Shown: positions 1-64,000 of the stretch, piece after piece | Position numbering within the stretch: position 1 is the first letter of the stretch | How the letters are laid out: each line of letters begins with the position of its first letter | Program-made: the position numbers and the translations under genes | Assembly (NCBI GenBank): GCA_965232015.1 | Contig: OZ246946.1 | Span: 3,430,612-3,494,611, forward strand | Length of the DNA stretch: 64,000 nucleotides | Origin: Vicinamibacteria bacterium | Lineage (GTDB): Bacteria > Acidobacteriota > Vicinamibacteria > Marinacidobacterales > Marinacidobacteraceae | Direction of reading: 5' to 3' | The notes under the pieces: model-generated | The model's input: the letters and a program-made list of their open reading frames with translations, nothing else | What the model was told of the DNA's origin: nothing | The model's database searches: none

Positions 1-1217
1 CGGAGCGTGTTCCCGCTCCAGAGCGCGGCGATCTGCTCCTCGGTGTAGCCCCGGCGCACCAGCTCGGCCGTCACGTTCAGGGTCTCGGAGGCGTCATCCC
101 AGCCGTCCACCCCGCCGCCGCCGTCGAAGTCGGAGGAGATGGCCACGTGGTCGAGCCCCATGACTTCGACCGCGTGATCAATGTGATCCACGAAATCCGC
201 GACCGTCACCGGGTAGCGGTCCGAGATGTCACCGAACCGCGCCATGAGCGCCTCCCGGTCCTCGTCGGACAGCGAGCCGAACTCCGACCGCGACTCGATC
301 CCGAATTCCTCCATCGCCGCCTCCATGTCGGCGATCTTCTCGGGCGAATCCGCCTTCACGAAGCCGCGGAGCGCCACCGTCTGCATGACGCCGCCGTTTG
401 CGGCAAGAGCGCGGAGCTGCTCGTCGTCCATGTTGCGGGTCACGTCGGCGAGCGCCTTCGTGCTGGAGTGCGAAGCGATCACCGGCGCCCGCGACAGCTC
501 GGCCGCCTGGAGCATCGCGTTCTTCGAGACGTGGGAGACGTCCACCAGGATCCCCAGCCGGTTCATCTCGGCGATGACCTCGCGGCCGAAGTCGCTGATG
601 CCGCCGTGCTCTTCTTCCTCGTCCCCGAGGTCCGAACGCGGGTTCGTGGAGTCGGCGATGTCGTTGTGGCCGTTGTGTGCGAGCGTGATGTACCGGGCGC
701 CCATGTCCCGATAGGTCTCGAGGAGCGACAGGTCCTTGCCGATCACGAACCCGTTCTCGATCCCGATCATCGCGACCAGCCTGCCTTCGGCGTGGATCGC
801 CTCGACGCCGTCGGCGGTATCGGTGAACCCGATGATGTCCGGGTACTTCTCGGTGGCGCGGTGGATCGCCTCGAACTTCGTCATGGCGCCCTGCTTCGCC
901 GCCTCGTAACCCTCCGGCGTGCGCTCGGTCTGTCCGTAGTACACGATGAAGAACCCGGCGTCGAGACCGCCTTCCTGCATCCGCGGGTAGTCCACCTGGT
1001 AGTCCTCGTTCACGTTCCCGGGGTCCACCTCGTCCGTCATGTAGTTGAACGGGATGTCGATGTGGGTGTCGAGCGTGAGGACGGCTTCGTGGATGCGCCG
1101 GGCCTCCTCCATGATCGCGGCCTCGGTGGGCGCAGCCGGTTCCTCCTCCGCGGGGGCGCCACAGCTCGCAACGGCCACGGCGGCGATCAGCAGAACGACT
1201 CCTGTTCTCATGGACAT
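1..1217 (-). CDS. Membrane dipeptidase (peptidase M19, renal-dipeptidase family), lipoprotein; 5'-partial in this window (C-terminus beyond position 1)
   Basis: The reverse-strand translation starts at the ATG complementary to 1215-1217. It begins MSMRTGVVLLIAAVAVASCG, a lipobox signal, and continues ...LDTHIDIPFNY...ITLAHNGHNDIADS...VDVSHVS...ASHSS...SSDFDGGGG, which are typical M19 dipeptidase motifs. The frame is not in the supplied ORF track because it runs off the window edge. Confidence 0.8.
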   Translation of the reverse strand, partial: MSMRTGVVLLIAAVAVASCGAPAEEEPAAPTEAAIMEEARRIHEAVLTLDTHIDIPFNYMTDEVDPGNVNEDYQVDYPRMQEGGLDAGFFIVYYGQTERTPEGYEAAKQGAMTKFEAIHRATEKYPDIIGFTDTADGVEAIHAEGRLVAMIGIENGFVIGKDLSLLETYRDMGARYITLAHNGHNDIADSTNPRSDLGDEEEEHGGISDFGREVIAEMNRLGILVDVSHVSKNAMLQAAELSRAPVIASHSSTKALADVTRNMDDEQLRALAANGGVMQTVALRGFVKADSPEKIADMEAAMEEFGIESRSEFGSLSDEDREALMARFGDISDRYPVTVADFVDHIDHAVEVMGLDHVAISSDFDGGGGVDGWDDASETLNVTAELVRRGYTEEQIAALWSGNTL

Positions 1218-1315
1218 GGGACCTCCGAAACTGTCTTCTCCGGCGCGCAACCGGAGGCGCCGGCCAACCGCCGATGCTACCAGCGGAGACCAGCGATGCC
1301 GCCGGGATTCCGGCG

Positions 1316-2392
1316 ATGGGGGAGAATCGCGGCCCGGTTTTGAAACTTCTCTGGTCCGTTTCCAACAAGGCGGCGCTTGCGCTCGGCGGCCTCCTCGCGG
1401 GCGCGCCAGCCTCCGCAGCTCCCGATGGGCCGGAGCAGGATGGGCCCCGGACTCCGTACGAGGCCCGCCTCGACCGCTACCGGGCCGGGGACTTCGTGGG
1501 AGCGGTCCGCGAAGCCCTCGTCGTGCCCTGGCGCGACCTCGAGGCGGGCGCCGAGGATTTCCTGCGGGTCTCCCGGGGGACACCCGAGGAGCGGGACCTC
1601 ACGTCGCTGGCGGCGGCCATGCTCCACGCCGACCTCGCCGGACCGGCCGAAGCCCGCCCCTCGGACCAGGAGGCGATGGCGGAGCGGTTCCTCGACCGGA
1701 TCGGCGACGGAGAGAGGCGGACCGAATGGTTGCTGGACCTTCGCCTGGGACTCCTCGGTTTCTATGCCAGCCGGAGCCGCTGGGGGGACGCGGTGCGGGT
1801 CGCCGGTGTGCTGCGGGATCAGTCCGGAGCCGATCCCTCGGTCCGGCGGGCGCGGGCGTGGCTCGCCGAGGCCCTCGGCTGGGGCTTCCACGACGAGCGT
1901 TTCCTGGATCAGGCCCAGTCCGGTTACTCCGCGCTCCTCGAGGAGGCGACCGCCGCCGAGGCTCCGTTCCTGCCGCCGGCCGAACTGGTGGACCTTCGAC
2001 TGCGTCTGGCGCACCTGACCCTTCGCGAGGGGAGCCCGGAGGCGGCGCTCGCCCTGCTCGATGCTGGAACCCCTCCTCCGGATGCGCTCTCCCGGTTCGC
2101 CGCCGCCATCCTGCGGGGGGAGACGCTCCTCTGGCTCGAGGACGCCACGCAGGCCGAGCAGGCGTTCGGCGAGGCCCACGCGATCCACTCCGGCTCGGTG
2201 TCGGCGGCCGCGGGTCTGGCGGCGTCCCGTCAGCGGCTGGGTGACGCGGCGGGCGCCGCCCGGGCGGCGCGCCGGTTCCTCGAAGACACCGCGGGCGAGG
2301 ATGCCTGGCAGCGGTTCCTCCTCGGCGGCCTGAACCGGGAGAGCGACCGCCTCGACCGCCTCCGCGGGCTGGCTCTGGTGCGCGACCGATGA
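1316..2392 (+). CDS. Hypothetical secreted protein (Ala/Leu-rich, possibly TPR-like helical)
   Basis: Long ORF with an N-terminal hydrophobic signal-like segment (LKLLWSVSNKAALALGGLLAGAPASAA). Its stop overlaps the next start by 4 nt (ATGA at 2389-2392), which suggests an operon with the VWA gene. The start codon is uncertain; 1274 and 1316 are both possible. Confidence 0.5.
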   Translation: MGENRGPVLKLLWSVSNKAALALGGLLAGAPASAAPDGPEQDGPRTPYEARLDRYRAGDFVGAVREALVVPWRDLEAGAEDFLRVSRGTPEERDLTSLAAAMLHADLAGPAEARPSDQEAMAERFLDRIGDGERRTEWLLDLRLGLLGFYASRSRWGDAVRVAGVLRDQSGADPSVRRARAWLAEALGWGFHDERFLDQAQSGYSALLEEATAAEAPFLPPAELVDLRLRLAHLTLREGSPEAALALLDAGTPPPDALSRFAAAILRGETLLWLEDATQAEQAFGEAHAIHSGSVSAAAGLAASRQRLGDAAGAARAARRFLEDTAGEDAWQRFLLGGLNRESDRLDRLRGLALVRDR

Positions 2393-3408
2393 CCCCGCTT
2401 CTCGCCGCCCTCGCCGTCGCGGCCGCCGCCCCCTCCCAGGTCCAGTTCCGCGTCACGACCCAGGAAGTGCTCGTGGACGTCGTCGTGACCCGGGACGGCG
2501 AGCCGGTGACGGGCCTCGTCGCGGAGGACTTCACGCTCCGCGATGAGGGAGAGTCGCGGGCGTTCCGGATCGTGCCGCAGGCGGATCTGCCGCTCTCGGT
2601 GCTGTTTCTGATGGACTTGAGCACCAGCGTGACCGAGGAGCGCGCTCGGCGGCTCGAGGAAGCGGCGGCCCGGTTCGGCGCCCAGTTGACGGCCCGCGAC
2701 CGCTGCGCTCACGCGGTCTTCGCCGGCGATCTCCGGCTGGTCGGGGACTTTGGTGATTGCGCCGGGCTCGACGCGGGAGCGGCGCCCGACCAGGCGCCCG
2801 CCCGGGGCACCGCGCTGCGGGATGCGCTCATCCTCGGATCGGCGCTCGTCGAGGGGGAGCCGGGCCGGCCGGTGATCGTGGTGTTCACGGACGGGCAGGA
2901 CACCGCGAGCTGGATTCCGGAGGGGTTGTTCCAGGACGCGCTCCGCGGCATGAACGTGCTGGTGTACGGAGTCATCCCTCCGGACGCGACCGGGACCGCC
3001 CGGACGCCCTACCGTTACCGTCAGTTCGACCCGTCACCGCCTTCCGTGCTCCGTCGGCAGCGGATCGGCATGCGCCGGATGAACCCGGGCGCGGTCCCCG
3101 ACGCGCTCACGCCGCTGCTCGAAGGACCGCGCCGGAACATGCGGAGCCGCAGCGGGGCGCGCCCTCCGTCCGAGCTCCAGCTCCTGCGCCACGCCGCCGA
3201 GGGGAGCGGGGGGCGGATCGTGCGGACCCGCGACGAGGAGCGCCTTGCGGCCGCCTACGAGGAGATCCTCGAGGAGATGCAGGCCCGCTACGTCCTCGCC
3301 TTCGAGCCCGACCCGGCGCAGCCCCCGGGCTGGCGGCGGCTCGAGGTGACCGTGGGCGCGGCCGGGGCGACGGTCCGGCACCGCGCCGGTTACACCCACC
3401 TTCCGTAG
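2389..3408 (+). CDS. VWA (von Willebrand factor type A) domain protein, Acidobacterial-type VWFA-related
   Basis: N-terminal signal peptide. The motif QVQFRVTTQEVLVDVVVTRDGEPVTGLVAEDFTLRDEG followed by LFLMDLSTS...VVFTDGQDTAS gives a MIDAS-like DxSxS...T...D pattern. Translationally coupled to the upstream ORF. Confidence 0.7.
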   Translation: MTPLLAALAVAAAAPSQVQFRVTTQEVLVDVVVTRDGEPVTGLVAEDFTLRDEGESRAFRIVPQADLPLSVLFLMDLSTSVTEERARRLEEAAARFGAQLTARDRCAHAVFAGDLRLVGDFGDCAGLDAGAAPDQAPARGTALRDALILGSALVEGEPGRPVIVVFTDGQDTASWIPEGLFQDALRGMNVLVYGVIPPDATGTARTPYRYRQFDPSPPSVLRRQRIGMRRMNPGAVPDALTPLLEGPRRNMRSRSGARPPSELQLLRHAAEGSGGRIVRTRDEERLAAAYEEILEEMQARYVLAFEPDPAQPPGWRRLEVTVGAAGATVRHRAGYTHLP

Positions 3409-3502
3409 GGAGAACGGGGGCGCTCCGGCGGGGAGGCGCAGCCAGGTCGGGACGCTCGGCGCCGGACTGGGGTAACCGCTGGGTGGCTGGTTCGCTTCGA
3501 CA

Positions 3503-3530
3503 GCTTGCCGGACTGGAGTCCGGCGCTCCG
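3503..3530. repeat. REP-like palindromic element copy (GCCGGACTGGAGTCCGGCGCTCCGG)
   Basis: Perfect hairpin CCGGAC-TGGA-GTCCGG in the intergenic space between the convergent VWA gene and a membrane-protein gene. The same motif recurs at 7381-7625, 11556-11770, 13048-13170 and 36596-36665. Confidence 0.45.
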
Positions 3531-3531
3531 G

Positions 3532-3918
3532 TCAGTCCTCGGAGTAGAAGTGCCCGGCGATCGCCCCCGCGAGCCCCATTTCGACCAGCGTCCAACCGAG
3601 CCCGAGGACGTTGAAGTCCATGAGCCCCATGTTGGCCACGCCGATGGCGGGAAGCAGGGTGTGGAGGATCCACACGGTCACGCCGGCGCACATCGCCTCC
3701 TTCGGGCCACTGCCGAAGCGAGGGCGCAGCGCCGCCACCATCCACGCGATGAGGAGGCCGAGCACGAAGGCGTACACCACCCACACCGCGATCGAGCCGC
3801 CGGCGTCCTCGCCGCCGATCGGGACGACGTACATATTGAGGATGTACTCGCTGACGTTGATCAGGAGACCGGCCAGCAGACCGCCCTTGATCACGCTGCT
3901 CAGATTGATACCACCCAT
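3532..3918 (-). CDS. Hypothetical small integral membrane protein
   Basis: 128-aa ORF with 3-4 hydrophobic helices (LLAGLLINV..., VWVVYAFVLGLLIAWMVAAL, VTVWILHTLLPAIGVA). Codon usage is consistent with neighbouring genes. Confidence 0.45.
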   Translation of the reverse strand: MGGINLSSVIKGGLLAGLLINVSEYILNMYVVPIGGEDAGGSIAVWVVYAFVLGLLIAWMVAALRPRFGSGPKEAMCAGVTVWILHTLLPAIGVANMGLMDFNVLGLGWTLVEMGLAGAIAGHFYSED

Positions 3919-3967
3919 CTCGTTCTCCCCGGGGCCAGTGTCGGGCCCCTGAACCGACCGGCGCGAT

Positions 3968-4714
3968 CTAGCGACCGGAGATGATCCGGAAGAGGTTCCT
4001 CACCGGGTCGTAGAAGCGGTCCACGACGCGCTCCTTCAGTGGGATGATCGCATTGTCGGTGATCGTGATGTGCTCGGGGCACACCTTGGTGCAGCACTTG
4101 GTGATGTTGCAGTAGCCGACGCCCTGCGCCTTCCTCAGGTCGTCGAGCCGGTCCTCGGTGTCGAGGGGGTGCATTTCGAGCGCCGCGGTGTGGACGAAGA
4201 AACGCGGCCCGATGAATTCGTCGTGCTTCTGCGAGTCGCGCAGCACGTGGCAAACGTCCTGGCACAGGAAGCACTCGATGCACTTGCGGAACTCCTGCAC
4301 CCGGTCCACGTCGCGCTGGTCCATCCGCCAGGTGCCGTCCTCGGCGTCGGGCGGCCGCGGCTTGAACTTCCTGATCGCCTTCTTGACCTCGAAGTTCCAG
4401 CTCACGTCGGTGACGAGGTCGCGCAGCAGCGGGAAGGCGCGCATCGGCTCGATCGTGACCGGCTGGTTGTCGGGCAGGTCGCTCATCCGCGTCATGCACA
4501 TGAGGCGGGGGTTCCCGTTCACCTCCGCGCTGCATGAGCCGCACTTGCCCGCCTTGCAGTTCCATCGGACCGCGAGGTCGCCTGCCGACTCGGCCTGGAT
4601 CTGATGGACCGCATCGAGAACGACCATGCCCTCGGTGATGTCGGTCGCGTACTCCTCGAAGCACCCCTCGCCGCCGGTTTCGGCGCGCCAGATGCGGAAC
4701 GTCCTGCTCGCCAT
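3968..4714 (-). CDS. sdhB: Succinate dehydrogenase / fumarate reductase iron-sulfur subunit
   Basis: Translation MASRTFRIWRAET...CKAGKCGSCSAEVNG...CIECFLCQDVC...CNITKCCTKVCP carries the 2Fe-2S, 4Fe-4S and 3Fe-4S cysteine motifs. Its start overlaps the sdhA stop (TGATG). Confidence 0.9.
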   Translation of the reverse strand: MASRTFRIWRAETGGEGCFEEYATDITEGMVVLDAVHQIQAESAGDLAVRWNCKAGKCGSCSAEVNGNPRLMCMTRMSDLPDNQPVTIEPMRAFPLLRDLVTDVSWNFEVKKAIRKFKPRPPDAEDGTWRMDQRDVDRVQEFRKCIECFLCQDVCHVLRDSQKHDEFIGPRFFVHTAALEMHPLDTEDRLDDLRKAQGVGYCNITKCCTKVCPEHITITDNAIIPLKERVVDRFYDPVRNLFRIISGR

Positions 4715-6537
4715 CAGCGGTTCTCCTCGATGATCTGGAGCAGGTCGTTCCGCGGGGGCGTGACCGCTTCCTCGGCCAGCTCCATCTCCCCGTCGGCGCC
4801 CTTCCGCACCACCAGCGTGGCCTTCCCCCACCGTTCGCTCTTCGCCGGATGGTCCTCGCGGAAGTGGGCGCCCCGGCTCTCCTTCCGCTCGGCGGCGGTG
4901 CGCGCGACCGCCTCTGACACCAGGAGGAGGTTCGGAAGGTCGAGCGCGGTGTGCCAGCCCGGGTTGTAGGCGCGGTTCCCCGCCGCCGCGACCGAGCGGG
5001 CGCGATCCCGCAGCGCGAGAACCCCGTCGAGCCCTTCCTCGAGCTCCGCCTGGTTGCGCACGATCCCGACCTTCGCCTGCATGAGGTCCTGCAGCTCGCT
5101 CTGGATCTGGTAGGAACCCACCCCGGAACCGCCCGACTCCTGCCGTTCGAGGGGCGCGAGGGCGTCTCGTTCGGCGGCGGCGACCAGCTCCTGCTCGACG
5201 CCGTCGGATGCGGATCGGGAGTTGGCCCGGGCGAAGCGGGCGGCGTGCTCGCCGGCGCGCTTGCCGAACACGAGCAGATCCGAGAGCGAGTTGCCCCCGA
5301 GGCGGTTCGCCCCGTGGAGCCCGCCGGCGCACTCCCCGGCGGCGAACAGGCCGTCCACCCGGGACATCTGGGTCTCGCCGTCCACTCGGACCCCGCCCAT
5401 CACATAGTGGGTCGTCGGGCCGACTTCCATCGGTTCCTTCGTGATGTCGATCCCGGCGAGCTCCATGAACTGGTGGTACATGCTCGGCAGCTTCCGCCGG
5501 ATGTGCGCTTCGCCGTCCTTCAGTCTCTCCCGGATCCAGGCGATATCGAGAAACACGCCGCCGTGCGGGCTGCCGCGCCCCTCGCGGATCTCGCGGACGA
5601 TGCAGCGCGCCACGTGGTCGCGGGTGAGGAGTTCGGGTGGGCGCCGGGCCTCCTTGTCGCCCTGGGTGTAACGCCATCCCTCCTCTTCGTTGTCGGCGGT
5701 CTGCTGCCGATAGAGGTCGGGGATGTCGTCGAACATGAACCGGCGGCCTTCGCTGTTGCGGAGAACCCCTCCCTCGCCGCGCACGCCCTCGGTGACCAGG
5801 ATGCCGCGCACGCTGGGCGGCCAGACCATCCCGGTCGGGTGGAACTGGACGTACTCCATGTCGATCAGGTCGGCGCCGGCCTCGTAGGCGAGCGCGTGCC
5901 CGTCGCCGGTGTACTCCCAACTGTTCGAGGTGATCCGGAAAGCGCGTCCGATCCCTCCGGTCGCGAGCACGATCGAGTTCGCCCGGAACAGTCGGAAGCG
6001 TCCCTGCTCCCGTTCGTAGGCGAAGGCTCCGATCACCCGGTTGCCGTCGGTGAGGAGCCGGGTCACGGTGCACTCCATGTGGACGTCGATACCCAGATGG
6101 ATGCCGTGATCCTGGAGCGTGCGGATCATCTCGAGGCCGGTGCGGTCGCCGACGTGGGCGAGCCGGGGGTACTTGTGGCCGCCGAAGTTGCGTTGGAGGA
6201 TGCGCTGGTCGGGGGTCCGGTCGAACACCGCGCCCCACGCCTCCAACTCCTGCACCCGGGCCGGCGCCTCCCGGGCGTGGAGCTCGGCCATGGTCGGGTT
6301 GTTGACGTACTGCCCGCCCCGCATCGTGTCCGCGAAGTGGGTCTTCCAGTCGTCGCGTCCGTCCACGTTGGCGAGCGCGGCGGCGATCCCGCCCTCGGCC
6401 ATCACGGTGTGCGCCTTGCCGAGCAGGGACTTCGTCACCAGGCCCACCGAGACTCCGGCGGCCGAGGCCTCGATGGCGGCGCGGAGGCCGGCGCCGCCGG
6501 CCCCGATCACGAGCACATCGTGCTCAGCAGTTTTCAT
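4714..6537 (-). CDS. sdhA: Succinate dehydrogenase / fumarate reductase flavoprotein subunit
   Basis: MKTAEHDVLVIGAGGAGLRAA is the FAD-binding GxGxxG motif. ...HTVMAEGG..., RSHTV-type covalent-FAD region and the ...HGANRLGGNSL... active-site motif are present. Length is 607 aa. Confidence 0.92.
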   Translation of the reverse strand: MKTAEHDVLVIGAGGAGLRAAIEASAAGVSVGLVTKSLLGKAHTVMAEGGIAAALANVDGRDDWKTHFADTMRGGQYVNNPTMAELHAREAPARVQELEAWGAVFDRTPDQRILQRNFGGHKYPRLAHVGDRTGLEMIRTLQDHGIHLGIDVHMECTVTRLLTDGNRVIGAFAYEREQGRFRLFRANSIVLATGGIGRAFRITSNSWEYTGDGHALAYEAGADLIDMEYVQFHPTGMVWPPSVRGILVTEGVRGEGGVLRNSEGRRFMFDDIPDLYRQQTADNEEEGWRYTQGDKEARRPPELLTRDHVARCIVREIREGRGSPHGGVFLDIAWIRERLKDGEAHIRRKLPSMYHQFMELAGIDITKEPMEVGPTTHYVMGGVRVDGETQMSRVDGLFAAGECAGGLHGANRLGGNSLSDLLVFGKRAGEHAARFARANSRSASDGVEQELVAAAERDALAPLERQESGGSGVGSYQIQSELQDLMQAKVGIVRNQAELEEGLDGVLALRDRARSVAAAGNRAYNPGWHTALDLPNLLLVSEAVARTAAERKESRGAHFREDHPAKSERWGKATLVVRKGADGEMELAEEAVTPPRNDLLQIIEENR

Positions 6538-6550
6538 GGCGATGAGGGGC

Positions 6551-7358
6551 TCAGAGGATCCGCAAGTCGCTCCACACCCCCATGGAGCAGAGCCTCACAT
6601 AGAGATCCGAGAAGGCGACCCAGACCAGGCTGCACCACGCCCAGTTCATGTGGCGCAGGTTGAACCAGCTCACGCATTCGTAGGCGCAGCGGCGAGCGGG
6701 CCGGGCGGCGATGCGGTCGAGGACGCCCCCGACCAGGTGACGGAGCGAATGGCAGCCGAAGGTGTACCCGCCGAGCAGGACGACGTTCATCGTGAGAACG
6801 AGCGTTCCGACGCCGATTCCGAAGGTCTCCTGGCCGGTCGCCGGATCCACGAACCACATGGCCTTCCAGGCGTCCCACGCGAGGATGCAGATGAAGCCCA
6901 GCGCCAGGTAGAGGAAGTAGCGGTGGAGGTTCTGGAGGAGGAGCGGGAACCGCAGCTCGCCACCGTACCCCTTCCACGGCTTGCCGACGGTGCAAGATGC
7001 CGGGTTCGAGACGAAGGCCTTGTAGTAGGCGCCCCGGTAGTAGTAGCAGGTGAGCCGGAATCCGGCGGGCGCTCCCAGGATGACCAGCGCCGGCGAGAAC
7101 GGGAGGAAGCTGGGCCAGAACGCCGGCTTCGGCCCCAGCCAGGCGTGGTGGGAGTCCCCCCACAGGACCGGCGAGTACATCGGCGACAGGTAGTTGCCGA
7201 GCTCGAAATGGGCGTTCTGGAACGCGGCCCAGGTGGAATAGACGAGGAATCCGGTGAGCCCCAGCAGGGTTGCCAACGGGACCGCCCACCAGCGGTCGCG
7301 GCGACGGGTAACCCCGAATCCCTGACGCTCGGGGAGGGCTCCGGCGACAGTCGGCACG
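6551..7358 (-). CDS. sdhC: Succinate dehydrogenase cytochrome b subunit (b558 / Bacillus-type membrane anchor)
   Basis: About 268 aa with five hydrophobic helices and conserved His (SHHAWLGPK, FGCHSLRHL). It lies immediately upstream of sdhA. The proposed start is the GTG complementary to 7356-7358; the start is uncertain. Confidence 0.7.
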
Positions 7359-7380
7359 GCGCGGAAGGATATCGGAACCC

Positions 7381-7625
7381 GGAGCGCCGGACTCCAGTCC
7401 GGCACGGGGGAGCGCCACCCTTTGGAGCGCCCCTGGTACGGAGCGCCCCTGGTACGGAGCGCCGGACTCCAGTCCCTTGCCGGCGCGCCGGCAACGCGCC
7501 GGTCAGCATGGGCCGGGAATTGCCGGACTGGAGTCCGGCGCGCCGGCACTCCGGCACCGGTCAGATCCGTCACCCGGTGCCGGGCCCCCACCGGGAGAAC
7601 TGGTGGAGTCCGGCGCTCCGGCGAC
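7381..7625. repeat. Cluster of REP-like elements in the sdhC upstream region
   Basis: Contains GGAGCGCCGGACTCCAGTCCGGC, a direct duplication GGAGCGCCCCTGGTAC x2, CCGGACTGGAGTCCGGCGCGCCGGCACTCCGGCACCGG, and CCACCGGGAGAACTGGTGGAGTCCGGCGCTCCGG. It fills the whole intergenic gap between sdhC and the FGE-family gene. Confidence 0.6.
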
Positions 7626-7626
7626 C

Positions 7627-8511
7627 CTACGGGTCGCCGACACACCGGAAGCCGGTGTGATCCCACGCCGAATCCGCCGGCGCACGGTTCTCCCACGCCA
7701 GCCGGTAGCCCTGGCAGGAGTTCTCGGCGCAGAGGAACGACCCGCCCCGGATTGGCCGACTCTCGGGAGAGCCGCCGTCCACCCACTCCCACGCATTCCC
7801 CGCCATGTCGAACAGGCCGTAGCCGTTCGGCGGAAACGAGCCCACCGGCGCGAGCCCGACAAACCCATCGCGCGCCTCCGCCGGAAACGGGAAGCGACCG
7901 TCGAACAGGTTGGCGGGCGGGCTCCCCGCGAACGGAGAGCGCCGGCCCCACGGATAGATCGCCGCCGAGGTCCCCCCGCGGGCGGCGTGCTCCCATTCGA
8001 CGGCGGTCGGCAGGCGTCCGCCGGACTCGGCGCAGAAGGCGGCGGCGTCGTTCCAGCTCACCTGGACCGCGGGGGCGGCGGGCGCCGCTTCGGAACGATC
8101 CGGACCGCGCGGCGTCCGCCAGTCGGCGCCGTCCCTACGGACCCACCACGGCGCTCCCGGCACCGCCGGGGCATCTCCGGGCGCCGTTCCCGGGGCATGG
8201 AAGACGAGCGACCACCCGAACCGCTCGGCGTCGGTGATCCGCCCGGTTCGCTCGATGAAGCGGGCGAACCGCTCGGTTGTGACCTCGTGCCGGTCGAGGA
8301 GGAATGCCTCGACGCCGGAACCGGCGGGGACCCGCGCCATGCCCTCCGGCGTGGCGCACCCGCAGAGGGCGAGGAGGGCCCCGACGGCGCCGCGGCGGAG
8401 CACCAGGTGAACGGAAGGCGGCGCCCGCTTGTCGAGGCCCGGGAGCCGCGACAGTACACTCCCCCGTGCGGAATTGTCGTTGCGGGCGGGGGGTTTGAAG
8501 ACGGCGGACAT
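7627..8511 (-). CDS. Formylglycine-generating enzyme (SUMF1/EgtB/PvdO) family protein, predicted lipoprotein
   Basis: C-terminal FGE-sulfatase motifs are present (RGGSF..., GFRCV, WEWV, YPWG). A lipobox (ALLALCGCA) sits about 45 aa after the first ATG. An alternative GTG start near 8403 would give a normal signal peptide and avoid overlap with pcm. Confidence 0.72.
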   Translation of the reverse strand: MSAVFKPPARNDNSARGSVLSRLPGLDKRAPPSVHLVLRRGAVGALLALCGCATPEGMARVPAGSGVEAFLLDRHEVTTERFARFIERTGRITDAERFGWSLVFHAPGTAPGDAPAVPGAPWWVRRDGADWRTPRGPDRSEAAPAAPAVQVSWNDAAAFCAESGGRLPTAVEWEHAARGGTSAAIYPWGRRSPFAGSPPANLFDGRFPFPAEARDGFVGLAPVGSFPPNGYGLFDMAGNAWEWVDGGSPESRPIRGGSFLCAENSCQGYRLAWENRAPADSAWDHTGFRCVGDP

Positions 8512-9268
8512 GATCCGATTGGCGCTCGGGAGATTGTGGCCCGTGTCCCTGTTGCTCGCGGCGTTCGCGCCTGCGGGCTGCGGCGCGGGCGATGAGTCAG
8601 CTATGGATCGGGACCCTTTCCGCACCCCCCGGGAACTCATGGTCCGCAACGACCTCGAGGCGCGCGGCGTCCGCGATGCGGCGGTGCTCGAGGCGATGCG
8701 GCGGGTTCCGCGCCACATGTTCGTGGCGGAATCGCTCCGGAGCCAGGCCTACTCCGACCGCCCGCTCCCCATCGGCGAGGGGCAGACGATCTCGCAGCCG
8801 TTCGTGGTCGCGCTGATGAGTTCGCTGGCGCAGGTGGAGTCCGGGTCGAGGGTCCTCGAGATCGGAACCGGTTCCGGTTACCAGGCCGCGGTTCTCGCCG
8901 AACTGGGTGGTGAGGTCTGGTCCATCGAGCTGCTGCCGGCCATCGGGGCCCTCGCCGCCTCGAACCTCGCCGGCGCCGGCTACGAGAGGATCAACCTGAG
9001 GGTGGGAGACGGCTACCAGGGATGGCCCGAGGAAGCGCCGTTCGACCGGATCGTGATCACCGCCGCGCCTTCCACGATCCCGCCGGCGCTGATCGAACAG
9101 CTCGCTCCGGAAGGCCGGCTGATCGCTCCGGTAGGGGACGACCCGCGTTCCCAGCGGTTGCTCGTCGCTACCCGCAACGCCGACGGCGACCTGGAGACGA
9201 CCGATCACGGGGGCGTGGCGTTCGTCCCGATGGTCCCGGGAGACCAGGTCCCCCCGGCGAGCAACTGA
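8510..9268 (+). CDS. pcm: Protein-L-isoaspartate O-methyltransferase, exported/lipoprotein form
   Basis: LEIGTGSGYQAAVLA is the SAM-binding motif I. ...QTISQP... and ...DRIVITAA... are present, as is an N-terminal lipoprotein signal MIRLALGRLWPVSLLLAAFAPAGCG. The start ATG at 8510-8512 sits in a CATG palindrome shared with the divergent FGE ORF. Confidence 0.85.
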   Translation: MIRLALGRLWPVSLLLAAFAPAGCGAGDESAMDRDPFRTPRELMVRNDLEARGVRDAAVLEAMRRVPRHMFVAESLRSQAYSDRPLPIGEGQTISQPFVVALMSSLAQVESGSRVLEIGTGSGYQAAVLAELGGEVWSIELLPAIGALAASNLAGAGYERINLRVGDGYQGWPEEAPFDRIVITAAPSTIPPALIEQLAPEGRLIAPVGDDPRSQRLLVATRNADGDLETTDHGGVAFVPMVPGDQVPPASN

Positions 9269-10408
9269 TCAGTCGGTCGGCTCTCCCCCCTCGGCCGGAT
9301 CGGCGACCGGAGCGGGGACCTTGTTCGCACCGCGGGCCTCCGCCAGAGCGGCGACCCGATCCGCGAGATCGGGATCGTCCGCCGCGAACTGACGAAGCAG
9401 GGGGGCGAGGCCGGCGAGTTTCATCTGGAGGACCCGCTCGCGCAAGGCATCCGGCTTGACCACCTCGATCCAGTCCCACCACCCGATCACATGCCGGGCC
9501 ATGTCGTCCTTGCCTCCGGCGGTGAACCGAACGACGACGCTCCCGTCCTCCTCGCGGACGAGCTCCTGCGAGGGGTGGAAGACCCACTTGTCCACTTCGG
9601 GAGCGCTGGGGTGAAACCGCCACTCCACTTCGATCGGCTCCTCCCGGAACCCACCGAAGAGCTGGCGCACGTACTCGTCGAAGGCCTCGCCGTCCACCGG
9701 GCGGTAGTCGTCGAGGACCCGGACGTTCTCCATGCGATCGAGCCGGAACTGCACCGGGTTCTGGTAGCCCTCGACCCGCCCCACCAGGCATGGACGGACG
9801 CCGAAGAGGATCCCGACCGGCGAAACGCGACGGGTCCGACGCTGGCCGGCGGCGTTGGTGTAGTCGAACCGGAGGCCGCGTTCTTTCAGCAGCGCCACCC
9901 GGAGGCTGTCGTCGGTCTCGGGATCCACCCGCACCCGGGGCGCCGGACGGGCGGCCACGCCGAGCGTGCGAGCCATGTTCTCGGCATTGATGACGACCGA
10001 CTCCGACAAACCGGGAAGTTTTCTCCGCCTTTTCCGTTCCTCGATCGCCTGGCTTTCCCGGAGCGCCTCGTCCATGGTGTTCCGGAGCCTGCCGAGCCGG
10101 CCGACCTCCTGCTCGAAGTGGTGGGCCTCGAGGAGCTCCATGGCCTTGTGGATCGCCGTGAAGTCCCGGTCCTGAAGGGGCAGGCGCACCAGCGAACGGA
10201 ACCACGCGGCGTTGCGATCCACCCGGAAGACGATGCGACCCTCGTGGTTGCGACGCTCGTCGAGCGGCAGGGCGCGGCGCAGTTCGCGAATCCAGCGATG
10301 CGCGGTGCGCCGGGTGATGCCGTACTTCCGGATCAGGAACGCGTAGGTGACCTGATGGCCGGAGAGGAAGTCGTGGAACAGTTGCGAAGCTCGCTCGAGG
10401 CTCGTCAT
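9269..10408 (-). CDS. HTH + WYL domain transcriptional regulator
   Basis: 379 aa. The N-terminal HTH reads VTYAFLIRKYGITRRTAHRWIREL. The central region ...RRVSPVGILFGVRPCLVGRVEGYQNPVQFRLDRM... is WYL-like, and a C-terminal WCTD-like region follows. The much longer first-ATG ORF (to 11107) is a GC-rich extension with no sequence support. Confidence 0.6.
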   Translation of the reverse strand: MTSLERASQLFHDFLSGHQVTYAFLIRKYGITRRTAHRWIRELRRALPLDERRNHEGRIVFRVDRNAAWFRSLVRLPLQDRDFTAIHKAMELLEAHHFEQEVGRLGRLRNTMDEALRESQAIEERKRRRKLPGLSESVVINAENMARTLGVAARPAPRVRVDPETDDSLRVALLKERGLRFDYTNAAGQRRTRRVSPVGILFGVRPCLVGRVEGYQNPVQFRLDRMENVRVLDDYRPVDGEAFDEYVRQLFGGFREEPIEVEWRFHPSAPEVDKWVFHPSQELVREEDGSVVVRFTAGGKDDMARHVIGWWDWIEVVKPDALRERVLQMKLAGLAPLLRQFAADDPDLADRVAALAEARGANKVPAPVADPAEGGEPTD

Positions 10409-10538
10409 GGTGGCCCTCCCCATCCGTTGCGATGGCCCCCCGGCCCGCGCCGCGGGTGTGATCGGACACATTCTGACAGAGCGCGAGCGCGGCGCCGCCA
10501 CACTCCGACGGCCTCGCATAGCATCGCGGGCCCTGCCC

Positions 10539-11783
10539 ATGCCGCGTCGTCGCCCTCTTCTCCTGCTCGGCATGGGTTCGGTACACCGGTCGTTCCTTCG
10601 GATCCTCGAGCGGAAGGCGGGAGGGCTCGCTGCCGACGAGGGGCTCCGGTTCGAGATCGCCGCCTGCGCCGACCGAAGCGGCTTCTTCCGCGGGCCGGAC
10701 GCCTCCGGCAGCCGGCTGACCCGGGAGGCCGTCCTCGAGGTGAAGGAGAGCGGGGGAAGCCTCGGCGATCTGCCCGGAGCGGAGGCGGTCGCGCTCGACG
10801 AAGCGGTCGAGCTTGCGGGCCGCGACGGGATCCTCATGGACGCGGCTTCCATGGACATGGAGACCGGCGGCATCGGGCTGACGGCGGCGCGGGCAGCGCT
10901 GGCCCGTGGGACCTCGGCGGTTTTCGCCAACAAGTCGGCGGTCGCGCTCGCGTTCGACGAACTCGAGTCGCTCGCAGCGGCGAACGGCGCCCGGATGGGA
11001 TGGAGCGCGACCGTCTGCGGCGGGCTCCCGGTGATCAACGCCGCCCGCCGGGAGATGGTGGCGGCGCGGTTCCTCCGGGTGCGGGGCGTGTTCAACGCCA
11101 CCAGCAACCTGGTGCTGGACGAGGTGGCCGCCGGGCGGACCGTGGGCGACGCGATCCGGGAAGCTCAGGAGCGGGGGATCGCCGAGACCGATCCCACGAA
11201 CGACCTGAACGGAACCGACACCGCGGCCAAGCTCGCGATCTTCGCCCGGACGGTTCTCCGCCAATCGGTCACTTTCCGGGATGTGCCGCGGGCGGGTATC
11301 GAGGCGGCGCCGGCGCCAGGAGCGGGCGAGGTCGTCCGCCTGCTCGGCGAGGCCGTGCTCCAGCCGGAGGGGGACTACCGGCTTCGGGTCGCCCCGAGAG
11401 CCGTCCCGCGCCGCAGCTTCTTCGGCGCCATCGGCAGCCTCGACATGGCCGTCGAATGGGAGACGGACCTCTACCAGGTCCACCGCCTCGCCGCCACCGA
11501 GGGAGATGCGGGTCCGACCGCCGCCGCGATGCTGCGCGACGCGGTCCACATCGTCGGAGCGCCCTATGGAGCGCCGGACTCCCGGAGCGCCGGACTCCGC
11601 CAGTTCTCCGGGCCAGTTCTCCCGGTGGGGGCGGGGCCCGGCACCGAGAAGTCCACCCGACCGGTGCCACCCCGTCGGAGCGCCGGACTCCGCCAGTTCT
11701 CCCGGCCAGTTCTCCCGGCCAGTTCTCCCGGTGGGGGCGGGGCGGGGCGGGGCCCGGCACCGAGAGACACCCATGAAGAGTGA
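10539..11783 (+). CDS. hom: Homoserine dehydrogenase (no ACT domain); C-terminal ~70 aa read through REP-like repeats
   Basis: LLLLGMGSVHRSFLRIL is a Rossmann NAD(P)-binding motif. ...AVFANKSAVA... and ...GGLPVI...GVFNATSN... are catalytic-domain motifs. The ORF has no stop until 11783, so the tail GAPDSRSAGLRQFSGPVLP... is encoded by the repeat elements. Confidence 0.8.
   Translation: MPRRRPLLLLGMGSVHRSFLRILERKAGGLAADEGLRFEIAACADRSGFFRGPDASGSRLTREAVLEVKESGGSLGDLPGAEAVALDEAVELAGRDGILMDAASMDMETGGIGLTAARAALARGTSAVFANKSAVALAFDELESLAAANGARMGWSATVCGGLPVINAARREMVAARFLRVRGVFNATSNLVLDEVAAGRTVGDAIREAQERGIAETDPTNDLNGTDTAAKLAIFARTVLRQSVTFRDVPRAGIEAAPAPGAGEVVRLLGEAVLQPEGDYRLRVAPRAVPRRSFFGAIGSLDMAVEWETDLYQVHRLAATEGDAGPTAAAMLRDAVHIVGAPYGAPDSRSAGLRQFSGPVLPVGAGPGTEKSTRPVPPRRSAGLRQFSRPVLPASSPGGGGAGRGPAPRDTHEE
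11556..11770. repeat. REP-like element cluster (two hairpin modules + tandem CCAGTTCTCCCGG 13-mers + GGGGCGGGGC tracts)
   Basis: GGAGCGCCGGACTCC occurs 3 times. CCAGTTCTCCCGG occurs 2-3 times in tandem at two sites. Each unit is followed by TGGGGGCGGGGC(GGGGCGGGGC)CCGGCACCGAGA. Confidence 0.65.
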
Positions 11784-13185
11784 CGTCATGAAGCGTGACG
11801 TGCTGTCCCGCCGGGAAGCGCTGGGCGCCGGACTCGCCGCGGCCGGAACCGCGCTCTCCACCGCCTGCGGCGCTCCCGCAGAGCAGGCCGCCAGCGTCTC
11901 CACCCCGCCAGACGGGCCGCGGGTCGTGGTAGTCGGCGCCGGCGCCTTCGGAGGCTGGACGGCGCTGTGGCTTCTTCGCCGGGGCGCCCGGGTCACCGTC
12001 GTGGACGCGTGGGGCCCCGGCAACTCGCGCGCGAGTTCGGGCGGCGAGACCCGGGTGATCCGGGCCACCTACGGCCCCGACGCGATCTACACCGACATGG
12101 TCGTCCGCGCCCTCGCGCTCTGGAAGGAACATGCAGCGGCGTGGGATGACCGGCTGTTCACCGAGACCGGCGCGCTGTGGATGGCGGGAGACGAGGACGA
12201 CTTCGCGAAGCAGGCCGTCCCCATCCTCCGTGACCGCGGCGTCGCGTTCGAGGAGCTCGACGGGGACGAGATGGGGCGGCGGTTTCCGCAGATCCGCCCC
12301 GACGGGATCACCTACGCGCTCCACGAGAAGGGCGCCGGGTTCCTCGCGGCCCGGCGCGGCTGCCGCCGGGTCCTCGACGCCTTCCTCGCCGAGGGCGGCG
12401 ACTACCGGGAAGCCCGCGCCGAGCCGGGTGCGGTCCGCGGCGGCCGGATGGAGGACATCGGACTCTCCGACGGGAGCCGGCTCGAAGGCGATGTCTTCGT
12501 GTTCGCCGGAGGACCGTGGCTCGCCGAGCTGTTCCCCGGCTTCGATCCGCCCCTCGTCGCCCCTACCCGGCAGGAGATCCTCTACTTCGGAACCCCGCCC
12601 GGTCGGCCCGATCTCACCGAGGCCGGGCTTCCGGTCTGGGTGGAGACCGGCGAGCGTTTCTTCTACGGCGTCCCGGGGAGCGAGAACCGGGGATTCAAGG
12701 TGGCCGATGACGCCCGCGGCGCGCCCTTCGATCCCACGAACGGTGACCGCACGCCCTCGGAGGCGGCGATCCGGGCGGCGCGCGACTACATGGAGTTCCG
12801 CTTCCCGGCGATGGTGGGCGCGCCCCTGCTGGAGGCCCGGGTCTGCCAGTACGAGCAGAGCCCCGACGGGCACCTCATCGTGGACACCCATCCGGACGCG
12901 GGCAACGTGTGGATCGCCGGCGGCGGCTCGGGCCACGGCTACAAGCTGGGACCGGCGCTCGGCGAGATGTTGGCGGACCAGGTCATCGGCGACCGAGACA
13001 AGGAACCGTTCTTCGCGCTGGACCGGTTCGCCGGCGCGCTCGCTGCCGGGCCCGGCCTCGCCCCCGCCCCGCCCCCGCCCCCACCGGGAGAACTGGCCGG
13101 GAGAACTGGCCGGGAGAACTGGCCGGGAGAACTGGCCGGGAGAACTGGCGCCGGACTCCAGTCCGGCAATGAGAGGCATCCATGA
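11773..13185 (+). CDS. FAD-dependent oxidoreductase (DAO / sarcosine-oxidase-beta-like), Tat-exported lipoprotein, paralog 1
   Basis: Tat motif SRREALGAGLAAAG plus lipobox LSTAC, then VVVVGAGAFGGWTALWL (GxGxxG dinucleotide fold) and a C-terminal ...AGGGSGHGYKLGPALGE... region. The last ~50 aa (PPPPPPGELAGRTGRENWPGELAGRTGAGLQSGNERHP) are encoded by REP-like repeats. An alternative ATG lies at 11788. Confidence 0.75.
   Translation: MKSDVMKRDVLSRREALGAGLAAAGTALSTACGAPAEQAASVSTPPDGPRVVVVGAGAFGGWTALWLLRRGARVTVVDAWGPGNSRASSGGETRVIRATYGPDAIYTDMVVRALALWKEHAAAWDDRLFTETGALWMAGDEDDFAKQAVPILRDRGVAFEELDGDEMGRRFPQIRPDGITYALHEKGAGFLAARRGCRRVLDAFLAEGGDYREARAEPGAVRGGRMEDIGLSDGSRLEGDVFVFAGGPWLAELFPGFDPPLVAPTRQEILYFGTPPGRPDLTEAGLPVWVETGERFFYGVPGSENRGFKVADDARGAPFDPTNGDRTPSEAAIRAARDYMEFRFPAMVGAPLLEARVCQYEQSPDGHLIVDTHPDAGNVWIAGGGSGHGYKLGPALGEMLADQVIGDRDKEPFFALDRFAGALAAGPGLAPAPPPPPPGELAGRTGRENWPGELAGRTGAGLQSGNERHP
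13048..13170. repeat. REP-like element with 5 tandem copies of 13-mer CCGGGAGAACTGG and terminal hairpin GCCGGACTCCAGTCCGGC
   Basis: Directly visible tandem array at 13084-13148, preceded by a GCCCCCGCCCCGCCCCCGCCCCC tract. It is in the opposite orientation to the 11556-11770 copy. Confidence 0.65.
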
Positions 13186-14420
13186 AGAAGTCTGAAGGCG
13201 TGTCCCGCCGCGAGGCGCTTTTCGCCGCCGCCGGAACAGCCCTCCCGGCCGCGCGCGCCGCGTTTGCATCACCCTCGATCCAGACCACCGGCAGCACCGA
13301 CTCCCGTCAGGTCGTGGTCGTGGGGGCCGGCGCGTTCGGCGGCTGGACCGCGCTCTGGCTGCTCCGTGGCGGGGCGCGAGTGACCCTGGTGGACGCATGG
13401 GGGCCCGGCAACTCGCGCGCCAGCTCCGGCGGAGAGTCCCGGCTGATCCGGGCGTCCTATGGTGCGAGGCGCATCTACAGCGTCATGGTGAAGCGAGCCA
13501 TGGAGATCTGGCGGGAGCACCAGAGCCGCTGGAACGAGACGCTGTTCCACGACATCGGGATGCTGCGGATGGCGGACGAGGATCGCGTCGAGCGCGACCG
13601 AGTCTCGGGCGAGATCCTGCGGGAGCTCGGACTCGCCGTGGAGGAGTTCACCCCGGACGAGCTCGCCCGCCGCTATCCCCAGATCTCTCCCGAGGGCGTC
13701 GTCTCGGCGCTTCTCGAGAAGGACGCCGGCTACCTGCTCGCCCGGCGCGGCTGCCAGCGCGTCTTCGAGACCTTCGTCGCCGAAGGCGGGGAGTCCCGGC
13801 TCGCCCTCGCCACGCCGGGGGCGATGCGCGGCGGCCGGATGCGCGACATCGGGCTCTCGGACGGCTCCCGGCTGGAAGCGGACGACTTCGTCTTCGCGGG
13901 CGGCCCGTGGCTGGCCGAACTCTTCCCCGGTTTCGATCCACCGCTCGTCCGACCCACCCGGCAGGAGGTCTTCTACTTCGGCCCTCCCGCCGGACGGCCG
14001 GACCTCACCGACGCGGGCCTTCCGGGCTGGATCGGACCCGGCCCGTTCTACGGCATCCCCGGCAACCGCCACCGTGGTCTGAAGATCGCCGACGACCGTC
14101 GCGGGGAGCCCTTCGATCCGACGCACGGCGACCGCACTCCGTCAGACGCCGGGATTCGGGCCGCGCGGGAGTACATGGAAGGCCGCTTCCCGGCGATGCG
14201 TGGCGCGCCGCTCCTCGAAGCGCGCGTCTGCCAGTACGAACAAAGCGCCGACGCGAACCTCATCGTGGACACCCATCCGGAAGCCGACAACGCGTGGATC
14301 GCGGGCGGCGGTTCCGGCCACGGCTACAAGCTCGGCGCCGCGCTCGGCGAGATGCTCGCCGCCCAGGTCCTCGGCGAGCAGGAGAAGGAACCGTTCTTCT
14401 CGCTCGACCGGTTCGGATAG
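13182..14420 (+). CDS. FAD-dependent oxidoreductase (DAO family), Tat-exported, paralog 2
   Basis: The protein is homologous end-to-end with the upstream paralog. It has Tat motif SRREALFAAAG, and its start overlaps the upstream stop (ATGA). It terminates cleanly at ...EPFFSLDRFG. Confidence 0.8.
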   Translation: MKKSEGVSRREALFAAAGTALPAARAAFASPSIQTTGSTDSRQVVVVGAGAFGGWTALWLLRGGARVTLVDAWGPGNSRASSGGESRLIRASYGARRIYSVMVKRAMEIWREHQSRWNETLFHDIGMLRMADEDRVERDRVSGEILRELGLAVEEFTPDELARRYPQISPEGVVSALLEKDAGYLLARRGCQRVFETFVAEGGESRLALATPGAMRGGRMRDIGLSDGSRLEADDFVFAGGPWLAELFPGFDPPLVRPTRQEVFYFGPPAGRPDLTDAGLPGWIGPGPFYGIPGNRHRGLKIADDRRGEPFDPTHGDRTPSDAGIRAAREYMEGRFPAMRGAPLLEARVCQYEQSADANLIVDTHPEADNAWIAGGGSGHGYKLGAALGEMLAAQVLGEQEKEPFFSLDRFG

Positions 14421-14460
14421 CCGGCCCGCTCACGGCGGCACGCGGACCGGCGTCGTCGGC

Positions 14461-14838
14461 CTACGCGAGTCGCCGGATCACGCCCAGCAGCCGGTCCACG
14501 TCGTCCCGGTTGTTGTACATCGCAATCCCGGCGCGGAGCAGACGCCCTTCCTCCTGAAACGTCACCGCCACGCCCTCGGCGTCGAGCGCCTGACTGAGCC
14601 GTGCGTGATCCAGCCCGTGGTGGAAGCTGACGATGTTGGACGGGTTCTTCGGCGGCGTGAACATCCGCATCCCGAGCGCCGCGGCGTCCTCCCGCAACCC
14701 GGCTGCAAGCGCATGGGTGTGCCCGGCGATCCGATCGAACCCGATCGGTTCGATGAACTCGAGCGCTGCGTCCATCGCGACGACGGGACCGAACGCGAGG
14801 CTCGCGTACTCGAACTTCCCGGCGCTCGCGTCGAGGCG
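14461..14838 (-). pseudogene. Class V aminotransferase (cysteine desulfurase / selenocysteine-lyase-like), C-terminal fragment separated from its N-terminus by an IS insertion
   Basis: Translation ...RLDASAGKFEYASLAFGPVVAMDAALEFIEPIGFDRIAGHTHALAAGLRE...VSFHHGLDHARLSQALDAEGVAVTFQ... matches the C-terminal domain of aminotransferase class V. Its reading frame continues from the fragment at 16345-17245 once the IS is conceptually removed. Confidence 0.6.
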
Positions 14839-14839
14839 G

Positions 14840-16344
14840 AATTCAGGCTGTGGACAAAAGCCCTTTTGGCCAGGAGTGGAGATGCTGGTATGGCACCTGG
14901 CGCGGCATGAAATGTGACGACGCCGGAAGCCGAGCAAGCCGAAATCGCGTCCCGAGGACGCCCCGCAGCCTCCAGAGGGCCCGGAAACGGCTCTGAAGGC
15001 GTCTCAGGCGCTCAAAATGCGACATCCGCGCCAGGCGCCGATACCGCTGCAGCGTTCTCGGCGTCCCGACCCCATACCGCGTCCGCATCAGCAGCCCCAG
15101 ATTGAACGCCGCAGCGTGGATCTGGAGTCGTTTGCCGATGTTCTCCCGCCCCCGCAGATACAGCCGCCGCAGCCCGCCGGTCTCGTAGCAGTGCGCGAAC
15201 GAACGCTCCACCACCTCCCCTCGCCGCGCAAGCCACCCCTTCGCGCAGGACCGCCGGATCCGACGCCGGTTCAGATACACCGCTTTCTTCTCCTCCTCCT
15301 TCCCCGCCCACTTCCGCCGCCCCCGCTGCGGCTCCGCCACATACGACCGCAGCCCCTTCCGCTTCAGCCCCACCATCGTCTCGTCGGAGTGATACCCCTT
15401 GTCGCACACCACCACCCGCACCTTTCCCCGCTCCACCTCCGCGTCCTCCAGCCGCGCCTCCATCTCCTCCACCGTCGTCTCCAGCGTCTTCGTGTCCCCC
15501 TGGTCTCCCGGCTGAACCACCACCGCCGCCATCGCACCGGTCTCCAAGTCCACCGCATGCTCCACCTTGTGCAGCATCCGCGTCTCCCCGCTCTTCATCT
15601 TCCCGATCCGCGCGTCCGGATCCACCGGCTGCGTCCATTCCCGGTTCCATCCGGTCTTCTTCTTCCTCCTCCGCTTCCGGTCCACCCGCTTCAGATCCGC
15701 CAGCGTCGGCGTCTCGATCCCCGACTCCCGCGCCAGCCGGCGCAGAAACTCCCGATACGCCTCCCCGCTGTCCCGGCGCCGGATCGCCCGCAGCGCCGCG
15801 TTCGCCCGCAGCGTCGTCCCGTCCACCCCCAGCTTCCGCCCCCGCAGCAACTTCGACTCCCGCAGCCGTCTCAGAACCCACGTGAACACCTCCTCGTGCG
15901 CCTCCAACGAGATCCGCTTCCGCGCCTTCGACAGCGTCGAGTGGTCCCACCCCCGATCCGTCGGCCCCAGCCCCACGAACTCCTTCAGACTCAGCGAGTC
16001 CCCCAGCTGCCAGGCGATCCCACGCTCCGACGGGATGCCCTCGAAATACCCCACCATCAGCAGACGGAAGTAGCTCTCCGGCGGCATGCTCGGCCGGCCT
16101 CTCCCCGACGCGTAGAACTCGCGACAGACATCCTGCGCGTGGTCGTCGAACCCCGCCTCATCCAAAACCTGGTTCAGCCCCCGGTAAAACGCACAGCCCG
16201 GACCTCTCGCGATGTCCGTCGTCGCAATCCACAACTTCCCTGGCCGTTCCACACGGCGCTTGCCCATCGCCATGCCTACAAATTGTAGAACCCCTCACGA
16301 TCCCCGACCCCAAAGACCTTCGGACTTTTTCCACAGACTGAATT
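14840..16344. mobile_element. IS5/IS1182-family insertion sequence (~1.5 kb) with imperfect terminal inverted repeats
   Basis: Left end GAATTCAGGCTGTGGACAAAAGCCCTTTTGG (14840-). The right end reverse-complement is CAATTCAGTCTGTGGAAAAAGTCCGAAGGTCTTTGG (-16344). A single transposase ORF lies inside. The element interrupts the aminotransferase CDS. Confidence 0.7.
14843..16273 (-). CDS. IS5/IS1182-family DDE transposase
   Basis: 476 aa. ...YFRLLMVGYFEGIPSERGIAWQ... and ...KLGVDGTTLRANAA... are the N-terminal transposase_11-like region. ...VVCDKGYHSDE... carries the DDE acidic residues. It sits between the inverted repeats. Confidence 0.8.
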   Translation of the reverse strand: MAMGKRRVERPGKLWIATTDIARGPGCAFYRGLNQVLDEAGFDDHAQDVCREFYASGRGRPSMPPESYFRLLMVGYFEGIPSERGIAWQLGDSLSLKEFVGLGPTDRGWDHSTLSKARKRISLEAHEEVFTWVLRRLRESKLLRGRKLGVDGTTLRANAALRAIRRRDSGEAYREFLRRLARESGIETPTLADLKRVDRKRRRKKKTGWNREWTQPVDPDARIGKMKSGETRMLHKVEHAVDLETGAMAAVVVQPGDQGDTKTLETTVEEMEARLEDAEVERGKVRVVVCDKGYHSDETMVGLKRKGLRSYVAEPQRGRRKWAGKEEEKKAVYLNRRRIRRSCAKGWLARRGEVVERSFAHCYETGGLRRLYLRGRENIGKRLQIHAAAFNLGLLMRTRYGVGTPRTLQRYRRLARMSHFERLRRLQSRFRALWRLRGVLGTRFRLARLPASSHFMPRQVPYQHLHSWPKGLLSTA

Positions 16345-17245
16345 GGTGGCCCGGCAGCCGCTCGGCGACCTGCCCGTGCCCGTGCCGGTCCGGGATCAGC
16401 CAGTCGAGGTGTTCGCGGCGCACATAGAACGGCGCGCAGCCGAAGTCGGCGTGGAGCCACTTGTAACCGTTGCCGCAGGCGAAGTCCACCTTTTCGTCGT
16501 GGAGGCTGGTCGGAAAGGTGCCCCACGCCTGGACGGCGTCGGCGAAGAGATACGCCCCGTGGGAGTGGGCGAGGTCGGCCAGAGCGGGGATGTCGTAGCG
16601 GAAGCCGTTGCGGTTCGACACCCAGGCGACGCTGAGGAGGCGGGTTCGGTCATCGGTCTGCGCGGCGAAGTCTTCGACACTCACCACGCCGTCCCGCGAC
16701 GGGATGATCCGGAGTTCGACCCCCGCCCGGCGCTCGAGCTCGCGGTAGAGCACGAAGGTCGTCACGAAGTGCAGCTCGTCCACGACCACGTTGTCGCCCG
16801 GCCGCCAGTCCATCGCGTTCACGACGATGTTTTCGGCGTCGCTGGTGGAGTAGAGGAAGGCGAGTTCGTCCTCGTCGGCGCCGAACAGCCGGGCGAAGCG
16901 GGAACGCGCGCCCGCCACCGCCTCGCCATTCGCCACCAGCTCGCGCCGGAGCATCTTGTTGTCGGCGTAGCGGTGCAGGGCGTCGCGGACCGGAGCCGAC
17001 AGCGGTCCCACCGCCGCGTTGTTCAGGTAGGCGAGCTCCTCGGCGACCGGGAAACTGTCCCGGACCCCAAGCGGATCCGTCGCCCCGGCGGTTGAGCCCG
17101 CCGAATCCGGCCGCTCCGACTTCCCGCGACCAGCCGATTCCCCCGCGAGCGCGCTGGCGCCCGGAACAGCGGCCAGCCCGGCCGCCGCGGTGGTCCGGAG
17201 GAAGCGTCGCCGCCCCCATGAGTTGTGCTGTTCCGTCGGCTTCAT
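16345..17245 (-). pseudogene. Class V aminotransferase, N-terminal fragment with Tat signal, disrupted by IS insertion
   Basis: MKPTEQHNSWGRRRFLRTTAAAGLAAVPGASALA is a Tat signal, followed by ...AYLNNAAVGPL... and ...FACGNGYKWLHADFGCAPFYVRREHLDWLIPDRHGHG..., the PLP-enzyme N-terminal and central region. The frame runs into IS-derived codons at about 16344. Confidence 0.6.
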
Positions 17246-17644
17246 CTGGATATCCTCGGCTCGAGGGGCGCTCCCCTCCCGACCGAGTGTATGACCGCCC
17301 CGACGCACCAGATCGTGTACGGGCCCACGCCTGCCGGCCGAGATGCCCTCGAACTCGGCGCCGCTGTCGGAGGGCGTCGTCTCGACCCTGTGCTGCGCTC
17401 GGTGCGCGAGCGGGTCCGCGAGGGGCGGGGGAAGATGTCGAGGAAGCGCTGGACCAGCCGGCGCCGAGGTCGGGGGAGGCGACGGCCATGGAGCGCCGGA
17501 TCCCGGTGGCGATCCCGCGGCGGGTGTCCCCGGCGATCCGCTCGCCGGGGCGTTCGGGACCTAGCCCCCGGGCCAACTTGTTCGCGGATCGAGGTGCTAC
17601 GCTCGGGTTCGATTCGATCGCAAGGGAGGCGAGGGGACTGCTCC

Positions 17645-19477
17645 ATGCACTACGAGAAAATGACGCACAACGACGCGGGGCAGCGGGTCGCTCCCCGCTC
17701 GCCCTACGACGAAGGGTGGAAGGAGTGGGTCTCAGCGACCGGGGTCCGTGGCTATATGCTCGGGGAGACGCTTGGGGATTGGCTGAACCTCTACGGTGGA
17801 GACCTCGGGTTCGAGAAGGATCCTGAACCGGACCGGAGGCTGGACCTTCGGGAATTCAACTTCAGGAAGGGGGCGGAGTTCGAGGAACGGGTGGCGCGTT
17901 ACTTCGAGGATCAACTCGCGCGCCTCGAGTTCGACGAGCGAGCTGAACTGGTCCGCATCACGCCGATCCGCGCAAGCAGCCGGGACCCGAAGTACGCGGA
18001 GGCTACGCTCGACGCGCTCGCGGATGGCCGCGGGATCGTTCACAGCGGCGTTCTGTGGAACCCGGAGACCCGAACTTACGGCGTCCCTGATTTCCTCATT
18101 CGGTCCGATGTCTTCAAACGTCTGTTTCCCGGTCATCCGGACCCGTACGGAGACTCCGTCCGCAGCGGAGATGAGGCCGGAGCGTTGGACTGGCGCTATG
18201 TCGTTGTGGACGCCAAGTTCACGACGCTCTCCCTCTTGAAGGGAAAACAAACCCGCGGGAAACTCGGAAAAACGCGTTCGTCTCCGGCATACAAGGCGCA
18301 GCTTTTCCTCTACAACGAGGCCCTTGGCCGGCTGCAGGGGGAGGCGCCACGCGTGGCTTTCCTGTTGGGTCGCGGGGAACGAGGTTCCAGCGCTACGGAG
18401 AAACTCGCATGGGTCGTGATGAAAGACGTCGAGCAGCGCACGAAGGCTGCCGTAAAGTGGGTTCGCGACCTGCGGTCGGAAGGCGGGACCTGGCGGGTGC
18501 TGCCGGAGCCGAGTCGTCCGGAGCTTCGGCCTCCAGGCACCGGCGATTGGCCGTGGACGGGCGCCATCCGGCAGATCACGGACCATCTCGGCGATCCGAT
18601 CCGGCTCTGGCAGGTCCGCGCCAAGGGACGCGACAAGGCCGTCAGAAACGGCATCACCTCGTGGCGTGACTCCGGGGCGACTGCAGCTTCCTTCGACGTC
18701 ACGGGACCAGCGACTGGGCCGAGGCTGGATGCGATTCTGGACGTGAACCGCACCGAAGGACCGATCGTGCGGCCAGTGCGCGTCACCGGCGCCGACGAGA
18801 CGTGGCGCGACCCTTACAGCCTGGAGTTCTTCGTGGACTTCGAGACCGTGAACAACACGAACGACGACTTTCGCCGCTTCCCCGAGAAAGGCGGGCAACC
18901 GATGATCTTCATGATCGGCTGCGGACACATGGAGGAAGGCCGATGGCGGTTCCGCTGCTTCGTGGCCGACCGGTTGACTCCGAACGCGGAGGCGGAGGCG
19001 ATCGATGCGTGGATCGAACACATGAGCTCGGTCGGAATTCGCTTCGGTGTGGCCGAGGAGGCCCCGCGGGTATTCCACTGGGGGCATGCGGAAAAAGTGA
19101 GGCTGGAGACGGCGTACGATTCGGCATTCAAGCGGCACCCGGACAAGGACTGGGCGTCCTCACTCAAGCTCGGGTGGTTCGATCTGCTGAGCGAGGTCGT
19201 GCAGGCGCAACCCGTGGTCGTGCGCGGCGCCTTCGCATTCGGGCTCAAGGAGGTTGCAAAAGCTCTCCACGGCCACGGCCTCATCAGCACCGAGTGGGGG
19301 GACTCGGAGGTGGACGGGCAGGGCGCCATGGTCGGTGCGTGGCACAGCGACCGAGAGGCGGAAGACAGGGGAGTCCGACTGATTGATACGGATCTCATGC
19401 AGGAGATCCGGCGCTACAACCAAGTGGACTGCAAGGTGATGCAGGAGATTCTCGAGTACCTGCGCCAGCATCACTAA
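17645..19477 (+). CDS. RecB-family nuclease, TM0106-like (N-terminal PD-(D/E)XK / Cas4-like nuclease + C-terminal RNase-H-fold DnaQ-like domain)
   Basis: 610 aa. ...GVPDFLIRSD...YVVVDAKFTT... is a D...D-x-K nuclease motif. FFVDFETVNN...HWGHAEK...YNQVDCKVM is a DEDD-exonuclease-like pattern. The start MHYEKMTH is at 17645; the upstream part of the listed ORF is Arg-rich junk. Confidence 0.55.
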   Translation: MHYEKMTHNDAGQRVAPRSPYDEGWKEWVSATGVRGYMLGETLGDWLNLYGGDLGFEKDPEPDRRLDLREFNFRKGAEFEERVARYFEDQLARLEFDERAELVRITPIRASSRDPKYAEATLDALADGRGIVHSGVLWNPETRTYGVPDFLIRSDVFKRLFPGHPDPYGDSVRSGDEAGALDWRYVVVDAKFTTLSLLKGKQTRGKLGKTRSSPAYKAQLFLYNEALGRLQGEAPRVAFLLGRGERGSSATEKLAWVVMKDVEQRTKAAVKWVRDLRSEGGTWRVLPEPSRPELRPPGTGDWPWTGAIRQITDHLGDPIRLWQVRAKGRDKAVRNGITSWRDSGATAASFDVTGPATGPRLDAILDVNRTEGPIVRPVRVTGADETWRDPYSLEFFVDFETVNNTNDDFRRFPEKGGQPMIFMIGCGHMEEGRWRFRCFVADRLTPNAEAEAIDAWIEHMSSVGIRFGVAEEAPRVFHWGHAEKVRLETAYDSAFKRHPDKDWASSLKLGWFDLLSEVVQAQPVVVRGAFAFGLKEVAKALHGHGLISTEWGDSEVDGQGAMVGAWHSDREAEDRGVRLIDTDLMQEIRRYNQVDCKVMQEILEYLRQHH

Positions 19478-19708
19478 CGAACGGCTTCTCCCCGTGGCCT
19501 CCGCATGACGCTCGTCATCGCATAGGGGGCCGTCGTCCTGATGTGCAGCCAGTGCTCCGCCGGAAAGTCGTGGAACGCCAGCAGCGCCTACCGATCCACA
19601 TGTTCGCGTGTTCCGTCGGCTTCATGAGGACCGCATCAGGACTGCATCGATCGGGCGAGTCCGCCGGCAGGGCGACGCCCGCCGATCGAGTGTGTCTCCG
19701 CCCGGGCT

Positions 19709-20053
19709 CTACAGGTCAAGTACCAGGCGGAGGCCTTGTTCGACGCGAGTCATCCATCGCGGCGACGCTTCCCCCGCGTGATCCGTGAGGCGGTCTTCGT
19801 TCAGAGTCAGGATCTGCGCGATGTTCGCGACCGAGTCTCTCGGGAGCCCGGTGACCCTGGCGGGGAGGAGGACGTTCCCGGGCGCTTCGGCCAGGCGCGT
19901 GTTCGACGTGAGCGCGACAGTGAGCACGGTCCGGAGGCGGCTGGCGAGGAAGGCATCGGACTGCACCACGAGCACGGGCCGACGGAATCCAGGCTCCGAC
20001 CCGCGCGGCGAAGGCAGATCAGCCCACCAGATCTCGCCGCGGCGAGCTACCAA
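19709..20053 (-). CDS. mazF: Type II toxin, MazF/PemK-family mRNA interferase
   Basis: RGEIWWADLPSPRGSEPGFRRPVLVVQSD... is the canonical PemK/MazF N-terminal motif. 114 aa, overlapping the upstream antitoxin by 7 nt. Confidence 0.8.
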   Translation of the reverse strand: MVARRGEIWWADLPSPRGSEPGFRRPVLVVQSDAFLASRLRTVLTVALTSNTRLAEAPGNVLLPARVTGLPRDSVANIAQILTLNEDRLTDHAGEASPRWMTRVEQGLRLVLDL

Positions 20054-20283
20054 TCCTCGCGCCCCACGGCCTCCGACTGGGCCGCAGCGAACACCGGATC
20101 AAGGCCATCCGGCTGGTCCGGCAGGACTTCGTTCAGCTTCGCCGCGATGGCGGCCGCGCGCCGCCGGTCAAGGTATTCGGTGAGCGCCTTCGCATAGAGC
20201 CGGCTCCGGGAAATTCCCTTGCGTCGGGCCGCTTCGTCGGCGCGAGCGAAGAGGTCGTCCGGCAGCGAAATCGCGGTCTTCAT
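20047..20283 (-). CDS. mazE: Type II antitoxin, ribbon-helix-helix (CopG/MazE-like)
   Basis: 78 aa: MKTAISLPDDLFARADEAARRKGISRSRLYAKALTEYL is an RHH fold signature. It is immediately upstream of, and overlapping, mazF. Confidence 0.7.
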   Translation of the reverse strand: MKTAISLPDDLFARADEAARRKGISRSRLYAKALTEYLDRRRAAAIAAKLNEVLPDQPDGLDPVFAAAQSEAVGREDW

Positions 20284-20564
20284 GAGGGAATCATACGTTT
20301 GTCATACCCGTTGGGTCCGCGCCGACGGCCTCTCCCGTCCGGCGGCGGAACGAGGTGGCTGCGAGAGACGGGGCGAGTCCCTGAACAGCGCCCGGAAGCC
20401 GCCGGCTCACGCCCAGTCGAAGTCCTCTGGCACACGGAAGTCCCGGCCGGGAACCCGGGCCGACGTACCGGCCGGGACTCCACCGTGCTCCCGCGCACGA
20501 GCGAGGGGTAGCGACACGTGTTGTCGTATGCAGCGCGTAGCGTCTCAGGAGCCATGGGGGAGCG

Positions 20565-22550
20565 ATGAATCCTGAACCGACGAACTCCGAGCGCCAGTCC
20601 GCGACCCGGCCCCGGCACCACCGGGCCAACCGAGTCGACCACCGAGCCCGCGCCCACGAGGCGTTCCGGCGCGAAGTGCGGGCGGCGACCGATCCGAACG
20701 GTGTGAACTGCCGTGGCGAACGCTGGCTGCACCGCGCCCTTTTCCGCGCCGACGTCGACGCGGTGAGCACCCTCCTGGATCGGGGCGCCGATCCGAACCG
20801 GACGAACGACCGGGGCTGGACGCCTCTCCATGTAGCGGTCGTCAGGGGCGAGGCGCGGAGTGCCAGGACGCTGCTCGACCGGGGCGCCGATCCGAACCTT
20901 CGGGACTCGACTGGATGGTCTCCCCTGGACCGCGCCGTCGCGCGGGACCACTGCGACCTCGCCGAGCTGTTGCTGGACCGGGGCGCTGATGTCCGCGCCA
21001 CGGACGCGCGGGGCGTGACGCCGCTCCACCGGGCACCGTCGGAATCCGTGGCGAAGCTGCTGCTGGACCGCGGGGCCGACCCGCGGGCCAGGGACGGATC
21101 GGGCCGCACGGCCATCGAGCGCGAGCCGGTTGCCCGGGCGCAGTTCGAACGCTGCGTTGCCGACCTGGAACGCGTCGAGTCGAAAGGCGGCGGCCAGAGC
21201 GAGCGCGCGCGGAACTCCGGCGCGATCCGAAGGCTGCTGGACGGCGGGCTCGATCCGGGCAGTTCGGGGACCAAGGGCGACACCGTGCTCCATCGGGCTG
21301 CTTCCGATGGTGACACCCGGTTGCTGGCGTCGCTGCTGGCCCACGGTGCGGACCTGAACGCCCGCAACGCCTACGGCAAAGTCCCTCTCCACCTCGCATG
21401 CGATGCCGAATCGGCGCGTCTCTTGTTGCGACACGGTGCGGACCCGGATGCCCGGGATAACCGAGGCAAAGTCCCTCTCCACCTCGCATGCGATGCCGAA
21501 TCGGCGCGTCTCTTGTTGCGACACGGTGCGGATCCGGATGCCCGGGATAACCGAGGCGAAGCCCCCCTCCACCGGGCGCACAACGCGGAGATCGTGCGAG
21601 TTCTGTTGGAACACGGCGCCGACCCGAATGCCCGGGACAACGAGGGTACGGCCCCTCTGCGCTTCACTGGCAGTGGACGAGAGGCGCATCTCCTGCTGGA
21701 ACACGGTGCCGACCCGGGCGTTGTCTCCGTCTGCATGGCACGCGATCCCGAGTGGATGCGTGTTCTGTTGGAACATGGCGCCGACCCGAATGCCCGGAAC
21801 GACGATGGCGGCACCGCTCTCCACCAGCCCCATGTCGTCGCAGAGAGCGTGCGTGTTCTGATGGAACACGGGGCGGACCCGAATGCCCGGAACAACGACG
21901 GCGCTACCCCTCTGCACCTGGTCCACTACGACGACAGCGCGCGCATCCTGCTGGAGCGGGGCGCGGACCCGGATGCCCGGAACAACGACGGCGCTACCCC
22001 CCTGCACCTGGCCGTGGCCCGCAGCTCTTGGAGAGCGCGCATCCTGCTGGAGCGCGGCGCCGATCCCGACATCGCCGACGCGGCGGGGGTCACGGCGCTG
22101 GAGCACTTCGTCGAGTGTCCGGACGCCGCTCTCGTCCTGCTGAACGGGTTTCCGGACCCTGCGGCGCCGAACGACTGGGAACGAGCGCTGCTCGATGCGC
22201 TCCTCGAGACGTACGGGGATCCCGGAGCGACGGCGAACCTGCGAGATGACATCTCGCTGGTCGGGCTTCAGGGGACGCTGCAGGCTGGGCGCCTACCCGA
22301 AGGCGCCGAGCGAGTCGTTGTCACGGTTCGCCTCGCCCGCGCCGTGTGTTGCCCGCCCCACGTCCGGGACTGGCTCCAGGCTCACGTCCCGAACGCGGAC
22401 CCGAACGACCTGGACTTCAGCCTGCCGGTGGCCGAAGTGATGCGACTCGGAAGCCGCGACGATGATCCCTCGGAGTGGGCTCGCATCGGGGCCTGCGCCA
22501 TCCGTCTGGCTCACGCCCTGGCTCGCGCGCGCGGCGTCGCCTCGGACTGA
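20565..22550 (+). CDS. Ankyrin-repeat protein (about 13 ANK-like units + conserved ~110-aa C-terminal domain), paralog 1
   Basis: Repeated ...G.TPLH.A......V..LLE.GADPNARN/D... units run throughout. It has a good SD (GGGGGAG) before the ATG. A 90-bp perfect internal tandem duplication is present. Confidence 0.8.
   Translation: MNPEPTNSERQSATRPRHHRANRVDHRARAHEAFRREVRAATDPNGVNCRGERWLHRALFRADVDAVSTLLDRGADPNRTNDRGWTPLHVAVVRGEARSARTLLDRGADPNLRDSTGWSPLDRAVARDHCDLAELLLDRGADVRATDARGVTPLHRAPSESVAKLLLDRGADPRARDGSGRTAIEREPVARAQFERCVADLERVESKGGGQSERARNSGAIRRLLDGGLDPGSSGTKGDTVLHRAASDGDTRLLASLLAHGADLNARNAYGKVPLHLACDAESARLLLRHGADPDARDNRGKVPLHLACDAESARLLLRHGADPDARDNRGEAPLHRAHNAEIVRVLLEHGADPNARDNEGTAPLRFTGSGREAHLLLEHGADPGVVSVCMARDPEWMRVLLEHGADPNARNDDGGTALHQPHVVAESVRVLMEHGADPNARNNDGATPLHLVHYDDSARILLERGADPDARNNDGATPLHLAVARSSWRARILLERGADPDIADAAGVTALEHFVECPDAALVLLNGFPDPAAPNDWERALLDALLETYGDPGATANLRDDISLVGLQGTLQAGRLPEGAERVVVTVRLARAVCCPPHVRDWLQAHVPNADPNDLDFSLPVAEVMRLGSRDDDPSEWARIGACAIRLAHALARARGVASD
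21375..21554. repeat. Intragenic tandem duplication, 2 x 90 bp (one 30-aa ankyrin unit), 1 mismatch
   Basis: GGCAAAGTCCCTCTCCACCTCGCATGCGATGCCGAATCGGCGCGTCTCTTGTTGCGACACGGTGCGGA(C/T)CCGGATGCCCGGGATAACCGAG is repeated head-to-tail. Confidence 0.9.
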
Positions 22551-22722
22551 GCGGCCCTCCGGGGCTCCTCGCGAAACGCCACAAGGGGTCTCGCCTCCTC
22601 GCTCACGGCGGATGCCCGGCAGCCCGGCGGCGTTGAGCCAACACGCACTCTCCAAGGGATAGCTACGACGCGTGTTGTCACATCTCGGCTTTACCGTCAT
22701 TCGCTCCAGTGGGGAGAGAACC

Positions 22723-24864
22723 ATGAATCCAGTGACGAACTCCGAGCGCTCCGTCCCGTCGCTGTCCCGGGGCGGGAAGCGGCGACTCGGCACCCGGACG
22801 CGTGCGGTCGCAACGTTCCGGCGCGAAGTGAAGGCGGCCACCGATCCGAACGCCACGGACCGTCACGGTGACCCCTGGCTCCACCGCGCCCTTCGCCGCC
22901 CCGACGCCGAGGCCGTGAAAGCGCTCCTCGCCTGCGGCGCCGACCCGAACCGGACGAACGGCCGGGGCTGGACGGCTCTCCACGTAGCGGTCATGAGGGG
23001 CCAGCCGGCAATCGCGATCGCGATGCTGGATCGGGGAGCGGATCCGTGCGTCCGAGACGCAGCGGGATGGTCTCCCCTGGACCGCGCCGTGGTGCGGAAC
23101 GACGGCGAACTCACCGGGCTGCTGCTGGACCGTGGCGCTGACGTCCGCGCCTCGGACCCGCGGGGCGTGACGCCGCTCCACCGGGCCCGGTCGCGGCCCG
23201 TGGCGAAGCTGCTGCTGGACCACGGCGCCGACCCGAACGCAAGGGATGGATCGGGGCGCACGGCCGCGGAGCGCGAGCCGGTCGCCCGAGTGCTGTTCGA
23301 GCGCTGCCTCGACGACCTGAAGCGCGCAGAGTCGGGGGGTGGCGGGCGTGGCCATCGGCGCGAGATCCAGCCTCTCGTGAACCGCCGGTTCGCTCCCAGC
23401 AGATCGGGGAAGAGGGATGACACCCTGCTCCACCGGGCCGTTTGGGAACGCGACGAACGGCTGACGGCGCTGCTACTTGCCCACGGGGCGGACCCGAACG
23501 CCCGGAACATCACGGGCGAGGTCCCGCTTCACCGGGCGCACGACGCGCGATGTGTGCGCCTTCTCCTGGAGAACGGTGCTAACGCGAACGCCCGGAACAG
23601 GGCGGGCGAGGTCCCACTCCACGGGGCGTGTACTACGAAGATCGTCCGCCTTCTGTTGGAACATGGGGCCGATACCGAAGCTAGCAGATACCGCCAAGAC
23701 GGTTCCGGAGACGGTACGCCGCTCCACCGGACCGACGACCCGGAGGCCGCGCGCCTTCTGCTGCGACACGGCGCGCATGTGGAAGCCCGGAATCTCGACG
23801 ACTGTACGCCTCTACACTACGCTCGGAACGCGGATATAGCGCGTGTGTTGCTGGAACACGGGGCGGACCCGAATGCGCGGGCCGACGAAGGAGATGCCCC
23901 ACTCCATATGGCGTACCGCTCGGAGACTACGTGTGCCTTGCTGGAACACGGGGCGGACCCGAATGCCCGGAACGACGAAGGAAGTACCCCGCTCCATCAG
24001 GCGTCCGGCTCGGAGCCCAAACGTGTCCTGCTGGAACACGGGGCGGACCCGAACGCCCGGGACAACGAAGGAAATACGCCACTCCATGAGGCGTACTTCT
24101 CGGAGACTGTGCGTGTCTTGCTGGAACACGGGGCGGACCCGAACGCCCGGAACGACGAAGGAAATACCCCGCTCCATCAGGCGTCCGGCTCGGAGGCCGT
24201 GCGTTTGTTGCTGGAACACGGGGCGGACCCGAACGCCCGGAACGACGAAGGAAATACCCCGCTCCATCAGGCGTCCGGCTCGGAGGCCGTGCGTTTGTTG
24301 CTGGAACGCGGGGCGGATCCGAGCGTCGCCAACCGAGCGGGACATACACCGCTGTACGTCCACTCTCGCGATCGGGACTCGTCTAATGCTATCGCGATGG
24401 TGATGTTCCTGGTGAACCACGTTGCGAACTCTCCCGCACCGGACTCCAGCGAGCAACTCCTGCATGACCTCGACGCGGTGTACGCAGAACTCGGAGCGCC
24501 CGGAGAGCTGCGCGACGATATCCCGCTGGACGGACTCGCAGAGCGCCTGCCGCGGGGAGACATTCCTGACGGCGCCGCGCGGGTCGTCGTCACGGTCCAC
24601 CTGGCCCAAGCAGTGTTCTGGTATCGGAAAGGCGTCCGGGATTGGCTGAAGGCTCACGTTCCGAACGTGGACCCGGACGACAAGAGCTTCGGCCTGCCGG
24701 TGGCCGAAGTGATGCGCCTTGCGAACCGAAGCGGCGATTCCTCGCAGATGGCCCACGTCTGCGCGGAGGTCATCCGTTTCGCGTGCGCGATCGTTCGCGC
24801 CCGCAGGGTGGTTGCTTCGTGTATCGGTCAGCGGTCCTCCGGGAGCAGTCCCGGAGCGCCCTGA
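22723..24864 (+). CDS. Ankyrin-repeat protein, paralog 2 (about 15 ANK-like units + the same C-terminal domain)
   Basis: The N-terminus MNPVTNSERS is homologous to paralog 1 (MNPEPTNSERQ). The C-terminal region ...RVVVTVHLAQAV...VRDWLKAHVPNVDPDD...LPVAEVMRL... aligns with paralog 1. It contains a perfect 2 x 90 bp tandem duplication. Confidence 0.8.
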   Translation: MNPVTNSERSVPSLSRGGKRRLGTRTRAVATFRREVKAATDPNATDRHGDPWLHRALRRPDAEAVKALLACGADPNRTNGRGWTALHVAVMRGQPAIAIAMLDRGADPCVRDAAGWSPLDRAVVRNDGELTGLLLDRGADVRASDPRGVTPLHRARSRPVAKLLLDHGADPNARDGSGRTAAEREPVARVLFERCLDDLKRAESGGGGRGHRREIQPLVNRRFAPSRSGKRDDTLLHRAVWERDERLTALLLAHGADPNARNITGEVPLHRAHDARCVRLLLENGANANARNRAGEVPLHGACTTKIVRLLLEHGADTEASRYRQDGSGDGTPLHRTDDPEAARLLLRHGAHVEARNLDDCTPLHYARNADIARVLLEHGADPNARADEGDAPLHMAYRSETTCALLEHGADPNARNDEGSTPLHQASGSEPKRVLLEHGADPNARDNEGNTPLHEAYFSETVRVLLEHGADPNARNDEGNTPLHQASGSEAVRLLLEHGADPNARNDEGNTPLHQASGSEAVRLLLERGADPSVANRAGHTPLYVHSRDRDSSNAIAMVMFLVNHVANSPAPDSSEQLLHDLDAVYAELGAPGELRDDIPLDGLAERLPRGDIPDGAARVVVTVHLAQAVFWYRKGVRDWLKAHVPNVDPDDKSFGLPVAEVMRLANRSGDSSQMAHVCAEVIRFACAIVRARRVVASCIGQRSSGSSPGAP
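24121..24300. repeat. Intragenic perfect tandem duplication, 2 x 90 bp (30-aa ankyrin unit LLEHGADPNARNDEGNTPLHQASGSEAVRL)
   Basis: 24121-24210 is identical to 24211-24300 base for base. Confidence 0.9.
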
Positions 24865-24962
24865 CGCTCGGCCGCCAGGTCCGGGCGGCCGGTGCGTTCC
24901 GGTGCGAAGTGCAAGCTGGTTCTCGGGTTCGTGGCGCCTGACCCAGATCGGCGCGAACCTGA

Positions 24963-25391
24963 CTACGGGGAAGGCAACTCGGTCTCGCGGTGACTGCGTC
25001 TGCTCCGCATGAGCCGGATCGGCCCTGGATACCGTCCAACCTCGCGGTCGGCGGTGAGCAGCGGGATCCCCTCGACCTGAGCCTGGGCGATCAGGATGCG
25101 ATCGAAGGGATCCTTGCGGATCGGTGGGAGGAGCGCTACGGCTGCCGCGTGGGCGCCGGTGACCGGGAGTTCGGTGTAGTCGTGCTCACGCAGCGCGTGG
25201 CGCAGAAACTGTGGATCCGGGAGCCCACCGCCGCGGCGCAGGGAACTCTTGATCGCAACCTCCCAGATGGACGCGGCGCTGAAGAGTGGCTGTCCGTTGG
25301 GATCTCTGATCAGTGCCAGGGCTCGCTCCGACAGGCGCTCGGGCGAAATCGCAGCCCACAGCAGGAGATGAGTGTCGAGAAGGAGTCTCAA
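24963..25391 (-). CDS. vapC: Type II toxin VapC (PIN-domain ribonuclease)
   Basis: MRLLLDTHLLLW...IWEVAIK...LLTAD... is a PIN-domain acidic-residue pattern. 142 aa; a 4-nt overlap with the upstream antitoxin. Confidence 0.8.
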   Translation of the reverse strand: MRLLLDTHLLLWAAISPERLSERALALIRDPNGQPLFSAASIWEVAIKSSLRRGGGLPDPQFLRHALREHDYTELPVTGAHAAAVALLPPIRKDPFDRILIAQAQVEGIPLLTADREVGRYPGPIRLMRSRRSHRETELPSP

Positions 25392-25669
25392 ACTTCTTCG
25401 GGGTCCCCTTCGTCACCGTCCGAGACACCCTCCCGTCGGCCCTCGAACATGGCCTGGATTTCGTCGGCGCCCAGAGTGTCGAAGTCGTCCGGCACCTGGA
25501 CCTGTCCAGTCAGGAAGCCCAGGCGCGTCTTCGGCGGGGGCGGCTCCACCGCACTCACCTGGACAAGCGGCGTCCCGGCGCGGGCGATGATGAAGGGCTC
25601 GCCGCCGACGGCCTCGCGCACCAGGCGCGAGAGATTGGTCTTGGCATGGTGCATGTTGACCTTTCGCAT
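25388..25669 (-). CDS. Type II antitoxin, Phd/YefM family
   Basis: MHHAKTNLSRLVREAVGGEPFIIARAGTPLVQV is a Phd/YefM N-terminal signature. It is translationally coupled to vapC. Confidence 0.7.
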   Translation of the reverse strand: MRKVNMHHAKTNLSRLVREAVGGEPFIIARAGTPLVQVSAVEPPPPKTRLGFLTGQVQVPDDFDTLGADEIQAMFEGRREGVSDGDEGDPEEV

Positions 25670-25874
25670 GACGACCCCCTCAGTCTAGCCCACCGGACTT
25701 AGTTTAGTCTCACGTCGGGGCAGGCCCCGTTGATCGGCCGCGGGTCGAGCGCAGCGGGGTCGGCGCACTTCGCGGTGATGCGCCGTGGCTCCCGTCGGTG
25801 TCGAGAACCGGCGTGGCGCGCCCTGTCCCGCGGCTGATTCCCGCGGCGGGCGCAGGCCGGCATAATCCGCCGCC

Positions 25875-28800
25875 ATGAAGGTGGAGCTCGTCGCCTGCGC
25901 CCCGCCGGTGAACGAGAGCGAGCGGCGCGCCGCGAACCGGCTGGAGACCGGCCTCATCTCCCGGCCGGGCGACGCGAGATGGGTGTTGTTCACCAACGTG
26001 CTCTTCTCCGCGCGGCCGGAGCAGCAGCCCGACGAGATCGACATCGTGGCCGTGGGGCCGCCGGGGGTCCGGATCATCGAGGTGAAGCACTGGACCGCCT
26101 CGTGGGCGAAGCGCCACCCCGAGATCGTCGAACGCGAAGCCGATCGGGTGACCATGAAGGCCCGGCGCCTCGGGACCACTCTGCGGCAGTCGGTTCCCGG
26201 CCTCGACTTCGTGGCCGGCGTCTTCCTGGTGACCGAGACCGCGGCCAGGGTGCGCGAGTTGGTGCGGAGTGGACCAGTCCGCGGAGTCCCCGTAATTCCC
26301 CTGCACAAGTGGCCCGACGCGGTTGCGCTGGACGATCCGACATCGCTCACTCCGGGCGAAATCGAGGTCCTCGTCCACCAGTTGGAGCGGCGCCAGAGGC
26401 GCGTCCCGACGGGACCGCTGCACCGTGTCGCCGGGTACACCTCTCTGGTTCCGCTCCCGTCGCCGGAATCTCCCTTTCATCGGATCTTCCGGGGAGTCCA
26501 CGCTTCGCGAAAGGACCGCGTGATCCTGCACCTCTACGACCTGTCGGCGGGCGGCGACCCGAAGCGACCGGAGAGGCAGTGGAGCTTTCTCCATCGTTTG
26601 CAGGAGTACCGCTGGGCGCCCCGGATCGTGGACTCGCTCCAGGACGTGCCCGGCCATGACGGTGAGGCGGCCTTCTTCACGCTGGCCGATTCCGAAGCTC
26701 CGGGTCTGAACGAACGGGCTGCGGACAGGGCATGGGGAACCGCGGCTCGGATCGAGTTCGCCGGCAGGGCGGTGAAGGCGCTCGGTCAGTTTCTCGGGGT
26801 TGCGGAGGCCGGCGGCGGACTCCGCAACCCCGGGCCGTTGACGCACGACGCCATCCGGGTCCACGACGACCGTGGACCGATCTTCGCCGGTCTCGCCGGG
26901 AGTTACCCGCTCTCGACATCCGCTCCCCGACCGGGAGAACGGGCGCCCCGGGCCACTCCCGGTGACGACGCGCCCGGAACGGGGATCGCCAAGGTCGAAC
27001 GCGATGAGCCGACCGTGGTGAAAGAACTCGTCGAGTCCCTCATCGGCCTCTTCGAGGAACGGAGCGACTCGGCCAGCCGGAGCGCCACGAGGATCCTGGC
27101 CCGGGGACGCCGGAGTCAGGCGAGCCGCGAGGGGCTCGTCAGCATTCGGAAGGGCCTCCAGCGACTGGCCGCGAAGGAGTCAGCCAGGCCGCCGGTTCCC
27201 CTCGCCGAGTCGTGGACCGATGGACAGGAAGTGTCCAGCGGGGGATGTCGCTATCGCATCGTGTCGCGGCTTGGCCGCGGCGCTGATGCCCCGAGTTTCA
27301 GGGTCGTGGAACTCCACGCCCAAAGCGGCGCGGAACTCGGGTCCTTTGTTGCCCGAGTGGCGCGCGACGAGGCGCGGGGGACGGCGCTTCGAAACGCCCA
27401 TGCCCGGGCCCATTCGCTGCCGGATCACGACGGCCTCGCGCCAATCGCGGCGGTTGCGCCGGAATGGAAGCCTGGCGAATTCGTGACGCTGGCGCCATGG
27501 ATCGAAGGCGAGCCGCTGCGGGAGTACGATGGATTGCTCGCGATCCACGCCGAGGAGATCGGGGATCCGTCCACCGAAGCCCTCGTCACGCGCTGGCTCG
27601 AGCGGCTCGCGCTGGCGCTCGACGTGATGCACCGCAACGGCCTCGTCCACGGCGCCGTGAATCCGGATCACATCATCGTCTCCGGCGACGACGTCGTGCT
27701 CACCGGATTCGATTCGGTCACGCGGATTGGCGGCGACGGGCGGGAGTCGGCCGAGTCCGCTCCGCTCACACCCGGCGACGACTTTCGCGGGCTGGCGGAG
27801 GCCTTCTCGCTCGTTCTCCGGCAGGACGATCCCGACCCGCGCGGCGGCGAGGAAGATCGGCCCGGACCCGGCGTGGATACGGCGTTGTTCCCGGTCGTCG
27901 CGCCCTTCCTGGAGCGGGCGATGGACCCGGATCCGTCGCAACGATTTCGTTCGGCGGCGGAGGTCCTGGGGTCGCTGCGCCCCGCCCGACCCGAGCCGAT
28001 CCCACTCCCGGTGACGCGGACGCAGAACCGCGTGGAATGGCTGCGCCGGCTTCTCGAGTCCTACCCCGGCTCCCGTTGGGGAAATCGCGAGACCCGGGGC
28101 CTCGACAGCGACTTCGCCGCCCGAACCTATGTGCCGACCGAGCTGGAGGACTCGCTGCACCAGGACATCGAGGAGCGTCGGGCGCGGCTCGTGATCCTGT
28201 GCGGGAACGCAGGCGACGGCAAGACGGCGCTCCTGCAACACCTCGTGATGCGGCTCGGGCTCGAGGGGTCATCCTCCGCCCAACGCACTCTGGAGGTGCG
28301 GCTCCCCGATGGCGGGACGGTTCGCATGAATCTGGATGGTTCCGCTTCGTGGGAGGGGCGCTCCGCCAACGATCTGCTCGACGAATTTCTTGCCCCGTTC
28401 CAGGACGGAGCGCCGGACGAGGACATCGTGCACCTCCTGGCGGTGAACGACGGGCGTCTCCTCGAGTGGATCTCGGACTACGAGACGCACCATCACGGGC
28501 ATCCGACGCCGCTTACCGAGGCGCTCACGAACGCGATCGAGGAGGGAGAAGCGCCGGACGCCTCGCACATCCGCTTCGTCAACCTGAACCATCGTTCTCT
28601 GGTGGGGTCATCGCAGACGGATGGGACGGGTGCGCCCCGGTTCCTCGACGGACTGGTGGATGCCCTCTACGGCGGCGCCCGCGCCGAGGACATCTGGCGG
28701 CCGTGCCAGACCTGCTCCGCGCAGGAGCGTTGCGAGGTCTTTCGCGCCGCTCGCGTCTTCGGCCCGGCCCCGCTCGGGCCGGAAGAGGTTCGCGCCCAGG

Positions 28801-29807
28801 CCCGGAAGCGGCTCTACGACGCCCTGCGCGCGGTCCACCTGCGTGGCGAGACCCACATCACGATCCGGGAACTGCGCGGCGCGCTGGTGTACATCCTCTT
28901 CGGCACGGAGGATTGTTCCGACTACCACGCGAGCGACCGTCCGGTTGCGCGTTGGGCCGGTTACGGGGAGCGGGCCTTCGCGCCGGAGTCCGCGGCCCGA
29001 CAGGGTGAGGTCCTGCGGGAGCTGGTCCAGTTCGACCCGGCGCTCGAATCCGACGCCGAGCTGGACCGCACGCTGTGGCGGACCCACCTGGCTCACCGGA
29101 GCGGGGGAGAATGGATCCGACTGGGGAGCGACGAGCTCGGGACGCTCCGCCGCTGGGCCTGGTTCGGGATCACGGCGTCCGCTGACGGGACGCCTTCGCT
29201 CGTGGATCACGCACCGGTTGCGCTCGCCGGAGGAGCGAACCTGAGCCGCTTCGAGGCTCTGGCCCGCCCCGGAAGTCACCAGGACGCCGTGAGGGATCTC
29301 TGCGCCGGGATCTCCAGATTGCAGTTGCTGCCATCCGCGGCGCTGAAGCGGGACGGGGTCGTACCGCTGCCGATCACGCCACGAACGCCGACCGAGACGG
29401 CGTTTTGGGTCGAGAAGCGCCTCGACTCGTTCCGGGTGGAACCGGTGCTGCCGCGAACCGGGGACGGAGCGGGCCGACTCCACCGGCAGGCGCGCCTCCT
29501 CTACCGCTATGGGGACGGCCGGGAGGAGGAGCTGCGCCTCGGGGCCGGCCTGTTCCACCTGCTGCTCGAGTTGAGTGATGGTTACCAGTTGGGGGATGTG
29601 GCGACGGATGGCACCTTTGCGCAGCTTTCCATTTTCGTCCGGCGGATCCTCCAGGAGGACGAGCGCACGATCATGGCGTGGAATCCGATGCGCGAGGACG
29701 CGATCTACCGCGTGAGCGCGGCGGTCGAGGAGGCATCGGGCCGGCCGCTGCAGCTCCTGCGGATCACCCCGGTGGGAGGCGGGTCCCGGTTTGGCGAGGT
29801 CCGGTGA
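25875..29807 (+). CDS. Giant multidomain protein (1310 aa): N-terminal NERD nuclease-related domain, central degenerate protein-kinase-like domain, NACHT/STAND-like P-loop NTPase, unknown C-terminal domain
   Basis: NERD: ...EIDIVAVGPPGVRIIEVKHW... (aa ~50-75). Kinase-like: ...IVSRLGRGADAPSF... (Gly-rich loop), ...HRNGLVHGAVNPDHIIV... (catalytic loop lacking the HRD Asp), ...LTGFDS... (DFG-like). P-loop: LVILCGNAGDGKTALL (Walker A) and HLLAVNDGRLLE (hhhhDGxxE Walker B, NACHT-like). It is the first gene of a 5-gene same-strand cluster. Confidence 0.7.
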   Translation: MKVELVACAPPVNESERRAANRLETGLISRPGDARWVLFTNVLFSARPEQQPDEIDIVAVGPPGVRIIEVKHWTASWAKRHPEIVEREADRVTMKARRLGTTLRQSVPGLDFVAGVFLVTETAARVRELVRSGPVRGVPVIPLHKWPDAVALDDPTSLTPGEIEVLVHQLERRQRRVPTGPLHRVAGYTSLVPLPSPESPFHRIFRGVHASRKDRVILHLYDLSAGGDPKRPERQWSFLHRLQEYRWAPRIVDSLQDVPGHDGEAAFFTLADSEAPGLNERAADRAWGTAARIEFAGRAVKALGQFLGVAEAGGGLRNPGPLTHDAIRVHDDRGPIFAGLAGSYPLSTSAPRPGERAPRATPGDDAPGTGIAKVERDEPTVVKELVESLIGLFEERSDSASRSATRILARGRRSQASREGLVSIRKGLQRLAAKESARPPVPLAESWTDGQEVSSGGCRYRIVSRLGRGADAPSFRVVELHAQSGAELGSFVARVARDEARGTALRNAHARAHSLPDHDGLAPIAAVAPEWKPGEFVTLAPWIEGEPLREYDGLLAIHAEEIGDPSTEALVTRWLERLALALDVMHRNGLVHGAVNPDHIIVSGDDVVLTGFDSVTRIGGDGRESAESAPLTPGDDFRGLAEAFSLVLRQDDPDPRGGEEDRPGPGVDTALFPVVAPFLERAMDPDPSQRFRSAAEVLGSLRPARPEPIPLPVTRTQNRVEWLRRLLESYPGSRWGNRETRGLDSDFAARTYVPTELEDSLHQDIEERRARLVILCGNAGDGKTALLQHLVMRLGLEGSSSAQRTLEVRLPDGGTVRMNLDGSASWEGRSANDLLDEFLAPFQDGAPDEDIVHLLAVNDGRLLEWISDYETHHHGHPTPLTEALTNAIEEGEAPDASHIRFVNLNHRSLVGSSQTDGTGAPRFLDGLVDALYGGARAEDIWRPCQTCSAQERCEVFRAARVFGPAPLGPEEVRAQARKRLYDALRAVHLRGETHITIRELRGALVYILFGTEDCSDYHASDRPVARWAGYGERAFAPESAARQGEVLRELVQFDPALESDAELDRTLWRTHLAHRSGGEWIRLGSDELGTLRRWAWFGITASADGTPSLVDHAPVALAGGANLSRFEALARPGSHQDAVRDLCAGISRLQLLPSAALKRDGVVPLPITPRTPTETAFWVEKRLDSFRVEPVLPRTGDGAGRLHRQARLLYRYGDGREEELRLGAGLFHLLLELSDGYQLGDVATDGTFAQLSIFVRRILQEDERTIMAWNPMREDAIYRVSAAVEEASGRPLQLLRITPVGGGSRFGEVR

Positions 29808-31599
29808 CGCCCGCGCCATCGTGCGCGACGTGCTGCCGCGCGCGATGGCGAACAGGATCTGGTCCGCCAGCTACCGCCGGGCTCTTCCGGTCGAACTCAA
29901 CAACTTCGATCTCCCGGCCCTCCTGCCCACCGTCTTCTACCTGTTCCGCTTCGGTTACCGGCGGGGGAGCGGGCATTTTCTCCGCGCCTTCGCCCCGGTG
30001 GCGGCGACGACTGCGGCGGAACGGAGGCGACGCACGACCGCCGACCGCATCGCGGAGGTGCTCGCCGACCGCTCGGATCTGGAGGGATTCTCGGGACCGG
30101 CCGAGCGGGCGGTGCTCGGTGATCTCCTCCTCTGTTTCTGCCTGCAAAACGCGCGCAGCGCCCTCGGCCGGGACCGACAGATCCAGCGGGCGGCCCCCAC
30201 CCACTACCTGGCGAGCTGGATTGATCTCCCGCATAACACCGGCGCCGTGAGGCTCGTGCCGGAAATGGTGGTGGCGACCCTGTCGAACCAGAAGGGACGT
30301 TATGTGGAGCGAACGGGGGAGAAAGGCGGTGGGCGAACCTGGTTCCCCATCAGCGATCCCGAACGTAATGTCCTGCTCAAGGAGTTCGACGGAGGGATGT
30401 CCTGGGCCCGCCTGAAGGCCGACCGGGCCGGCGACCACTTCGACGAGAATTCGGCGGTCGGATTGGATCAACTCCTGACGGCTCGGCTGGCGCAGCAACT
30501 GGAGAGCGCGCCCGACAAGCTGCGGGGGAGGACGGCCTCGAAGATTCCCAATCGGAGGTCCATCGGAAGCAAGTCGGCCCGCTGCTTTTCGGAGGACATG
30601 CGCAAGTTCGTGCGCGCTTACGCCGGGCCCATGCCGAGGCGCGTGCTCCTCGACGGCCTCGAATCCTGTGTGGCGACCGGGCTGACGACCATGCTCGGAA
30701 ACGCGGCGGAAGTCCTCTTCCAGTGGTTCGCAACCGGGGAGATCCCGGAGCCGAGCAGTCAGGAACCGGCGCAGCTGCTCGTGGACTGTTCTCAGGGTCT
30801 CGATCGAGGGGTCCAGCACCGCGCCGAAGATTCGATGGACGAGTTCACGCGGCGGCTGTGGCGTTTCCCGGAGATCCTCATGACGTTGCGGCTGCTCGAC
30901 TATTCGGTGCGTGGGAATCGGACCATCATGGCGGCCGGAAAAACGGATTACGACGAGGATCCCGACCCGAGCGCCTGGATCGGACTGCTCGGGAGGGTTC
31001 TCCACGAGAGGCAGGAGGGATCGGAGCTGGTCCACTACCAGCTCGACCAATACGGGCTCCAGCTCGCCGACGAGCTTGACTCCGAGCACCCGGACGTCGC
31101 GGAGACCTTGCGAGACCAGGGCCGGCAACCCAATGCCGTGCGGAGGCTCGCCGCGGCGCTCACCGTCCTGATGGGGCGTCATCTCACTTCCGGGCATCTG
31201 TTCAGTTTTCTCGATTCAGCCAGCGGCGTCGCCGGACCGAACGCCCTCGTGTTCAAGCGACGGACCACGCGCGGTGCGGGAGGCGGCCGGAGAACACGCG
31301 ACGTGCGCCGACTGGTATTCGGCGATTCGATGCTGGAGTACCTCGTCCACCGCCACCTCCTCTCCCACAAGGCGAGACTCCGCCACCTCTCCTTCCCCGA
31401 GTTCCTCCGCGGCCTCCGCAAGCGGTACGGATTCCACGTGGATCGGGCGCCGGACAACACGGAGGTCTCGAGCGAGATCCTGCAGCGGAACCGGATGTTC
31501 CTCCAGCGGCGGCTGCGCGATCTCGGTCTCCTGCGCGGCGTGAACGACGCGGACTCCATGAAGCGGCTGACTCCGCGATTCCGCCCCCGGGCGCGATGA
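29791..31599 (+). CDS. Hypothetical protein (602 aa), no recognisable motif; second gene of the cluster
   Basis: The long ORF overlaps the upstream stop by 17 nt (TTG at 29791; alternative GTG at 29821 or ATG at 29845). It ends in an ATGA overlap with the next gene. Codon usage is typical of its neighbours. Confidence 0.6.
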   Translation: MARSGDARAIVRDVLPRAMANRIWSASYRRALPVELNNFDLPALLPTVFYLFRFGYRRGSGHFLRAFAPVAATTAAERRRRTTADRIAEVLADRSDLEGFSGPAERAVLGDLLLCFCLQNARSALGRDRQIQRAAPTHYLASWIDLPHNTGAVRLVPEMVVATLSNQKGRYVERTGEKGGGRTWFPISDPERNVLLKEFDGGMSWARLKADRAGDHFDENSAVGLDQLLTARLAQQLESAPDKLRGRTASKIPNRRSIGSKSARCFSEDMRKFVRAYAGPMPRRVLLDGLESCVATGLTTMLGNAAEVLFQWFATGEIPEPSSQEPAQLLVDCSQGLDRGVQHRAEDSMDEFTRRLWRFPEILMTLRLLDYSVRGNRTIMAAGKTDYDEDPDPSAWIGLLGRVLHERQEGSELVHYQLDQYGLQLADELDSEHPDVAETLRDQGRQPNAVRRLAAALTVLMGRHLTSGHLFSFLDSASGVAGPNALVFKRRTTRGAGGGRRTRDVRRLVFGDSMLEYLVHRHLLSHKARLRHLSFPEFLRGLRKRYGFHVDRAPDNTEVSSEILQRNRMFLQRRLRDLGLLRGVNDADSMKRLTPRFRPRAR

Positions 31600-34500
31600 G
31601 TCGTTCCGGGAACTCGTTCGGGCGTCTCGTCGCCCGAGCGTTCGAGCAGGTTCTCGGCGAGGGCCGGGAAGGGTCGGTGGCCTTCGTTCGCTGCCTCTCT
31701 CCGGAGGCGGTGGAGCGGCTCGCCCGGGACTCCTCGTTCCAGCCGGACGGATGGCGGGTTCACCGGATTGCTGACGACCAGGACCTTGCGGCGCGGACGA
31801 TCCCCGCGGACCAGGCGGTCGAGGCGCGGGAGGGCAAGGGGGGAGCGCTGCTCTTCCTCGTGGACACCGAGCTCGCCGGAGCCGGAATGGACGGCATCTT
31901 CAGCGCGGGGCGCGAGGTCGGAGAGGAGGAGCTCTTCGCAAGGGCCCACCGAGTGGCTCTTGGCGCGATCACCGCCGAACTCGACTCCGGGACTCGTCGC
32001 TACGCCGAAACGGCGATCCGTCCCAGCCGCAGCGGAGCCTTGTCCGTCTCGCCCGCCGCTCGGTTCGAGTTCCTGTGCCGGGTACTGGATGGAGAGGAGT
32101 CGCCCGGCGCCCACCTGGCGCTCCTGGGGCTCTGGCCGGTTCTCGACTCCGCAGAACCGGACTTTCGGGAGGCCCTGAGTCTCTCCGAGATCTTCGCCGC
32201 CCAGCTCCTCGGCGCGGTCGGCTCGGGTCTGCCACCGGCGCAGCGGGTCGAGGCGCTTCAGCTCGATCCCGATCTGAAAGAAGAGCGACAGGAGCTGTTG
32301 CGGTTCCTGACCGAAGTGGACACGCTGTCGGTCCGCCAGGCGCTGGACGAGCTGGAGGAGCACAGCGATCTATGGATCGGCGCCCTGCGGATCAAGTCGC
32401 CAACGAAGATCCGGGGGATCGAGCTCAAGCCGTGGCGGAACAAGAACGGCAGTCTGGCGAAGTGGTCGGGTCTGGCGCCCGGGTCGAAGCCGGAGAGCCC
32501 GCCCCAACTCGTTCTGGGGCTGGGTCGGGAGCAGGACGACACGAGGTTCGCCCTCGAAGTGCAGTGGAAGGTGGACCCGCCGCGCCTTCCCAAGGGAGCG
32601 GCGGAGTACCGCGTCTCGATTCGCTCCGACCAGGACGAGCCGATCGTGGAGAAGCTCGCTCGACACCGCGCTCTCCGATCCGGGGAGAAGCTCCGGTTCA
32701 CGCGGGAAGACTTCGCCGAGGTGTCCGAAGGCGCGGATCTGTCCGCTTCTGTCCGGCTCGAAGTCGTCGCCCATCCCGCCATCGCTCGCCAGGAGAGCGA
32801 GGAATTCCAGATCCGGTTCGGGGACCAACCCGAGACATCCGCCGCCGGAGCCGGGAAGCAGGTGCGCGCCTTCAGCGAAGGCCTGATCGACCTGGGTGGG
32901 CGGGAAGCGGTGGCGGAGGCCGCTGCCGATCCGAGCGCGCTCGATTGGGATCCCGGGAAGGAGTGGGTCGTCCTGAGAACGCCGCTCATCGGAGGGCGCC
33001 GGCGCACCTACAAGGTCCGGCGGCCGGCGCTCATCGCGGAAGTCGAGCGCGACTGGGTCGTACGCCAGGGAGCGCCGGGGTACTGGACACTCGAAGTGCG
33101 GGCCGACGGCGCCGCGGCTCGTCACCCGACCTTCGAGCCGCTGGACCCGGACGCGGGATCAGCGTGGGAACCGGTCGCCAGGGCGAGTCGGCGCCTCGCG
33201 CGGCGCTTCGGCGAGGGCGGGGGAACGGCCCAGATCTACGAGGCCCCGAAGGGCATGGTCCCCGTCGTCAGGGACTACCTGAAGGCGTGGTCGGGGCTCC
33301 TCGCAACCGGTCCTCCGAAGGCGGCGGTGGCGAACACGCTCCTGGTCCGGTCCCAGTCCGGGCGCACCGTCGGGCTGGTCGTTCTCCCGGCGCACCCGGT
33401 GCGCGTCGCGTGGCATTCGGCCTACGACAACCTGGTGTTCCAGGCGGCTTTCGCTCAGGAGCAGAAGCCAGCCGATGTGCGCCGCGAGCTCGCCCGCCTC
33501 GATGGGGCGATGTTCCCTGCTTTCCTTCCCAACCCGCAAGGAGGTGCGTTCGTCTTCGCCGACATGCTGGGGTTCCACCTCCCGGCGATGGTGGCGGACA
33601 AGGATCCGGAACCGAAGGCGGCGGTGGCGCTCCTTGCCCGGGCGCTCGGCGGCAAACGGGGGACCGAAGCGGCGCCGACGGTGGGCGGTCGCACGGCTCG
33701 CGTTCTCGCGACGGAGGTCCGCCGTTATCTCGACGCTCATGGCCTGCCCCGCGTCCTCCACCTTCATGCCTTGCGGGCCGGAGACGGCATGACGGTGGCT
33801 CGCGCCCTCGGCGCTGTCCTGAAGCAGGAACGGGACGAACAGCCCGACTCCGGCCCTCCGGGCGCGCGGCGGTCGGAACGGGCAGTGAGCTTCGGGCTGG
33901 ACCTCTACCCCTCGGCCCGGCAGCGCAGTGTCGCGGGGCGCTTCATATCCGAGGCTCGGGAAAAGAGGAGGACGGCGACGGGCGTCCTGCCTCCCGAAGA
34001 CCGCTGGATGCTGGAGTCCCTGAGTCTTCCCGGAGGCGTCACTCGGCCCCGTCTGCGCTGGGCCCGAAAGGAGGCGGGGCAGCCGGACACGAGCGCTCAT
34101 CTGGCGGTCGCCTTCGATACGTTCGAGTCACGAGTGGAGGCGAGGGCCGAGTCGGCGGATGCCGAGCCGCCGTACTACGCCTTCGGGCTTTCCTCGTTCT
34201 ACGAGCGACGCTACGCGGCCGCCCCCTTCCCGACGTGGTCCAGCCGGCCGGTGGTCGGTGGCCGAGGCAGGAAACACCCGGCCGGGCCGAGCCATACCGA
34301 TGCGCTCACGGCGGTGCAGCGCGCCGTGCACCGATCCGTCGTTCGACATCTCGGAAACCATGGCGGCGCTCCGGTCCTCCGAACGACCGTCGGTTCCGAG
34401 GAGGCCGAGAGCCTGGACCTGCTCCATCGGCGCGCCGACTGGGTGGTCACTCTCGACCGGAACGCGGGGATCGAGTACTTCGACTCGCCCCGGGATCACC

Positions 34501-36683
34501 CCGATATCTACGACGCCTACGTGATCGATTGCGTGCCGGAGCGCGAGGATCTCGGTTGTCTGCAGCTCATCACTTCGACGAGGAACGTGGACGAAGTGCG
34601 GAGCGTCCTCGACCCGGCGCTCGAGCAGATGGGGCTTCCGCAGAGCCGGAGGAACGCCGATTTCGTCCTCGAACAACTGAAGGCGTTGAGCGGGCGGCTC
34701 GCCATCCGTCTGACCGGGCGCCGCCCCCCGACCGCGGAGCTTGTCGCGCTGGCCGCGGCGCACGCCGGCTGCCGAAACGCCGAAGGCGACCAGAACGGGT
34801 GGGTATCGCTGCAAGACGGCTTCCTGGTTCCGGTGGACGATGTGCGAGAACTGTTCGCGCCGCTTGTCCCGAGTTCGGCCCGACAGGAGACCGCGACGCG
34901 CCCCGACCTGATCTTCGTGTCGCTGGGGCGTCGGCTCTGCCTGCAGTTCATCGAAGTGAAGTACCGGCGCAACCTGCGCGGAGCCCAGGCCGCAGACACC
35001 CTGACCCGGATCTCTCGCCAGACGCATGAGTTCCGCAAGCGGTGGGAGCGCTACTACGGCCGGAGCGCCCCCGGCGTCTTCCGGTCCATCCGCCGGGCTC
35101 ATCTGGCCCGCGTGCTCCGCTTCTATGCGGACAAGGCGGCCCGGCACCATCTTCCCGCCGCCCGACACCGGGCATTCCTGCGCGAGATCGCGTCCATGGT
35201 GGCGAAGGGCGGGGCGTACGGCTTCGCGGACCCCGTGGGCGGAGACCTCGGCTGGGTCTTCTGTCCGGAGTACGGCGGGCGCCAACCCCTCCGAATCTGG
35301 CCGGGAACCCGAGGTGTGCAGGTGTTCCTGTGCGGACCGGCCGCGATGCTGGAGCCTCCCGCAGCCGCCGCCGACGACCGACGCGCGGACATCGTGACCC
35401 GGCGGCCCGTCGCGGTCGAATCCGGAAGCTCCCGTCGGAAAGCGTCGCCCGGGGTTGCCGACCCGGAGGAGGCGCCGCCGAGACGCTCGGCGCCTCGGAT
35501 CCCGCGAGACGCTCGCCCGACTCCGGCCGAGGACAACGCCGATCCCGGGACTCCGCTGGGGTTGAGCCTGGGTCAGGACACGCTCTCCGGAGTCCGAACC
35601 CGTTGGGATCTGTCGGTGCGGGGGAATCCCCATCTCCTCATCGCGGGCCTTCCCGGGATGGGCAAGACGACCTGTCTGGTGAACCTCTGCAGGCAGATGG
35701 TTTCCGCCGGGGTCCCTCCCATCGTGTTCTCGTACCACCAGGACATCGACGAGAGGCTGGAAGAGGTGGTCGGTCCCCTCCGGTTCGTGGACTTCGCCGG
35801 TCTCGGGTTCAATCCGCTGAATGTCGTCTCGAGTGGAGTCGTCAACGCCCATCTCGACGTGGCGGGCTCGATCCGGGACATCTTCAGCGCGATCTATCCC
35901 GAGATCGGAGACGTGCAGGCGGGCCGGATCCGGACCGCCGTGAAGGAGAGCTTCGAGGAAGTCGGCTGGGGTCCCGGACAGGCTGCGGAGCAGACGCCCC
36001 CGTTCGGCCGTTTCATGGAGATCCTCCGGAGCGTCCCGGATCAGGACATCGGGCTGCGCCGGCTGCTCGAACGGCTCGGCGAGCTCGAGGACTACGGTCT
36101 GTTCGCGCCCGCCCGGGCGGAGGATCAAGGTCTCTGGTCGGGAGACCGCACGACCGTGGTGCGCGTCCACAGTACGCAGAACGAAGTGCTGCAGCGGGCT
36201 TTCTCGTTCCTCGTCTTCTACGGGATGTACAAGGACATGTTTCGGCGCGGCATCCAGGACCGGATCACGCACGCTCTCGTCTTCGATGAGGCCCATCGGG
36301 CGGCCCGACTCAGGTTGCTGCCGACGATGGCGAAGGAGTGTCGCAAGTACGGCGTGTCGTTCGTGCTTGCGTCCCAGGAGGCGAGGGACTTCGATCCGTC
36401 GGTGTTCTCGGCGATCGCGAACTATCTGATCCTCCGATGCACCGACGTGGATGCGCGAGCCCTGGTGCGGAATGTGGCGACCCGCCGGCAGGAGCGAGCT
36501 CTGGTGGACCGGATCAAGCAGATGCCCAGGTACCAGGCGCTCCACTTCAGCGAGGCCCGATCGCGCCCGTCCCGCGTGGCGCTCGATCCCCCGGCGGCGG
36601 CGTATGGAGCGGGAGCGCCGGACTCCACCAGTTCTCCCGGTGGGGGGCCGGCACCGGGAGTCACGACAGCCAGCGCCGAGTGA
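31596..36683 (+). CDS. Giant protein (1695 aa): long N-terminal region of unknown function, PD-(D/E)XK-like nuclease motif, C-terminal HerA/FtsK/VirB4-like (DUF87-type) P-loop ATPase; last ~25 aa encoded by a REP-like element
   Basis: ...PDLIFVSLGRRLCLQFIEVKYRRN... has D...E-V-K spacing at aa ~1100. ...HLLIAGLPGMGKTTCLVNL... is a Walker A. ...HALVFDEAHRAA... is a Walker B. ...VSFVLASQEARDFDPSVFSAIANYLILRC... is HerA/AAA_10-like. Confidence 0.7.
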   Translation: MSRSGNSFGRLVARAFEQVLGEGREGSVAFVRCLSPEAVERLARDSSFQPDGWRVHRIADDQDLAARTIPADQAVEAREGKGGALLFLVDTELAGAGMDGIFSAGREVGEEELFARAHRVALGAITAELDSGTRRYAETAIRPSRSGALSVSPAARFEFLCRVLDGEESPGAHLALLGLWPVLDSAEPDFREALSLSEIFAAQLLGAVGSGLPPAQRVEALQLDPDLKEERQELLRFLTEVDTLSVRQALDELEEHSDLWIGALRIKSPTKIRGIELKPWRNKNGSLAKWSGLAPGSKPESPPQLVLGLGREQDDTRFALEVQWKVDPPRLPKGAAEYRVSIRSDQDEPIVEKLARHRALRSGEKLRFTREDFAEVSEGADLSASVRLEVVAHPAIARQESEEFQIRFGDQPETSAAGAGKQVRAFSEGLIDLGGREAVAEAAADPSALDWDPGKEWVVLRTPLIGGRRRTYKVRRPALIAEVERDWVVRQGAPGYWTLEVRADGAAARHPTFEPLDPDAGSAWEPVARASRRLARRFGEGGGTAQIYEAPKGMVPVVRDYLKAWSGLLATGPPKAAVANTLLVRSQSGRTVGLVVLPAHPVRVAWHSAYDNLVFQAAFAQEQKPADVRRELARLDGAMFPAFLPNPQGGAFVFADMLGFHLPAMVADKDPEPKAAVALLARALGGKRGTEAAPTVGGRTARVLATEVRRYLDAHGLPRVLHLHALRAGDGMTVARALGAVLKQERDEQPDSGPPGARRSERAVSFGLDLYPSARQRSVAGRFISEAREKRRTATGVLPPEDRWMLESLSLPGGVTRPRLRWARKEAGQPDTSAHLAVAFDTFESRVEARAESADAEPPYYAFGLSSFYERRYAAAPFPTWSSRPVVGGRGRKHPAGPSHTDALTAVQRAVHRSVVRHLGNHGGAPVLRTTVGSEEAESLDLLHRRADWVVTLDRNAGIEYFDSPRDHPDIYDAYVIDCVPEREDLGCLQLITSTRNVDEVRSVLDPALEQMGLPQSRRNADFVLEQLKALSGRLAIRLTGRRPPTAELVALAAAHAGCRNAEGDQNGWVSLQDGFLVPVDDVRELFAPLVPSSARQETATRPDLIFVSLGRRLCLQFIEVKYRRNLRGAQAADTLTRISRQTHEFRKRWERYYGRSAPGVFRSIRRAHLARVLRFYADKAARHHLPAARHRAFLREIASMVAKGGAYGFADPVGGDLGWVFCPEYGGRQPLRIWPGTRGVQVFLCGPAAMLEPPAAAADDRRADIVTRRPVAVESGSSRRKASPGVADPEEAPPRRSAPRIPRDARPTPAEDNADPGTPLGLSLGQDTLSGVRTRWDLSVRGNPHLLIAGLPGMGKTTCLVNLCRQMVSAGVPPIVFSYHQDIDERLEEVVGPLRFVDFAGLGFNPLNVVSSGVVNAHLDVAGSIRDIFSAIYPEIGDVQAGRIRTAVKESFEEVGWGPGQAAEQTPPFGRFMEILRSVPDQDIGLRRLLERLGELEDYGLFAPARAEDQGLWSGDRTTVVRVHSTQNEVLQRAFSFLVFYGMYKDMFRRGIQDRITHALVFDEAHRAARLRLLPTMAKECRKYGVSFVLASQEARDFDPSVFSAIANYLILRCTDVDARALVRNVATRRQERALVDRIKQMPRYQALHFSEARSRPSRVALDPPAAAYGAGAPDSTSSPGGGPAPGVTTASAE
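36596..36665. repeat. REP-like element copy at the 3' end of the giant gene
   Basis: GGAGCGGGAGCGCCGGACTCCACCAGTTCTCCCGGTGGGGGGCCGGCACCGGGAG has the same modules as the other copies. It is translated as ...GAPDSTSSPGGGPAPG... Confidence 0.55.
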
Positions 36684-36704
36684 ACGCTGGGAAGGACAGT
36701 CGAG

Positions 36705-36947
36705 ATGAGTGATCTCTACGCGCGGGTCTCGTGGTTCCGAGATCTCGCCCGGCGCATTGCCGATGGTGGGAAGGAGTACCTCGCCGACCGAGTTCCCAAG
36801 GTGGACTGGAAGAAAAGGAGGCCCCCGGCGGTTGTCCAAATGGGCCTCGCTCTCTCGGCCAGCCCGGACGCGCTCCTCGATCAGATCCGGAAGCTGGCCA
36901 TGCGGATTCGCGGTGCGGCGGCCGCCGTCCACTTTCACGCGGTCTGA
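36705..36947 (+). CDS. Hypothetical small protein (80 aa)
   Basis: ORF with an SD-like GGAAGGA 12 nt upstream. It has lower GC and sits between the two ATPase genes on the same strand. Confidence 0.35.
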   Translation: MSDLYARVSWFRDLARRIADGGKEYLADRVPKVDWKKRRPPAVVQMGLALSASPDALLDQIRKLAMRIRGAAAAVHFHAV

Positions 36948-37004
36948 CTACGCTTGACACGAGCTCCAGCACCGAGTGGTCGGCCCGCGAGATACGCTCC
37001 GGAC

Positions 37005-38192
37005 ATGAAGCGACAGCGAGGCTGGGAGAACCCGTTCCAGCCCGGGGCGGGCGCGTCGCCTCCGGTCCTCGCGGGGCGGGAACGAGAGGTCTCGCTGGGG
37101 CGGGGGCTGCTGGATGTCCTCGAATCAGGTTCCCGACCTTCGCGGGGGCTGCTCTATTTCGGGCCCCGCGGGAACGGCAAGACCGTTCTGCTCGCACATC
37201 TGGCGGACGAGGCGCGCGGGCGCGGAATGCGCGCCGAGGGGCTGCCGGCGGACTGCTTCGCCGACCGCGAAGAGCTGATCGGGAGGCTCCAGGAGAACGC
37301 GGGGCTCGCCCGAGCCGAGATCACGGCAATGCAGGCGGCGGGGTTTGGCGTCGCCTCCGTCCCCGGACCCCGAACCCGCAGCATTGGAGGACTCCTGGCC
37401 TCGTGGATCGGACTCGCGGAGAGTCCCCTGGTGATCCTGCTCGACGAGGCGCAGTCAGTGGAGCCGGCGGCCGGTCGCATCTTCTTCGCCGCGGTTCAAG
37501 AGGCGACGATGGATGCGCTGCCCTTCGCGCTCATCGCCGCCGGAACCCCCGATGCTCCGCGGCGCCTACGCCGGTGCGGAACATTCATCGAACGCGCGCT
37601 CCGCCGGGTACCCGTGGGACGCCTGAATCGGAAGGAAACCCTGCTCGCGCTCGAGGAGCCCGCACGACGGGCGGGGCGGCCGACCTCCGGTGGCGCCGCC
37701 CAGCGGCTGGCGTCGGAGTCGCAGGACTATCCGTTCTTCATCCAGCTCCTCGGAAGCGCCGCCTGGGATGCGGCGCGGCCCGGGGCCCGGTTGATCGATT
37801 CGGACGCCGCGAGGGCCGGAGTGATGGCGACCCGCCCGGAGATCCAGGACTTCTACGCGGAGCGCTACGAGGAGGCCCGAGCCCGCGGCGTTCATCGGCT
37901 CCTGTGGCCGCTCGCGCATCGCATCGTGGACGGAGGCGGCCAGATTGACGATCGCGCACTCGACGCGCTGCTGGAGAGAAGCGGCTCGTCGGATGCGCAG
38001 GCTCGGGTTCTCGCCACGCTCACGGACCTCGGCGTCCTGTGGCAAGCGGCGCCCGGCATCTGGGAAATGGGCATCCCGAGCTTCGCCGAGCATGTGCTGC
38101 GTCGAGGCCGGGTCTCGCACAAATCCCACCCGGCCTCGAGAGCTGCCGATGATCGGCAAGAGCAGCCTTCTCCGCGCTCGAAGCAAAGGTGA
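37005..38192 (+). CDS. AAA+ ATPase (AAA_16 / 'archaeal ATPase'-like, STAND-related)
   Basis: ...NPFQPGAGASPPVLAGREREVSLGRGLLDVLESG...GLLYFGPRGNGKTVLLAHL... is the N-terminal FxxR motif followed by a Walker A. ...LVILLDEAQ... is a Walker B. About 396 aa from the ATG at 37005. Confidence 0.65.
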   Translation: MKRQRGWENPFQPGAGASPPVLAGREREVSLGRGLLDVLESGSRPSRGLLYFGPRGNGKTVLLAHLADEARGRGMRAEGLPADCFADREELIGRLQENAGLARAEITAMQAAGFGVASVPGPRTRSIGGLLASWIGLAESPLVILLDEAQSVEPAAGRIFFAAVQEATMDALPFALIAAGTPDAPRRLRRCGTFIERALRRVPVGRLNRKETLLALEEPARRAGRPTSGGAAQRLASESQDYPFFIQLLGSAAWDAARPGARLIDSDAARAGVMATRPEIQDFYAERYEEARARGVHRLLWPLAHRIVDGGGQIDDRALDALLERSGSSDAQARVLATLTDLGVLWQAAPGIWEMGIPSFAEHVLRRGRVSHKSHPASRAADDRQEQPSPRSKQR

Positions 38193-38657
38193 CGCAGGCG
38201 CCACCCAATCGTCCGTGCTGCGAGCACATGGCCCCACCTCAGGCGGCAATGCGCCGGTACGGAGTGCGACGAACCGCAGATGCGGCGGCTGTTCCGATGC
38301 AGAGTCACGCAGATGGCCAGGCATGGGATGAGGTTGATGTGTTCTGACGAAACCGAGAAAGGGCACGCCGCCACTGGAGCAAATGATGACGCCGCAGGAA
38401 CTCGGTCTCGATCCGGTGCCGCGAGAAGCCTTCGGAAGCCTCCTGTGGGAGGCTGGACGGGAACGGCGCGTCAAGTGCACATGTCTTTGTGCTACAGTGA
38501 TTTACATGACCATACGCTCTCCCTCCGGAGTCAGGGCAGGGAATGCCCGAGTTACACTATGGACCTGATCGGCGAAGGTTAGTCATGCCTGCGGCGGGCG
38601 AGTCGAAGCACGTTCGGCTGTTGATGTCCATGCCGCTGCCCCGAAGGAGGATGTCCG

Positions 38658-38864
38658 GTGGAATCTGAACGGAAGCCGGTGCGCGCGTTGGAGTCCGAGC
38701 CCTCGAGCGATTTCCTCCGCGAGGTCGTTGGGCAGGCGAGAGCGCTTCCGGATTCCGATTGGCGAGAGCGGATCGCATTCGCGAAGAAAGTGCGCCAGGA
38801 CACGCTGGAGGCGAGGAAGAAACGTCCGTTTACTGATGGGGTCGTCCTTCGGCCTACCGTCTGA
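38658..38864 (+). CDS. Hypothetical small protein (68 aa), GTG start with strong SD
   Basis: AAGGAGG lies 7 nt upstream of the GTG. It is immediately followed, with a 12-nt gap, by the SDH-family peptidase gene, and GC is lower. Confidence 0.35.
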   Translation: MESERKPVRALESEPSSDFLREVVGQARALPDSDWRERIAFAKKVRQDTLEARKKRPFTDGVVLRPTV

Positions 38865-38876
38865 GCTCCAGACGGT

Positions 38877-39710
38877 ATGCCCCCGGACCGCAGCCCTCTC
38901 TTTGAGGCGCAGAACGCACCTCGCTACGAACGTCAGTCGCTTATCGCACAGTACGAGGCTGAGCACAGGTGCCGTCTTGTCGTAGTCAGTGACCCGCTCT
39001 TTCCGCATAGCATCGCACCGTTCGAGGAGGTCCTGTTCGACGTGGAGTTGGGCCAGGATCTTCACGTCGTCCTACGTACACCGGGTGGAGACGGCGAGAC
39101 TGCGGTTCGACTCGCACGACAGGCACATGCTCGTTGCGACAGATTGACGGTAGTCATTCCGGATCAGGCCAAGAGCGCGGGGACACTCTTCGCGCTTGCC
39201 GCACACCGGATCATCATGGGTCCGACGAGTGATCTCGGACCCATCGACCCTCAGCTGCTTCTCCCGAATGGCTCTTTCGTAGCAGCGCGAGCCATCATCG
39301 CGTCGGTGGATGAGGCGGAGCGGAGGATTCAGGAGAATCCAGCCACGTATCCGCTCCACGCGTCGCTCCTCGCCGAAGTGACCGGGGTGCTGGTTCAGCA
39401 GGCGCGAGACGCCTTGGATCGGACCGATGACTTGCTGAATGCCGCCCTCGGGTGTGTGTCGGACCGTAGCGAGGGGGATATCCAGACGTTGGCGGAACGT
39501 GTCAGGGAGCCGCTGATCAAGGAGCCCAGGAGCCATTCCGCGATCGTCTCGTCAAGCGACGCGCAGCGGTTCGGTCTCCCGGTCAAGATTGCTGACGCGG
39601 ACTCGCCTCGGTGGAAGGACATCTGGCGGCTGTGGACCAAGTATGCCGTCCTGAACGCGGTCCGGATCTACGAAGGGCGCACTGCGTCGCTTGTCATTTC
39701 CTCTGCCTGA
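38877..39710 (+). CDS. SDH-family serine peptidase (serine dehydrogenase proteinase, ClpP/crotonase fold; Pfam SDH_sah-like)
   Basis: ...LHVVLRTPGGDGETAVRLAR...IPDQAKSAGTLFALAAHRIIMGPTSDLGPIDPQ... matches the characteristic Ser-containing core of this family. Confidence 0.6.
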   Translation: MPPDRSPLFEAQNAPRYERQSLIAQYEAEHRCRLVVVSDPLFPHSIAPFEEVLFDVELGQDLHVVLRTPGGDGETAVRLARQAHARCDRLTVVIPDQAKSAGTLFALAAHRIIMGPTSDLGPIDPQLLLPNGSFVAARAIIASVDEAERRIQENPATYPLHASLLAEVTGVLVQQARDALDRTDDLLNAALGCVSDRSEGDIQTLAERVREPLIKEPRSHSAIVSSSDAQRFGLPVKIADADSPRWKDIWRLWTKYAVLNAVRIYEGRTASLVISSA

Positions 39711-40240
39711 GTCGGGTCGGCTCCGGGTGTAAGGGCCCTAAGGAAGGCGAGTGTCGCCCATTGGCCGACTGGGCCCATACGGCCCGGCTCAGATCACACG
39801 GGGAGCACTGCTCCGTCGGTCGTACTCGAGTTCGACAAGTCTCGGGTATATTTCGGGATGGAGCCTCGGGTCGAGGAACGGTCCACCGTGAACTTACGGC
39901 ACCGCAGACAAGCCAGGTTGTCCGCGGGAGCCCCAGTTGCATGGAGTGAGGCTCTGATCGGCGCGCAAGCTCGTTGATGTGCTAACTTGAGCCTGGCATG
40001 CTCGACTTCACGAGGCGCATGTTGACCTCCGGTGCGCTGTCGACGAACAGGACAGTTCGGCCGCTCGGTGTCGAGCCACTCCGTGTCGGCGCGATCTTGG
40101 GTCCGTCGAGAGCGTAGTGGACAAGCAACCGTCCATGCCCACGGATCGGCGCCGAGGCCTCACTCCACGCCAAGGTCGCTTCGATGCGGGTGGGCTCGCG
40201 CCAGGTTGCGGCCGTCGGGTGACGGAGTTAGACTGTTCGC

Positions 40241-40612
40241 ATGCGCCGAGACATTGACCTTTGTCGCCACATTCTCATCGAGATTGAGAGCTGGGACACG
40301 ACTCAAATTCCGAAACAAATCAGATTGGATGGGTACTCCAAGGACCAGACCGGTTATCACGCTTGGCTCCTCGCAGAGGAGGGAATGGTCGTTGGGGTCG
40401 ACGTGACGAGTCTCGGCGATTCGGTTCGCCAGTTTGCTCCCAGGAGCCTTACGTACAGGGGTCACGACTTTCTGGAACTCGGTCGGAACGAGACCCGCTG
40501 GCAGAAGGCGAAGGCGCGTGTCCTGAAGGTCGGCGGGCCGATTACGTCTGACATCATGATGTCCCTGCTTCGGAATCTCGCGGCTCGCGCAGTCGGTTTG
40601 CCTGACGCGTGA
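40241..40612 (+). CDS. DUF2513-family protein (phage/mobile-element associated)
   Basis: MRRDIDLCRHILIEIES... resembles the conserved N-terminus of DUF2513 proteins. Low-GC patch. Confidence 0.45.
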   Translation: MRRDIDLCRHILIEIESWDTTQIPKQIRLDGYSKDQTGYHAWLLAEEGMVVGVDVTSLGDSVRQFAPRSLTYRGHDFLELGRNETRWQKAKARVLKVGGPITSDIMMSLLRNLAARAVGLPDA

Positions 40613-40656
40613 TCGAGCGGGGCTGGTCCGCCGGCCCTTCGGTTCTCGCTGCGGAC

Positions 40657-43600
40657 TCAGGCGGCCCAGCGGTCGGAGAGCGCTTCGGCCTGTTCGATCA
40701 CGGTGCGGGTAGCTTCTTCGATGCGGGCGCCCGGGTAGTTGTGCTTGCGGAGGATGCGCTTGACGAGGCGACGGATGTTGGCGCGGACGTTCTCGCGAAG
40801 CGTCCAGTCGATCTTCACGCTGGCGCGGACCGTCTTGAGCAGTTCGCGGGCGATGGTGCGCAGCGTTTCGTCGCCGAGCACCGAGACGGTGCTGTCGTTC
40901 GTCCCCAGCGCGTCGTAGAACGCGAGCTCCTCCTCGGAGAGCCCGAGCGTCTCACCGCGGGCGCTCGCTTCGCGGATCTCGCGGGCGAGTTCGATGAGCT
41001 CCTCGATCACCTGCGCGGTCTCGACCGCACGGTTCCCGTAGCGCCGGATCGTCTCCTCCAGCATTTCGGCGAAGGAGCGCGCCTGGACCACGTTCTTGCG
41101 CCCGCGGTTCGCGACTGCGCCCTCGATGAGCTTCCGTAGCAGCTCGACCGCGAGATTCCGGTGCTCCATGCCGCTCACCTCGGCGAGGAACTCCTCGGAC
41201 AGGACCGAGACGTCGGGCTTGTCGAGTCCGGCGGCGGCGAAGATGTCCACGACCTCCTCGGAAGTCACGGATCGCGAGACGATCTGGCGGATGGCGTAGT
41301 CGATCTCTTCGGCGGGGCGGGCCGTTCCGGGGGCGCGCTTGGCGAGCACGGCCTGGACGGCCTGGAAGAAGGCCACGTCGTCGCGGATGCGGGTCGTTTC
41401 CTCGTGCGGGACGGCGAGCGTGAACGCCTGCGAGAGCTCGCGCACGGCGCGGAGGAACCGCTTCTTGCCGTCGTCCTGCGCCAGGATGTGTTCCTGCGCG
41501 GCGGGCAACAGGGCGAGTCGTTCCGCCGGCGTACCGTTGGTCCACGCCGAGCGGTCGAACCCGTGGAACAGGTCGCAGCAGACCTCGTACTTCTCGAGCA
41601 TCACGGCTACGGCGTCCGCTTGATGCACAGTGGTGTCACCCCGGCCGCCGCTCTCGGTGTAGGTCGCGAGCGCCAGCTTCAGTTCGGCCGCGATGCCGAG
41701 GTAGTCCACGATGAGTCCGCCCGGCTTGTCACGGAAGACCCGGTTCACCCGGGCGATCGCCTGCATCAGGCCGTGGCCGCGCATCGGCTTGTCCACGTAC
41801 ATGGTGTGAAGGCTGGGGGCGTCGAAGCCGGTCAGCCACATGTCGCGCACGATGACGACCTGGAACGGATCCTGGGGATCGCGGAACCGTTTGGCGAGGT
41901 TTTCGCGCCGGCCCTTGTTCCGGATGTGCGGCTGCCAGTGCGGTGGATCCGACGCGCTGCCCGTCATGACGACCTTGATTCGGCCCCGGTCGCCTTTCTC
42001 GCCGCGCCACTCGGGTCGGAGGCGCGTCACCTCCCGGTAGAGGTCCACGGCGATGCGTCGGCTCATGCAGACGACCATCGCCTTGCCTTCCAGGGCGTCG
42101 AGGCGCCGCTCAAAGTGGGCGACGATGTCCTCGGCCACGAGCCCGAGACGCGGCGCCGCGCCGACGACCGCCTCGAGCTGCGCCCACTTTCGCTTCAGTT
42201 TCTCCCGGCGGGTGTCCTCCTCGCCTTCGGTCACGTCCTCGAAGTCCGGGTCGATCTGTGGGCGCGCGTCGTCGTCGAGCCTCAGCTTCGCGAGGCGGCT
42301 CTCGTAGTAGATCGGGACCGTCGCCCGGTCCTCGACCGAGCGGGCGATGTCGTAGATGCTGATCGTGTCGCCGAACACGGCTCGGGTGCTGGCGTCCGCC
42401 AACTCGATCGGGGTGCCGGTGAAGCCGATGAACGAAGCCCGGGGGAGGGCGTCGCGCATGTGCCGGGCATAGCCATCAATGAAGTCGTACTGGCTGCGGT
42501 GCGCCTCGTCCGCGATCACGACGATGTTCCGGCGGCGCGACAGGAGGGGATGGCGGCCGCCCTTCTCCTCCGGGAAGAACTTCTGGATCGTGGTGAAAAC
42601 CACGCCCCCCGATTCGACATCCAGGCGCTTCCGCAGATCGGTGCGGTTTGCGGCCTGGGCCGGGGGCTGACGGAGGAGGTCGGCACAGCGCGAGAAGGTG
42701 CCGAAGAGCTGGTCGTCGAGGTCGTTCCGGTCGGTGAGAATGACCAGGGTCGGGTTCTCCATGGCGGGCTCGCGGATGATCCGCCCGGCATAGAAGGCCA
42801 TCGTGAGGCTCTTCCCGGACCCCTGCGTGTGCCAGACGACGCCGATCCGGCGGTCTCCCGGATCGCCCCCGGATTGGGACGTGGCTCCGTATGCCTGCCT
42901 CGCCTCGGCGGCTCGCTGCGCCTCCTTCCGGAGCGACGCGGCGCGCAGGGTCTCCTCGACCGCCACCTCGACAGCGTGAACCTGGTGGTAGCCCGCCATC
43001 TTCTTGGCCAGCTTCCCGCTGCCGTCGTCGTCGAACACGGTGAAGTCCCGGAGGAGCGTGAGAAGCCGGAACCGGTCGCAAGTGCCGTGGAGCAGCACGT
43101 CGAGTTGGAGCTGATGCGGCCCGGCCTCCGTTCGGCCGTCCATCGTCCGCCACGGCTTGAACCACTCGCGCCCGGCGGTGAGAGTGCCGATCCGGGCCTC
43201 CACACCATCCGAGGCGACGAGCGCCATGTTGAAGGCGAACAGGCTCTGTAACTCGCCCCTGTAGGTCTGAAGCTGCTGCCACGCCTTCCAGACCGTGGCC
43301 TTCTCGTCCGCCGGGTTCTTGAGCTCGATCAGCACGAGGGGAAGGCCGTTCACGAACAGCACGACATCCGGGCGTCGCTGGTGATCCCCCTCCACGACCG
43401 TGAACTGGTTCACGGCCAGGAAGTCATTGCGCTCGGGGTGGGCGTAGTCGAGGACGGAGACCTGGGCGCCGCGCATCACTCCATCGCCGGCGCGATACTC
43501 GACGCCTATACCCTCCACCAGCATTCGGTGCAGGTCGCGGTTGCGGGCTTCGAGAGTGGCACCCTGAGGTTCGGTCAGCTTGCGGTAGGCGTCGTCCAAT

Positions 43601-43797
43601 GCCTCGTCGGGAAGATCCGGGTTTAGCCGGTCCAAGGCGTCACGTAGCCGATGTTCCAGAACGACTTCGGAGTGGTCGGCCCGCTCCGCGCCGTCCGCGT
43701 GCGGGGCGATGTCGGGACCGTGCGCCACCTTCCACCCGAGACCTTCGAGCCATTCGAGCGCGGCGGCTTCGACTTCCGACTCGGTGAAGATAGTCAT
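40657..43797 (-). CDS. hsdR: Type I restriction enzyme R subunit
   Basis: [22 protein letters not shown]... is the N-terminal nuclease region, with ...[18 protein letters not shown]... (PD-(D/E)XK). Helicase motifs are ...[12 protein letters not shown]... (motif I), ...[11 protein letters not shown]... (DEAH) and ...FIGFTGTP... A C-terminal helical domain follows. The start ATG is complementary to 43795-43797. Confidence 0.9.
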
Positions 43798-43882
43798 CAG
43801 GCACCCTCGCTGCCTGGTGCCGGCACAAACTTCGCCGCCTGGGCATCTCGCTCGCGTTGATGCGGGGCACTCCCGCGGTCGG

Positions 43883-46168
43883 TCATGCCGCACTTCCCCC
43901 GGAATCCGCAGACGACGTGACAAGTTTCACCATAGCTGAGAAGTGCTTGCCGTCTTCCGCCTTGATCATACACAGCAGATCGCTGAGCACGGAAGGCCCC
44001 TCTGCGAGCGCCGTCAAGTCATGCTCCGGTTCGCCCATAGCAATGCTGTGTGAGTGCGTGTGCAGGAACCGGAGAATCCGATGCTTCTTGGCTTCGTCGA
44101 ACGAGACTTCTTTCATCTTCTGCCACAGTCCTCCAGAAACCTGCGGCTGACGGAACGCGAGAAACGCTTCCAGCATGCGCCTGGCCATGTTTGGAAGGGC
44201 GTAATTCTCCTCAAGATCCCTCGATGCCGCCGTCGTTGCCGCTTCATGAATGCGGGCGAACAGATACTGGTATTCTGAGTCATACTCAGCAAGCAGTGGA
44301 TCGAGGCCCCGAATGGCGCTACTCCGTATGTTGTCCTCTTGCCCAGACTCGAGCATGAAGAATCGGGCGGGGCCGTTGCTCGAACTCCTACGTGCCCCAC
44401 CGTTCAGATGTCGAAACCAGTTGCGAACCTGTCGAAAGAAGGAGAAATTGTGTGTCAAGACGAACAGTTGGCCCGCGTCTCCCGTGCGTTCTCGAATGAA
44501 GCCGAACGCGAGGAACAACGCGTTCGCATCGAGGCTCGACACTGGATCGTCCAGTACCACGACCCCACGCGCACGCTCGAATCGTCTGTCCTGCAGGGAC
44601 TTAAGAAAGTACAAGAGAGCGATGGCGGTAGTCTCTCCCTCGCTCACCGATCGAACTGGTTCGCCACTGCGTGTGATGGAGTAGCCCGTTTCCTTGATCC
44701 CGAGGGATAGCTCGCCATGACCGAGATACTTTCGCAGATCCTCGTTCAGATCCTCGGCCGGCCGCCGATGCTCTACCATCTCGCCTTCGAGCTTGGCGAT
44801 CTTGGCATCCAACCGCTGCGCCGCTCGCTCGTTCGTTCCTCGATCCGCGCGTGCACTAGTCGCTGCGTCCTGCAATAGAACGAACTCGTCCAGCTCGAAG
44901 GCAATCATGTGTCTGGCCAACCGGTTCCGGGCCTCTTCACGCCCAGTCTCGAAAGTCTCGCTCTCCTCATTATGCTCTCTGATCACCGTGTTTAGCTTCT
45001 CTACCACGTCCTCATCCATCTGCGGCTGCTTGAACTCCACCTTTACCTCCTCAAATGCCCGAGCCTTCTTGCATGCCAGCGCCTGAATTAGAACGCCGAG
45101 GAATCCGCGCGTTGAACCCAGTGCGTCCCTCAGCGCGCGCTCACAAGACTGGAATTCTCGGACGAAATGGTCATAGAGAGCCGTCGGAGGGGGTACCTCG
45201 ATGCCGTCGGCCGCCTCAAGTGCAGTCTCTAGTCGTTGGAGCTGCTGGTCGATGTGCTGAAGCAACCGGTCGTACTCCACGTTGAAATGTGCGCTAAGGA
45301 CATCCAAACGCTGCTGTGGCAACGACTGGCTGCAGAACAGGCACTGTTCGGCCTTCCTATCCCGGTGCAACGTCAGACCTTGGAGTGTCCAGTCGGCGAG
45401 CGCGGGATCGCCCTTCAAAGCGTCAATCGCGGCTGAACCAACCGTTGTCGTTAGGACTGTTAGCACCCGGTCCCTGAGTGTGTTGAAATCCGGCAAGGCA
45501 TAGTCGAGCTCGGCGACTCGCGGTTTCGCCGTACCGTTATGGTGAGCACGGAGTCTGTCGTGATCCGTGTCGGTCAAGCGGTGAATCGTAGCGTCACCGT
45601 TGGCAAGCATCTGCCTTGCGTCATTCAGGAAATTGGACTTGTTGTAGTTGTTGTAGCGATTCTGGCGGCCAGCCCTGAGGGTGTTCTTGATGTGTTTCGC
45701 ACGCTCGATACAGAATCGGTCCAGTTTGCTATTGGCTTCCTGCTCGGCGGAACGCGCCCATGTCAGGGTATCTACGAGTGCCGCGCGATCCCTCTGTAGG
45801 TGCTCAAGCGTTCTTTGCTTCTCCACGCTCTCCGCGCCCAGCACGAGAATGGGAGGCATGTCGCCGCCTCCGACGGGCAACACGTTCTCCTCAACGAAGT
45901 CCCGGTTGAACACTCGGATGTGAAGCGGCGAGTGCGGGAAGGCGTCGCCCGGCACATCGTGACCGTTGATGCGCAAAACGGCCTCGCCCATCCCCGGCGC
46001 GCGAGCAACCTCAAGGCTTCGAAACAGCCGGCTCAGCGTCGTCTTGCCCGTCCCATTCCAGCCGTAGATGACGTTGTAACGTCCGAATTCAGGAAGGTTT
46101 GACGGCCACCTGAAGTCGCGGAAGATGCCACACCTGCGCAACCGTGCTATTCGGTCGATGCGTGTCAT
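43883..46168 (-). CDS. RloC/PrrC-like AAA_13 ATPase, putative anticodon nuclease embedded in the type I RM locus
   Basis: Walker A is ...[13 protein letters not shown].... A long coiled-coil insert carries CxxC (EQCLFCSQ; a zinc-hook like RloC). The Walker B/D-loop is ...[12 protein letters not shown]..., with an H-loop ...LTHN... A ~170-aa C-terminal domain follows. Location between hsdS and hsdR mirrors the E. coli prr locus. Markedly lower GC. Confidence 0.55.
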
Positions 46169-47466
46169 TCCGCCCTCTCGAGGAACCTCGTCGTATCGTA
46201 AGCGTGCAGTTGTCCGGCGATGAGTCGCGGGAGTAGCGTGTCGCGGAGTGTCACGAGGCTACGACTGCTCAGTTCGTTGGCAACTCGTCGCTCCAGCATG
46301 CTCGAGAAAGTTCCCGATAGTCTCGCGATCACGTCATCGGGAGGCGCAACGCAGAGGGCTTCCGTCAGATGGTGCCGCCTGATGTGTCCCATGGTTGTGG
46401 CCTTGTCCTGGGCGATCCGTCGGAATGTCCGAAGATGGGACAGCAGAGAGTGAAGGTAGAACCACTTGGGATACCTCGCCGACGTGACCTTGAAGAGGTG
46501 CTGGTTCAAGGCCGCCCGCCCACCGCACCACGTTCTGACCAGCAGGCTTCCTGACCACGAGAACACAACGTCGCCATCCTCGATTATGCACACTGGTCTG
46601 ATAGCGGCACTCGCCCACTCCCCGCTATTCGCCTCTCCAGCCCGCAACTGGGCGATCTTGACCACCGGCAGTCGTGCTTCGTTCTTCGCGGGCCGGAACT
46701 TCTGAAGAGCAAGCCCGTTCTGGAACCGCGCGATCTCGTCGAGCGGGGCTGCGTTCCACCCCAACGGTATCTTGCCCATCTCGGAATCCACCATCCGGTC
46801 GGGGAAGAGGTCGGCGATCTCGTGCGGCACGCCCGTGTCGCGGCCCTCCATCTGGGCGCGGACGGGATCGAAGTCCACGAACCAGGACTTAAAGAGCGCT
46901 CGGGCCATCGCCTCCAGCGTCCAGTTCATCCGCCGGTTCAGGTCGATCTTGTTGTCGAGCGTCTCCAGTACGTCGACGATACGGCAGCGAATCGTGTTCA
47001 GGTGGGGAACCCGCAGACCCAGAAAGTCTTCCCGCGCAAGGCCCAAGTTTGTCGTCCCAGTTGCGCATGCTCGACAGTACGCACGGACTTGAGGTGTTCG
47101 AAGCAACCAGTAGATGTAGTCACTCGGGACATCTTCCAGTTTCGGTATCAACTTGACTGTGTCCTGAGTCAGGCGACCTGAATACTGTGCGGACGGAAGT
47201 CTGGCAACGGCACCAAGCAGGTCCGCCGCTTGGGTGACGTCTTTCAGGGAGACATAGAGGTCTCGAGGTTGAACCATGAGGTGATCCGGGGAATCGCCTC
47301 CGTAGGTTCGCAGGGAATCCGAGCGGAATCCACCGTTGCGCTGAATTGTCGCGAGCCCGAGCAGCAAAGGACCGGGTTGCCCGAGGAGACGGCTCTTGTA
47401 CGTCCTACCTCTCTGAAGGGTAAAGTAATCCCCCAATGTCTTGTCAGCAGTTGTTGAGATGGGCAT
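46165..47466 (-). CDS. hsdS: Type I restriction-modification specificity subunit
   Basis: Two target-recognition domains plus conserved spacer helices (...LLPRLIAGQL..., ...PLGWNAAPLDEIARFQNG...). The ATG is at 47466. The same reading frame continues upstream without a stop into the MNT domain. Confidence 0.8.
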   Translation of the reverse strand: MPISTTADKTLGDYFTLQRGRTYKSRLLGQPGPLLLGLATIQRNGGFRSDSLRTYGGDSPDHLMVQPRDLYVSLKDVTQAADLLGAVARLPSAQYSGRLTQDTVKLIPKLEDVPSDYIYWLLRTPQVRAYCRACATGTTNLGLAREDFLGLRVPHLNTIRCRIVDVLETLDNKIDLNRRMNWTLEAMARALFKSWFVDFDPVRAQMEGRDTGVPHEIADLFPDRMVDSEMGKIPLGWNAAPLDEIARFQNGLALQKFRPAKNEARLPVVKIAQLRAGEANSGEWASAAIRPVCIIEDGDVVFSWSGSLLVRTWCGGRAALNQHLFKVTSARYPKWFYLHSLLSHLRTFRRIAQDKATTMGHIRRHHLTEALCVAPPDDVIARLSGTFSSMLERRVANELSSRSLVTLRDTLLPRLIAGQLHAYDTTRFLERAE

Positions 47467-47505
47467 CGCTGGATGCCTTGAACCGATCGCCTGGGAATCC
47501 GACCT

Positions 47506-47820
47506 CGGATCCTGCACGGCTACGCCGTGTCGCCGGATGATGTTGCGAAATCCTTCGTCGGTCCTGGCCCAGTCCACGACATCGACCTTGAACGGCAGAT
47601 CGGAGTCTCCGAGCGCCTCGTCCAAGGCGGAGACTGTGCGTAGCGGGAGGGGCTCCTCACCCATGACCGCCAGGTCGAGGTCCGAGTAGTCCTTTGCGGT
47701 CCAGGTCGCGCGGGATCCAAAGGCGAGCACCTCGCGATCCGGTACATGAATCCGTAGAGCGCGGCGGACGATAGCCCAATGATCGGGCCGGAGGTCGACG
47801 CTAGGTACGGAAGTCCTCAT
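47506..47820 (-). CDS. MNT-type minimal nucleotidyltransferase (HepT/MNT toxin-antitoxin partner); no stop codon, in frame with hsdS
   Basis: ...LAFGSRATWTAKDYSDLDLAV... is the GS...D-x-D nucleotidyltransferase motif. The start ATG overlaps the HepT stop (TAATG) at 47820. The ORF track shows one uninterrupted frame from 47967 to 46165. Confidence 0.6.
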
Positions 47821-48227
47821 TACAGCCAGTCCCGCAGCCGGTCCCGGAGATAGGCCACCTCCTCGAGAAACCCCGGAATGGCCGCAACCACGGTCTCCGC
47901 GATCGACTCGTTGTAGGTGTGGCTCGTCATGCCGCGCATCTTCCGGTAGTCGCGCCATTCGGGCCACGCCCCGAGCAAAAGCCCCTGCTCGTTCGCCGTG
48001 CGGATCTGATCCTGAAAGGTCATTTGATCGAACAGCGCCGGGTTGGCCGCCGTGAATTCCAAGTAGCGCTTCAGAGTCTTGCAGCCGAGTTCGTAGGTGA
48101 ACTCGAAACGCTGAATCAGGCCGTCGCGAATCTGAAGGTCGCTCGTGTCCTCCCGATACCGCTCCAGTCCCTCCGCCAGCCGTTGGATCGCCCGTTCGAA
48201 GGGTGTGATGTCCGGGATGTCATACAT
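47820..48227 (-). CDS. HepT-like nucleotidyltransferase-substrate-binding protein (HI0074 family, HEPN RNase toxin)
   Basis: MYDIPDITPFERAIQRLAEGLERYRED...RDGLIQRFEFTYELGCKTLKRYL... matches the NTase_sub_bind family. It lies 4 nt downstream of the hsdM stop. Confidence 0.7.
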   Translation of the reverse strand: MYDIPDITPFERAIQRLAEGLERYREDTSDLQIRDGLIQRFEFTYELGCKTLKRYLEFTAANPALFDQMTFQDQIRTANEQGLLLGAWPEWRDYRKMRGMTSHTYNESIAETVVAAIPGFLEEVAYLRDRLRDWL

Positions 48228-48231
48228 GTGG

Positions 48232-49785
48232 TTACCGACTCCAGAATCCCAGCGCCGCAAGGTTCGCGGTGATCGCGGCGTCGAGCCGCGCGCCCTCGGC
48301 CTGCTGTTCGCGAAGCTCCGACACCAGCCGCTCCATTTTGTCCTCGAACGGCTCGCCGTCATCCTTCTGGGGCTCCACGCCTACGTAGCGACCTGGCGTG
48401 AGTACGTGGCCGTGCTTGCGGACTTCGTCTAGGGGGGCGCTCCGGCAGAAGCCAGCGATGTCCTCGTAGTGGCTGTCGCCGCCCTTCCTCCAAGCGCGGT
48501 AGGTGTCGGCCATCCGGGCGATGTCCTCATCCGTGAGTTCTCGGTGCGTCCGGTCCGCCATCCGGCCCAGCTTCCTCGCATCAAGAAAGAGGATTTCGCC
48601 ACGACGCTGCCGTCGTCCTCGGGCGAGGAACCAGAGGCACGCCGGGATCTGGGTCGAGTAGAAGAGCTGGCCGGGCAGGGCGACCATGCACTCCACGAGT
48701 CCAGACTCGACGAGAGCTGCGCGGATCTTGCCCTCGCCGGATTGGTTCGAGGACATGGACCCGTTGGCCAGCACGAACCCCGCGACGCCTCGCGGCGCGA
48801 GGTGGTGGACCATGTGCTGCACCCAGGCGAAGTTCGCGTTGCCCTTTGGCGGAACCCCGTAGCGCCAGCGCCCGTCCTCGGCCAGACGCTCGCCGCCCCA
48901 GTCCGAGACGTTGAATGGCGGGTTGGCGAGGATGAAGTCCGCCTTCAGATAGGGATGGTGGTCGTCGTGGAAGCTGTCCCCGTGGGCGATCTGCCCGCCG
49001 ATCCCGCGGATGGCGAGGTTCATCTGCGCCAGGCGCCAAGTGGTGTAGTTGGACTCCTGGCCGTAGATCGAGATGTCTCCGCGCCTCGTCCCTCCGTTCC
49101 CGTTTCCGTTCGCGTGGGCGCGGATGAACTCCACGGACTGCACGAACATGCCCGCGGAGCCGCAGCAGGGGTCGTACACGCGCCCTTCGTACGGCTCCAG
49201 CATCGCGACGAGCAGCTTCACGATGCAGCGCGGCGTGTAGAACTCGCCACCCCGCTTTCCCTCCGAGTCCGCGAAGCGCGAGAGGAAGTACTCGTAGACG
49301 CGCCCCAGCACGTCCCGGGAACGGGCCTCGGCATCACCGACCCGAATGTTCCCGACGAGGTCGATCAGTCCTCCGAGACGCTGCTTGTCGAGCGCCGGGC
49401 GGGCGTAGTCCCTCGGCAGCACCTGCTTCAGAGCCGGATTGTCCCGCTCGATGGCCGCCATCGCCCGGTCCACGGTCTGCCCGATGGTGGGTTGCCGCGC
49501 TTCAGCTTGCAAGCGCCCCCAGCGAGCCTCGCGGGGGACCCAGAAGATGTTGTCGGCGACGTACTCATCCCGCTCTTCCGCCGCATCCTCGCCCCACTCG
49601 GCGAGCAGCGCTGCGTGGTGCTCTTCGAAGGCGTCCGAGATGTACTTGAGGAAGATGAGTCCGAGGACCACGTGCTTGTACTCGGCGGCGTCCATCGAGC
49701 CGCGGAGCTTGTCGGCCATTTCCCACAGCTCCGCCTCGTAGCCGGTCGTGGCGCCGCTCGTGGCGTTGCGCTTTGCCATACTCAT
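48232..49785 (-). CDS. hsdM: Type I restriction-modification N6-adenine DNA methyltransferase subunit
   Basis: ...[13 protein letters not shown]... is a motif I / SAM-binding site. ...ILANPPFN... is motif IV (NPPF/Y). The N-terminal HsdM_N region is ...[14 protein letters not shown].... The start ATG forms an ATGA overlap with the upstream MNT2 stop. Confidence 0.9.
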
Positions 49786-50075
49786 CGCGGCTTCTCTCTC
49801 GCCGGCGACTCGGAGTGGTTCTCCCGGAGCGCCACATGATGCGCCTCGATCCCGCTGCGGAACGACTTCGGCACATCGTCCCACACGAAGAGATCCACGC
49901 GGAACGGAAGGTTGCTCTCCTCGAAGGCCTCGCGCAGGCTGCCGACCTCCGGTCGCTGGTCAGGGGTGGCGAAGACGACGAGATCGAGATCCGACCAGGG
50001 TCGCGAGGTGCCCTGTACGCGGGATCCGTAGGCCCAGGCGGGCGTGTCAGGCAAGTGTTGCCTGAGCAGCGACAT
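49782..50075 (-). CDS. MNT-type nucleotidyltransferase (second HepT/MNT pair)
   Basis: ...[21 protein letters not shown]... is the nucleotidyltransferase GS...DxD motif. About 97 aa. Confidence 0.7.
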
Positions 50076-50116
50076 GACAGCCCGGCGCTCGGCTGCGCTC
50101 AGGTCGAGGCGGTCGT

Positions 50117-50533
50117 CTAGTCCCACGTCACACCACTCATGGTCTCGTAGAGCCCGATCGCGTCGGCGATGAACTCCGGCACCAGGGCGACACAGGCCCG
50201 CGCCTTGGCGCCATCGTAGTCGTGGGTGGTATCGGTTCTGGCATCGGCGTATCGAAACCAGTGAGCGATCGGCGCATCGAGCAGATGGTTCTCTCGCGCC
50301 AGCCGCAGGAGGGGCTTCGGGCTGTTGGGCGGATCCACGAGCCCGAGCTCCTTCATCAAGTACCGCTTCAGCACCTTCCAGAGGCAGTCGTAGCAGACCT
50401 CGAATCGCTGGATCACGGATTCGGCTCGCGCCTCTCGGTCCAGCCGGGATACGGTGTGGTCGGTGGCCTCGAAGTTGGCGTGCTGCTCGATGAGACGCGC
50501 CAGCGAGAGCCGGAACTTGCCGTAGTCGATCAT
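50117..50533 (-). CDS. HepT-like nucleotidyltransferase-substrate-binding protein (second pair)
   Basis: ...VIQRFEVCYDCLWKVLKRYL... is the same family signature as the 47820-48227 gene. It is upstream of its MNT partner and hsdM. Confidence 0.65.
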   Translation of the reverse strand: MIDYGKFRLSLARLIEQHANFEATDHTVSRLDREARAESVIQRFEVCYDCLWKVLKRYLMKELGLVDPPNSPKPLLRLARENHLLDAPIAHWFRYADARTDTTHDYDGAKARACVALVPEFIADAIGLYETMSGVTWD

Positions 50534-50649
50534 GCCGCTCCGTGTGACCGCCGGCTCTGCGGCATCGCGTGGGGGAACGAGAGGCCTCGCGAAGCGGACG
50601 GACCTCGCCGCGGGGCGGGAGTGAACATCGAGCTGTCCATGGACCGTGA

Positions 50650-51954
50650 TCAGCGGGCGCCGCGGAGGATGTCCATCGGGAAGATGCCAATCGCCTTCAC
50701 GATCCGTCCGTCACGGAGCACGAAGCGCACATCCTCCATCGTGCGGATGTCCTCGACCGGGTCGCCCTCGACCGCGATCACGTCGGCCGCGTAGCCCGGG
50801 GCGATGCGGCCGATCTCGTCTTCGAGGCCGAGCGTTCTTGCGGCGACCGTCGTGGCCGAACGGAGCGCGGCTTCGGGGCTGAGTCCGAGCCCGGTCATCA
50901 CCGCGAACTCGCGCGCGGCCTGCTCGTGGGGGAAGATCGTGTCCGAGCCGAACGCCACCGGAACGTCCGCGGCGAACGCGGCGCCGATGCGGCGGTCGCG
51001 CTCCTCGATCAGGTCCCGCGCCTTCTGGATGCTCTCCCGCGGGAAGCCGATCGCCTCGCCCGCTTCGACGATGTAGTTCATCACGTAAAGCGTGGGCACC
51101 ATCGGGACGCCGCGCTCGCGAAACAGTCGGATCCCCTTCTCGTCCACGAGGGTGGCGTGTTCGACCGAATCCACGCCGGCGCGGAGCGCGGTGTTGATCC
51201 CGGGGGCGCCGTGCGCGTGGACGGTGATCTTCTTCCGGTGGCGGTGGGCTTCCTCGACGGCCGCCCGCACCTCCTCCTCGGTGTAGGTGCTCACGTTCGG
51301 GTCGTCGCCCGCCGACATGACCCCGCCGGTCATCATCAGCTTGATCCAGTCCGCGCCGTACTTGAACTCGCGTCGGATCTCGAGGCGAAGCCCCTCCGGA
51401 CCATCGGCGATCCGGGTGGGTGTTTCGATGTGGAGGTCGGCCATCAGGTTGTTGAAGTCGCCGTGACCGCCGGTGGCCGAAATCGCGTGCGGGGCGACGA
51501 GAAGCCGCGGGCCCTCGTGGTCGCCGCGGGCGATGGCCCGCTTCAGGTCCACCGTGCCGTAGTGGCCGTCGAACTCGCCCGGGGTGCGCAGGGTGGTGAA
51601 CCCCGCGCCGAGCATCTTCTGCGCGTTCTTCAGCGCGTCGAGGGCGCGGGCGGCGCTGGAGCGGTTCATGTCGAGCGCGGTGAGCGTCTCCGGGTTGATC
51701 GTGAGATGCGCGTGCATGTCGATCAGCCCCGGCAGGCACGTGTGACCCGAGAGGTCCACGACTTCCGCGGCGGAGTTCGCGGGACCGGTGACGATCCGGC
51801 CGTCCCGCACCACGATGTCGGCGCCTTCGCCCATGGCTTCGCCGTCGAACACGGCGCCGCAGCGGAGGACGGTTTCCTCCTGGGCCGTGGCCGAGAAGGC
51901 GCCCAGCGCGGGGAGCGCGAGGACTGTGAGGAAAGAGATCAGGGACTTCTTCAT
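50650..51954 (-). CDS. Amidohydrolase-family metal-dependent hydrolase, secreted
   Basis: There is a signal peptide. ...PGLIDMHAHL... is the HxH metal-binding motif, and ...HAHG... and ...AFGSDT... are present. 434 aa. Confidence 0.8.
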   Translation of the reverse strand: MKKSLISFLTVLALPALGAFSATAQEETVLRCGAVFDGEAMGEGADIVVRDGRIVTGPANSAAEVVDLSGHTCLPGLIDMHAHLTINPETLTALDMNRSSAARALDALKNAQKMLGAGFTTLRTPGEFDGHYGTVDLKRAIARGDHEGPRLLVAPHAISATGGHGDFNNLMADLHIETPTRIADGPEGLRLEIRREFKYGADWIKLMMTGGVMSAGDDPNVSTYTEEEVRAAVEEAHRHRKKITVHAHGAPGINTALRAGVDSVEHATLVDEKGIRLFRERGVPMVPTLYVMNYIVEAGEAIGFPRESIQKARDLIEERDRRIGAAFAADVPVAFGSDTIFPHEQAAREFAVMTGLGLSPEAALRSATTVAARTLGLEDEIGRIAPGYAADVIAVEGDPVEDIRTMEDVRFVLRDGRIVKAIGIFPMDILRGAR

Positions 51955-53654
51955 GTCGCCTCCGCCATGCTGCAGCGGCGGGGATCGCCGCAGGCGCGGC
52001 GGATGCCGTCAGATCCGATGTGGATCCCCTCGAACGAGCCGTGGTGCCAGTTCCACGGGTTCACCACGTCGAACCGGATGCCCCGGGCCGCCACCGCGTC
52101 GCGGACCTCCTCGGGAAAGTCGGCTTCGATGAGGACCGCGCCGAGCGTGGTCAGCGACGGGCCGCCGAAGCGGGGCCGGTTCACCGATTCGCCGACCGGG
52201 ACGCCGAACTCCAGCACATTCAGGCTGTTCTGCAGGCAGTTCTGGAGCAGGCTGACGCTCGGGGAGCCAGACGCCATCACCGGACGGTCGCCCTCGAAGA
52301 TCATGTTCGGCGCGACGTAGGCCGAGATCCGGTGGCCCGGGCGAGGCATTACCCGGAGGAAGTGGGCGCCGGCGGCGCAGATGCTGACGCCCTCGGCGAA
52401 CAGGCCGTTGCTCCACGGGTAGGACATGCAGGAATGCAGGATCGTCGAGACGTTCCCCGCGGCGTCCACCACGGTGACGTGGTTGCTGCCGGCCGGGGGC
52501 GGCGGCTCGCTGGCCGAACTCACCGGATGCCCCATCTGGAGCAGATCGAACCGCATCCGCGCGTAGTCCTTCGACAGGATCGTCTCCAGCGGGAGCGGGT
52601 GGCTTTCCGGGTCGTTCTGACGCCCGCCTTCCTGATAGACGAGGTGGCTCACCCGCAGCATCTGGAGCAGGCTCTCGGCGGACTCGGTGGGCGGTCCGAG
52701 GCGCTCGAGGTCGAGGAACTCCAGCATGTGGAGCATCTCGATCAGGTGGGTTCCGCCGTTGTCGGGCGGTGGGGATCCGGCGATCTTCAGCCCGCGGTAA
52801 CTGCCCCACGCCGGCTCCTGCCAGCGCGGTTCCCAGCGGGCGAAATCGTCCGGAGTGAGCACGCCTCCGGCGTCCTGGACGACCTCGCACACCCGCTGGG
52901 CGAAGTCGCCCTGGTAGAAGTAGTCGTTCCCTTCCTCGGCGAGGCGCTCGAGCGTGTCGGCGGCGCGCTTCTGGTACAGCATGGCGCCGGGGCGGGGGAC
53001 GGCGCCGTCGTCGAAGTAGATCTCGCGCCCGGCGGCGGTTCGGCCGATCTTCTCGGACTGGATGAAGATCTCGCCCCAGAGGAACGGATGGGTCTCGAAT
53101 CCGTCGCGGGCGTAGGCGATCGCGCCCGCCATGAGGTCCTTGCGGGGCAGCGAGCCGTGGCGGTCGTGGGCCGCTTCGAAGCCGCCCCACCAGCCGGGGA
53201 CCGCAACGCCGCGTCCGGTCGCGAGGTCGTGCGCCCCGAATCCGGGCAGCGGCGCCATCGGGGCGTTCACGTTCCCGTTGACGTAAGTCGTCTCGCCGGT
53301 CGCGGCGTCGAAGTAGAGCTGCGACAGGCACCCGGTGATCGTGGTCATGTGGGGCTCGACCACGGTCTGGGTGATCGAGGCGGCGAGCGCGGCGTCGCAG
53401 GCGTTCCCGCCGCGGCGCAGCACCTCGACCGCCTCCCGGGTGGCGAGCGGGTGCGAGGTGATCGCCATGCCGCCGGATCCCTCCGCGGGAGTCTTGCGGC
53501 CGAAGTGGGCGAGTTCTATGAGCCGCCGCCGCTCGGTCGCGTCGGGAAGCGCGGCGGCCGCTTCGGCTGATGTCCGGCCGGTGGCGAACGCCATCCCGGC
53601 CAGCCCGCCGGCCGTGGACTGGATGAACCGTCTTCGGGATCCGCTGGTCTTCAT
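51951..53654 (-). CDS. ggt: Gamma-glutamyltranspeptidase, Tat-exported
   Basis: The Tat signal is SRRRFIQSTAGGLAGMAFATG. ...TTHLIEMLH... surrounds the autoproteolytic Thr, and the ...GSPGG... region is present. The start ATG is complementary to 53652-53654; the stop overlaps the downstream gene (ATGA). Confidence 0.85.
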   Translation of the reverse strand: MKTSGSRRRFIQSTAGGLAGMAFATGRTSAEAAAALPDATERRRLIELAHFGRKTPAEGSGGMAITSHPLATREAVEVLRRGGNACDAALAASITQTVVEPHMTTITGCLSQLYFDAATGETTYVNGNVNAPMAPLPGFGAHDLATGRGVAVPGWWGGFEAAHDRHGSLPRKDLMAGAIAYARDGFETHPFLWGEIFIQSEKIGRTAAGREIYFDDGAVPRPGAMLYQKRAADTLERLAEEGNDYFYQGDFAQRVCEVVQDAGGVLTPDDFARWEPRWQEPAWGSYRGLKIAGSPPPDNGGTHLIEMLHMLEFLDLERLGPPTESAESLLQMLRVSHLVYQEGGRQNDPESHPLPLETILSKDYARMRFDLLQMGHPVSSASEPPPPAGSNHVTVVDAAGNVSTILHSCMSYPWSNGLFAEGVSICAAGAHFLRVMPRPGHRISAYVAPNMIFEGDRPVMASGSPSVSLLQNCLQNSLNVLEFGVPVGESVNRPRFGGPSLTTLGAVLIEADFPEEVRDAVAARGIRFDVVNPWNWHHGSFEGIHIGSDGIRRACGDPRRCSMAEAT

Positions 53655-53854
53655 GGTCGCACCTCCGCGCCCGTGCGAAAGTACCACCGCCCTCGGCGGC
53701 CCGATGGGTCCGCCTCGTCGTCACTCCGTCGCCACCCACCGGCGAAACATGGGGCCGAGACAGCCCTTGTGTTCGCACACGGCTCGAAACGAAAATAGCG
53801 GTCAGCGCTATTCCAGTGAACGGCAATAGTGGCGATCAGAACAGGAGGAACCCC

Positions 53855-55030
53855 GTGCGCCGTCGAACCGGGACGTACCGGACCATCGCCACCGCCGGGG
53901 AGCCCTTCCGCGCCTTCATTCCGGCTCCGCTCCCCCCGCGGCCGCCGCTTGCGCTGACCGGAACCCTGCAGACCACCCTCGAACGCGCCCACCTCGCTCT
54001 GGGCCGCCTGGACGGCGTCTCCGGTTTGCTCCCGAATCCGGGCCTCTTCCTCTATGCCTACGTGCGAAAGGAGGCTGTCCTCTCTTCGCAGATCGAGGGT
54101 ACGCAGTCGTCGCTCTCCCAGCTCATGCTGTTCGAGGCTCATGACGCCCCGGGGGCGCCGATTGACGATGTCGTCGAAGTCTCGAACTATGTGGCCGCCT
54201 TCGACCACGGCCTTCGGCGGCTGCGCGAGGGCTTTCCCCTGTCGAATCGTCTGATTCGGGAGGTCCACGGCGTGTTGCTGCGACGGGGCCGGGGGAGCGA
54301 GAAGGACCCCGGCGAGTTTCGCCGCTCGCAGGCCTGGATCGGCGGCACGCGCCCCGGCAACGCGGTCTTCGTGCCGCCCCCACACGATGCGGTGCCAGAG
54401 TGCATGGGTGCGCTCGAGCTGTACCTGCACGACGAGAGTGGTGATCTGCCCGTGCTTGTGCGGGCGGCGCTGGCCCACGTTCAGTTCGAGACGATCCACC
54501 CGTTTCTCGACGGCAACGGACGGGTGGGCCGTCTCCTGGTGACGTTTCTCCTCTGCCACGCCGGTGTGCTCCGGCAGCCACTCCTCTACCTCAGCCTCTA
54601 CTTGAAGCGTCATCGCTCCACCTACTACGAGCTGCTGAACGAGGTAAGGGAGACGGGCGACTGGGAGCGCTGGGTCGGTTTCTTCCTGGAAGGCGTCAGC
54701 GAAGTCGCGGACCACGCCGCCGCCACCGCGGATCGGTTGTCGCGCATGTTTCGGCAGGATCGGGAATGCCTCTCCGAAGCAGCCGGCCGGCGCGCTGGAT
54801 CAGTGATCCGGGTTCATGAGGCCCTGAAGGAACGGCCGATCCTGTCCCTGCGGTCGGCGAGCGAACAGGCGGGCGTGTCGGTCACGACGGCTGCCAGAGC
54901 CATGCGGACCCTGGTGAATCACGGAATCGCAAGCGAACTCACCGGCAACCGAAGAAACCGCCTCTTCGCCTATCGCCGCTATCTCGCCGTGATCGAAGAG
55001 GGAACCGAAGTCTCGGGCGATAGCCGCTGA
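53855..55030 (+). CDS. Fic-family protein (AMPylase/adenylyltransferase) with C-terminal wHTH
   Basis: The Fic motif is HPFLDGNGRVGRLL. The start is a GTG 7 nt after AGGAGG. Confidence 0.8.
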   Translation: MRRRTGTYRTIATAGEPFRAFIPAPLPPRPPLALTGTLQTTLERAHLALGRLDGVSGLLPNPGLFLYAYVRKEAVLSSQIEGTQSSLSQLMLFEAHDAPGAPIDDVVEVSNYVAAFDHGLRRLREGFPLSNRLIREVHGVLLRRGRGSEKDPGEFRRSQAWIGGTRPGNAVFVPPPHDAVPECMGALELYLHDESGDLPVLVRAALAHVQFETIHPFLDGNGRVGRLLVTFLLCHAGVLRQPLLYLSLYLKRHRSTYYELLNEVRETGDWERWVGFFLEGVSEVADHAAATADRLSRMFRQDRECLSEAAGRRAGSVIRVHEALKERPILSLRSASEQAGVSVTTAARAMRTLVNHGIASELTGNRRNRLFAYRRYLAVIEEGTEVSGDSR

Positions 55031-55295
55031 GCGGGACTTGGGCCTGGCGATCGGGAACCCGGACCATCGGCGACCGGATGGGTCGTCGGGGAGGCTTCCA
55101 GCCTGTCAGCGGACCGCCACTCCACGCGCGTCGCCGCGACTTGCCTGCGGCGCGTCAATCAAGATGAGACATCGGCGTCAATCAGGGTGAGACACGAGTC
55201 TTGATCGAGGTGGGGATAGTGCCCGAGTTCACGCGGGCAGGGAAGGGGATGCGAGGCTACAATGTAGCAAGGTATCACCACATGAGGAGAAGCGC

Positions 55296-55550
55296 ATGGC
55301 TCTCAATATCCGCAATCAGGAGGCAGAACGCCTTGCTTCTGAGCTGGCCCGGCTCACGACCGAGACGAAGACGGCAGCAGTGACGAAAGCGCTGCGGGAC
55401 CGGCTCGCCCGGGTCCGGCGAGGTCGCGACACGACGACTCTGGCTGACCGGCTGGTGGCGATCGGGAAGGAGTGCGCCGCGCTCCCGGTCCTCGACGAGC
55501 GGTCCAGCGACGAAATCCTCGGTTACGGCGAAGACGGGCTGCCAGGCTGA
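55296..55550 (+). CDS. vapB: Type II antitoxin VapB (RHH, 'MALNIRN' type)
   Basis: MALNIRNQEAERLASELARLTTETKTAAVTKAL... It is immediately upstream of a PIN gene, overlapping it. Confidence 0.7.
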   Translation: MALNIRNQEAERLASELARLTTETKTAAVTKALRDRLARVRRGRDTTTLADRLVAIGKECAALPVLDERSSDEILGYGEDGLPG

Positions 55551-55945
55551 TGGTTGTGGACGCTTCCGCGCTGCTCGCGATCCTGCAGGCGGAACCGGAG
55601 GCCCGTGGCTTCGCCGAGGCGATCGAGGCAGCGGCGAGTCCGACGCTCTCCGTCGTTTCGTTCGTGGAGGCGTCCATGGTCCTCGACTCCCGATATGGCG
55701 CGGCAGGCCGCGACTGGCTCGACCGCTTGCTTCGGGAATGCGGGATGGAGCCCGTACCCGTGGACCTCGAGCAGGCCCGGATAGCGCGCGATGCGTTCCG
55801 CGACTTTGGGAAGGGTCGCCACCCGGCCCGGCTGAATTTCGGCGACTGTTTTTCCTATGCGCTCGCGAAACAGCGGAGCGAGACCCTGCTCTTCAAGGGA
55901 GGCGATTTCGCCTTGACGGATATCCGGCCGGCGGTAGCTCCGTGA
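55550..55945 (+). CDS. vapC: Type II toxin VapC (PIN domain)
   Basis: MVVDASALLAIL...FVEAS...FGDCFSYALA... is a PIN acidic-residue pattern. The start overlaps the vapB stop. Confidence 0.75.
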   Translation: MVVDASALLAILQAEPEARGFAEAIEAAASPTLSVVSFVEASMVLDSRYGAAGRDWLDRLLRECGMEPVPVDLEQARIARDAFRDFGKGRHPARLNFGDCFSYALAKQRSETLLFKGGDFALTDIRPAVAP

Positions 55946-56017
55946 GCCGTCCGGGGCGGTGCTCGATTGGAGCGAGAAGTGAGAGCCATCCTTGCCGCGC
56001 TGCCAAGGCGTGATGTG

Positions 56018-56272
56018 ATGGCCTGGTGCGAACTCGTAATCCGCGGCGTGGATGAAGATCTGTTCGCTCGCTTGCGCGCTGCCAGCGCCGCCGCGGGCGA
56101 GAGTGTGGACGAGACTGCGATCCGCCTGCTGCGTGAGGGCTTGCGGGTGGAGGGGCGCGTGGAGCGATTCCGGCGCTACGTCACCTGGACCGAGCAGGAC
56201 GCTCGGGAATTCGATGCCGCGCTTCGCGCCCAGTGTGCGGTGGACCCGGAGGCATGGGCATCCGCCGGATGA
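56018..56272 (+). CDS. RHH (Arc/MetJ-like, FitA/StbC-type) antitoxin-like protein, no adjacent toxin
   Basis: ...LVIRGVDEDLFARLRAASAAAGESVDETAIRLLREGL... matches VapB/StbC RHH antitoxins. The start is uncertain (TTG 55967, GTG 56015 or ATG 56018). Confidence 0.45.
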   Translation: MAWCELVIRGVDEDLFARLRAASAAAGESVDETAIRLLREGLRVEGRVERFRRYVTWTEQDAREFDAALRAQCAVDPEAWASAG

Positions 56273-56343
56273 GTTGGCCGTCCCCGGTCCGCTCCGGGTC
56301 CTCCCGGTAGAATCGCCGCCCTTTCCCGGACCCCGACTGCGAC

Positions 56344-58647
56344 TTGGCGATCAGAACCCAGACCATCGGCGACCCGGTGCGCCGCCGGGAAGATCCCCGG
56401 CTCGTCACCGGACAGGCGCTCTACACCGGGGACATCCGGCTCCCGGGAGCCCTCCATCTGGCGCTGGTGCGGAGCCCGTATCCCCACGCGGACATCACCG
56501 GTATCGAGACCGGAGATGCCGCGGCGATGCCCGGAGTCCGGGGCGTCTTCACCGGGGCCGACATCCTGCCCACGCTGAAGGAGCCTTTCCCGGTGGCGAC
56601 GGGTTCGACCGGGGGGTCGTTCGAGTCCCTCCATCTCCCCGGCTCGGGTCCCATCGCCGACGATCGGGTGCGGATGGTCGGGGATCCGGTGGTCGCGGTG
56701 GTGGCGGAGACGCCCCAGCAGGCGGTGGACGCGGCGGCGGCGGTGTGGGTGGATTACCGCGACCGACGGGGCGCCGGCGACTGCCGCGCCGCGCTCGCCG
56801 CCGCCGCCGAGCCGCTCTACGACGGCGTTCCCGGGAACCGCGCCTTCCACTGGGAGCTCCCCTCGAACCGCGAGCCCGACCCGGCCGCGGTCGTCGTGTC
56901 GCAGGAGTTCCGCATCCAGCGGCTCATCCCGATGGCGATGGAGCCGCGCGCGGTGGCGGCGCAACCGGACGGGGATCGGATCACCCTGTGGACCTCGACC
57001 CAATCCGCGCACCGGGTCCGTTCGAGCGTGGCGAAGATCCTCGGCATCGAGCGGGAGCGGATCCGCTGCGTCGCGCCCGAAGTCGGCGGCGGCTTCGGCG
57101 CCAAGGCGAACCTCTATCCCGAAGAGGTTCTCGTCCCGTGGCTCGCGCTCCGGTTCGGGGCGCCAGTGCGCTGGGCCGCGACCCGGACCGAGGACTTCCA
57201 GACCACCAGCCACGGCCGGAATCTCTTCGCCCGGCTCGAAGTGCGGGCCGATCCCGACGGTCGGGTCCGGCACGCCGACGTCGAGATGCAGTTCGACTGC
57301 GGCGCGTGGTTCAGTCGTCCCGGTCCGACGACCCCGTCGCTCACCGGGTCCATGATCGTCGGCCCCTACGACATCGCCACCGCCGCCGCCCGCGCCGACG
57401 GGGCCTTCACGACGACCGCGCCCAACGAGCCCTACCGGGGTTCCGGGCGTCCCGAAGCGACCTACCTGATCGAGCGGATGCTCGACATCCTCGCCGGACG
57501 GCTCGGGCTCGACCCGGTGGAGATCCGCCGCCGCAACCTGATCCCCGCCCACCGCTTCCCCTACCGGACCGCCACCGGGCTGACCTACGACAGCGGCGAG
57601 TACGAGCGTGCGCTCGACCTCGCGCTCGAGGCCGGGGACTACGCCGGGCTCCGCGCCGAGCAGACCCGGCGCCGCGCCGAGGGTGGCAACCCGCTCGGGA
57701 TCGGCGTCGCCTGCTACGTCGAGATCTGCGGCTTCGGTCCGTGGGAGGCCGGTGGCGTTACGGTCGAGGACGACGGCTCGGTCACGGTGCGGAGCGGGAC
57801 CTCGCCCCACGGCCAGGGACACGAGACGGCGTGGGCGCAGATCGCGGCGCAGCAGCTCGGGGTGGATCCGGCGCGGGTCACGGTGCTCCACGGCGACACC
57901 GACGAGTGCCCGCGTGGGATCGGCACCTTCGGGAGCCGGAGCGCCCCGGTGGGCGGCGCTGCGATCTTCACGAACGCCGAGACGGTGCGCGAGCAGGCGA
58001 AGCGTCTCGCCGCGTCGCTGCTCGAAGCGGCCCCCGAGGACATCCGATTCGAGGAGGGACGCTTCTTCGTCGCCGGCTCGCCGGCGCGCGCGGTCGGCTG
58101 GACCGAGCTCGCTGCCTACGCTGCGAGCGACGAGTCACCGGACGATGCGAGTGACGCGCTCACCGCGGACACCGACTTCCGGCCGCCGGGTGAGACGTTC
58201 CCCTTCGGATCTCATCTCTGCGCTGTCGAGATCGAACCCGAGACCGGCGAGCTCTCGATCGTCCGCTACATCTCGGTGGATGACTGCGGCCGCGTCATCA
58301 ATCCGCTGCTCGCCGAGGGGCAGGTCCATGGCGGGCTCGCCCAGGGCATCTCGCAGGCGCTTTTCGAGAACGCCGCCTACGACGCCGAGGGGAACTTCCT
58401 CACCGGGTCGCTCCTGGAGTACGCCGTCCCGCGTGCCGACATGCTCCCCGACTACGAGCTGCGCCGCACCGTTACGCCGACTTCGATCAACCCCCTCGGC
58501 GCCAAGGGGATCGGGGAGGCCGCGACGATCGGCTCGACTCCGGCGGTCGTGAATGCCGTAGTAGATGCGCTCCGTCCGTGGGGCGTCGAGCATCTTGACA
58601 CTCCGCTCACCCCGGAGAAAATCTGGCGCGCGATGAACGCGTCGTAG
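56344..58647 (+). CDS. Xanthine-dehydrogenase-family molybdopterin-binding subunit (CoxL/aldehyde oxidoreductase large-subunit-like)
   Basis: ...IGDPVRRREDPRLVTGQALYTGD... is the N-terminal a/b-hammerhead signature. ...GGGFGAK... is the Mo-cofactor region, and there is a C-terminal ...GAKGIGE... The start is TTG at 56344, which is uncertain. No adjacent FAD or FeS subunit genes. Confidence 0.8.
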   Translation: MAIRTQTIGDPVRRREDPRLVTGQALYTGDIRLPGALHLALVRSPYPHADITGIETGDAAAMPGVRGVFTGADILPTLKEPFPVATGSTGGSFESLHLPGSGPIADDRVRMVGDPVVAVVAETPQQAVDAAAAVWVDYRDRRGAGDCRAALAAAAEPLYDGVPGNRAFHWELPSNREPDPAAVVVSQEFRIQRLIPMAMEPRAVAAQPDGDRITLWTSTQSAHRVRSSVAKILGIERERIRCVAPEVGGGFGAKANLYPEEVLVPWLALRFGAPVRWAATRTEDFQTTSHGRNLFARLEVRADPDGRVRHADVEMQFDCGAWFSRPGPTTPSLTGSMIVGPYDIATAAARADGAFTTTAPNEPYRGSGRPEATYLIERMLDILAGRLGLDPVEIRRRNLIPAHRFPYRTATGLTYDSGEYERALDLALEAGDYAGLRAEQTRRRAEGGNPLGIGVACYVEICGFGPWEAGGVTVEDDGSVTVRSGTSPHGQGHETAWAQIAAQQLGVDPARVTVLHGDTDECPRGIGTFGSRSAPVGGAAIFTNAETVREQAKRLAASLLEAAPEDIRFEEGRFFVAGSPARAVGWTELAAYAASDESPDDASDALTADTDFRPPGETFPFGSHLCAVEIEPETGELSIVRYISVDDCGRVINPLLAEGQVHGGLAQGISQALFENAAYDAEGNFLTGSLLEYAVPRADMLPDYELRRTVTPTSINPLGAKGIGEAATIGSTPAVVNAVVDALRPWGVEHLDTPLTPEKIWRAMNAS

Positions 58648-58654
58648 CCACGAA

Positions 58655-59623
58655 GTGATGGGAGTGTCCGGGACCAAGGCCAGGGGCGAACTCGCCCGCC
58701 TGGAGCCAGTGAAGCTGCGTGAGGCTTGGCCCAATGAGGCCGCCGACTTCACTCCATGGCTCGCTGAGCCAGGAAATCTCGGTCTCCTCGGCGAGACGCT
58801 GGGACTTCAGCTCGAAGACGCGCAGACGGAGGTTGCGGTCGGCGGCTTCTCCGCCGACGTGATCGCAACAAACGCCGCTGACGATCGGCGGGTCCTCATC
58901 GAAAACCAATTGAGGCGGACCGATCACGGGCACTTAGGACAGATACTGACCTATGCTGCCGGGCTCGACGCACTCACCGTGATCTGGATCGCGCAGCGGT
59001 TCACCGACGAGCACCGAGCGGCGCTCGAATGGCTCAACAACCACACGAGCCGCGAGATCCAGTTCTTCGGCCTCGAGATCGAGCTCTGGAGGATCGGAGA
59101 CTCTCCGTATGCCCCGAAGTTCAACGTCGTCGCGAAACCCAATAGGTTGACGAAGCCACGGTCCAGCACGGGAGGACTCTCGGAGACCAGACAGGCGCAG
59201 CTCGACTTCTGGCGCGACTTTTCGGACCATGCTTCGCAGAATGCGAAGCGGATCACGCCGACCATGCCGAGGCCACAGCTCTGGATGGGCATGGCTATCG
59301 GCAGGACAGGGTTCGGATTGAGGGCCATCGCCTCGACTTGGGGCGAAGGAGCCAAACCTGAAGTACGTGCCGAGGTCGTGATCCGAGACTCGGAGACCCA
59401 TTACCCCCTGCTCGAAAGGGATCGGGACGCGATCGGGCGTGAATTCGAGGGGAATCCGCTTAGCTGGTATGCCCCGGAAGAGGGAGGAGACGCGAAGATC
59501 TATGTCCGCCGAGAAGTCGACTGGCGCGACCGAGCCGAGCGGGCTGCGTGCTTTGAGTGGCTCGTGAAGCACCTCGACGAGCTGCACCGGGTATTCCAGC
59601 CGCGGATCCAGAAACTCGGGTAG
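58655..59623 (+). CDS. DUF4268-family protein
   Basis: ...VKLREAWPNEAADFTPWLAEPGNLGLLGETLGL... is the conserved DUF4268 N-terminus. Lower GC. Confidence 0.55.
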   Translation: MMGVSGTKARGELARLEPVKLREAWPNEAADFTPWLAEPGNLGLLGETLGLQLEDAQTEVAVGGFSADVIATNAADDRRVLIENQLRRTDHGHLGQILTYAAGLDALTVIWIAQRFTDEHRAALEWLNNHTSREIQFFGLEIELWRIGDSPYAPKFNVVAKPNRLTKPRSSTGGLSETRQAQLDFWRDFSDHASQNAKRITPTMPRPQLWMGMAIGRTGFGLRAIASTWGEGAKPEVRAEVVIRDSETHYPLLERDRDAIGREFEGNPLSWYAPEEGGDAKIYVRREVDWRDRAERAACFEWLVKHLDELHRVFQPRIQKLG

Positions 59624-59696
59624 GCCTTCCACCGCGACTGTTTCGCGCGCCCGACGGAACGGCAGCGGTCCCCTTGGGCAGTGGCGCCGCCGCTGT

Positions 59697-60629
59697 TCAG
59701 GAGTTCGGGGTGGGTTTCCCCGCGCCCTCGATGACCTTCATCGCGGTCGCCACGAAACCGGACACATCGGCCAGGTTCTGGGGGAGGATGATCGTGTTGT
59801 TCGTTCGCGCGAGGTTGCCGAACTCGCCGACGTACTGCTCGGCGACGCGGATACGGGCGGAATCCAGCCCGCCGGGGGAGGAGATGGCTTGGCCGACCTG
59901 TCGGATCCCCTCCGCAGTGGCCGAAGCGACGGCGAGGATGGCCTCCGCCTCGCCCTGCGCCTCGTTGATCTGCCGCTGTCGCTGGGCCTCCGATTCCCGG
60001 ATCACCCGCTGCTTCTCTCCTTCGGCGCGGTTGATCTGCGCATCGCGATCCGCTTCCGACGCGAGGATCGTGGCGCGCTTCTCGCGCTCTGCCCGCATCT
60101 GCTTCTCCATCGCCTGCAGAACATCGCGCGGCGGCGCGATGTCGCGGATCTCGTAGCGCAGGACCTTGACTCCCCAGGGATCGCTCGCCCGGTCCACTTC
60201 CTCGACGACGGCTGCGTTGATCGCCGCGCGCTCCTCGAAGGTTCGGTCGAGATCGAGTTTGCCGACTTCGCTTCGAAGCGTGGTCTGCGCAAGCTGGGCG
60301 ATCGCGAAGTCGTAGTTGCTGATGCCGTAGGAGGCGCGCTGCGCATCCACGACCTGCACATAGAGGACGCCGTCCACCGAAATCTGAACGTTGTCCCGCG
60401 TGATGCAGACCTGCTGCGCGATGTCGATGGCGGTCTCCTTGAGCGAATGGCGATACGCCACTCGATCCACGAACGGGACGAGGAGATGGAATCCGGCGGT
60501 GAGACTCTTGCGGAAGCGGCCGAGTCGCTCCACGACGAACACCTGTTGCTGGGGCACGACCCGGGCGGTCCGGAAGAGAGTGATCACGGCCAGCAGCGCG
60601 ATCAGTCCGGCGACGATCTGAAATCCCAT
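59697..60629 (-). CDS. SPFH/band-7 (stomatin-like) protein
   Basis: An N-terminal TM helix is followed by ...QQQVFVVERLGRFRKSL...TRDNVQISVDGVLYVQVVD... (PHB domain) and a C-terminal coiled coil. Confidence 0.85.
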   Translation of the reverse strand: MGFQIVAGLIALLAVITLFRTARVVPQQQVFVVERLGRFRKSLTAGFHLLVPFVDRVAYRHSLKETAIDIAQQVCITRDNVQISVDGVLYVQVVDAQRASYGISNYDFAIAQLAQTTLRSEVGKLDLDRTFEERAAINAAVVEEVDRASDPWGVKVLRYEIRDIAPPRDVLQAMEKQMRAEREKRATILASEADRDAQINRAEGEKQRVIRESEAQRQRQINEAQGEAEAILAVASATAEGIRQVGQAISSPGGLDSARIRVAEQYVGEFGNLARTNNTIILPQNLADVSGFVATAMKVIEGAGKPTPNS

Positions 60630-60665
60630 CGAGTGGTCCTCCTCAGTTCAGGTGAAAGGCGATGC

Positions 60666-61085
60666 TCACGAGGGCTCGACGAACAGCGTGATGCCCTGCA
60701 TCCGCGTGACGCGCACCGGGGCCCCGGCCCCGATCGCCTGCTCGGTGGCCGCCCGCGCCGGCCACCTCGATCCGCGGAACTCGGCCTGTCCCGGCTTGCC
60801 GGGCAGGATTTCGGTGGCGGCCGTGCCGATCTCCCCCACCAGCGACTCGGATCCCACCGAAGGCGCCGCCGCGCCGACATCGAGGCGCCGACGCACGAAG
60901 AAGACCGAAACCGCGAGCAGGGCGAAGAGCGCGAGCTGCGGGGCAAGCGCGGTCAGCCCGACGCCGGCTCCGAGCCCCACGATCACCGCCGCGAGCCCGA
61001 TGAGCAGGAGCCACAGCTCCCCCCCGACGAGGAGTTCGAGAGCAGCGAGCAAGGCCCCCGCCCCGATCCAGATCCACCAGGCCAT
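60666..61085 (-). CDS. NfeD-family membrane protein (stomatin operon partner)
   Basis: About 139 aa, three TM helices, then the C-terminal OB-fold region ...GTAATEILPGKPGQAEFRGSRWPARA.... It is directly upstream of the SPFH gene. Confidence 0.7.
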   Translation of the reverse strand: MAWWIWIGAGALLAALELLVGGELWLLLIGLAAVIVGLGAGVGLTALAPQLALFALLAVSVFFVRRRLDVGAAAPSVGSESLVGEIGTAATEILPGKPGQAEFRGSRWPARAATEQAIGAGAPVRVTRMQGITLFVEPS

Positions 61086-61252
61086 CCCGCGGACTCTACC
61101 CGGCCCCTCTGGCGTTCCCGCCTGGAGTTCCCGGACTTCGGGCACACTCTCGTTCGTTGGGTGACATCCACGAGGAGGATCCGGATGGCGAAGAGCGGCC
61201 AACGGGATGCGTCGGTCTCAACGGGCGCGATTTCCAGGAGGTCCGAGGTGCG

Positions 61253-61651
61253 ATGACGAATGGTGAAAACCTGCGGATCTGCCGGCTGATCGCCCGTGCT
61301 CCGTGGCGGGAAGCGGTTACCTTCCGGAACACGTGGCCGCACGAATACGTGCTCAGCAGGAAGGACGACCAGCGCGATCTGTTCGAGACCGTGATCGCGC
61401 GGTTCCTCGCAGGAGAGGGCGTCAACGGATCCTTCTTCGGTCGGCCCAACCGGTATCTCTTCGTCGGCGACCACAAGTACTGGTTCATGACTCCCGCGGA
61501 GGCCGTGGATCTCGACGACGGGCAGAACTACGTGCTGAATCGGGCGCGCTTCTATCGTGACCGGCGTGATTTCGTGATCCAGCGGGGCGATACGGGAAGG
61601 CGCGAGGACTACCCGACTCGACCCGCGACTCCGACCCGCAGCTCCGGCTGA
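61253..61651 (+). CDS. Hypothetical protein
   Basis: 132-aa ORF from the ATG at 61253 (MTNGENLRICRLIARAPW...); no family recognised. Confidence 0.4.
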   Translation: MTNGENLRICRLIARAPWREAVTFRNTWPHEYVLSRKDDQRDLFETVIARFLAGEGVNGSFFGRPNRYLFVGDHKYWFMTPAEAVDLDDGQNYVLNRARFYRDRRDFVIQRGDTGRREDYPTRPATPTRSSG

Positions 61652-61661
61652 GGCTCCGGGT

Positions 61662-62279
61662 TCAGCACGCGCCGCCGGAATCCCCTGCGAGGTCGTGAAG
61701 GGCGGCCCGCAGATCGTCCAGAAACGCCTTCAAGGACGGATCGTTCTTCCCGGCTCGATAGAAGTTCATGGCGGCCACGATCGCCGGCGCGAAGTCCAGC
61801 CCGCCAGCCAGCGTCGGGTGCCCTGCCCGCCGAATCGTGTGCGCGAGCAGCCGCTTGTAGTAGGAGCGCTCGCACTTGGTGGTCGTGACCTCGGGGCCCT
61901 TGCCGACAACCTCCTTGAATGAGGTCGGATCCGCCAGGTACCAGCGCTCGATGTGGGGGTCGGGGCAGGCCATCACGAGACGCTCGAGGAAGCCTGCTGC
62001 CGTGGCGCCGCGGATTTCGTTCTGCTGCTTTGCCAGTGACGAGCAGTTGGCATCGATAGCGACGATGAGGAGATCGGCCAGCGGGGCTCCGCCCGTGAGG
62101 GCCACCCGCTGAGCCTTCCGGAAAGCCTGGAGGGCGCGCGGATGGCCTCCGCGCGCCGCGAGCGTCCGAAGCCTGACGGATACGCCGACTTCGTGCGCGA
62201 GGCGCCGGATCACCGGTATCAGGAATTCCTCGTGCGCTCGGTCTTCACAGGAGAGATCGACCTCGATCCGCTCAGCCAT
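61662..62279 (-). CDS. DUF4276-like protein (partner of an AAA_21 ATPase; predicted Toprim/OLD-like fold)
   Basis: 205 aa, overlapping the upstream ATPase gene by 8 nt. ...LADLLIVAIDAD... is an acidic patch. The family call is tentative. Confidence 0.45.
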   Translation of the reverse strand: MAERIEVDLSCEDRAHEEFLIPVIRRLAHEVGVSVRLRTLAARGGHPRALQAFRKAQRVALTGGAPLADLLIVAIDANCSSLAKQQNEIRGATAAGFLERLVMACPDPHIERWYLADPTSFKEVVGKGPEVTTTKCERSYYKRLLAHTIRRAGHPTLAGGLDFAPAIVAAMNFYRAGKNDPSLKAFLDDLRAALHDLAGDSGGAC

Positions 62280-63516
62280 GGAGGAACCCCCGCATCAAGA
62301 GGCTCTGGAACACGGCTTCTCCCGGCTGCGTCGTGAGGGCCTCCAGCACTTCCGCCCTGCGGAACAGTGGTCCAGACACCTCGAGCGGTTCGATCGTGCT
62401 CCCGGAGGAACCGGCCTCGCAGCGGAAAAGGCCCAGATCCATCTCGGGAATCGCGTCGCGCAGGCCGAGGATCGCGTCCACGAAGATCGGCGAGTGCGTG
62501 GTCACGATCACTTGACGATGGGTTGCCAGTTCGGTCAGCAGCCGGGCGATCCAGTCGATCTGCTGCGGGGCGACCCCGTTCTCCGGTTCCTCGAGGGCCA
62601 CGAGCGATCCCGCCCACGGGTTCACTGCGATGGCGCACAGCGCGAGTACGCGGAGGGTCCCCTCGGACACCACGCGGATCGAGACTGCGGCGCCCGCCTG
62701 ACGGATCCACAGCTCGGCGGTTCCCCGGGACGGGTGAAGCGTGAGCTCGAGTCCTTCGACGTTCGGTACCGCAGCCTGGAGGGTCCGGCAGACGGCATCG
62801 AAGTACTTGGGCCGATCCCCGCGCAGCCGATGGAGGAACGACACGAGCGCCTCCCCGTGGATCCCGATGTCGGAAACGGCCGCGCGCGCTTGCTCCTTTC
62901 GCATCTCCATGCGGGGCTCCAGGTAGTACGTTCGCCAGTTCGCGAGCTCGTCACGCACATGGTCGAGGTGGGCGTAGCCGTTTCGGCTCAGACTCCGATC
63001 GGAGAGCACGGTGTGGTTCAGACCGATCCGCTCTTCTCGTGGGCGGGAGCCCGACCCGCGTTTCCGGATCCGCAGAATGTCCCCCTCGGACTCGATGGGA
63101 GGCGCAGGCCTTCGCTTCGGACGATTGGATTGGTTCAGCTCGGCGAGGTACTCGTCTGCGACGGCGAGCTCTCCAGATTCGTAGTGGATGCGCGGTGCGA
63201 CCCGGTAGCGCCAAGCCCGTCCGTCGGCGTCGAAGTCCCCCTCCAGCGAGAACTGGCCGAACTCTCTGCCCATCTGAGCTTCAATGCCCGCCGCGTCCAT
63301 CGAGAAGGCCTCGAACGCGTAGCCTCGGACCGGGAAGGGCAGCGCGAGGGCATCGTGCAGGGTCCGGGCGTTCCCCAGCCACGAGAGGACCTGGAGCGCT
63401 TCGAGAAAGTTGCTCTTCCCCGAGGCGTTGGGGCCGAACAGCACCGCCAGCCTTGGTAGCTCCACGTCCACATCGCGGAGCGACTTGAAGCCCTGGACCG
63501 CGAACCGCTTCAGCAT
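62272..63516 (-). CDS. AAA_21/ABC-type ATPase (SMC/OLD-family-like)
   Basis: Walker A is ...LAVLFGPNASGKSNFLEAL.... ...LVALEEPENGVAP... is a Walker B, and ...IVTTHSP... is an H-loop. Confidence 0.7.
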   Translation of the reverse strand: MLKRFAVQGFKSLRDVDVELPRLAVLFGPNASGKSNFLEALQVLSWLGNARTLHDALALPFPVRGYAFEAFSMDAAGIEAQMGREFGQFSLEGDFDADGRAWRYRVAPRIHYESGELAVADEYLAELNQSNRPKRRPAPPIESEGDILRIRKRGSGSRPREERIGLNHTVLSDRSLSRNGYAHLDHVRDELANWRTYYLEPRMEMRKEQARAAVSDIGIHGEALVSFLHRLRGDRPKYFDAVCRTLQAAVPNVEGLELTLHPSRGTAELWIRQAGAAVSIRVVSEGTLRVLALCAIAVNPWAGSLVALEEPENGVAPQQIDWIARLLTELATHRQVIVTTHSPIFVDAILGLRDAIPEMDLGLFRCEAGSSGSTIEPLEVSGPLFRRAEVLEALTTQPGEAVFQSLLMRGFLHG

Positions 63517-63570
63517 GAGTTCATCCTATCCGGGCACGAGGCTCGGGCTCCGACCTGTTCGTGGTCGCCA

Positions 63571-64000
63571 TCACACGAGCTCGTCGGACCAGAGGCGCTC
63601 GAGGAACACGCGCCAGGGGAGGATCCAGACGCCCTCGTCGGTGCGCCGCGGCGCGTCGGCGGCACAGACGACGACCGCGTACCGCGGCTGGTGTTCCTCG
63701 CGAAAGGCCCGGATCCCGTTCAGATCCCGGGGCCGGGGATCGCTGCGCTCCTTCACTTCGACGACCGTCGAACCCTCGCGGCCCAGGACGAAGTCGCACT
63801 CCAGCCCGGTCTTCGTGCGCCAGAAGCGGATCGGGAACTCGCGCTCCCGGTAGCTGCGATACGCGACGAGCTCCATCAGGATCAAGTGCTCGAGCGCGCG
63901 GCCGAAGTCCTCGCCGGCAAGGACTTCGGGGCGGCGGCGGGTCAACTGGCCGGCGATTCCCACGTCGAACAGGTAGAACTTCGGCGTCCGGGTGAGGATG
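63571..64000 (-). CDS. AAA_14 ATPase with C-terminal DUF4143 (PD-(D/E)XK-like) domain; 3'-terminal part only, N-terminus beyond the window end
   Basis: ...TGLECDFVLGREGSTVVEVKERSD... is the DUF4143 E-V-K motif. The ORF is open to position 64000. Confidence 0.55.
   Translation of the reverse strand, partial: ILTRTPKFYLFDVGIAGQLTRRRPEVLAGEDFGRALEHLILMELVAYRSYREREFPIRFWRTKTGLECDFVLGREGSTVVEVKERSDPRPRDLNGIRAFREEHQPRYAVVVCAADAPRRTDEGVWILPWRVFLERLWSDELV

Follow-up and report, generated by a model that had tools for sequence, protein, structure and literature searches.

Five clusters of a small modular repeat in an uncultured Acidobacteriota lineage are in all probability REPs (repetitive extragenic palindromes), arranged in BIME-like mosaics and belonging, along with a REP-associated tyrosine transposase (RAYT), to a REP-RAYT system of that lineage, and the tails that they add to three proteins would be by-products of read-through. 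The clusters lie within a single stretch of 64,000 nucleotides (the window), where the repeat is far above chance.

Units and arrangement of the repeat

The repeat is built from three units: a head, GGAGCGCC, which is frequently tandem; a hairpin, GCCGGACT-CC-AGTCCGGC; and a "long form," GGAGCGCCGGACTCC-R-(CCAGTTCTCCCGG)n-TGGGGG(CGGGG)n-CCCGGCACCG. The head is of the GGAG type, or TATGG in the B type, where TAT often precedes GGAGCGCC (CTATGGAGCGCC), and it also occurs by itself in 12–16-bp tandem arrays. GTAG is absent, so this is not the GT(A/G)G head by which REPs are recognized. The features of the repeat in the window are:

~3409–3531, minus strand: REP cluster 1, intergenic, between a VWA-like gene (2389–3408, plus strand) and a convergent 128-aa gene (3532–3918, minus strand); hairpin at 3507–3524, heads at 3419–3426 and 3522–3529.
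7379–7623, both orientations: REP cluster 2, a BIME-like mosaic of five heads, three hairpins, and one minus-strand long form (7573–7622).
11556–11764, plus strand: REP cluster 3, inside hom at its 3' end; made up of one 12-bp head unit (GGAGCGCCCTAT), two heads that carry the left arm, and a pair of long forms, with 13-mer counts of 2 and 3 and G-tract blocks of 2 and 4.
11733–11752, plus strand: G-tract GGGGGCGGGGCGGGGCGGGG, four runs of at least 4 G.
13040–13168, minus strand: REP cluster 4, inside DAO oxidoreductase 1 at its 3' end; a forward hairpin (13150–13167) joined to an inverted long form made of a C-tract and five 13-mers (13084–13148).
36603–36660, plus strand: REP cluster 5, a single long form within the 3' end of the 1695-aa ORF; TATGGAGCG-GGAGCGCCGGACTCC-A-CCAGTTCTCCCGG-TGGGGGG-CCGGCACCGGG.

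With up to 2 mismatches allowed, CCGGACTCCAGTCCGG has 9 strand-matches at 5 places in the window (0.18 expected; 0/100 shuffles equal this). The 13-mer CCAGTTCTCCCGG has 20 matches (3.8 expected), and the head has 36 (12.5 expected), including 5 copies in 7381–7463 and 4 in 11556–11684. All 12 exact copies of the 13-mer lie in clusters 2–5, as tandem runs of 2, 3, and 5 plus two single units; the run of 2 has one single-mismatch unit. A repeat finder joined the clusters to one another in both orientations; for instance, the cluster 2 arm at 7573–7622 and the cluster 5 arm at 36609–36658 are 96% complementary. Motifs with four runs of at least 4 G occur at just two places in the window, 11733–11752 (plus strand) and 13061–13082 (minus strand), and both are CGGGG expansions within long-form REPs. 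Head-plus-arm copies number about 9 across the five clusters; REPs typically have over 100 copies per genome. Some copies only are inverted doublets, and many are single or in direct tandem. Within the window, 7379–7404 and 7521–7546 form an inverted pair with 116-nt spacing, and the related locus L062 contains B-type inverted pairs.

These counts bear out the original prediction, made from the sequence of the window, that one composite repeat is present at five places. Its orientation is mixed both between and within clusters, again as predicted. The copies had also been said to lie always at gene ends. Clusters 3–5 are within the 3' ends of genes; clusters 1 and 2 are purely intergenic and are not translated within conserved proteins. 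More precisely, all five clusters are either between unidirectional or convergent gene pairs or on the last non-conserved codons of a gene. Cluster 2 lies between two minus-strand genes, with the stop of an FGE-sulfatase-domain gene (7627–8718, minus strand) on one side and, on the other, the start of a gene of ~268 aa that lies upstream of sdhA. Gene callers push the N-terminus of this downstream gene into the repeat to varying extents (268, 284, or 315 aa).

Only the short hairpin folds convincingly. As RNA, GGAGCGCCGGACTCCAGTCCGGCA folds into a 7-bp stem closed by a 4-nt loop (UCCA), with a predicted energy of -14.2 kcal/mol (z = -2.3); as DNA, it has -8.1 kcal/mol (z about -2). Shuffled sequences fold just as well as the 226-nt and 156-nt composites (z = -0.3 and -0.2) and as the long form (13-mer and G-tract; z = -0.3). 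The fold check that had been proposed along with the repeat thus succeeded for the hairpin and failed for the composite, and because the composites are at the level of shuffles, we dropped the idea of a single large structured RNA. Searching the window against Rfam 15 gave no match at gathering thresholds, and within 3300–13400 there were just two chance-level matches (E > 3), both off the repeats.

The stem of the hairpin is also supported by covariation. Across 22 distinct hairpin variants, three stem pairs covary, and 23 cells show two-sided changes, as compared to 7.0 ± 2.5 in shuffles (0/500 shuffles reach 23). In the same variants, 95.5% of cells are paired, versus 14–44% when the partner column is slid, although this percentage is inflated because the variants were preselected for at least 7/8 pairs.

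RAYT genes flanked by matching REPs

A tblastn search with E. coli RayT (approximate sequence) as the query led to a candidate RAYT gene in a relative, locus L063, and curated models then confirmed the match. The product of L063 169–861 matches the NCBIfam model NF047646 (REP_Tyr_transpos) with 81.1 bits (cut-off 80) and Pfam Y1_Tnp with 28.7 (cut-off 23), and it contains the HUH motif PNHVHVLL as well as YIESNPVKAGL. The gene has the B-type REP TATGGAACGCCGCTCTCCAGAGCGGCA upstream, with inverted copies and a long form downstream, and it occupies the position that matches cluster 1. A sister genome encodes a RAYT that is 68% identical to this one (P0126, locus L065, in a 3,809,873-bp contig), and its flanks, CCGGAGCGCCGGACTCCCGGAGCGCCGGACTCCAGTCCGGCACCGAG upstream and TGCCGGACTGGAGTCTGG downstream, are exactly the window's own A-type REP. 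In a third relative (L067, C type), GGAACGCCGGCCTCCAGGCCGGCA flanks the RAYT in 3 copies on one side and 5 on the other. In L065 (A), L063 (B), and L067 (C), the RAYT gene lies between two copies of one REP in inverted orientation. The REPs beside the homologous RAYTs of the two more distant relatives, L063 and L067, have stem triplets that differ compensatorily.

These RAYT flanks support the assignment of the repeat to a REP/BIME-type family of a REP-RAYT system, and the original prediction of a REP-like family appears to be correct. Among the window and the 60-odd loci that we searched, RAYT copies were found in L063 and L065 only, and none was found in the window. Among the matches listed, RAYT homologs came from just one complete sister genome, and none came from the source contig (3,883,547 bp).

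The original prediction hinged on the motif recurring elsewhere, and four further REP-motif sites are present in an unlinked 12.7 kb of the sister genome. Our scan of a genome collection matched at least 59 stretches, and the source species was not among the matches listed. These listed matches include many copies of the exact 23-mer GGAGCGCCGGACTCCAGTCCGGC (the 22-base search pattern and the next base) in a Caldilineaceae MAG, and the same or near-identical sequences in Verrucomicrobiota, Anaerolinea, and other MAGs. The MAGs from Caldilineaceae and Opitutaceae contain clean inverted doublets (z = -6.5 and -10.4). The family had been called lineage-specific. This is right for the long form, which we found only in this acidobacterial group (two scans for it in JGI metagenomes gave no match, which speaks for those metagenomes alone), and wrong for the head and hairpin, whose exact 22-mer is in other phyla. 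REP-RAYT systems are usually described as vertically inherited, and the 22-mer is a lead on either horizontal spread or constraint in these systems. We considered a RAYT from Haloferula (53% identical) as a link across phyla, but the REP at its flanks is another one (GGACCGCGCGGCTCCGACCGCGC), and it therefore fails to tie the RAYT clade to the GGAGCGCC head across phyla. A literal search for the hairpin sequence in papers returned only unrelated eukaryotic primers.

Strain variation and translated tails

When the window is aligned to a sister strain (93–98% identical), the alignment breaks exactly at the clusters. Among strains at this level of identity, the clusters are insertion/deletion-polymorphic: the module composition of each site takes four different forms in four strains, and the differences are whole modules of 13–90 bp, not single-base indels. 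Between fixed flanking anchors, the cluster 1 site spans 27, 56, 144, or 160 bp in four strains and the cluster 4 site spans 67, 134, or 160 bp in three strains. The composition of cluster 2 is the same in L061 and different in L001 and L062.

The genes at issue are:

10536–11783 (most likely), plus strand: hom, homoserine dehydrogenase; start chosen from orthologs, with 10407 and 10572 as alternatives.
11773 or 11788 to 13185, plus strand: DAO oxidoreductase 1 (DAO1), FAD-dependent, DAO family (Pfam DAO, 1.6e-44), with a Tat-like signal.
13182–14420, plus strand: DAO oxidoreductase paralog 2 (DAO2), without the repeat; ends ...DRFG* and serves as an internal control for the ancestral C-terminus.
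31596–36683, plus strand: 1695-aa P-loop ATPase, with weak FtsK/TrwB-like and STAND matches.

The identity of hom rests on Pfam PF00742 in its homologs and a 100% match to P0001. (A "hom" near 3503 was rejected: the gene ending at 3408 is the VWA-like protein, which stops before the repeat. We also set aside a 761-aa ORF at 9491–11776 and the long version of a WYL ORF as antisense shadows of real genes.) The hom ORF reads through 11556–11764. Its conserved part stops at ...AVHIV (~11555), and the remaining 75 aa, GAPYGAPDSRSAGLRQFS...THEE, are encoded by cluster 3. The orthologs (356 aa) end about 18 aa past AVHIA with an unrelated native tail, and in the outgroup, the stop of hom and the start of DAO1 overlap as GTGA. 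In DAO1, the ORF reads through 13040–13168; the conserved part stops at ...DRFA (~13035), and the TGA stop overlaps the ATG of DAO2. The outgroup DAO1 terminates as ...DRFAA*, with the stop directly after. The 1695-aa ORF reads through 36603–36660, and its last ~28–30 residues (PAAAYGAGAPDSTSSPGGGPAPGVTTASAE) are repeat-encoded. Its homologs (1640–1693 aa) end at about residue 567–572 of the 599 residues of the query that were searched, with C-termini of ...GLLSLD*, ...RLAQPS*, or ...VKLSP*.

So the natural stops of hom, DAO1, and the giant protein are missing, as predicted, with orthologs or the paralog ending where the repeat starts; the comparison proposed for locating the ancestral stops places those of hom and DAO1 at the onset of the repeat, with no repeat-encoded tails in the orthologs. 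The GAPDS tail had been attributed to the hairpin itself. It is repeat-encoded, and its source is the head and the left hairpin arm (GGAGCGCCGGACTCC) rather than the whole hairpin. A six-frame translation of cluster 3 returned hom alone from the protein database; low-complexity words swamped the candidates, so this search was uninformative.

Across strains, the tails range from 3 to 75 aa and vary in reading frame. The hom alleles of strains that are at least 90% identical have tails of 3, 22, 69, or 75 aa, and the tails of DAO1 use all three frames (AGLQSGNERHP, RRTPVRQ, or APDSSPTRRDIHEEV). Because both length and frame vary by strain, the tails are probably by-products, not selected peptides.

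We propose that in each repeat unit a 7–8 bp hairpin comes after the conserved head GGAGCGCC, a degenerate version of the GT(A/G)G type. In single-stranded DNA, this hairpin is presumably acted on by a RAYT (HUH/Y1 transposase) whose gene would lie at another place in the genome. Copies spread by this enzyme would build up where insertion is tolerated, which is between genes and on the last unconstrained codons. Within clusters, the short units (12–16-bp head repeats, the 13-bp CCAGTTCTCCCGG, and the 5-bp CGGGG) would grow and shrink, most simply by slipped-strand mispairing or by recombination between head copies. The hom-DAO1-DAO2 operon would have had almost no intergenic space, and therefore insertions would have fallen on 3' codons and removed the native stops. 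Ribosomes would then continue through the GC-rich, stop-poor repeat to stops near the start of the next gene, and the resulting Pro/Gly/Ser/Arg-rich tails would be neutral by-products.

Alternative explanations and known systems

The tails could instead be selected functional extensions (disordered linkers, localization signals, or degradation tags), with the repeat as their vehicle. Three independent genes have them, the ORFs stay open through the repeat in every strain to a stop near the next start codon, and the hom regions of the window and L061 differ by 18 bp, a multiple of three. But the repeat is open or nearly open in all six frames because of its GC content, outgroup orthologs and the paralog lack the tails, the hom tail ranges from 3 to 75 aa among close strains, and in L062 a head variant, GGAGCGCCGTAA, encodes GAP*, with a stop after three residues. 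The frame changes in DAO1 largely refute this explanation, and we consider it very unlikely. Nor do assembly or consensus errors in long-read metagenomes (G/C-tract indels or collapsed tandem repeats) seem at all a plausible source of the missing stops and odd tails. The names of the records (ctg..._115x_c) do suggest long-read assemblies, and indel errors are frequent in homopolymer-rich tracts such as those of the tails, which leaves the exact frames past the G-tracts uncertain. However, the ancestral stop of both hom and DAO1 is missing from each of four independent assemblies, in all of which the repeat directly follows the same conserved codon, and the strains differ by whole modules.

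The elements might be kept primarily as signals in RNA, as terminators or as 3' hairpins that protect mRNA in operons. They are downstream of genes or at their 3' ends, the hairpin is stable as RNA, and two papers report roles for REPs elsewhere in mRNA stabilization and termination (PMC3733652, PMC3479197). Against this, 3300–13400 contains no intrinsic terminator-like site (a hairpin with a T-run; shuffles give 3.2), which agrees with the prediction that the repeat is not a terminator alone. Also, orientation flips between and within clusters, termination would do harm between the tightly coupled genes that flank the elements, near-identical strains differ in the presence and copy number of the repeat, and the association with RAYTs is left unexplained. 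We judge a primary role in RNA to be unlikely, while the repeats may have a secondary effect on mRNA stability. Still less credible are MITEs, as deletion derivatives of a DDE-type IS that are moved by its transposase. The family is small, repeated, insertion-polymorphic, and in both orientations, and a candidate IS with a DDE transposase (14843–16294) is present in the window and absent from the sister strains. But the ends of the IS (CAGGCTGTGGACAAAAG / CAGTCTGTGGAAAAAGT) are unrelated to the repeat, and the flanks that the family does match are those of Y1 (RAYT) genes. Of the predicted "mobile or recombinogenic REP/MITE-like" family, the REP part stands, with module changes between strains, and the MITE part does not: we found no TIRs bounding a unit, and no TSDs at filled and empty polymorphic sites.

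We also speculate, as a long shot, that REP arrays on operon junctions are a contingency switch that tunes the expression of metabolic operons heritably and reversibly. As neither 13 bp nor 5 bp is divisible by three, changes in the copy number of these units would shift the upstream ORF among three frames. In two of these frames, the stop lies at unequal distances from the next start, with a possible effect on translational coupling; the third frame of hom is the frame of DAO1, so it would fuse both proteins. The same expansions create the window's only strong G-quadruplex motifs.

Returning to the REP-RAYT explanation, the repeat shares many traits with known REP/BIME-RAYT systems (E. coli REP-YafM, Pseudomonas REPINs, and S. 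maltophilia REP; PMC2817692; Bertels and Rainey 2011, PMC3116915): a short head and a GC-rich palindrome, clusters that form mosaics in both orientations, a location between genes that are unidirectional or convergent, a RAYT gene with inverted copies of one REP on its two sides, and a stem that changes compensatorily alongside the RAYT lineage. Known REPs have GT(A/G)G heads, and GGTAGCGCCGGGCCATGCCCGGCG from Stenotrophomonas maltophilia is among those listed (Nunvar 2010, PMC2817692); degenerate heads are reported for some families (PMC3733652). The acidobacterial repeat resembles the listed REPs minus one base: its head and first stem bases are GGAGCGCCGG, versus GGTAGCGCCGG in the Smal2 REP (PMC2817692). 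It differs in its GGAG head (TATGG in the B type), in its host, an uncultured Acidobacteriota lineage whose RAYTs are known from the sister genome and relatives, in having the head alone in 12–16-bp tandem arrays, and in its second, longer unit with internal 13-bp and 5-bp tandem arrays. Among REPs, no counterpart to this long form (13-mer and G-tract) is on record, and the unit itself is previously undescribed.

Palindromic repeats that are read within proteins are also reportedly known as Rickettsia palindromic elements (RPE), from work by Ogata in 2000. Mycobacterial MIRU-VNTRs, as Supply et al. are said to have described in 1997, are short tandem units in the junctions of polycistronic operons, with copy numbers that vary by strain; the units are reportedly 40–100 bp, without an associated Y1 transposase or hairpin head. 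Our clusters are like them in having tandem units at operon junctions, strain-variable copies, and frames that abut or overlap the flanking genes, but this is a likeness of behavior only, by analogy. REPs at ORF ends and within ORFs are known as well, such as the GTAG/CGTC REPs of Opitutus terrae and Thauera (Di Nocera 2013, PMC3733652). As here, their palindromes are read as protein; they add 20–82 residues, which termini tolerate and which are regarded as lacking a function, given that the proteins carrying them are unrelated (PMC3733652). The end of such a REP sometimes supplies the stop codon (PMC3733652), as GGAGCGCCGTAA does in L062. Unlike in RPE and these ORF-end REPs, here the native C-terminal stop is replaced, rather than an in-frame internal insertion being made, and changes in the tandem arrays inside the REP give different strains of a single species tails that differ in length and frame.

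Small hairpin repeats that overwrite gene ends are a clear further example of a known phenomenon. Here they document a REP-RAYT system in a poorly studied, uncultured lineage of Acidobacteriota, which is distinctive for its unusual GGAG-type head, three co-varying REP/RAYT pairs in relatives, and a long unit with internal tandem arrays. The C-terminal extensions of annotated proteins here, and some N-terminal ones, are repeat read-through, and therefore they should not be taken as domains or used in alignments. The repeat arrays offer markers for strain typing. Related MAG contigs break at these repeats, and L063 begins inside one. The clusters also provide a natural example of a selfish repeat overwriting stop codons in operons without intergenic space.

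Modular structure of the repeat clusters

The map, based on frame-specific GC3 and Pfam searches, places five REP clusters among these features (hom, homoserine dehydrogenase; DAO1 and DAO2, paralogous FAD-dependent DAO-family oxidoreductases with Tat signals):

2389-3408, + strand: VWA-like gene
3409-3531: cluster 1, purely intergenic
3532-3918, - strand: 128-aa gene
4714-6537, - strand: sdhA
7379-7623: cluster 2, purely intergenic
7627-8718, - strand: FGE-sulfatase-domain gene
next in map order: PCMT methyltransferase, then WYL regulator (-)
about 10536-11783, + strand: hom, with cluster 3 (11556-11764) inside its 3' end
11773/11788-13185, + strand: DAO1, with cluster 4 (13040-13168) inside its 3' end
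13182-14420, + strand: DAO2
3' of DAO2: an IS, then ankyrin-repeat genes
31596-36683, + strand: 1695-aa P-loop ATPase in a defence-island-like block, with cluster 5 (36603-36660) inside its 3' end

The G+C content of the window is 68%. The hairpin core CCGGACTCCAGTCCGG is at 3508, 7387, 7462 (degenerate), 7523, and 13151; allowing up to 2 mismatches, there are 9 strand-matches in the window versus 0.18 expected. All 12 exact copies of the 13-mer CCAGTTCTCCCGG lie within clusters 2–5, in tandem runs of 2, 3, and 5 units (one unit of the 2-run has a single mismatch). The octamer GGAGCGCC is three times as frequent as expected, with copies stacked within the clusters, which our repeat finder interlinked in both orientations (D12-D14, I1-I6, I18, I23). 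Comparison of the copies with one another gave a modular grammar:

Head: GGAGCGCC, which may occur alone as 12-16-bp tandem units (GGAGCGCCCTAT, GGAGCGCCCCTGGTAC, GGAGCGCCGGACTCCC)
Short form: GGAGCGCCGGACTCC-AGT-CCGGCA(CCGAG), with the core palindrome GCCGGACT-CC-AGTCCGGC
Long form: GGAGCGCCGGACTCC-R-(CCAGTTCTCCCGG)n-TGGGGG(CGGGG)n-C-CCGGCACCG(A/G)G

Both ends are common to the short and long forms, and the long form looks like a short form whose AGT centre was swapped for two tandem arrays. These 13-bp and 5-bp arrays give the window's only two 4xG4 motifs.

The window has other variable features. The IS at 14843-16294 (insertion about 14842-16339; ends CAGGCTGTGGACAAAAG / CAGTCTGTGGAAAAAGT, AATT on both flanks) encodes an IS5/IS1182-like transposase (DUF772 and DDE_Tnp_1) and interrupts a class-V aminotransferase gene that is intact (427 aa) in the syntenic loci of three sister strains (L001, L061, and L062). 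Two ankyrin-repeat genes at 20541-24864 consist of tandem 90-bp units (11-17 copies detected). Strains differ in the repeat number, since the product of the corresponding gene has 483 aa in L001 but 661 aa in L061. The defence-island-like block (25866-38192) is beyond the region matched by L001, where BLAST matches end at ~25,676. It encodes a 1313-aa NERD and STAND-NTPase protein, a 602-627-aa protein without a domain match, the 1695-aa ATPase, an 80-aa ORF, and an AAA_16 ATPase. The family that includes the 1695-aa protein is large and uncharacterised, and most of its members have 1640-1690 aa; a Walker A motif (GLPGMGKTT) is near the C-terminus.

Repeat-encoded C-terminal tails

The original prediction was that the natural stop codons of hom, DAO1, and the 1695-aa protein are missing and that the repeat is translated as C-terminal tails. 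Comparison with orthologues, paralogues, or homologues bears this out: the tails are additions in 3/3 cases. The closest orthologues of hom (77–88% identical, 356 aa) have a native tail of ~18 aa (RGxPxGPxxRxG...) after an invariant ...LRDAVHIA, and it is at this codon that the window's protein departs into GAPYGAPDSRSAGLRQF... for 75 residues. In the outgroup relative (L063), non-repetitive DNA encodes the native tail and the ancestral stop, which overlaps the start of DAO1 as GTGA. For the oxidoreductases, DAO2 ends with ...EPFFSLDRFG* and the outgroup orthologue of DAO1 with ...DRFAA*, while the window's DAO1 is 50 residues longer. These residues run through an inverted long form and a hairpin, and the TGA overlaps the next ATG. 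Predicted peptides across the junctions between conserved part and tail are ...AVHIVGAPYGAPDS... and ...DRFAGALAAGP.... Among 1211 ATPase homologues from an exhaustive, profile-free search, those of full length (1640-1693 aa) stop no more than a few residues from query position 567-572 of 599; three C-termini that we inspected were ...GLLSLD*, ...RLAQPS*, and ...VKLSP*, and the window has ...RVALDPPAAAYGAGAPDSTSSPGGGPAPGVTTASAE*.

Variation among strains at fixed sites

To compare strains, we used alignments and anchored extraction for L001, L061, and L062 and for the outgroup loci (L063/L064). BLASTN of the window against L001 gave 93–98% identity, and the alignment breaks exactly at four clusters. 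At site 1, four strains have 27, 56, 144, or 160 bp between fixed flanking anchors. L001 has a rebuilt site 2, and in L062 this site has another REP type instead, along with ancestral hairpins that are also in the outgroup. At the hom site, L001 has a short form; L061 has the window's two long forms minus one 13-mer and with a shorter G-tract; and L062 has B-type REP doublets. A head variant in L062 (GGAGCGCCGTAA) gives a stop following GAP. The 13-mer count at the DAO1 site is 0 for L001, 3 for L061, and 5 for the window. Modules are rapidly gained, lost, and resized at fixed sites.

The tails vary accordingly. In four more assemblies from the window's species-level group, hom in the protein database has tails of 3, 22, 69, and 75 aa. 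The DAO1 tail reads through the hairpin in a different frame in each of three strains (AGLQSGNERHP, RRTPVRQ, and APDSSPTRRDIHEEV), which largely rules out selection on the peptide. Stop codons have been overwritten, and the tails are unconstrained.

In one further assembly, on a 4.6-kb contig, the hom ORF (P0124, 552 aa) passes through the REP in another frame (GAPDSASSPGG...) and continues into an unrelated ~170-aa ORF, apparently a repeat-mediated fusion or rearrangement 3' of hom. Near site 2, called N-termini of the gene 5' of sdhA (window 6551-7418, - strand; L001 6053-7000; L061 5979-6833) give 268, 284, 294, or 315 aa by strain because callers extend the gene into cluster 2; the real start is probably that for 268 aa, which the outgroup also has. 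In the intergenic region 5' of this gene, L062 (6990-7160) and L063 (5210-5340) conserve two hairpins, GGAGAGGGG...CCCCTCTCC and GATCGCAACC/CCATTGCAATGGCAACC...GGTTGC.... The window's lineage has REPs in their place, and a regulatory or terminator structure may have been lost.

A REP family with cognate RAYT genes in related genomes

A tblastn lead identified an ORF at 169-861 of L063 with an HUH motif (PNHVHVLL) and a catalytic-tyrosine motif (YIESNPVKAGL). It scores above the curated NCBIfam cut-off for REP-associated tyrosine transposase (RAYT) and the Pfam cut-off for Y1_Tnp. This gene occupies the position of cluster 1, with two forward B-type REPs (TATGGAACGCCGCTCTCCAGAGCGGCA) upstream and inverted copies downstream, one of them a long form with CCGGTTCTCCCGG. 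A 68% identical protein (P0126) is encoded in a 3,809,873-bp sister genome, 2 Mb from the hom region, between upstream CCGGAGCGCCGGACTCCCGGAGCGCCGGACTCCAGTCCGGCACCGAG and downstream inverted TGCCGGACTGGAGTCTGG, which are the window's A-type REP. (Our search for RAYT homologues listed one from a single sister genome and none from the source genome.) The RAYT of a third relative is 57% identical and is flanked by arrays of GGAACGCCGGCCTCCAGGCCGGCA. Judged from sequence, this arrangement is the signature of REP-RAYT systems as they have been described (PMC2817692).

The three RAYT lineages among related genomes go with three stems:

A: GCCG-GAC-T CC A-GTC-CGGC
B: GCCG-CTC-T CC A-GAG-CGGC
C: GCCG-GCC-T CC A-GGC-CGGC

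All three have the same head, CTCCAG centre, and GGCA end. Among 22 distinct variants, which were preselected for pairing, 95.5% of stem positions are paired, with 23 double-sided changes versus 7.0 ± 2.5 in shuffles.

Two RAYT loci have further structure. In the sister genome (L065 2156-2290 and 10040-10145), the RAYT lies between a pair of IS110-family transposase genes in inverted orientation. Next to each of these, on the outer side, an inverted sequence common to both sides (GGCGCGCCTATAACGTTTCCGAGCGCTCGCGAGGG) abuts a long-form REP, which would fit IS110 elements that target REPs or a composite mobile unit that includes the RAYT. In the more distant relative (L067 1130-1440 and 2300-2900), a 120-bp unit, comprising a C-type REP and a second hairpin (CCCCGCGAAGCGGGG), is present in 3 copies upstream of the RAYT and 5 downstream, an unusually regular REP array.

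The flanking REPs of P0126, the hairpin covariation, and the turnover of modules at fixed sites support the proposal of a REP-like family, and the hairpin is maintained. The family also recurs elsewhere in the genome: the unlinked L065 of the sister genome has four more REP-motif sites in 12.7 kb. The proposal that it is lineage-specific fits the long form, which we found in this acidobacterial group only (the window, L039, L061-L063, and L065) and not in two scans of JGI metagenomes, but does not fit the exact 22-mer. Our genome-collection scan found at least 28 copies of the 22-mer in a Caldilineaceae MAG, as REPIN-like heterodimers, and the matches listed for close variants include Opitutaceae and other Verrucomicrobiota, Anaerolinea, Planctomycetota, and other Acidobacteria MAGs. 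Exact GGAGCGCCGGACTCCAGTCCGGC or an AGCCCGG variant has many copies in L004-L059 (JAGRCP01, Caldilineaceae MAG HKST-UBA29) and in L007, L015, L027, and L032 (Opitutaceae MAG). Usually it makes up one side of a long hairpin opposite a covarying partner (for example, GCCAAGCTGGAGCTTGGCGCTCCC), and these hairpins fold at z = -6.5 and -10.4. This would reflect either transfer of REP-RAYT systems from phylum to phylum or strong constraint on the head and loop.

Other identities fit less well. An Rfam search gave no match to a known family, and no terminator signature was found in 3300-13400. A MITE would have TIRs or TSDs, which we did not see, and the ends of the window's IS are unrelated to the repeat. 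A regulatory or contingency role for arrays at operon junctions seems very improbable, and nothing here supports it. As for described REPs, the head departs from GT(A/G)G, yet some that have been listed, such as GGTAGCGCCGGGCCATGCCCGGCG, are close to it.

As a mobile REP family, the units would be spread by the RAYT, known from the sister genome, via single-stranded hairpin intermediates, with GGAGCGCCGGACTCCAGTCCGGCA as the putative A-type substrate. Such intermediates are established for E. coli RayT and IS200/IS605 (PMC3479197 and PMC6006769). Tandem arrays would change by slippage, and gene ends would keep their insertions because neutral intergenic DNA was lacking in the operon. REPs at the ends of ORFs or inside them, encoding 20-82 residues and judged neutral, were already described (PMC3733652). 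New here are the tails, whose frame differs from strain to strain, and, for the repeat itself, the lineage, the GGAG/TATGG head, and a long form that contains 13-bp and 5-bp arrays.

Follow-up and report, generated by a model that had tools for sequence, protein, structure and literature searches.

A probable variable-region hot spot in a Vicinamibacteria genome, filled with anti-phage, toxin-antitoxin and ankyrin genes

Did a long run of defence and mobile genes enter this chromosome as one mobile element, or was it built up in steps? An earlier note on the DNA analysed here (a 64-kb stretch, hereafter the window) had placed a ~36-kb island at 14461-50650 between housekeeping genes and proposed stepwise horizontal acquisition. 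Our analysis makes it highly probable that the segment at ~17246-50651 fills a variable-region hot spot on the chromosome of a marine acidobacterium (Vicinamibacteria, genus-level 'Ca. Marinacidobacterium'). The hot spot is flanked by the GGT-amidohydrolase genes on one side and the aminotransferase-DAO genes on the other, and its ~33-kb cargo combines anti-phage, toxin-antitoxin and ankyrin genes in a patchwork. Gene content was based on GC3-based gene calling and on Pfam, PADLOC and NCBIfam scans of the window, and all genes listed in the note were found.

Conserved borders and the variable slot

The following genes and insertions mark the two sides of the segment.

11773-14420, plus: tandem FAD-dependent (DAO) oxidoreductases, left backbone (Pfam DAO 1.2e-39)
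11773-13185, plus: DAO1, Tat-like signal, start codon read in the sequence
13182-14420, plus: DAO2
14461-17245, minus: class-V aminotransferase (Pfam Aminotran_5), backbone gene split by an IS
14461-14843, minus: C-terminal aminotransferase fragment
16340-17245, minus: N-terminal aminotransferase fragment
14844-16339, minus: IS1182-family insertion sequence, 1496 bp (NCBIfam transpos_IS1182 8.8e-48; Pfam DUF772 and DDE_Tnp_1)
14843-16273, minus: IS1182-family transposase
50650-53687, minus: right backbone (Pfam; GC3 0.91)
50650-51954, minus: amidohydrolase
51951-53687, minus: gamma-glutamyltranspeptidase (GGT)
53.8-56.3 kb: SoFic, VapBC and FitA-like gene (further accessory islet)
58.7-59.6 kb: DUF4268 (further accessory islet)
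61.7-63.5 kb: HEC-01-like AAA_21/DUF4276 pair (further accessory islet)

The two DAO paralogs share 74-81% DNA identity, and the pair, adjoining HSDH, is kept in L001, L017, L018 and L124. Amidohydrolase and GGT are kept in 24 relatives (64-90% amino acid identity). The note had described the borders as housekeeping genes, but the flanks also hold accessory islets (53.8-63.5 kb). The aminotransferase fragments cover positions 245-371 and 2-227 of the Aminotran_5 profile, and the gene is unbroken in the conspecific L033 (427 aa) and also in L001, L019 and L124. The IS1182-family element has 19-nt terminal inverted repeats (89% complementary) and a 5-bp GAATT target duplication (14839-14843 and 16340-16344); it is missing from L033, whose two alignments overlap by 5 bp. 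The IS-disrupted gene listed in the note is present. Since it belongs to the conserved backbone, the left edge is to be put at ~17246 and not at 14461.

The comparison set comprised 24 related Vicinamibacteria / 'Ca. Marinacidobacterium' genomes sharing both flanks, all of them MAGs, whose loci were compared as 10-kb segments. Their common backbone reads GGT-amidohydrolase-[variable]-(PBP-LOG-OMP)-aminotransferase-DAO. L015 (30 bp from amidohydrolase to PBP) and L017 have nothing in the slot, and other relatives carry unrelated cargo, including type I RM at 25-30% identity, AbiE, BsuBI/PstI, Fic, ParE and PIN. A census of 126 slot ORFs from 23 relatives counted 11 N6_Mtase, 7 HsdR, 5 HsdS, 9 AbiEi, 5 AbiEii, 6 Schlafen-AlbA2 and three each of BsuBI/PstI, Fic, ParE and PIN_3. 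In L016, the closest other species, hsdM and hsdR occupy the same site at flank-like identity; both HEPN/MNT pairs and everything from 20.3-40.6 kb of the window are missing, and DUF4365 replaces the AAA_13 gene. The window lacks the PBP-LOG-OMP genes that relatives have ahead of the aminotransferase, so deletion or replacement shaped the site besides insertion. Many relatives bear sponge-metagenome-style names; RM, TA and ankyrin genes are enriched in sponge-associated MAGs (PMC8163846).

Gene modules and base composition

The left part of the cargo contains the following features.

17645-19477, plus: 610-aa two-domain nuclease (AF2 model and Foldseek)
19709-20301, minus: MazF/MazE-like pair (PemK_toxin 4.9e-25)
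19709-20053, minus: MazF
20047-20301, minus: RHH MazE-like antitoxin (weak RHH matches, 1e-3)
20565-24864, plus: ankyrin-repeat paralogs (Ank_2 9.6e-88 and 7.5e-81)
20565-22550, plus: Ank1
22672-24864, plus: Ank2
24963-25669, minus: VapC (PIN) and Phd antitoxin
24963-25391, minus: VapC (PIN 6.2e-13)
25388-25669, minus: Phd antitoxin (PhdYeFM 7.5e-6, under the Pfam cut-off)

The 610-aa nuclease had no sequence match in Pfam, PADLOC, NCBIfam or PDB. Its AF2 model (pLDDT 89.4) matched Cas4 8d3l_I (prob 1.0), DnaQ 8h2f (0.99) and MGME1 8xa9 (0.99) in Foldseek, and the modelled fold combines an N-terminal Cas4/RecB/MGME1-like PD-(D/E)xK domain with a C-terminal DnaQ/RNase H-like exonuclease domain. 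Some of its 750 homologs are annotated 'ribonuclease H-like'. The note had read this RecB-like gene as an insertion, but L124 has it in the corresponding place with 83% DNA identity, the level of the backbone; it is an older resident adjoining the aminotransferase and not a private insertion. The RHH antitoxin gene is found past hsdR in L016 (81% amino acid identity), and the VapC/Phd pair has an orthologous pair in L124 (66-70%). Ank1 and Ank2 contain 90-nt repeat families, with non-repeat ends 73-75% identical. They are 99.8-100% identical to those of the conspecific genome, missing from L016 and L124, and represent eukaryote-like proteins, not defence genes.

The centre is occupied by a three-gene operon and a hypervariable slot.

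25875-36683, plus: conserved three-gene operon (trio)
25875-29807, plus: trio gene 1, 1310 aa, NERD, kinase-like domain and SspF/DndF-like P-loop
29791-31599, plus: trio gene 2, 602 aa, MAD7/SspG-like
31596-36683, plus: trio gene 3, 1695 aa, DndH/DptH-like
36609-36673: REP-like intergenic repeat copy (CCGGGAGAACTGG units; repeat families D11, D12, I2), 3' junction of the trio
36705-36947, plus: 80-aa ORF (u80), N-terminal remnant of a McrB-like gene
37005-38192, plus: AAA_16 ATPase (6.3e-9)
38117-40660, plus: hypervariable cassette slot (GC 0.622)
38280-38582, plus: 100-aa ORF
38877-39710, plus: SDH-type ClpP-like protease (Pfam SDH_protease 2.6e-12)
39992-40108, plus: 39-aa remnant of an M78 peptidase gene
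40241-40612, plus: DUF2513 (Pfam 6.5e-23)

PADLOC matched the trio to SspF (7.9e-19), SspG (3.7e-5), mad7 (2.6e-5), mad8 (8.9e-16) and DndH (1.2e-13), NCBIfam to MAD7 (3.7e-33; 115 bits vs a cut-off of 410) and MAD6 (6e-20; best stretch aa 5-111), and PDB sequences to DptH 7es4 (1.2e-5) and kinases. There were 448 trio homologs, with PF26611 in all 120 of those listed, and all three genes were full length in 76 of 80 metagenome loci. Window positions 25681-36704 correspond to a 230-bp Phd-McrB spacer in the sister species L124, which shows the trio to be a ~11-kb insertion by comparison with that species. Over its first 47 aa, u80 matches the beginning of McrB (AAA_5, McrB_lid) from L124 at 66% identity (DNA 78.5%). 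The McrB-like remnant and AAA_16 were never alongside the trio at the other trio loci examined. Further copies of the REP-like repeat lie at 7530-7623, 11560-11770 and 13047-13150, and the copy at the trio junction is of a genome-native type.

The cassette slot (breakpoints 38116/38117 and 40660/40661) has precisely the same limits as the first low-GC patch. The SDH protease/DUF2513 cassette is also present in L032 and L034, L035 has an HTH_31-HicB-M78-DUF4411 allele, and L043 has a third allele. Additionally, AAA_16 is broken in the conspecific L043 by an IS with a 7-bp duplication.

The right part contains the complete type I RM locus described in the note, with the RloC-like gene and two HEPN(PF08780)/MNT (HepT/MNT) pairs.

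40657-43923, minus: hsdR, type I restriction subunit (HSDR_N, SWI2_SNF2, T1R_D3-like, T1RH-like_C; PADLOC REase_I E=0)
43883-46168, minus: 761-aa AAA_13 protein, part of low-GC patch 2 (AAA_13 2.9e-145; PDC-S06 1.7e-246; PrrC 1.3e-9)
46165-47820, minus: MNT1 (GSx10DLD) fused in frame to HsdS (Polbeta 5.1e-9 and Methylase_S; PADLOC Specificity_I 7.1e-92; GC3 0.72)
47820-48227, minus: HEPN1 (PF08780, HI0074-type; NTase_sub_bind 9e-33; RGMTSH, Rx4H motif)
48232-49779, minus: hsdM, type I methyltransferase (N6_Mtase 3.1e-105, HsdM_N; PADLOC MTase_I 2.2e-215)
49780-50651, minus: HEPN2/MNT2 cassette, 872 bp (Pfam; translations)
50117-50533, minus: HEPN2 (RTDTTH)
49782-50120, minus: MNT2 (GSx10DLD)

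hsdR shares 82% DNA identity with L016 over 40661-43787, and hsdM, whose true start is the ATG at 49779 (junction alignment), is 83% identical to L016 and 95% to L026; the HsdS proteins of the window and L016 share only 36% identity. The AAA_13 protein lies between hsdS and hsdR, the position of PrrC. It has a Walker A motif at 36, CLFC at 276, Walker B/D-loop at 536-547, LTHN at 571 and R663-x3-E667-x37/39-(S)H. By published RloC motif criteria (PMC2610378), these hallmark motifs make it a candidate RloC-like anticodon nuclease, of PADLOC family PDC-S06. No stop codon separates MNT1 from HsdS, and NTase and Methylase_S occur together in ~65 of the 120 best homologs; the fusion is a recurrent architecture. 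PADLOC PDLC03138 matches the fusion and, over profile positions 2-105, also MNT2, which stands alone. The stop codon of HEPN1 and the start codon of MNT1 overlap. The HEPN2/MNT2 cassette occupies the amidohydrolase-hsdM spacer, which is 28 bp in the conspecific L026 and ~31 bp in L016.

The lower-GC patches noted earlier were confirmed by computation, with GC of 0.622 at 38117-40660 and 0.596 at 43788-48240 vs 0.695 in the flanks. Each 1-kb window at 44-48 kb (0.574-0.610) is under every flank window (0.647-0.743). GC3 is 0.784+/-0.066 in island genes (n=21) vs 0.880+/-0.025 in backbone genes (n=19; Mann-Whitney p=1.2e-6), and the codon index against the backbone is 0.55 vs 0.72 (p=1.6e-6). 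hsdR (0.875) and hsdM (0.842) have near-native GC3; the most deviant values are those of AAA_13, hsdS and MNT1 (0.69-0.72) and the SDH cassette (0.62-0.72). The low-GC segments match homology breakpoints to the base (38117/40660 and ~43788/48240). The modest reduction in most island genes (0.78-0.84) could partly reflect low expression, not foreign origin.

Origin of the arrangement

Conspecific assemblies (~98% identity) retain the island, with discrete differences in the IS1182-family element, the 872-bp HEPN/MNT cassette, the three-allele slot and a second IS. Compared with the conspecific circular genome, identity forms a mosaic: 0.997-1.000 at 21-28 kb, 0.94-0.95 at 17-20 kb and ~0.98 for the flanks. 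Almost the whole island is found there, so at present it is inherited vertically. A same-species strain shares the gene order for the most part, which dates acquisition to before strain divergence.

A probable metagenome source and abrupt composition shifts at several points might suggest a chimera of different organisms' fragments, made during assembly or binning. However, an independent 3.8-Mb conspecific contig with a circular-style name, compared over 13.9-38.1 and 48.8-64 kb, has the same gene order and the same joins at 98-99% identity, so the arrangement there is not an assembly artefact. Short-read contigs of other samples (L032, L034, L035) span the cassette borders, those of L032 and L034 refute a chimera for 35.7-41.8 kb, and a genome-native repeat lies within the island. 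We consider a chimera extremely improbable. Entry in one site-specific step, as a genomic island, ICE or prophage remnant whose integrase or att site lies outside the window or was lost, is largely refuted and very unlikely, even though GC is below the flanks, TA modules of a kind that often stabilises islands are present, an IS is nearby and ARAGORN proposed a tRNA-Ser 5 kb leftward. That call is false: it lies inside the DAO1 coding sequence, lacks Rfam support and is missing from relatives. As the note had observed for integrases, no integrase, resolvase, recombinase, conjugation gene or tRNA was found in the window by gene calls and Pfam, PADLOC, NCBIfam and Rfam, and no integrase, recombinase or conjugation gene was called in 6.6 kb past the right end in L026. 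A repeat search of the window found no long direct repeats bordering the island, and no phage or plasmid similarity was found for the segment. Moreover, both borders lie within the window beside genes that are adjacent, or nearly so, in relatives, and the modules differ in age and distribution: hsdMR is common to L016, Phd/VapC and the nuclease are common to L124, and the trio, cassettes and HEPN/MNT pairs are private.

Somewhat less improbable, but still unlikely, is a region ancestral to the clade and differentially lost, its composition set by weak expression or by constraints on individual genes and not by horizontal transfer. In its favour, gene order does not differ in the conspecific genome at ~98% identity, hsdM and hsdR diverge from L016 as the flanks do, the missing PBP-LOG-OMP genes mean that loss does happen, and the GC3 deviation is only moderate in most island genes. 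Against this, unrelated systems (HsdR at only 25% identity, AbiE, BsuBI/PstI) share one slot, and therefore loss cannot explain the pattern. The insertions lie where relatives have short spacers that are intact (28, 230 and 30 bp), the most AT-rich segments match homology breakpoints exactly, and homologs of the trio and MNT-HsdS occur in a wide range of unrelated metagenomic lineages. The segment is very probably a hot spot shaped by many nested insertions and by swaps of cassettes, not one mobile element. Stepwise horizontal acquisition is now shown through comparison (the slots of the 24 relatives, L016, L124 and the conspecific differences) and not through composition alone.

Proposed history and known systems

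The island is very probably a stack of modules acquired independently and differing in age. The oldest layer, of near-native composition and common to other species, probably comprises hsdM and hsdR with an M78-peptidase neighbour (now a remnant), Phd/VapC beside a McrB gene (now a remnant) and the Cas4-DnaQ-type nuclease beside the aminotransferase. Later insertions into or between these genes would include the two ankyrin genes with MazEF, the 11-kb DndFGH/MADS-core-like trio, the AAA_16 gene, the swappable 2.5-kb SDH protease/DUF2513 cassette and the 872-bp HEPN/MNT cassette. Within the RM operon, a 4.5-kb replacement probably brought the RloC-like ATPase, the new MNT-fused hsdS and HEPN1. 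The IS1182-family element entered the adjacent aminotransferase in a separate event. Turnover may proceed by homologous recombination anchored in the conserved flanks and internal genes (hsdM, hsdR, AAA_16), plus IS activity, without a site-specific integrase. Such recombination is suggested by mosaic identity.

Judging from protein families, the segment may provide layered defence against phages and other MGEs. The type I enzyme, and probably also the translocase/nickase-like trio, would restrict DNA, with the RloC-like, HEPN, MazF and VapC proteins as putative RNase-based abortive back-ups. The ankyrin proteins may be host-interaction cargo.

Defence islands of this kind are well documented and ordinary, and defence hot spots between conserved genes are already known, for example the pheT hot spot holding MADS. 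The genes of the note's "candidate novel system" are present, but the trio is an operon of wide occurrence whose distant relatives are DndFGH, SspFGH and MAD6-8 of MADS.

Gene content and composition of the island

The segment at ~17246-50651 of the window is a defence island of a known kind at a chromosomal hot spot, in a new clade. Because the window has ~69% GC, genes were called from third-position GC (GC3); annotation used Pfam, PADLOC and NCBIfam, and all genes named in the earlier note were recovered. The defence genes are a type I restriction-modification (RM) system, a PDC-S06/RloC-like gene (AAA_13), a three-gene operon with SspF/SspG-DndH and mad7-mad8 likeness (hereafter the trio), two HEPN/MNT toxin-antitoxin pairs, MazEF and Phd/VapC. 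The genes are arranged as follows.

11773-13185 and 13182-14420: tandem FAD-dependent oxidoreductases (DAO1 and DAO2)
14461-14843 and 16340-17245: fragments of a class-V aminotransferase gene split by an insertion sequence (IS)
17645-19477: 610-aa nuclease
19709-20301: MazF and an RHH antitoxin
20565-24864: two ankyrin paralogs (Ank1 and Ank2)
24963-25669: VapC and Phd
25875-36683, plus strand: the trio, encoding 1310, 602 and 1695 aa
Ending at 38192: an 80-aa ORF (u80), then an AAA_16 ATPase
38877-40612: SDH-type protease and DUF2513 protein
50533 down to 40657, minus strand: type I operon HEPN2-MNT2-hsdM-HEPN1-MNT1::hsdS-AAA_13-hsdR (5' to 3')
Right of the operon: amidohydrolase and GGT

The island deviates in composition from its surroundings. 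GC3 was 0.880±0.025 in 19 backbone genes vs 0.784±0.066 in 21 island genes (Mann-Whitney p=1.2e-6), and a leave-one-out codon index against the backbone gave 0.72 for backbone and 0.55 for island genes (p=1.6e-6). The GC3 deviation was graded across the island: hsdR (0.875) and hsdM (0.842) looked native, most cargo genes lay at 0.77-0.84, AAA_13, hsdS and MNT1 at 0.69-0.72, and a 100-aa ORF, the SDH protease and the DUF2513 gene at 0.62-0.72. The AT-rich patches that had been claimed by eye proved real, with segment GC of 0.622 (38117-40660) and 0.596 (43788-48240) vs 0.695 in the flanks.

Conserved flanks, variable content and strain-level events

Relatives were found by scanning one genome per species with the amidohydrolase, followed by tblastn and blastn of the window against the loci. 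The 24 relatives obtained are all Acidobacteriota MAGs, labelled Vicinamibacteria or 'Ca. Marinacidobacterium', many with sponge-metagenome-style names. In these and in two conspecific assemblies, conserved core genes border the slot on both sides, the backbone being NfeD-Band7-XDH-(amidohydrolase paralog)-GGT-amidohydrolase-[variable]-(PBP-LOG-TonB-type OMP)-aminotransferase-DAO-DAO-HSDH-WYL-PCMT-... Since the aminotransferase is a backbone gene, the island proper begins at ~17246, and the left edge that the earlier note had set at 14461 has to be moved. The PBP-LOG-OMP genes, present in the backbone of relatives, are missing from the window, so replacement or deletion must have acted besides insertion.

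Slot content differed between species. The slot was empty in L015, where PBP follows the amidohydrolase by 30 bp, and in L017, where only a dehydrogenase fragment precedes DAO; it measured 1-4 kb in L001, L005, L013, L019 and L021, and was occupied by an unrelated type I RM system (HsdR ~25% and HsdM ~30% identity) in L003, L004, L006, L008, L014, L023 and L024. A survey of 126 slot ORFs yielded 11 N6_Mtase, 7 HsdR, 5 HsdS, 3 BsuBI/PstI, 9 AbiEi, 5 AbiEii, 3 Fic, 3 ParE, 3 PIN_3 and 6 Schlafen-AlbA2, as is characteristic of a defence hot spot. The slot of L002 holds a 1802-aa HATPase_c_3/sacsin-like protein.

Both classical island hallmarks, an integrase and a tRNA, were tested, and neither was found. 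Profile scans of the called genes of the window gave no match to Phage_integrase, Resolvase or rve, in agreement with the earlier note; conjugation genes were likewise absent from the window, where the sole transposase belongs to an IS1182-family element. The search for a flanking tRNA gave a single ARAGORN call, tRNA-Ser(gct) at 11830-11918, which was rejected as an att site: it falls within the coding sequence of DAO1 (start 11773), where a Tat-like signal and a GxGxxG motif are readable, it has no Rfam match, and the orthologous regions of relatives contain no tRNA. This false call could mislead searches for island boundaries. No direct repeats joined both island borders (seed 14, minimum length 30). 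A plasmid origin was also rejected, as megablast of 17250-42000 against PLSDB returned short hsdR matches only.

Comparison with other species revealed layers of different age in the island. The closest of these species is L016 (~84% DNA identity in the flanks). In this species hsdM directly follows the amidohydrolase and hsdR is also present, at flank-like identities of 83% and 82%, while hsdS is only 36% identical to that of the window. Between hsdS and hsdR it carries a DUF4365 gene (14528-15205 of its locus) where the window has AAA_13, and it lacks the HEPN/MNT pairs. Beyond hsdR come an HTH/M78-peptidase gene and then a MazE-like gene; nothing of the window at 20.3-40.6 kb is present. 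In the sister species (L124), the aminotransferase (minus) and the nuclease (plus) are divergent as in the window, at 83% DNA identity, and McrBC follows Phd/VapC by 230 bp. Phd/VapC of the two species share 71.6% DNA identity, and in the window these genes are followed by the 11-kb trio and then by u80, whose first 47 residues correspond to the start of the McrB gene of the sister species (78.5% DNA identity). The trio was therefore cleanly inserted into the Phd-McrB spacer. At 16711-21836 of the sister locus, a Schlafen-AlbA2/HATPase_c_4 gene and McrBC stand beside Phd/VapC.

An independent conspecific contig of 3.8 Mb (ERZ21861969 ctg21614c; loci L026, L033 and L043) showed the same gene order at ~98% identity on both sides of the stretch equivalent to ~38.6-48.8 kb of the window, which excludes an assembly chimera and indicates that the island is older than the strain divergence. 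The earlier note had named a shared gene order in close relatives, together with no compositional deviation, as evidence against its reading; the order held in this same-species strain but not in other species, and a deviation was found.

Against this common order, several differences between strains could be resolved. The IS1182-family element (14844-16339), with 19-nt inverted repeats and a GAATT duplication, is absent from the conspecific contig, in which the aminotransferase is intact (427 aa). The extreme GC skew of -0.36 in the 1-kb window at 15001-16000 falls on its transposase gene and reflects a strongly C-rich plus strand (CTCC/CCGC runs) in the IS. In place of the 872-bp HEPN2/MNT2 cassette (49780-50651), which is missing in L016 too, the conspecific has 28 bp separating the stop codon of the amidohydrolase gene from the start of hsdM. 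At least three alleles, all with the same breakpoints, occupy the slot at 38117-40660: SDH/DUF2513 in the window and in two short-read conspecific contigs (L032 and L034), HTH_31-HicB-M78-DUF4411 in another (L035), and a third in L043. The M78 allele is probably ancestral because it is homologous to L016, and an M78 remnant of 39 codons is kept in the window at 39992-40108. In addition, L043 has a 2.2-kb IS within AAA_16, with a 7-bp duplication. Identity to the conspecific was 0.997-1.000 at 21-28 kb (ankyrins, Phd/VapC and trio start), 0.94-0.95 at 17-20 kb, 0.936 at 35-36 kb and ~0.98 in the flanks, a mosaic that would be expected of recombination tracts. Compared with L033 and L043, the ~7-kb tract at 21000-28000 is 99.7-100% identical, with 94-95% immediately to its left and ~98% otherwise, a pattern suggesting that the ankyrin region was recently imported by recombination or has swept.

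Accessory genes were also observed outside the main slot. A second islet between GGT and XDH (53816-56272) contains SoFic (PADLOC 2.9e-118), an Rv0623-like antitoxin with a PIN VapC, and an orphan FitA-like RHH gene; most relatives have an amidohydrolase paralog at the equivalent position, and Fic lies instead in the main hot spot in L013, L018 and L021. A DUF4268 gene (58655-59623) has a counterpart only in the closest relatives. At 61662-63999, an AAA_21 and DUF4276 pair matching PADLOC HEC-01 (A subunit 4e-47) precedes an AAA+/DUF4143 ATPase. The latter two regions are likewise small accessory insertions, set among backbone genes (Band7/NfeD, XDH). By comparison, a WYL/WCX-domain protein at 9269-10400 (PADLOC WYL 1.5e-19) adjoins homoserine dehydrogenase in L017, L018 and L124, and is thus a backbone regulator outside the island.

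Predicted functions of the defence and accessory genes

The trio had been presented in the earlier note as a candidate novel system. The operon is indeed there, but on its protein sequences it appears to be a widespread system with distant kinship to DndFGH, SspFGH and the MADS core, and is not a new class. Its first protein combines a NERD domain, a Ser/Thr-kinase-like region (aa 444-702) and an SspF/DndF-like P-loop (aa 750-1020), the second is MAD7/SspG-like, and the third ends in a DndH/DptH-like ATPase (PDB 7es4, E=1.2e-5). Against the MADS profiles, the first protein matched MAD6 (6e-20, the best stretch being the NERD N-terminus at aa 5-111), the second MAD7 (3.7e-33, near full length, at 115 bits vs a cut-off of 410) and the third mad8 (8.9e-16, over only the C-terminal 350 of 1695 aa); the Dnd/Ssp matches (SspF 7.9e-19, SspG 3.7e-5 and DndH 1.2e-13) were all partial and distant. 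The 602-aa protein has 448 homologs; the 120 listed are all assigned to PF26611 (MAD7, precomputed Pfam) and, conspecific copy aside, are 48-62% identical. The trio was complete, full length and in the same order in 76 of 80 metagenomic loci, and in none of the 80 did u80 or AAA_16 stand beside it.

In the model of its authors, MAD6, MAD7 and MAD8 are the mandatory genes of MADS, and the abstract of PMC11662687 describes DndFGH as a nickase/translocase complex. The trio resembles the DndFGH, SspFGH and MADS cores in being a three-gene operon for a P-loop protein, a MAD7/SspG-like protein and a ~1700-aa protein with a DndH/DptH-type end, and it shares with MAD6 the NERD and kinase N-terminus of its first protein. 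It differs from them in that all matches lie far under the family cut-offs, in that a single 1310-aa protein unites the kinase with the F-type ATPase, and in that no dndABCDE, sspABCD or dedicated methyltransferase genes are adjacent in the window and in most of the 80 loci.

Pfam annotation of the whole window (64 kb) revealed neither dndABCDE nor sspABCD, and the trio operon itself contains no N6-methyltransferase or specificity genes (mad2 etc.). An obligate methyltransferase neighbour is unsupported: the neighbours of the trio are heterogeneous, and only 6 of 149 flanking ORFs encode methyltransferases (3 N6_Mtase and 3 N6_N4_Mtase). The aminotransferase as a DndA/SspA equivalent was rejected, being a conserved backbone gene that occurs without the trio in relatives and is IS-disrupted here. 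The methyltransferase gene closest to the trio, hsdM of the type I system, lies ~11.5 kb from it, and type I genes lie directly upstream of the trio in L044, L056 and L113. We infer for the trio a role as DNA-targeting effector in the DndFGH/MADS superfamily; a separate but improbable reading is that it reads in trans a methylation mark written by the type I system.

The 3' junction of the trio carries a genome-native REP-like repeat copy. Copies of this REP/MITE-like repeat occur at 7530-7623, 11560-11770, 13047-13150 and 36609-36673, the last being the one in the island; they consist of 13-nt CCGGGAGAACTGG units, GGAGCGCCGGACTCC and G-rich ends, and are intergenic, next to the 3' ends of genes. 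At 13047-13150, the repeat appears to add ~50 codons to the DAO1 ORF.

In the type I operon, hsdM, hsdS and hsdR are all present and full length, with no internal stop codons (PADLOC MTase_I 2.2e-215; Specificity_I 7.1e-92, near full length; REase_I E=0, 4-1024 of 1029). The 761-aa AAA_13 protein (43883-46168, minus strand) lies between hsdS and hsdR, the position of prrC in EcoprrI. It matched AAA_13 (2.9e-145) and the PADLOC candidate PDC-S06 (1.7e-246), with a weak, partial PrrC match (1.3e-9). Identity with PrrC (~400 aa, no coiled-coil insert) was rejected, since a ~450-residue insert separates Walker A (GWNGTGKT at 36) from the signature (SEGE at 509). A Walker B/D-loop follows at 536 and a linchpin His (LTHN) at 571. 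By pattern match, a CxxC (CLFC) occurs at residue 276, and R663-x3-E667-x39-S-H707 (His 705 or 707, Ser preceding the latter) at the C-terminus; in passages of PMC2610378, the CxxC zinc hook of Gka RloC includes C291, and the RloC triad is given as a C-terminal Arg-x3-Glu-x36-52-His, often with Ser before His. The protein thus appears to carry every RloC hallmark listed by Davidov and Kaufmann (Walker A, CxxC, Walker B/D-loop, linchpin His and R-x3-E-x36-52-H) and is a candidate RloC-like anticodon nuclease. As in EcoprrI-PrrC and the Campylobacter 'rlo' ORFs, hsdS and hsdR enclose the gene for an ABC-ATPase/HEPN-type protein, and as with rlo this slot holds different ORFs by genome (DUF4365 in L016). 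However, its best PADLOC family is the uncharacterised PDC-S06 and not PrrC, and the gene is RM-linked, whereas RloC is rarely so according to parts of PMC2610378 and PMC3710099.

Both HEPN/MNT pairs have an Rx4H motif in the HEPN protein (RGMTSH and RTDTTH), GSx10DLD in the MNT, and overlapping stop and start codons, which makes them similar to HI0073/HI0074 and HepT/MntA, where an Rx4H HEPN is paired with a GSx10DxD minimal nucleotidyltransferase. HEPN genes often lie within RM operons, and in known pairs MNT is almost always 5' of HEPN (both from passages of PMC3710099), but both pairs here run HEPN then MNT on the minus strand. Their HEPN family is PF08780, vs PF01934 for HepT. Furthermore, MNT1 continues into HsdS with no stop codon between, unlike ordinary HEPN-MNT pairs. 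This architecture is recurrent: about 65 of the 120 best homologs have NTase and Methylase_S in one protein, one also with a HEPN domain. The 630-aa homolog P0275 joins NTase (PF18765), NTase_sub_bind (PF08780) and Methylase_S (PF01420) in one chain, and so fuses all three parts of the HEPN1-MNT1::HsdS arrangement. The fusion is not mentioned in the passages of PMC3632139 on MNT, HEPN and RloC, in those of PMC3710099 on HsdS and R-M, or in the literature titles searched.

We consider it improbable, and judge the in-trans reading of a type I mark by the trio no differently, that the type I operon is wired as a 'restriction plus retaliation' unit guarding two RNase toxins. The guarded toxins may then be the RloC-like anticodon nuclease in the PrrC slot and the HEPN whose MNT is fused to HsdS, and the HEPN RNase would be set free once a phage inactivates or degrades the RM complex. 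If true, HEPN-then-MNT-HsdS, found in about half of the closest HsdS homologs, would be a general and so far undescribed coupling mechanism. Regarded purely as architecture, HEPN-then-MNT::HsdS and the double RNase 'guard' appear to be the most unusual features of the island.

The 610-aa nuclease had no sequence-family match in Pfam, PADLOC, NCBIfam or PDB. Its structure model, which was confident (pLDDT 89.4), was closest to Cas4, MGME1, a DnaQ domain and RNase HI, which indicates an N-terminal PD-(D/E)xK and a C-terminal 3'-5' exonuclease-like domain. Hence the 'RecB-family nuclease insertion' of the earlier note stands as to family at the fold level (Cas4/MGME1), but its being an insertion is not supported. 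The Cas4-DnaQ-type family comprises 750 prokaryotic homologs of ~600 aa, essentially without Pfam annotation. Full-length relatives of 21-33% identity also occur on seven IMG/VR contigs (L036-L042) of 12-316 kb, five of them of 140-316 kb and two labelled giant-virus MAGs; these viral-contig relatives say nothing about the island. For the ankyrin genes, a phage origin ('ankyphage') was rejected, as no viral relative of Ank1 was found. Ankyrin genes are described as typical host-interaction cargo of sponge symbionts in part of PMC8163846, and by analogy those of the window may be such cargo.

Remodelling of the hot spot and comparison with known systems

The site is shown to be a hot spot between conserved flanks, with insertions and cassette swaps that are independent and datable and with no integrase, which supports the stepwise horizontal acquisition proposed in the earlier note. 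Exchange probably proceeds by homologous recombination anchored in the flanks and in conserved genes within the island, with IS elements adding noise, and toxin-antitoxin pairs may aid retention. The resulting defence would be layered: DNA restriction by the type I enzyme and the DndFGH-like trio, backed up by RNase suicide or dormancy modules (RloC-like protein, HEPN, MazF and VapC). Such layering would fit the idea of immunity-dormancy coupling put forward in a passage of PMC3632139.

The island offers a base-resolved case of a defence hot spot built and remodelled without an integrase in an uncultured Acidobacteriota lineage that is marine and probably sponge-associated, by nested cassette insertion in short spacers, swaps at fixed breakpoints, replacement of the RM variable core, IS hits and recombination tracts. 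It also contains three under-described arrangements that are common in metagenomes, namely a DndFGH/MADS-core-like trio that lacks a modification partner, fusions of the HEPN-then-MNT-HsdS type and an RM-linked RloC-like PDC-S06, and ankyrin host-interaction genes would here travel within a defence island. Current ideas are not overturned, but are extended to a new clade with testable candidates added.

Among known core-gene hot spots, the pheT-histidine kinase site of P. aeruginosa carries MADS, as reported in part of bioRxiv 10.1101/2023.03.30.534895. The site in the window resembles such hot spots in its conserved boundary genes, its variable cargo led by RM, Abi and toxin-antitoxin genes, its stacked systems and an occupancy that ranges from empty to tens of kb. 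Unlike sites such as pheT, it has no integrase, tRNA or prophage, its host is an uncultured marine member of the Vicinamibacteria, its cargo includes ankyrin host-interaction genes, and much of its variation is nested in the resident type I RM operon.

Follow-up and report, generated by a model that had tools for sequence, protein, structure and literature searches.

In this work, we ask whether a gene cluster found in the window, a 64,000-nucleotide stretch of Vicinamibacteria DNA, combines a type I restriction-modification (RM) system, a tRNA-targeting anticodon nuclease and HEPN RNase toxins into one layered defence, and whether the nuclease is controlled by the restriction complex among whose genes it is encoded. 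The cluster is, in our judgement, probably a mobile, low-GC type I RM operon with built-in abortive-infection back-ups. It is a well-preserved new example of layered phage defence and not a new system, because its parts are all of known kinds.

Organization of the operon

The operon runs from 50533 to 40657 on the minus strand, on which all features described below lie, and contains HEPN1, MNT1, hsdM, HEPN2, MNT2::hsdS, the gene for a 761-aa AAA_13 protein, and hsdR. Gene content, order and overlaps were read directly, and every gene placed at 43883-50533 by the initial annotation is present there, on this strand. The genes are tightly packed or overlapping: according to the listing of open reading frames and start codons, neighbouring genes either overlap, as ATGA or TAATG, or are separated by 4 to 85 nt. 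This spacing is consistent with one operon; the view that three layers share a transcription unit is thus sustained to the extent that a single unit is likely for the seven-gene cluster.

Matches of the encoded domains to Pfam, PADLOC and NCBIfam profiles are far beyond chance. The methyltransferase subunit gene, hsdM (48232..49785, 517 aa), matches N6_Mtase (E 3e-105), HsdM_N (E 6e-27) and the PADLOC MTase_I model (E 1.8e-215). The restriction/translocase subunit gene, hsdR (40657..43797, 1046 aa), starts 85 nt after the stop codon of the preceding gene and features HSDR_N, SWI2_SNF2, T1R_D3-like and T1RH-like_C domains (NCBIfam hsdR, E 1.2e-170).

The region at 44-48 kb has a GC content of 57-61%, whereas its flanks have 68-70%, a difference consistent with a mobile element; the type I operon is horizontally acquired. 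Further toxin-antitoxin genes, namely VapBC, a FitA-like antitoxin and Fic, are found nearby.

Identification of the 761-aa protein as RloC

The gene located between hsdS and hsdR (43883..46168), whose ATG overlaps the hsdS stop codon (ATGA), encodes a 761-aa protein matching AAA_13 over profile positions 2-712 of 713 (E 2.9e-145). The Walker A motif, long insert and C-terminal extra domain attributed to it were all located. Walker A is GWNGTGKT (residues 36-43, 46040..46063). Thirty divergent homologues show at least 90% conservation of this motif; in a set of 53 homologues, G36, W37, N38, G41, K42 and T43 never vary, and conservation of G39 and T40 reaches at least 90%. The helical insert, of roughly 370 residues, carries the zinc-hook motif CLFC (residues 276-279, 45332..45343), found as Cx(F/Y)C in all 30 divergent homologues, and placed by an AlphaFold2 model (mean pLDDT 79.8) in a loop flanked by helices 255-270 and 285-321. 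Walker B and the D-loop follow at residues 536-547 (44528..44563); across the 53 homologues, V538-D547 do not vary, and V536 shows at least 90% conservation. The ABC signature, SEGE, occupies residues 509-512, and the switch histidine is residue 573.

The C-terminal domain (about residues 596-761) contains the residues expected of an anticodon nuclease. The published RloC triad is Arg-X3-Glu-X36-52-His, the histidine being often preceded by serine (PMC2610378): alignment revealed R663-x3-E667-x39-S706-H707 (44048..44182), all four residues being invariant across the 53 homologues. Among the 29 divergent homologues covering this region, S706-H707 is found in all, while R663 is replaced by lysine in three and E667 by aspartate in two. 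The catalytic motifs are therefore intact. The top PDB match of the modelled C-terminal domain, the HepT toxin 7bxo_G (Foldseek probability 0.97, E 0.16), lends weak structural support to a predicted HEPN fold.

Over its whole length the protein is similar (38% identity, E 7e-167) to a 792-aa ORF of Cupriavidus metallidurans CH34 that matches, by organism and length, the RloC orthologue in Table S1 of PMC2610378, and homologues at 54-65% identity are labelled "wobble nucleotide-excising tRNase" by JGI/IMG. Family membership is a direct observation: judged by its sequence, the protein has every feature that defines RloC. Of the two architectures, RloC and PrrC, which the initial annotation had left side by side, only the former, with 761 residues and a zinc-hook insert, applies. 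That the protein is a generic SMC/RecF-like or conjugation-type AAA_13 ATPase devoid of nuclease is hardly credible, because the conserved triad and the homology to the CH34 ORF speak against it, as does the IMG name, notwithstanding a generic Pfam family description, weak NCBIfam RecF and ABC matches, the PGAP name "AAA family ATPase" given to plasmid homologues, and whole-model fold matches to Rad50 and SMC proteins. The ATPase part is itself Rad50/SMC-like, the best PDB matches of the model being Rad50, followed by SMC proteins, Lamassu LmuB and PARIS AriA. Because the C-terminal triad is strictly conserved, the refutation foreseen in the initial annotation, alignment with generic SMC/RecF-like ATPases and no conserved nuclease residues at the C-terminus, fails.

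HEPN/MNT pairs and the MNT2::HsdS fusion

Two modules, described earlier as HepT/MNT, bracket hsdM. HEPN1 (50117..50533, 138 aa; Pfam NTase_sub_bind, E 3.8e-19) is a candidate RNase toxin of the HI0074 family, with the Rx4HxY motif RTDTTHDY (R99, H104, Y106) and an NCBIfam HI0074 score of 48.7 bits, under the 55.8 cutoff. MNT1 (49782..50126, about 114 aa) is a free-standing minimal nucleotidyltransferase (Pfam Polbeta/NTP_transf_2; GSx12DLD), starting at a GTG at 50126 with a 10 nt overlap with the HEPN1 stop, and ending in an ATGA overlap with hsdM. HEPN2 (47820..48227, 135 aa; NTase_sub_bind, E 9e-33), a second candidate toxin of the same family, features the motif RGMTSHTY (R98, H103, Y105), scores 80.4 bits, over the cutoff, and matches in sequence the solved structures of TTHA0048 (E 8.5e-17), HI0074 (E 6e-16) and the Legionella HEPN toxin 8xdj (E 5.6e-12). 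Its stop codon shares one base with the start of MNT2 (TAATG), an HI0073-like nucleotidyltransferase domain (47503..47820; GSx12DLD; Polbeta, E 5e-9) matching HI0073 (1no5) over residues 3-106 (E 6.7e-24).

Homologues of HEPN2 and MNT2 thus include HI0074 and HI0073 of Haemophilus influenzae and the Legionella toxin lpg2920. The pairs resemble HI0074/HI0073 type VII toxin-antitoxin pairs in the HEPN Rx4HxY and MNT GSx12DLD motifs, in overlapping genes and in significant sequence matches to solved structures; the HEPN-then-MNT order is that of Legionella pneumophila lpg2920/lpg2921, for which tyrosine AMPylation has been demonstrated (PMC11586414). Likeness to Shewanella HepT/MntA is more distant: the NCBIfam MntA equivalog score is under cutoff, and the family of the HEPN proteins is HI0074/lpg2920 (PF08780), not DUF86-type HepT. 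The modules are accordingly HEPN/MNT pairs, but the name HepT does not hold.

In contrast with known pairs of the HI0074/HI0073 family, those described here lie inside a type I RM operon, and the N-terminus of HsdS carries one of the MNT domains as a fusion. MNT2 and hsdS, previously listed as separate genes, form one ORF (47820-46165) encoding a 551-aa protein; its specificity portion (46165..47466) matches PADLOC Specificity_I (E 5.6e-92), and the PADLOC model PDLC03138 spans the MNT part as well. An internal ATG at 47466 coincides with the start of unfused, 430-aa HsdS homologues, and 48 of the 120 nearest HsdS homologue clusters are unfused, so that HsdS might be translated from this ATG, with the MNT part separate or absent. 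We regard such a merely apparent fusion as quite improbable: no stop codon separates the two parts, and a ribosome starting at 47820 must therefore read through; no obvious Shine-Dalgarno sequence was found upstream of 47466; the in-frame arrangement is kept in six related loci, a different MNT family being fused to HsdS in two more; and independent gene callers, NCBI's included, give single proteins of 500-640 aa.

The HEPN-MNT::HsdS arrangement may guard the restriction complex. The pairs could, on the other hand, be addiction modules stabilizing the island through post-segregational killing rather than responding to infection, as their homology to classical HEPN-MNT toxin-antitoxin systems, the low GC of the island, consistent with a mobile element, and the vicinity of VapBC, FitA-like and Fic genes would suggest. 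This we consider unlikely, although addiction and an RM-integrated role are not mutually exclusive: the antitoxin domain is joined to HsdS in 69 of the 120 clusters, and the position of the pair, flanked by hsdM and hsdS, is conserved, both of which argue for integration with RM function over a free-standing addiction cassette.

Genomic context and control of RloC

In the E. coli prr locus, genes are ordered hsdM-hsdS-prrC-hsdR. The earlier proposal that a RloC/PrrC-like nuclease takes the place of prrC in a type I operon, beside two HEPN/MNT modules, is borne out, and the position is not peculiar to this genome. RloC homologues of at least 54% identity with usable flanks, most of those at 46-51% and several with identities down to 25% lie in an hsdM-(HEPN-MNT)-hsdS-rloC-hsdR cassette, whose conservation across phyla is directly observed: hosts are found in Acidobacteriota, Gemmatimonadota, Nitrospirota, Alpha- and Gammaproteobacteria and Rhodothermales. 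Four other loci (46-59% identity) have no comparable hsd genes nearby, the rloC homologue being located among housekeeping genes in two of them.

It had also been proposed that the nuclease is held latent by the RM complex. Such silencing is established for PrrC only; A. baylyi RloC, the sole member studied in its native host, is silenced and activated unchanged upon deletion of unlinked hsd genes (PMC3874168), and RM-dependent control is therefore not a property of the RloC family. For the 761-aa protein we infer silencing by the complex, a proposal supported by the conserved hsdS/rloC overlap.

The main competing explanation is that RloC is autonomous cargo in a type I operon hotspot, free of regulation by the RM proteins: like the Geobacillus and Acinetobacter proteins, it would rely on its own zinc hook and Rad50-like ATPase to sense double-strand breaks in DNA. 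A break inducer activates A. baylyi RloC in hsdR, hsdM and hsdS deletion mutants (PMC3874168), and the internal switch elements (CxFC and ATPase motifs) are fully conserved in the 761-aa protein. More distant homologues are solo genes amid housekeeping genes, and in two sister loci the hsdS-hsdR slot is either empty or occupied by other cargo (SLFN, AAA_15 or DUF4276 genes), so that co-location could reflect a hotspot and not co-function. Autonomy is a serious possibility, yet not the one we favour. The 4-nt overlap of hsdS stop and rloC start is retained in 10 of the 12 loci checked, in different phyla, and RloC identity tracks that of HsdM (rho 0.79) and HsdR (rho 0.73) across loci: these observations indicate genes long inherited together and coupled in translation rather than a casual insertion.

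Proposed mode of action

In the preferred reading, RM-linked control included, HsdM, HsdS and HsdR would form the first layer, methylating self DNA and cutting unmodified DNA. The second would be the intact RloC-family nuclease, probably co-produced with the restriction complex, given the overlap of its start codon with the hsdS stop: the Rad50-like ATPase and zinc-hook insert would keep the C-terminal HEPN nuclease off until a phage disables restriction or breaks DNA, whereupon RloC would cut tRNA anticodon loops and translation would stop. In the third layer, formed by the two HI0073/HI0074-type pairs, the nucleotidyltransferase would most likely silence the RNase by AMPylating the tyrosine of the HEPN Rx4HxY motif; as MNT2 is part of the HsdS polypeptide, neutralization of HEPN2 would be tied to the specificity subunit. 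We infer tRNA cleavage and what triggers it, as well as AMPylation and any physical contact that RloC makes with the RM complex.

Relation to known systems

RloC (restriction-linked ORF C) was first found inside type I hsd loci of Campylobacter jejuni. The 761-aa protein shares with the Geobacillus kaustophilus and Acinetobacter baylyi members the Rad50-like ABC ATPase split by a CX2C helical insert and the C-terminal R-x3-E-x36-52-(S)H triad, and falls within the published RloC size range. In contrast, RM linkage, rare in the literature (8 out of 72), is the rule in its clade, whose genes lie where hsdS and hsdR meet and overlap hsdS by a conserved 4 nt.

PrrC-EcoprrI occupies the same slot. 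It lies within a type IC locus, combines likewise an ABC ATPase with a HEPN-type anticodon nuclease, and has the same proposed role of "RM guardian" (PMC12707154). The PADLOC PrrC model matches the 761-aa protein weakly (E 1.3e-9). PrrC differs in being about 400 aa long, with neither zinc hook nor coiled-coil insert, and in being invariably type IC-linked, whereas HsdR here has a T1RH-like_C tail and scores only 125 bits against EcoR124I HsdR. The best PADLOC match, over the full length of the protein, is PDC-S06 (E 1.7e-246): this is an unvalidated, single-gene candidate label, whereas the protein described here, encoded within a type I operon, is assignable to RloC.

Organization of the operon

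The operon runs from 50533 to 40657 on the minus strand and contains, in order of transcription, HEPN1 (50533-50117), MNT1 (50126-49782), hsdM (49785-48232), HEPN2 (48227-47820), the in-frame fusion MNT2::hsdS (47820-46165), the gene for the 761-aa protein (46168-43883) and hsdR (43797-40657). All parts could be unambiguously assigned by Pfam, PADLOC and NCBIfam, and the presence at one locus of HsdM, HsdS and HsdR genes with typical domains identifies a type I RM system. The first two genes overlap by 10 nt, MNT1 and hsdM by an ATGA, HEPN2 and MNT2 by 1 nt (TAATG), and hsdS and the 761-aa gene again by an ATGA; gaps of 4 and 85 nt separate hsdM from HEPN2 and the 761-aa gene from hsdR, respectively. 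Such close spacing fits a single operon. A scan for consensus promoters and terminators was uninformative: no promoter was detected, and terminator-like sites were scarcer than in shuffled sequence. GC content is 57-61% over 44-48 kb, against 68-70% in the flanks, a drop pointing to probable horizontal acquisition of the cassette.

The 761-aa protein

Judged by its sequence, the 761-aa protein is an RloC. Pfam AAA_13 covers it along the whole model (E 2.9e-145), and its top PADLOC model is the candidate PDC-S06 (E 1.7e-246), which is only listed, without tests, in the papers that mention it. RloC proteins, with published sizes of 658-897 aa, are defined by Davidov and Kaufmann through three features: the motifs of an ABC ATPase, a coiled-coil insert that splits the ATPase domain and has a CX2C zinc hook at its center, and a C-terminal triad, Arg-X3-Glu-X36-52-His, whose His is often preceded by Ser (PMC2610378). 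The protein lies within this size range and contains a Walker A motif (GWNGTGKT, residues 36-43), an ABC signature (SEGE, 509-512), a Walker B/D-loop region (536-547, including DDPVSSLD at 540-547), a switch His (H573), the putative zinc hook C276-L-F-C279 and the triad R663-x3-E667-x39-S706-H707. The ATPase motifs are invariant or at least 90% conserved among its homologues: motifs reach at least 90% conservation in 30 divergent homologues, at 25-73% identity, and core residues are invariant in 53 closer ones (alignment A1). Cx[FY]C is found in 30/30 of the divergent set, and R663, E667, S706 and H707 are all invariant in A1.

Searching plasmids by tblastn resulted in a match on the megaplasmid of Cupriavidus (Ralstonia) metallidurans CH34, where the ORF, 792 aa long, agrees by organism and length with entry 37 of the RloC orthologue table (Table S1) in PMC2610378. 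BLASTP aligns the two proteins at 38% identity over residues 4-750 (E 7e-167), with all motifs aligned. Homologues at 54-65% identity are called "wobble nucleotide-excising tRNase" by JGI/IMG; this activity, together with a DNA-dependent ATPase switch and responsiveness to zinc, is predicted for the 761-aa protein as a trait of the RloC family.

In an AlphaFold2 model of the protein (mean pLDDT 79.8), the CLFC motif falls in a loop flanked by long helices, about halfway along a helical insert spanning residues 110-482. Neither the protein nor its profile found a meaningful match by sequence in the PDB, which thus offers no solved RloC or PrrC relative for comparison. By Foldseek, the best PDB match of the whole model is Rad50, followed by SMC proteins, Lamassu LmuB and PARIS AriA. 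For a separate model of residues 596-761 (pLDDT 78), the HepT toxin 7bxo_G comes first (probability 0.97, but E 0.16), ahead of the HEPN proteins 1wwp and 1o3u. Although weak evidence on its own, the predicted HEPN fold of this C-terminal domain agrees with the placement of the RloC/PrrC nuclease in the HEPN superfamily (PMC3710099).

The initial annotation proposed a prr-like locus with a RloC/PrrC-like ATPase. Motifs, size and homology to the CH34 ORF bear out this reading, with corrections, in favor of RloC. PrrC itself is shorter (about 400 aa), with a PrrC box and an ABC ATPase domain free of any insert, while the 761-aa protein contains an insert of about 370 residues; the PADLOC PrrC model matches it weakly, over residues 527-708 only (model positions 165-315 of 372, E 1.3e-9). 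Its wrong size and the insert, together with an RM system not clearly of type IC, led us to reject an assignment to PrrC: the HsdR of the operon scores 125 bits against the type IC EcoR124I HsdR and has a different C-terminal Pfam domain. As for placement, rloC lies between hsdS and hsdR, the position taken by PrrC within a type IC system. A generic SMC/RecF-like ATPase, devoid of conserved C-terminal nuclease residues, would be a further alternative; the invariant triad, the CH34 homology and the name given to its homologues by JGI/IMG argue against it.

Linkage of rloC to type I RM systems

In total, 40 related loci were recovered from species-representative genomes, the nearest being MAGs of Longimicrobiales, Bryobacterales and others. 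The arrangement hsdM-(HEPN-MNT)-hsdS-rloC-hsdR is found for every homologue of at least 54% identity with usable flanks, with exceptions at 46-59% identity (L009, L010, L011 and L012), near which no comparable hsd genes were found. The same arrangement recurs in two more distant loci, L014 (40%) and L027 (36%); in L037 (25%) rloC is also RM-embedded, but lies between hsdM and hsdS. Hosts of embedded rloC genes include Bryobacterales, Longimicrobiales, Nitrospirales, Thalassobaculaceae, Gammaproteobacteria and Rhodothermales. Of 12 loci checked, 10 show a 4-nt overlap (NTGA) between the start of rloC and the stop of the ORF before it, which is hsdS wherever identified; rloC of this clade appears to be translationally coupled to hsdS. 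Over 12 loci, RloC identity correlates with that of HsdM (rho 0.79) and HsdR (rho 0.73).

Other homologues are solo genes amid housekeeping ones (L010, L011, L015), or adjoin a reverse transcriptase (L016) or a MmeI-type enzyme (L034). The RloC family therefore includes both solo and embedded members, as in the literature; the clade described here is mostly RM-embedded, and goes in this respect beyond the searchable literature, in which such linkage is described as rare.

Frameshifts, premature stops or insertions (about 1.7 kb) interrupt many close rloC homologues (L002, L004, L009, L013, L024, L028, L032, L033 and L038). Counter-selection of a toxic gene was considered as a cause and rejected as unsafe, because indels in MAGs may be sequencing or assembly errors. 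In a Bryobacterales MAG, locus L036 features two type I systems back to back (2-4913 and 6611-15510), one with HEPN-MNT::hsdS and no rloC, the other with rloC, while a third hsdM-HEPN starts at 20435; the same contig also carries a second rloC-bearing operon (L001).

The MNT::HsdS fusion and the cargo slot

MNT2, initially annotated as a separate gene, turned out to be fused in frame to hsdS: no stop codon intervenes, and the product is a 551-aa MNT::HsdS polypeptide. Such in-frame fusions are also found in L001, L003, L008, L013, L030 and L033, and a different MNT family is likewise fused to HsdS in L002 and L036. An N-terminal transferase domain is present in 69 of the 120 nearest HsdS clusters, and one PADLOC Specificity_I model spans the MNT domain too. 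The HsdS homologue P0176 (630 aa; L043, 8001-9893) features two tandem N-terminal MNT domains, one MNT2-like and the other MNT1-like with a degenerate motif; both MNT types of the window therefore occur fused to HsdS elsewhere. A triple HEPN-MNT-HsdS fusion, suggested for P0155 by its Pfam list, was set aside, as the sequence appears to be that of a truncated HEPN running on into the following gene. Although the MNT::HsdS fusion is common in sequence databases, no description of it turned up in the searchable literature, beyond which it goes; in the Shewanella HEPN-MNT paper hsdS appears only in strain genotypes.

Sister loci follow the pattern hsdM-HEPN-MNT::hsdS-[slot]-hsdR. The slot of L043/L044 (9973-13361) contains a SLFN_AlbA_2/HATPase_c_4 protein, an AAA_15/AAA_21 ATPase and a DUF4276 protein; that of L041 (12778-13389) contains no gene, and hsdR is followed there by an additional weak-HEPN gene. 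With contents so varied, the hsdS-hsdR junction behaves as a cargo hotspot, RloC thus being one cargo among several on a shared platform.

The HEPN/MNT modules

The two "HepT/MNT pairs" of the initial annotation do exist as HEPN/MNT pairs, but their HEPN proteins belong to PF08780 (HI0074 family) and not to the DUF86 HepT family. Both HEPN1 and HEPN2 match PF08780, HEPN2 lying above and HEPN1 just below the NCBIfam HI0074 cutoff, and DUF86 is absent from their Pfam matches. NCBIfam MntA_antitoxin scores are 37.6 and 34.4 bits, below the cutoff of 60; strict HepT/MntA identity, DUF86 HepT with a MntA equivalog, is thereby ruled out. The HEPN motif of HEPN-MNT (type VII) toxin-antitoxin pairs of the HI0074/HI0073 subfamily, Rx4-6H(xY), takes the form Rx4HxY in both proteins (RTDTTHDY in HEPN1, RGMTSHTY in HEPN2), and the adjacent MNT1 and MNT2 both carry the MNT motif, GSx(n)DxD, as GSx12DLD. 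PDB matches of HEPN2 include TTHA0048, HI0074 and lpg2920, a HEPN toxin of Legionella, and the MNT2 domain matches HI0073 (E 6.7e-24).

In homologous systems MNT AMPylates and neutralises the HEPN toxin (PMC7641770, PMC11586414). In the Legionella pair, where HEPN precedes MNT with an 8-bp overlap, the modified residue is the motif tyrosine (PMC11586414); HEPN-then-MNT order and overlapping genes are shared by the pairs of the window. By analogy, these are most likely HEPN RNases neutralised by AMPylation.

Proposed function and significance

RM operons with embedded HEPN proteins have been documented (PMC3710099), and the RloC family owes its very name to members found within type I loci; the locus therefore represents kinds already known, in a very well preserved form. 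A working scheme can be proposed from what was observed, namely the genes present, their intact motifs, the families they belong to and their conserved linkage. As in the G. kaustophilus and A. baylyi RloCs, the nuclease of the 761-aa protein would be held off by its ATPase and zinc-hook region (PMC2610378, PMC3458546, PMC3874168) and, once switched on, would cut tRNA anticodon loops. The RM complex may help to silence RloC or sense for it, as PrrC-EcoprrI (PMC12707154) and the conserved hsdS overlap suggest; the normal behavior of A. baylyi RloC in hsd deletion mutants counts against a general RM dependence of the family (PMC3874168). The neutraliser of HEPN2 would be an enzyme forming part of HsdS.

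It is possible, if less likely than not, that the conserved arrangement hsdM/HEPN/MNT::hsdS/[cargo slot]/hsdR constitutes a type I RM platform of an undescribed, self-guarding sort. With the antitoxin nucleotidyltransferase sitting within the HsdS polypeptide, any phage factor degrading, sequestering or distorting the specificity/methylase core would halt re-AMPylation of the HEPN RNase as well and so set it free. A second, independent dead-man switch would be provided by RloC through its translational coupling to the same HsdS. If so, this clade would bridge the gap between RM-dependent PrrC and autonomous RloC.

Whether restriction enzymes control RloC nucleases is a question standing since 2008, and the RloCs studied so far are RM-unlinked and appear autonomous. 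Being intact, almost always at the PrrC position and with a start overlapping the hsdS stop, members of this clade therefore allow the "RM guardian" idea to be tested directly beyond E. coli PrrC, and the widespread MNT::HsdS fusion provides a simple genetic handle on the wiring of toxin-antitoxin modules into restriction systems. Common pipelines would label the rloC gene only "PDC-S06" or "AAA family ATPase", where an RloC annotation is possible instead.

Surroundings of the operon

An IS element (14843-16273, minus strand), encoding a 476-aa DDE_Tnp_1/DUF772 transposase, interrupts a gene for a class V aminotransferase, whose N- and C-terminal halves now flank it (14461-14937 and 16295-17308), and explains the strong GC-skew dip at 15-16 kb. 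Just past the operon, a plus-strand cluster of toxin-type genes (53816-56272) comprises a Fic/DOC protein (53816-55030), a Rv0623-like antitoxin with a PIN/VapC toxin (55296-55945) and a FitA-like RHH antitoxin (55967-56272); earlier work reports RloC-like genes beside DOC toxins (PMC3710099). Downstream of hsdR, four plus-strand genes occupy 31596-40612, where GC content falls to 62-64% over 38-41 kb. They encode a 1695-aa protein, with weak FtsK/TrwB-type P-loop matches at its C-terminus only, an AAA_16 ATPase (36954-38192), a SDH-type ClpP-like serine protease (38877-39710) and a DUF2513 protein (40241-40612), and may represent another defence or mobile-element module.
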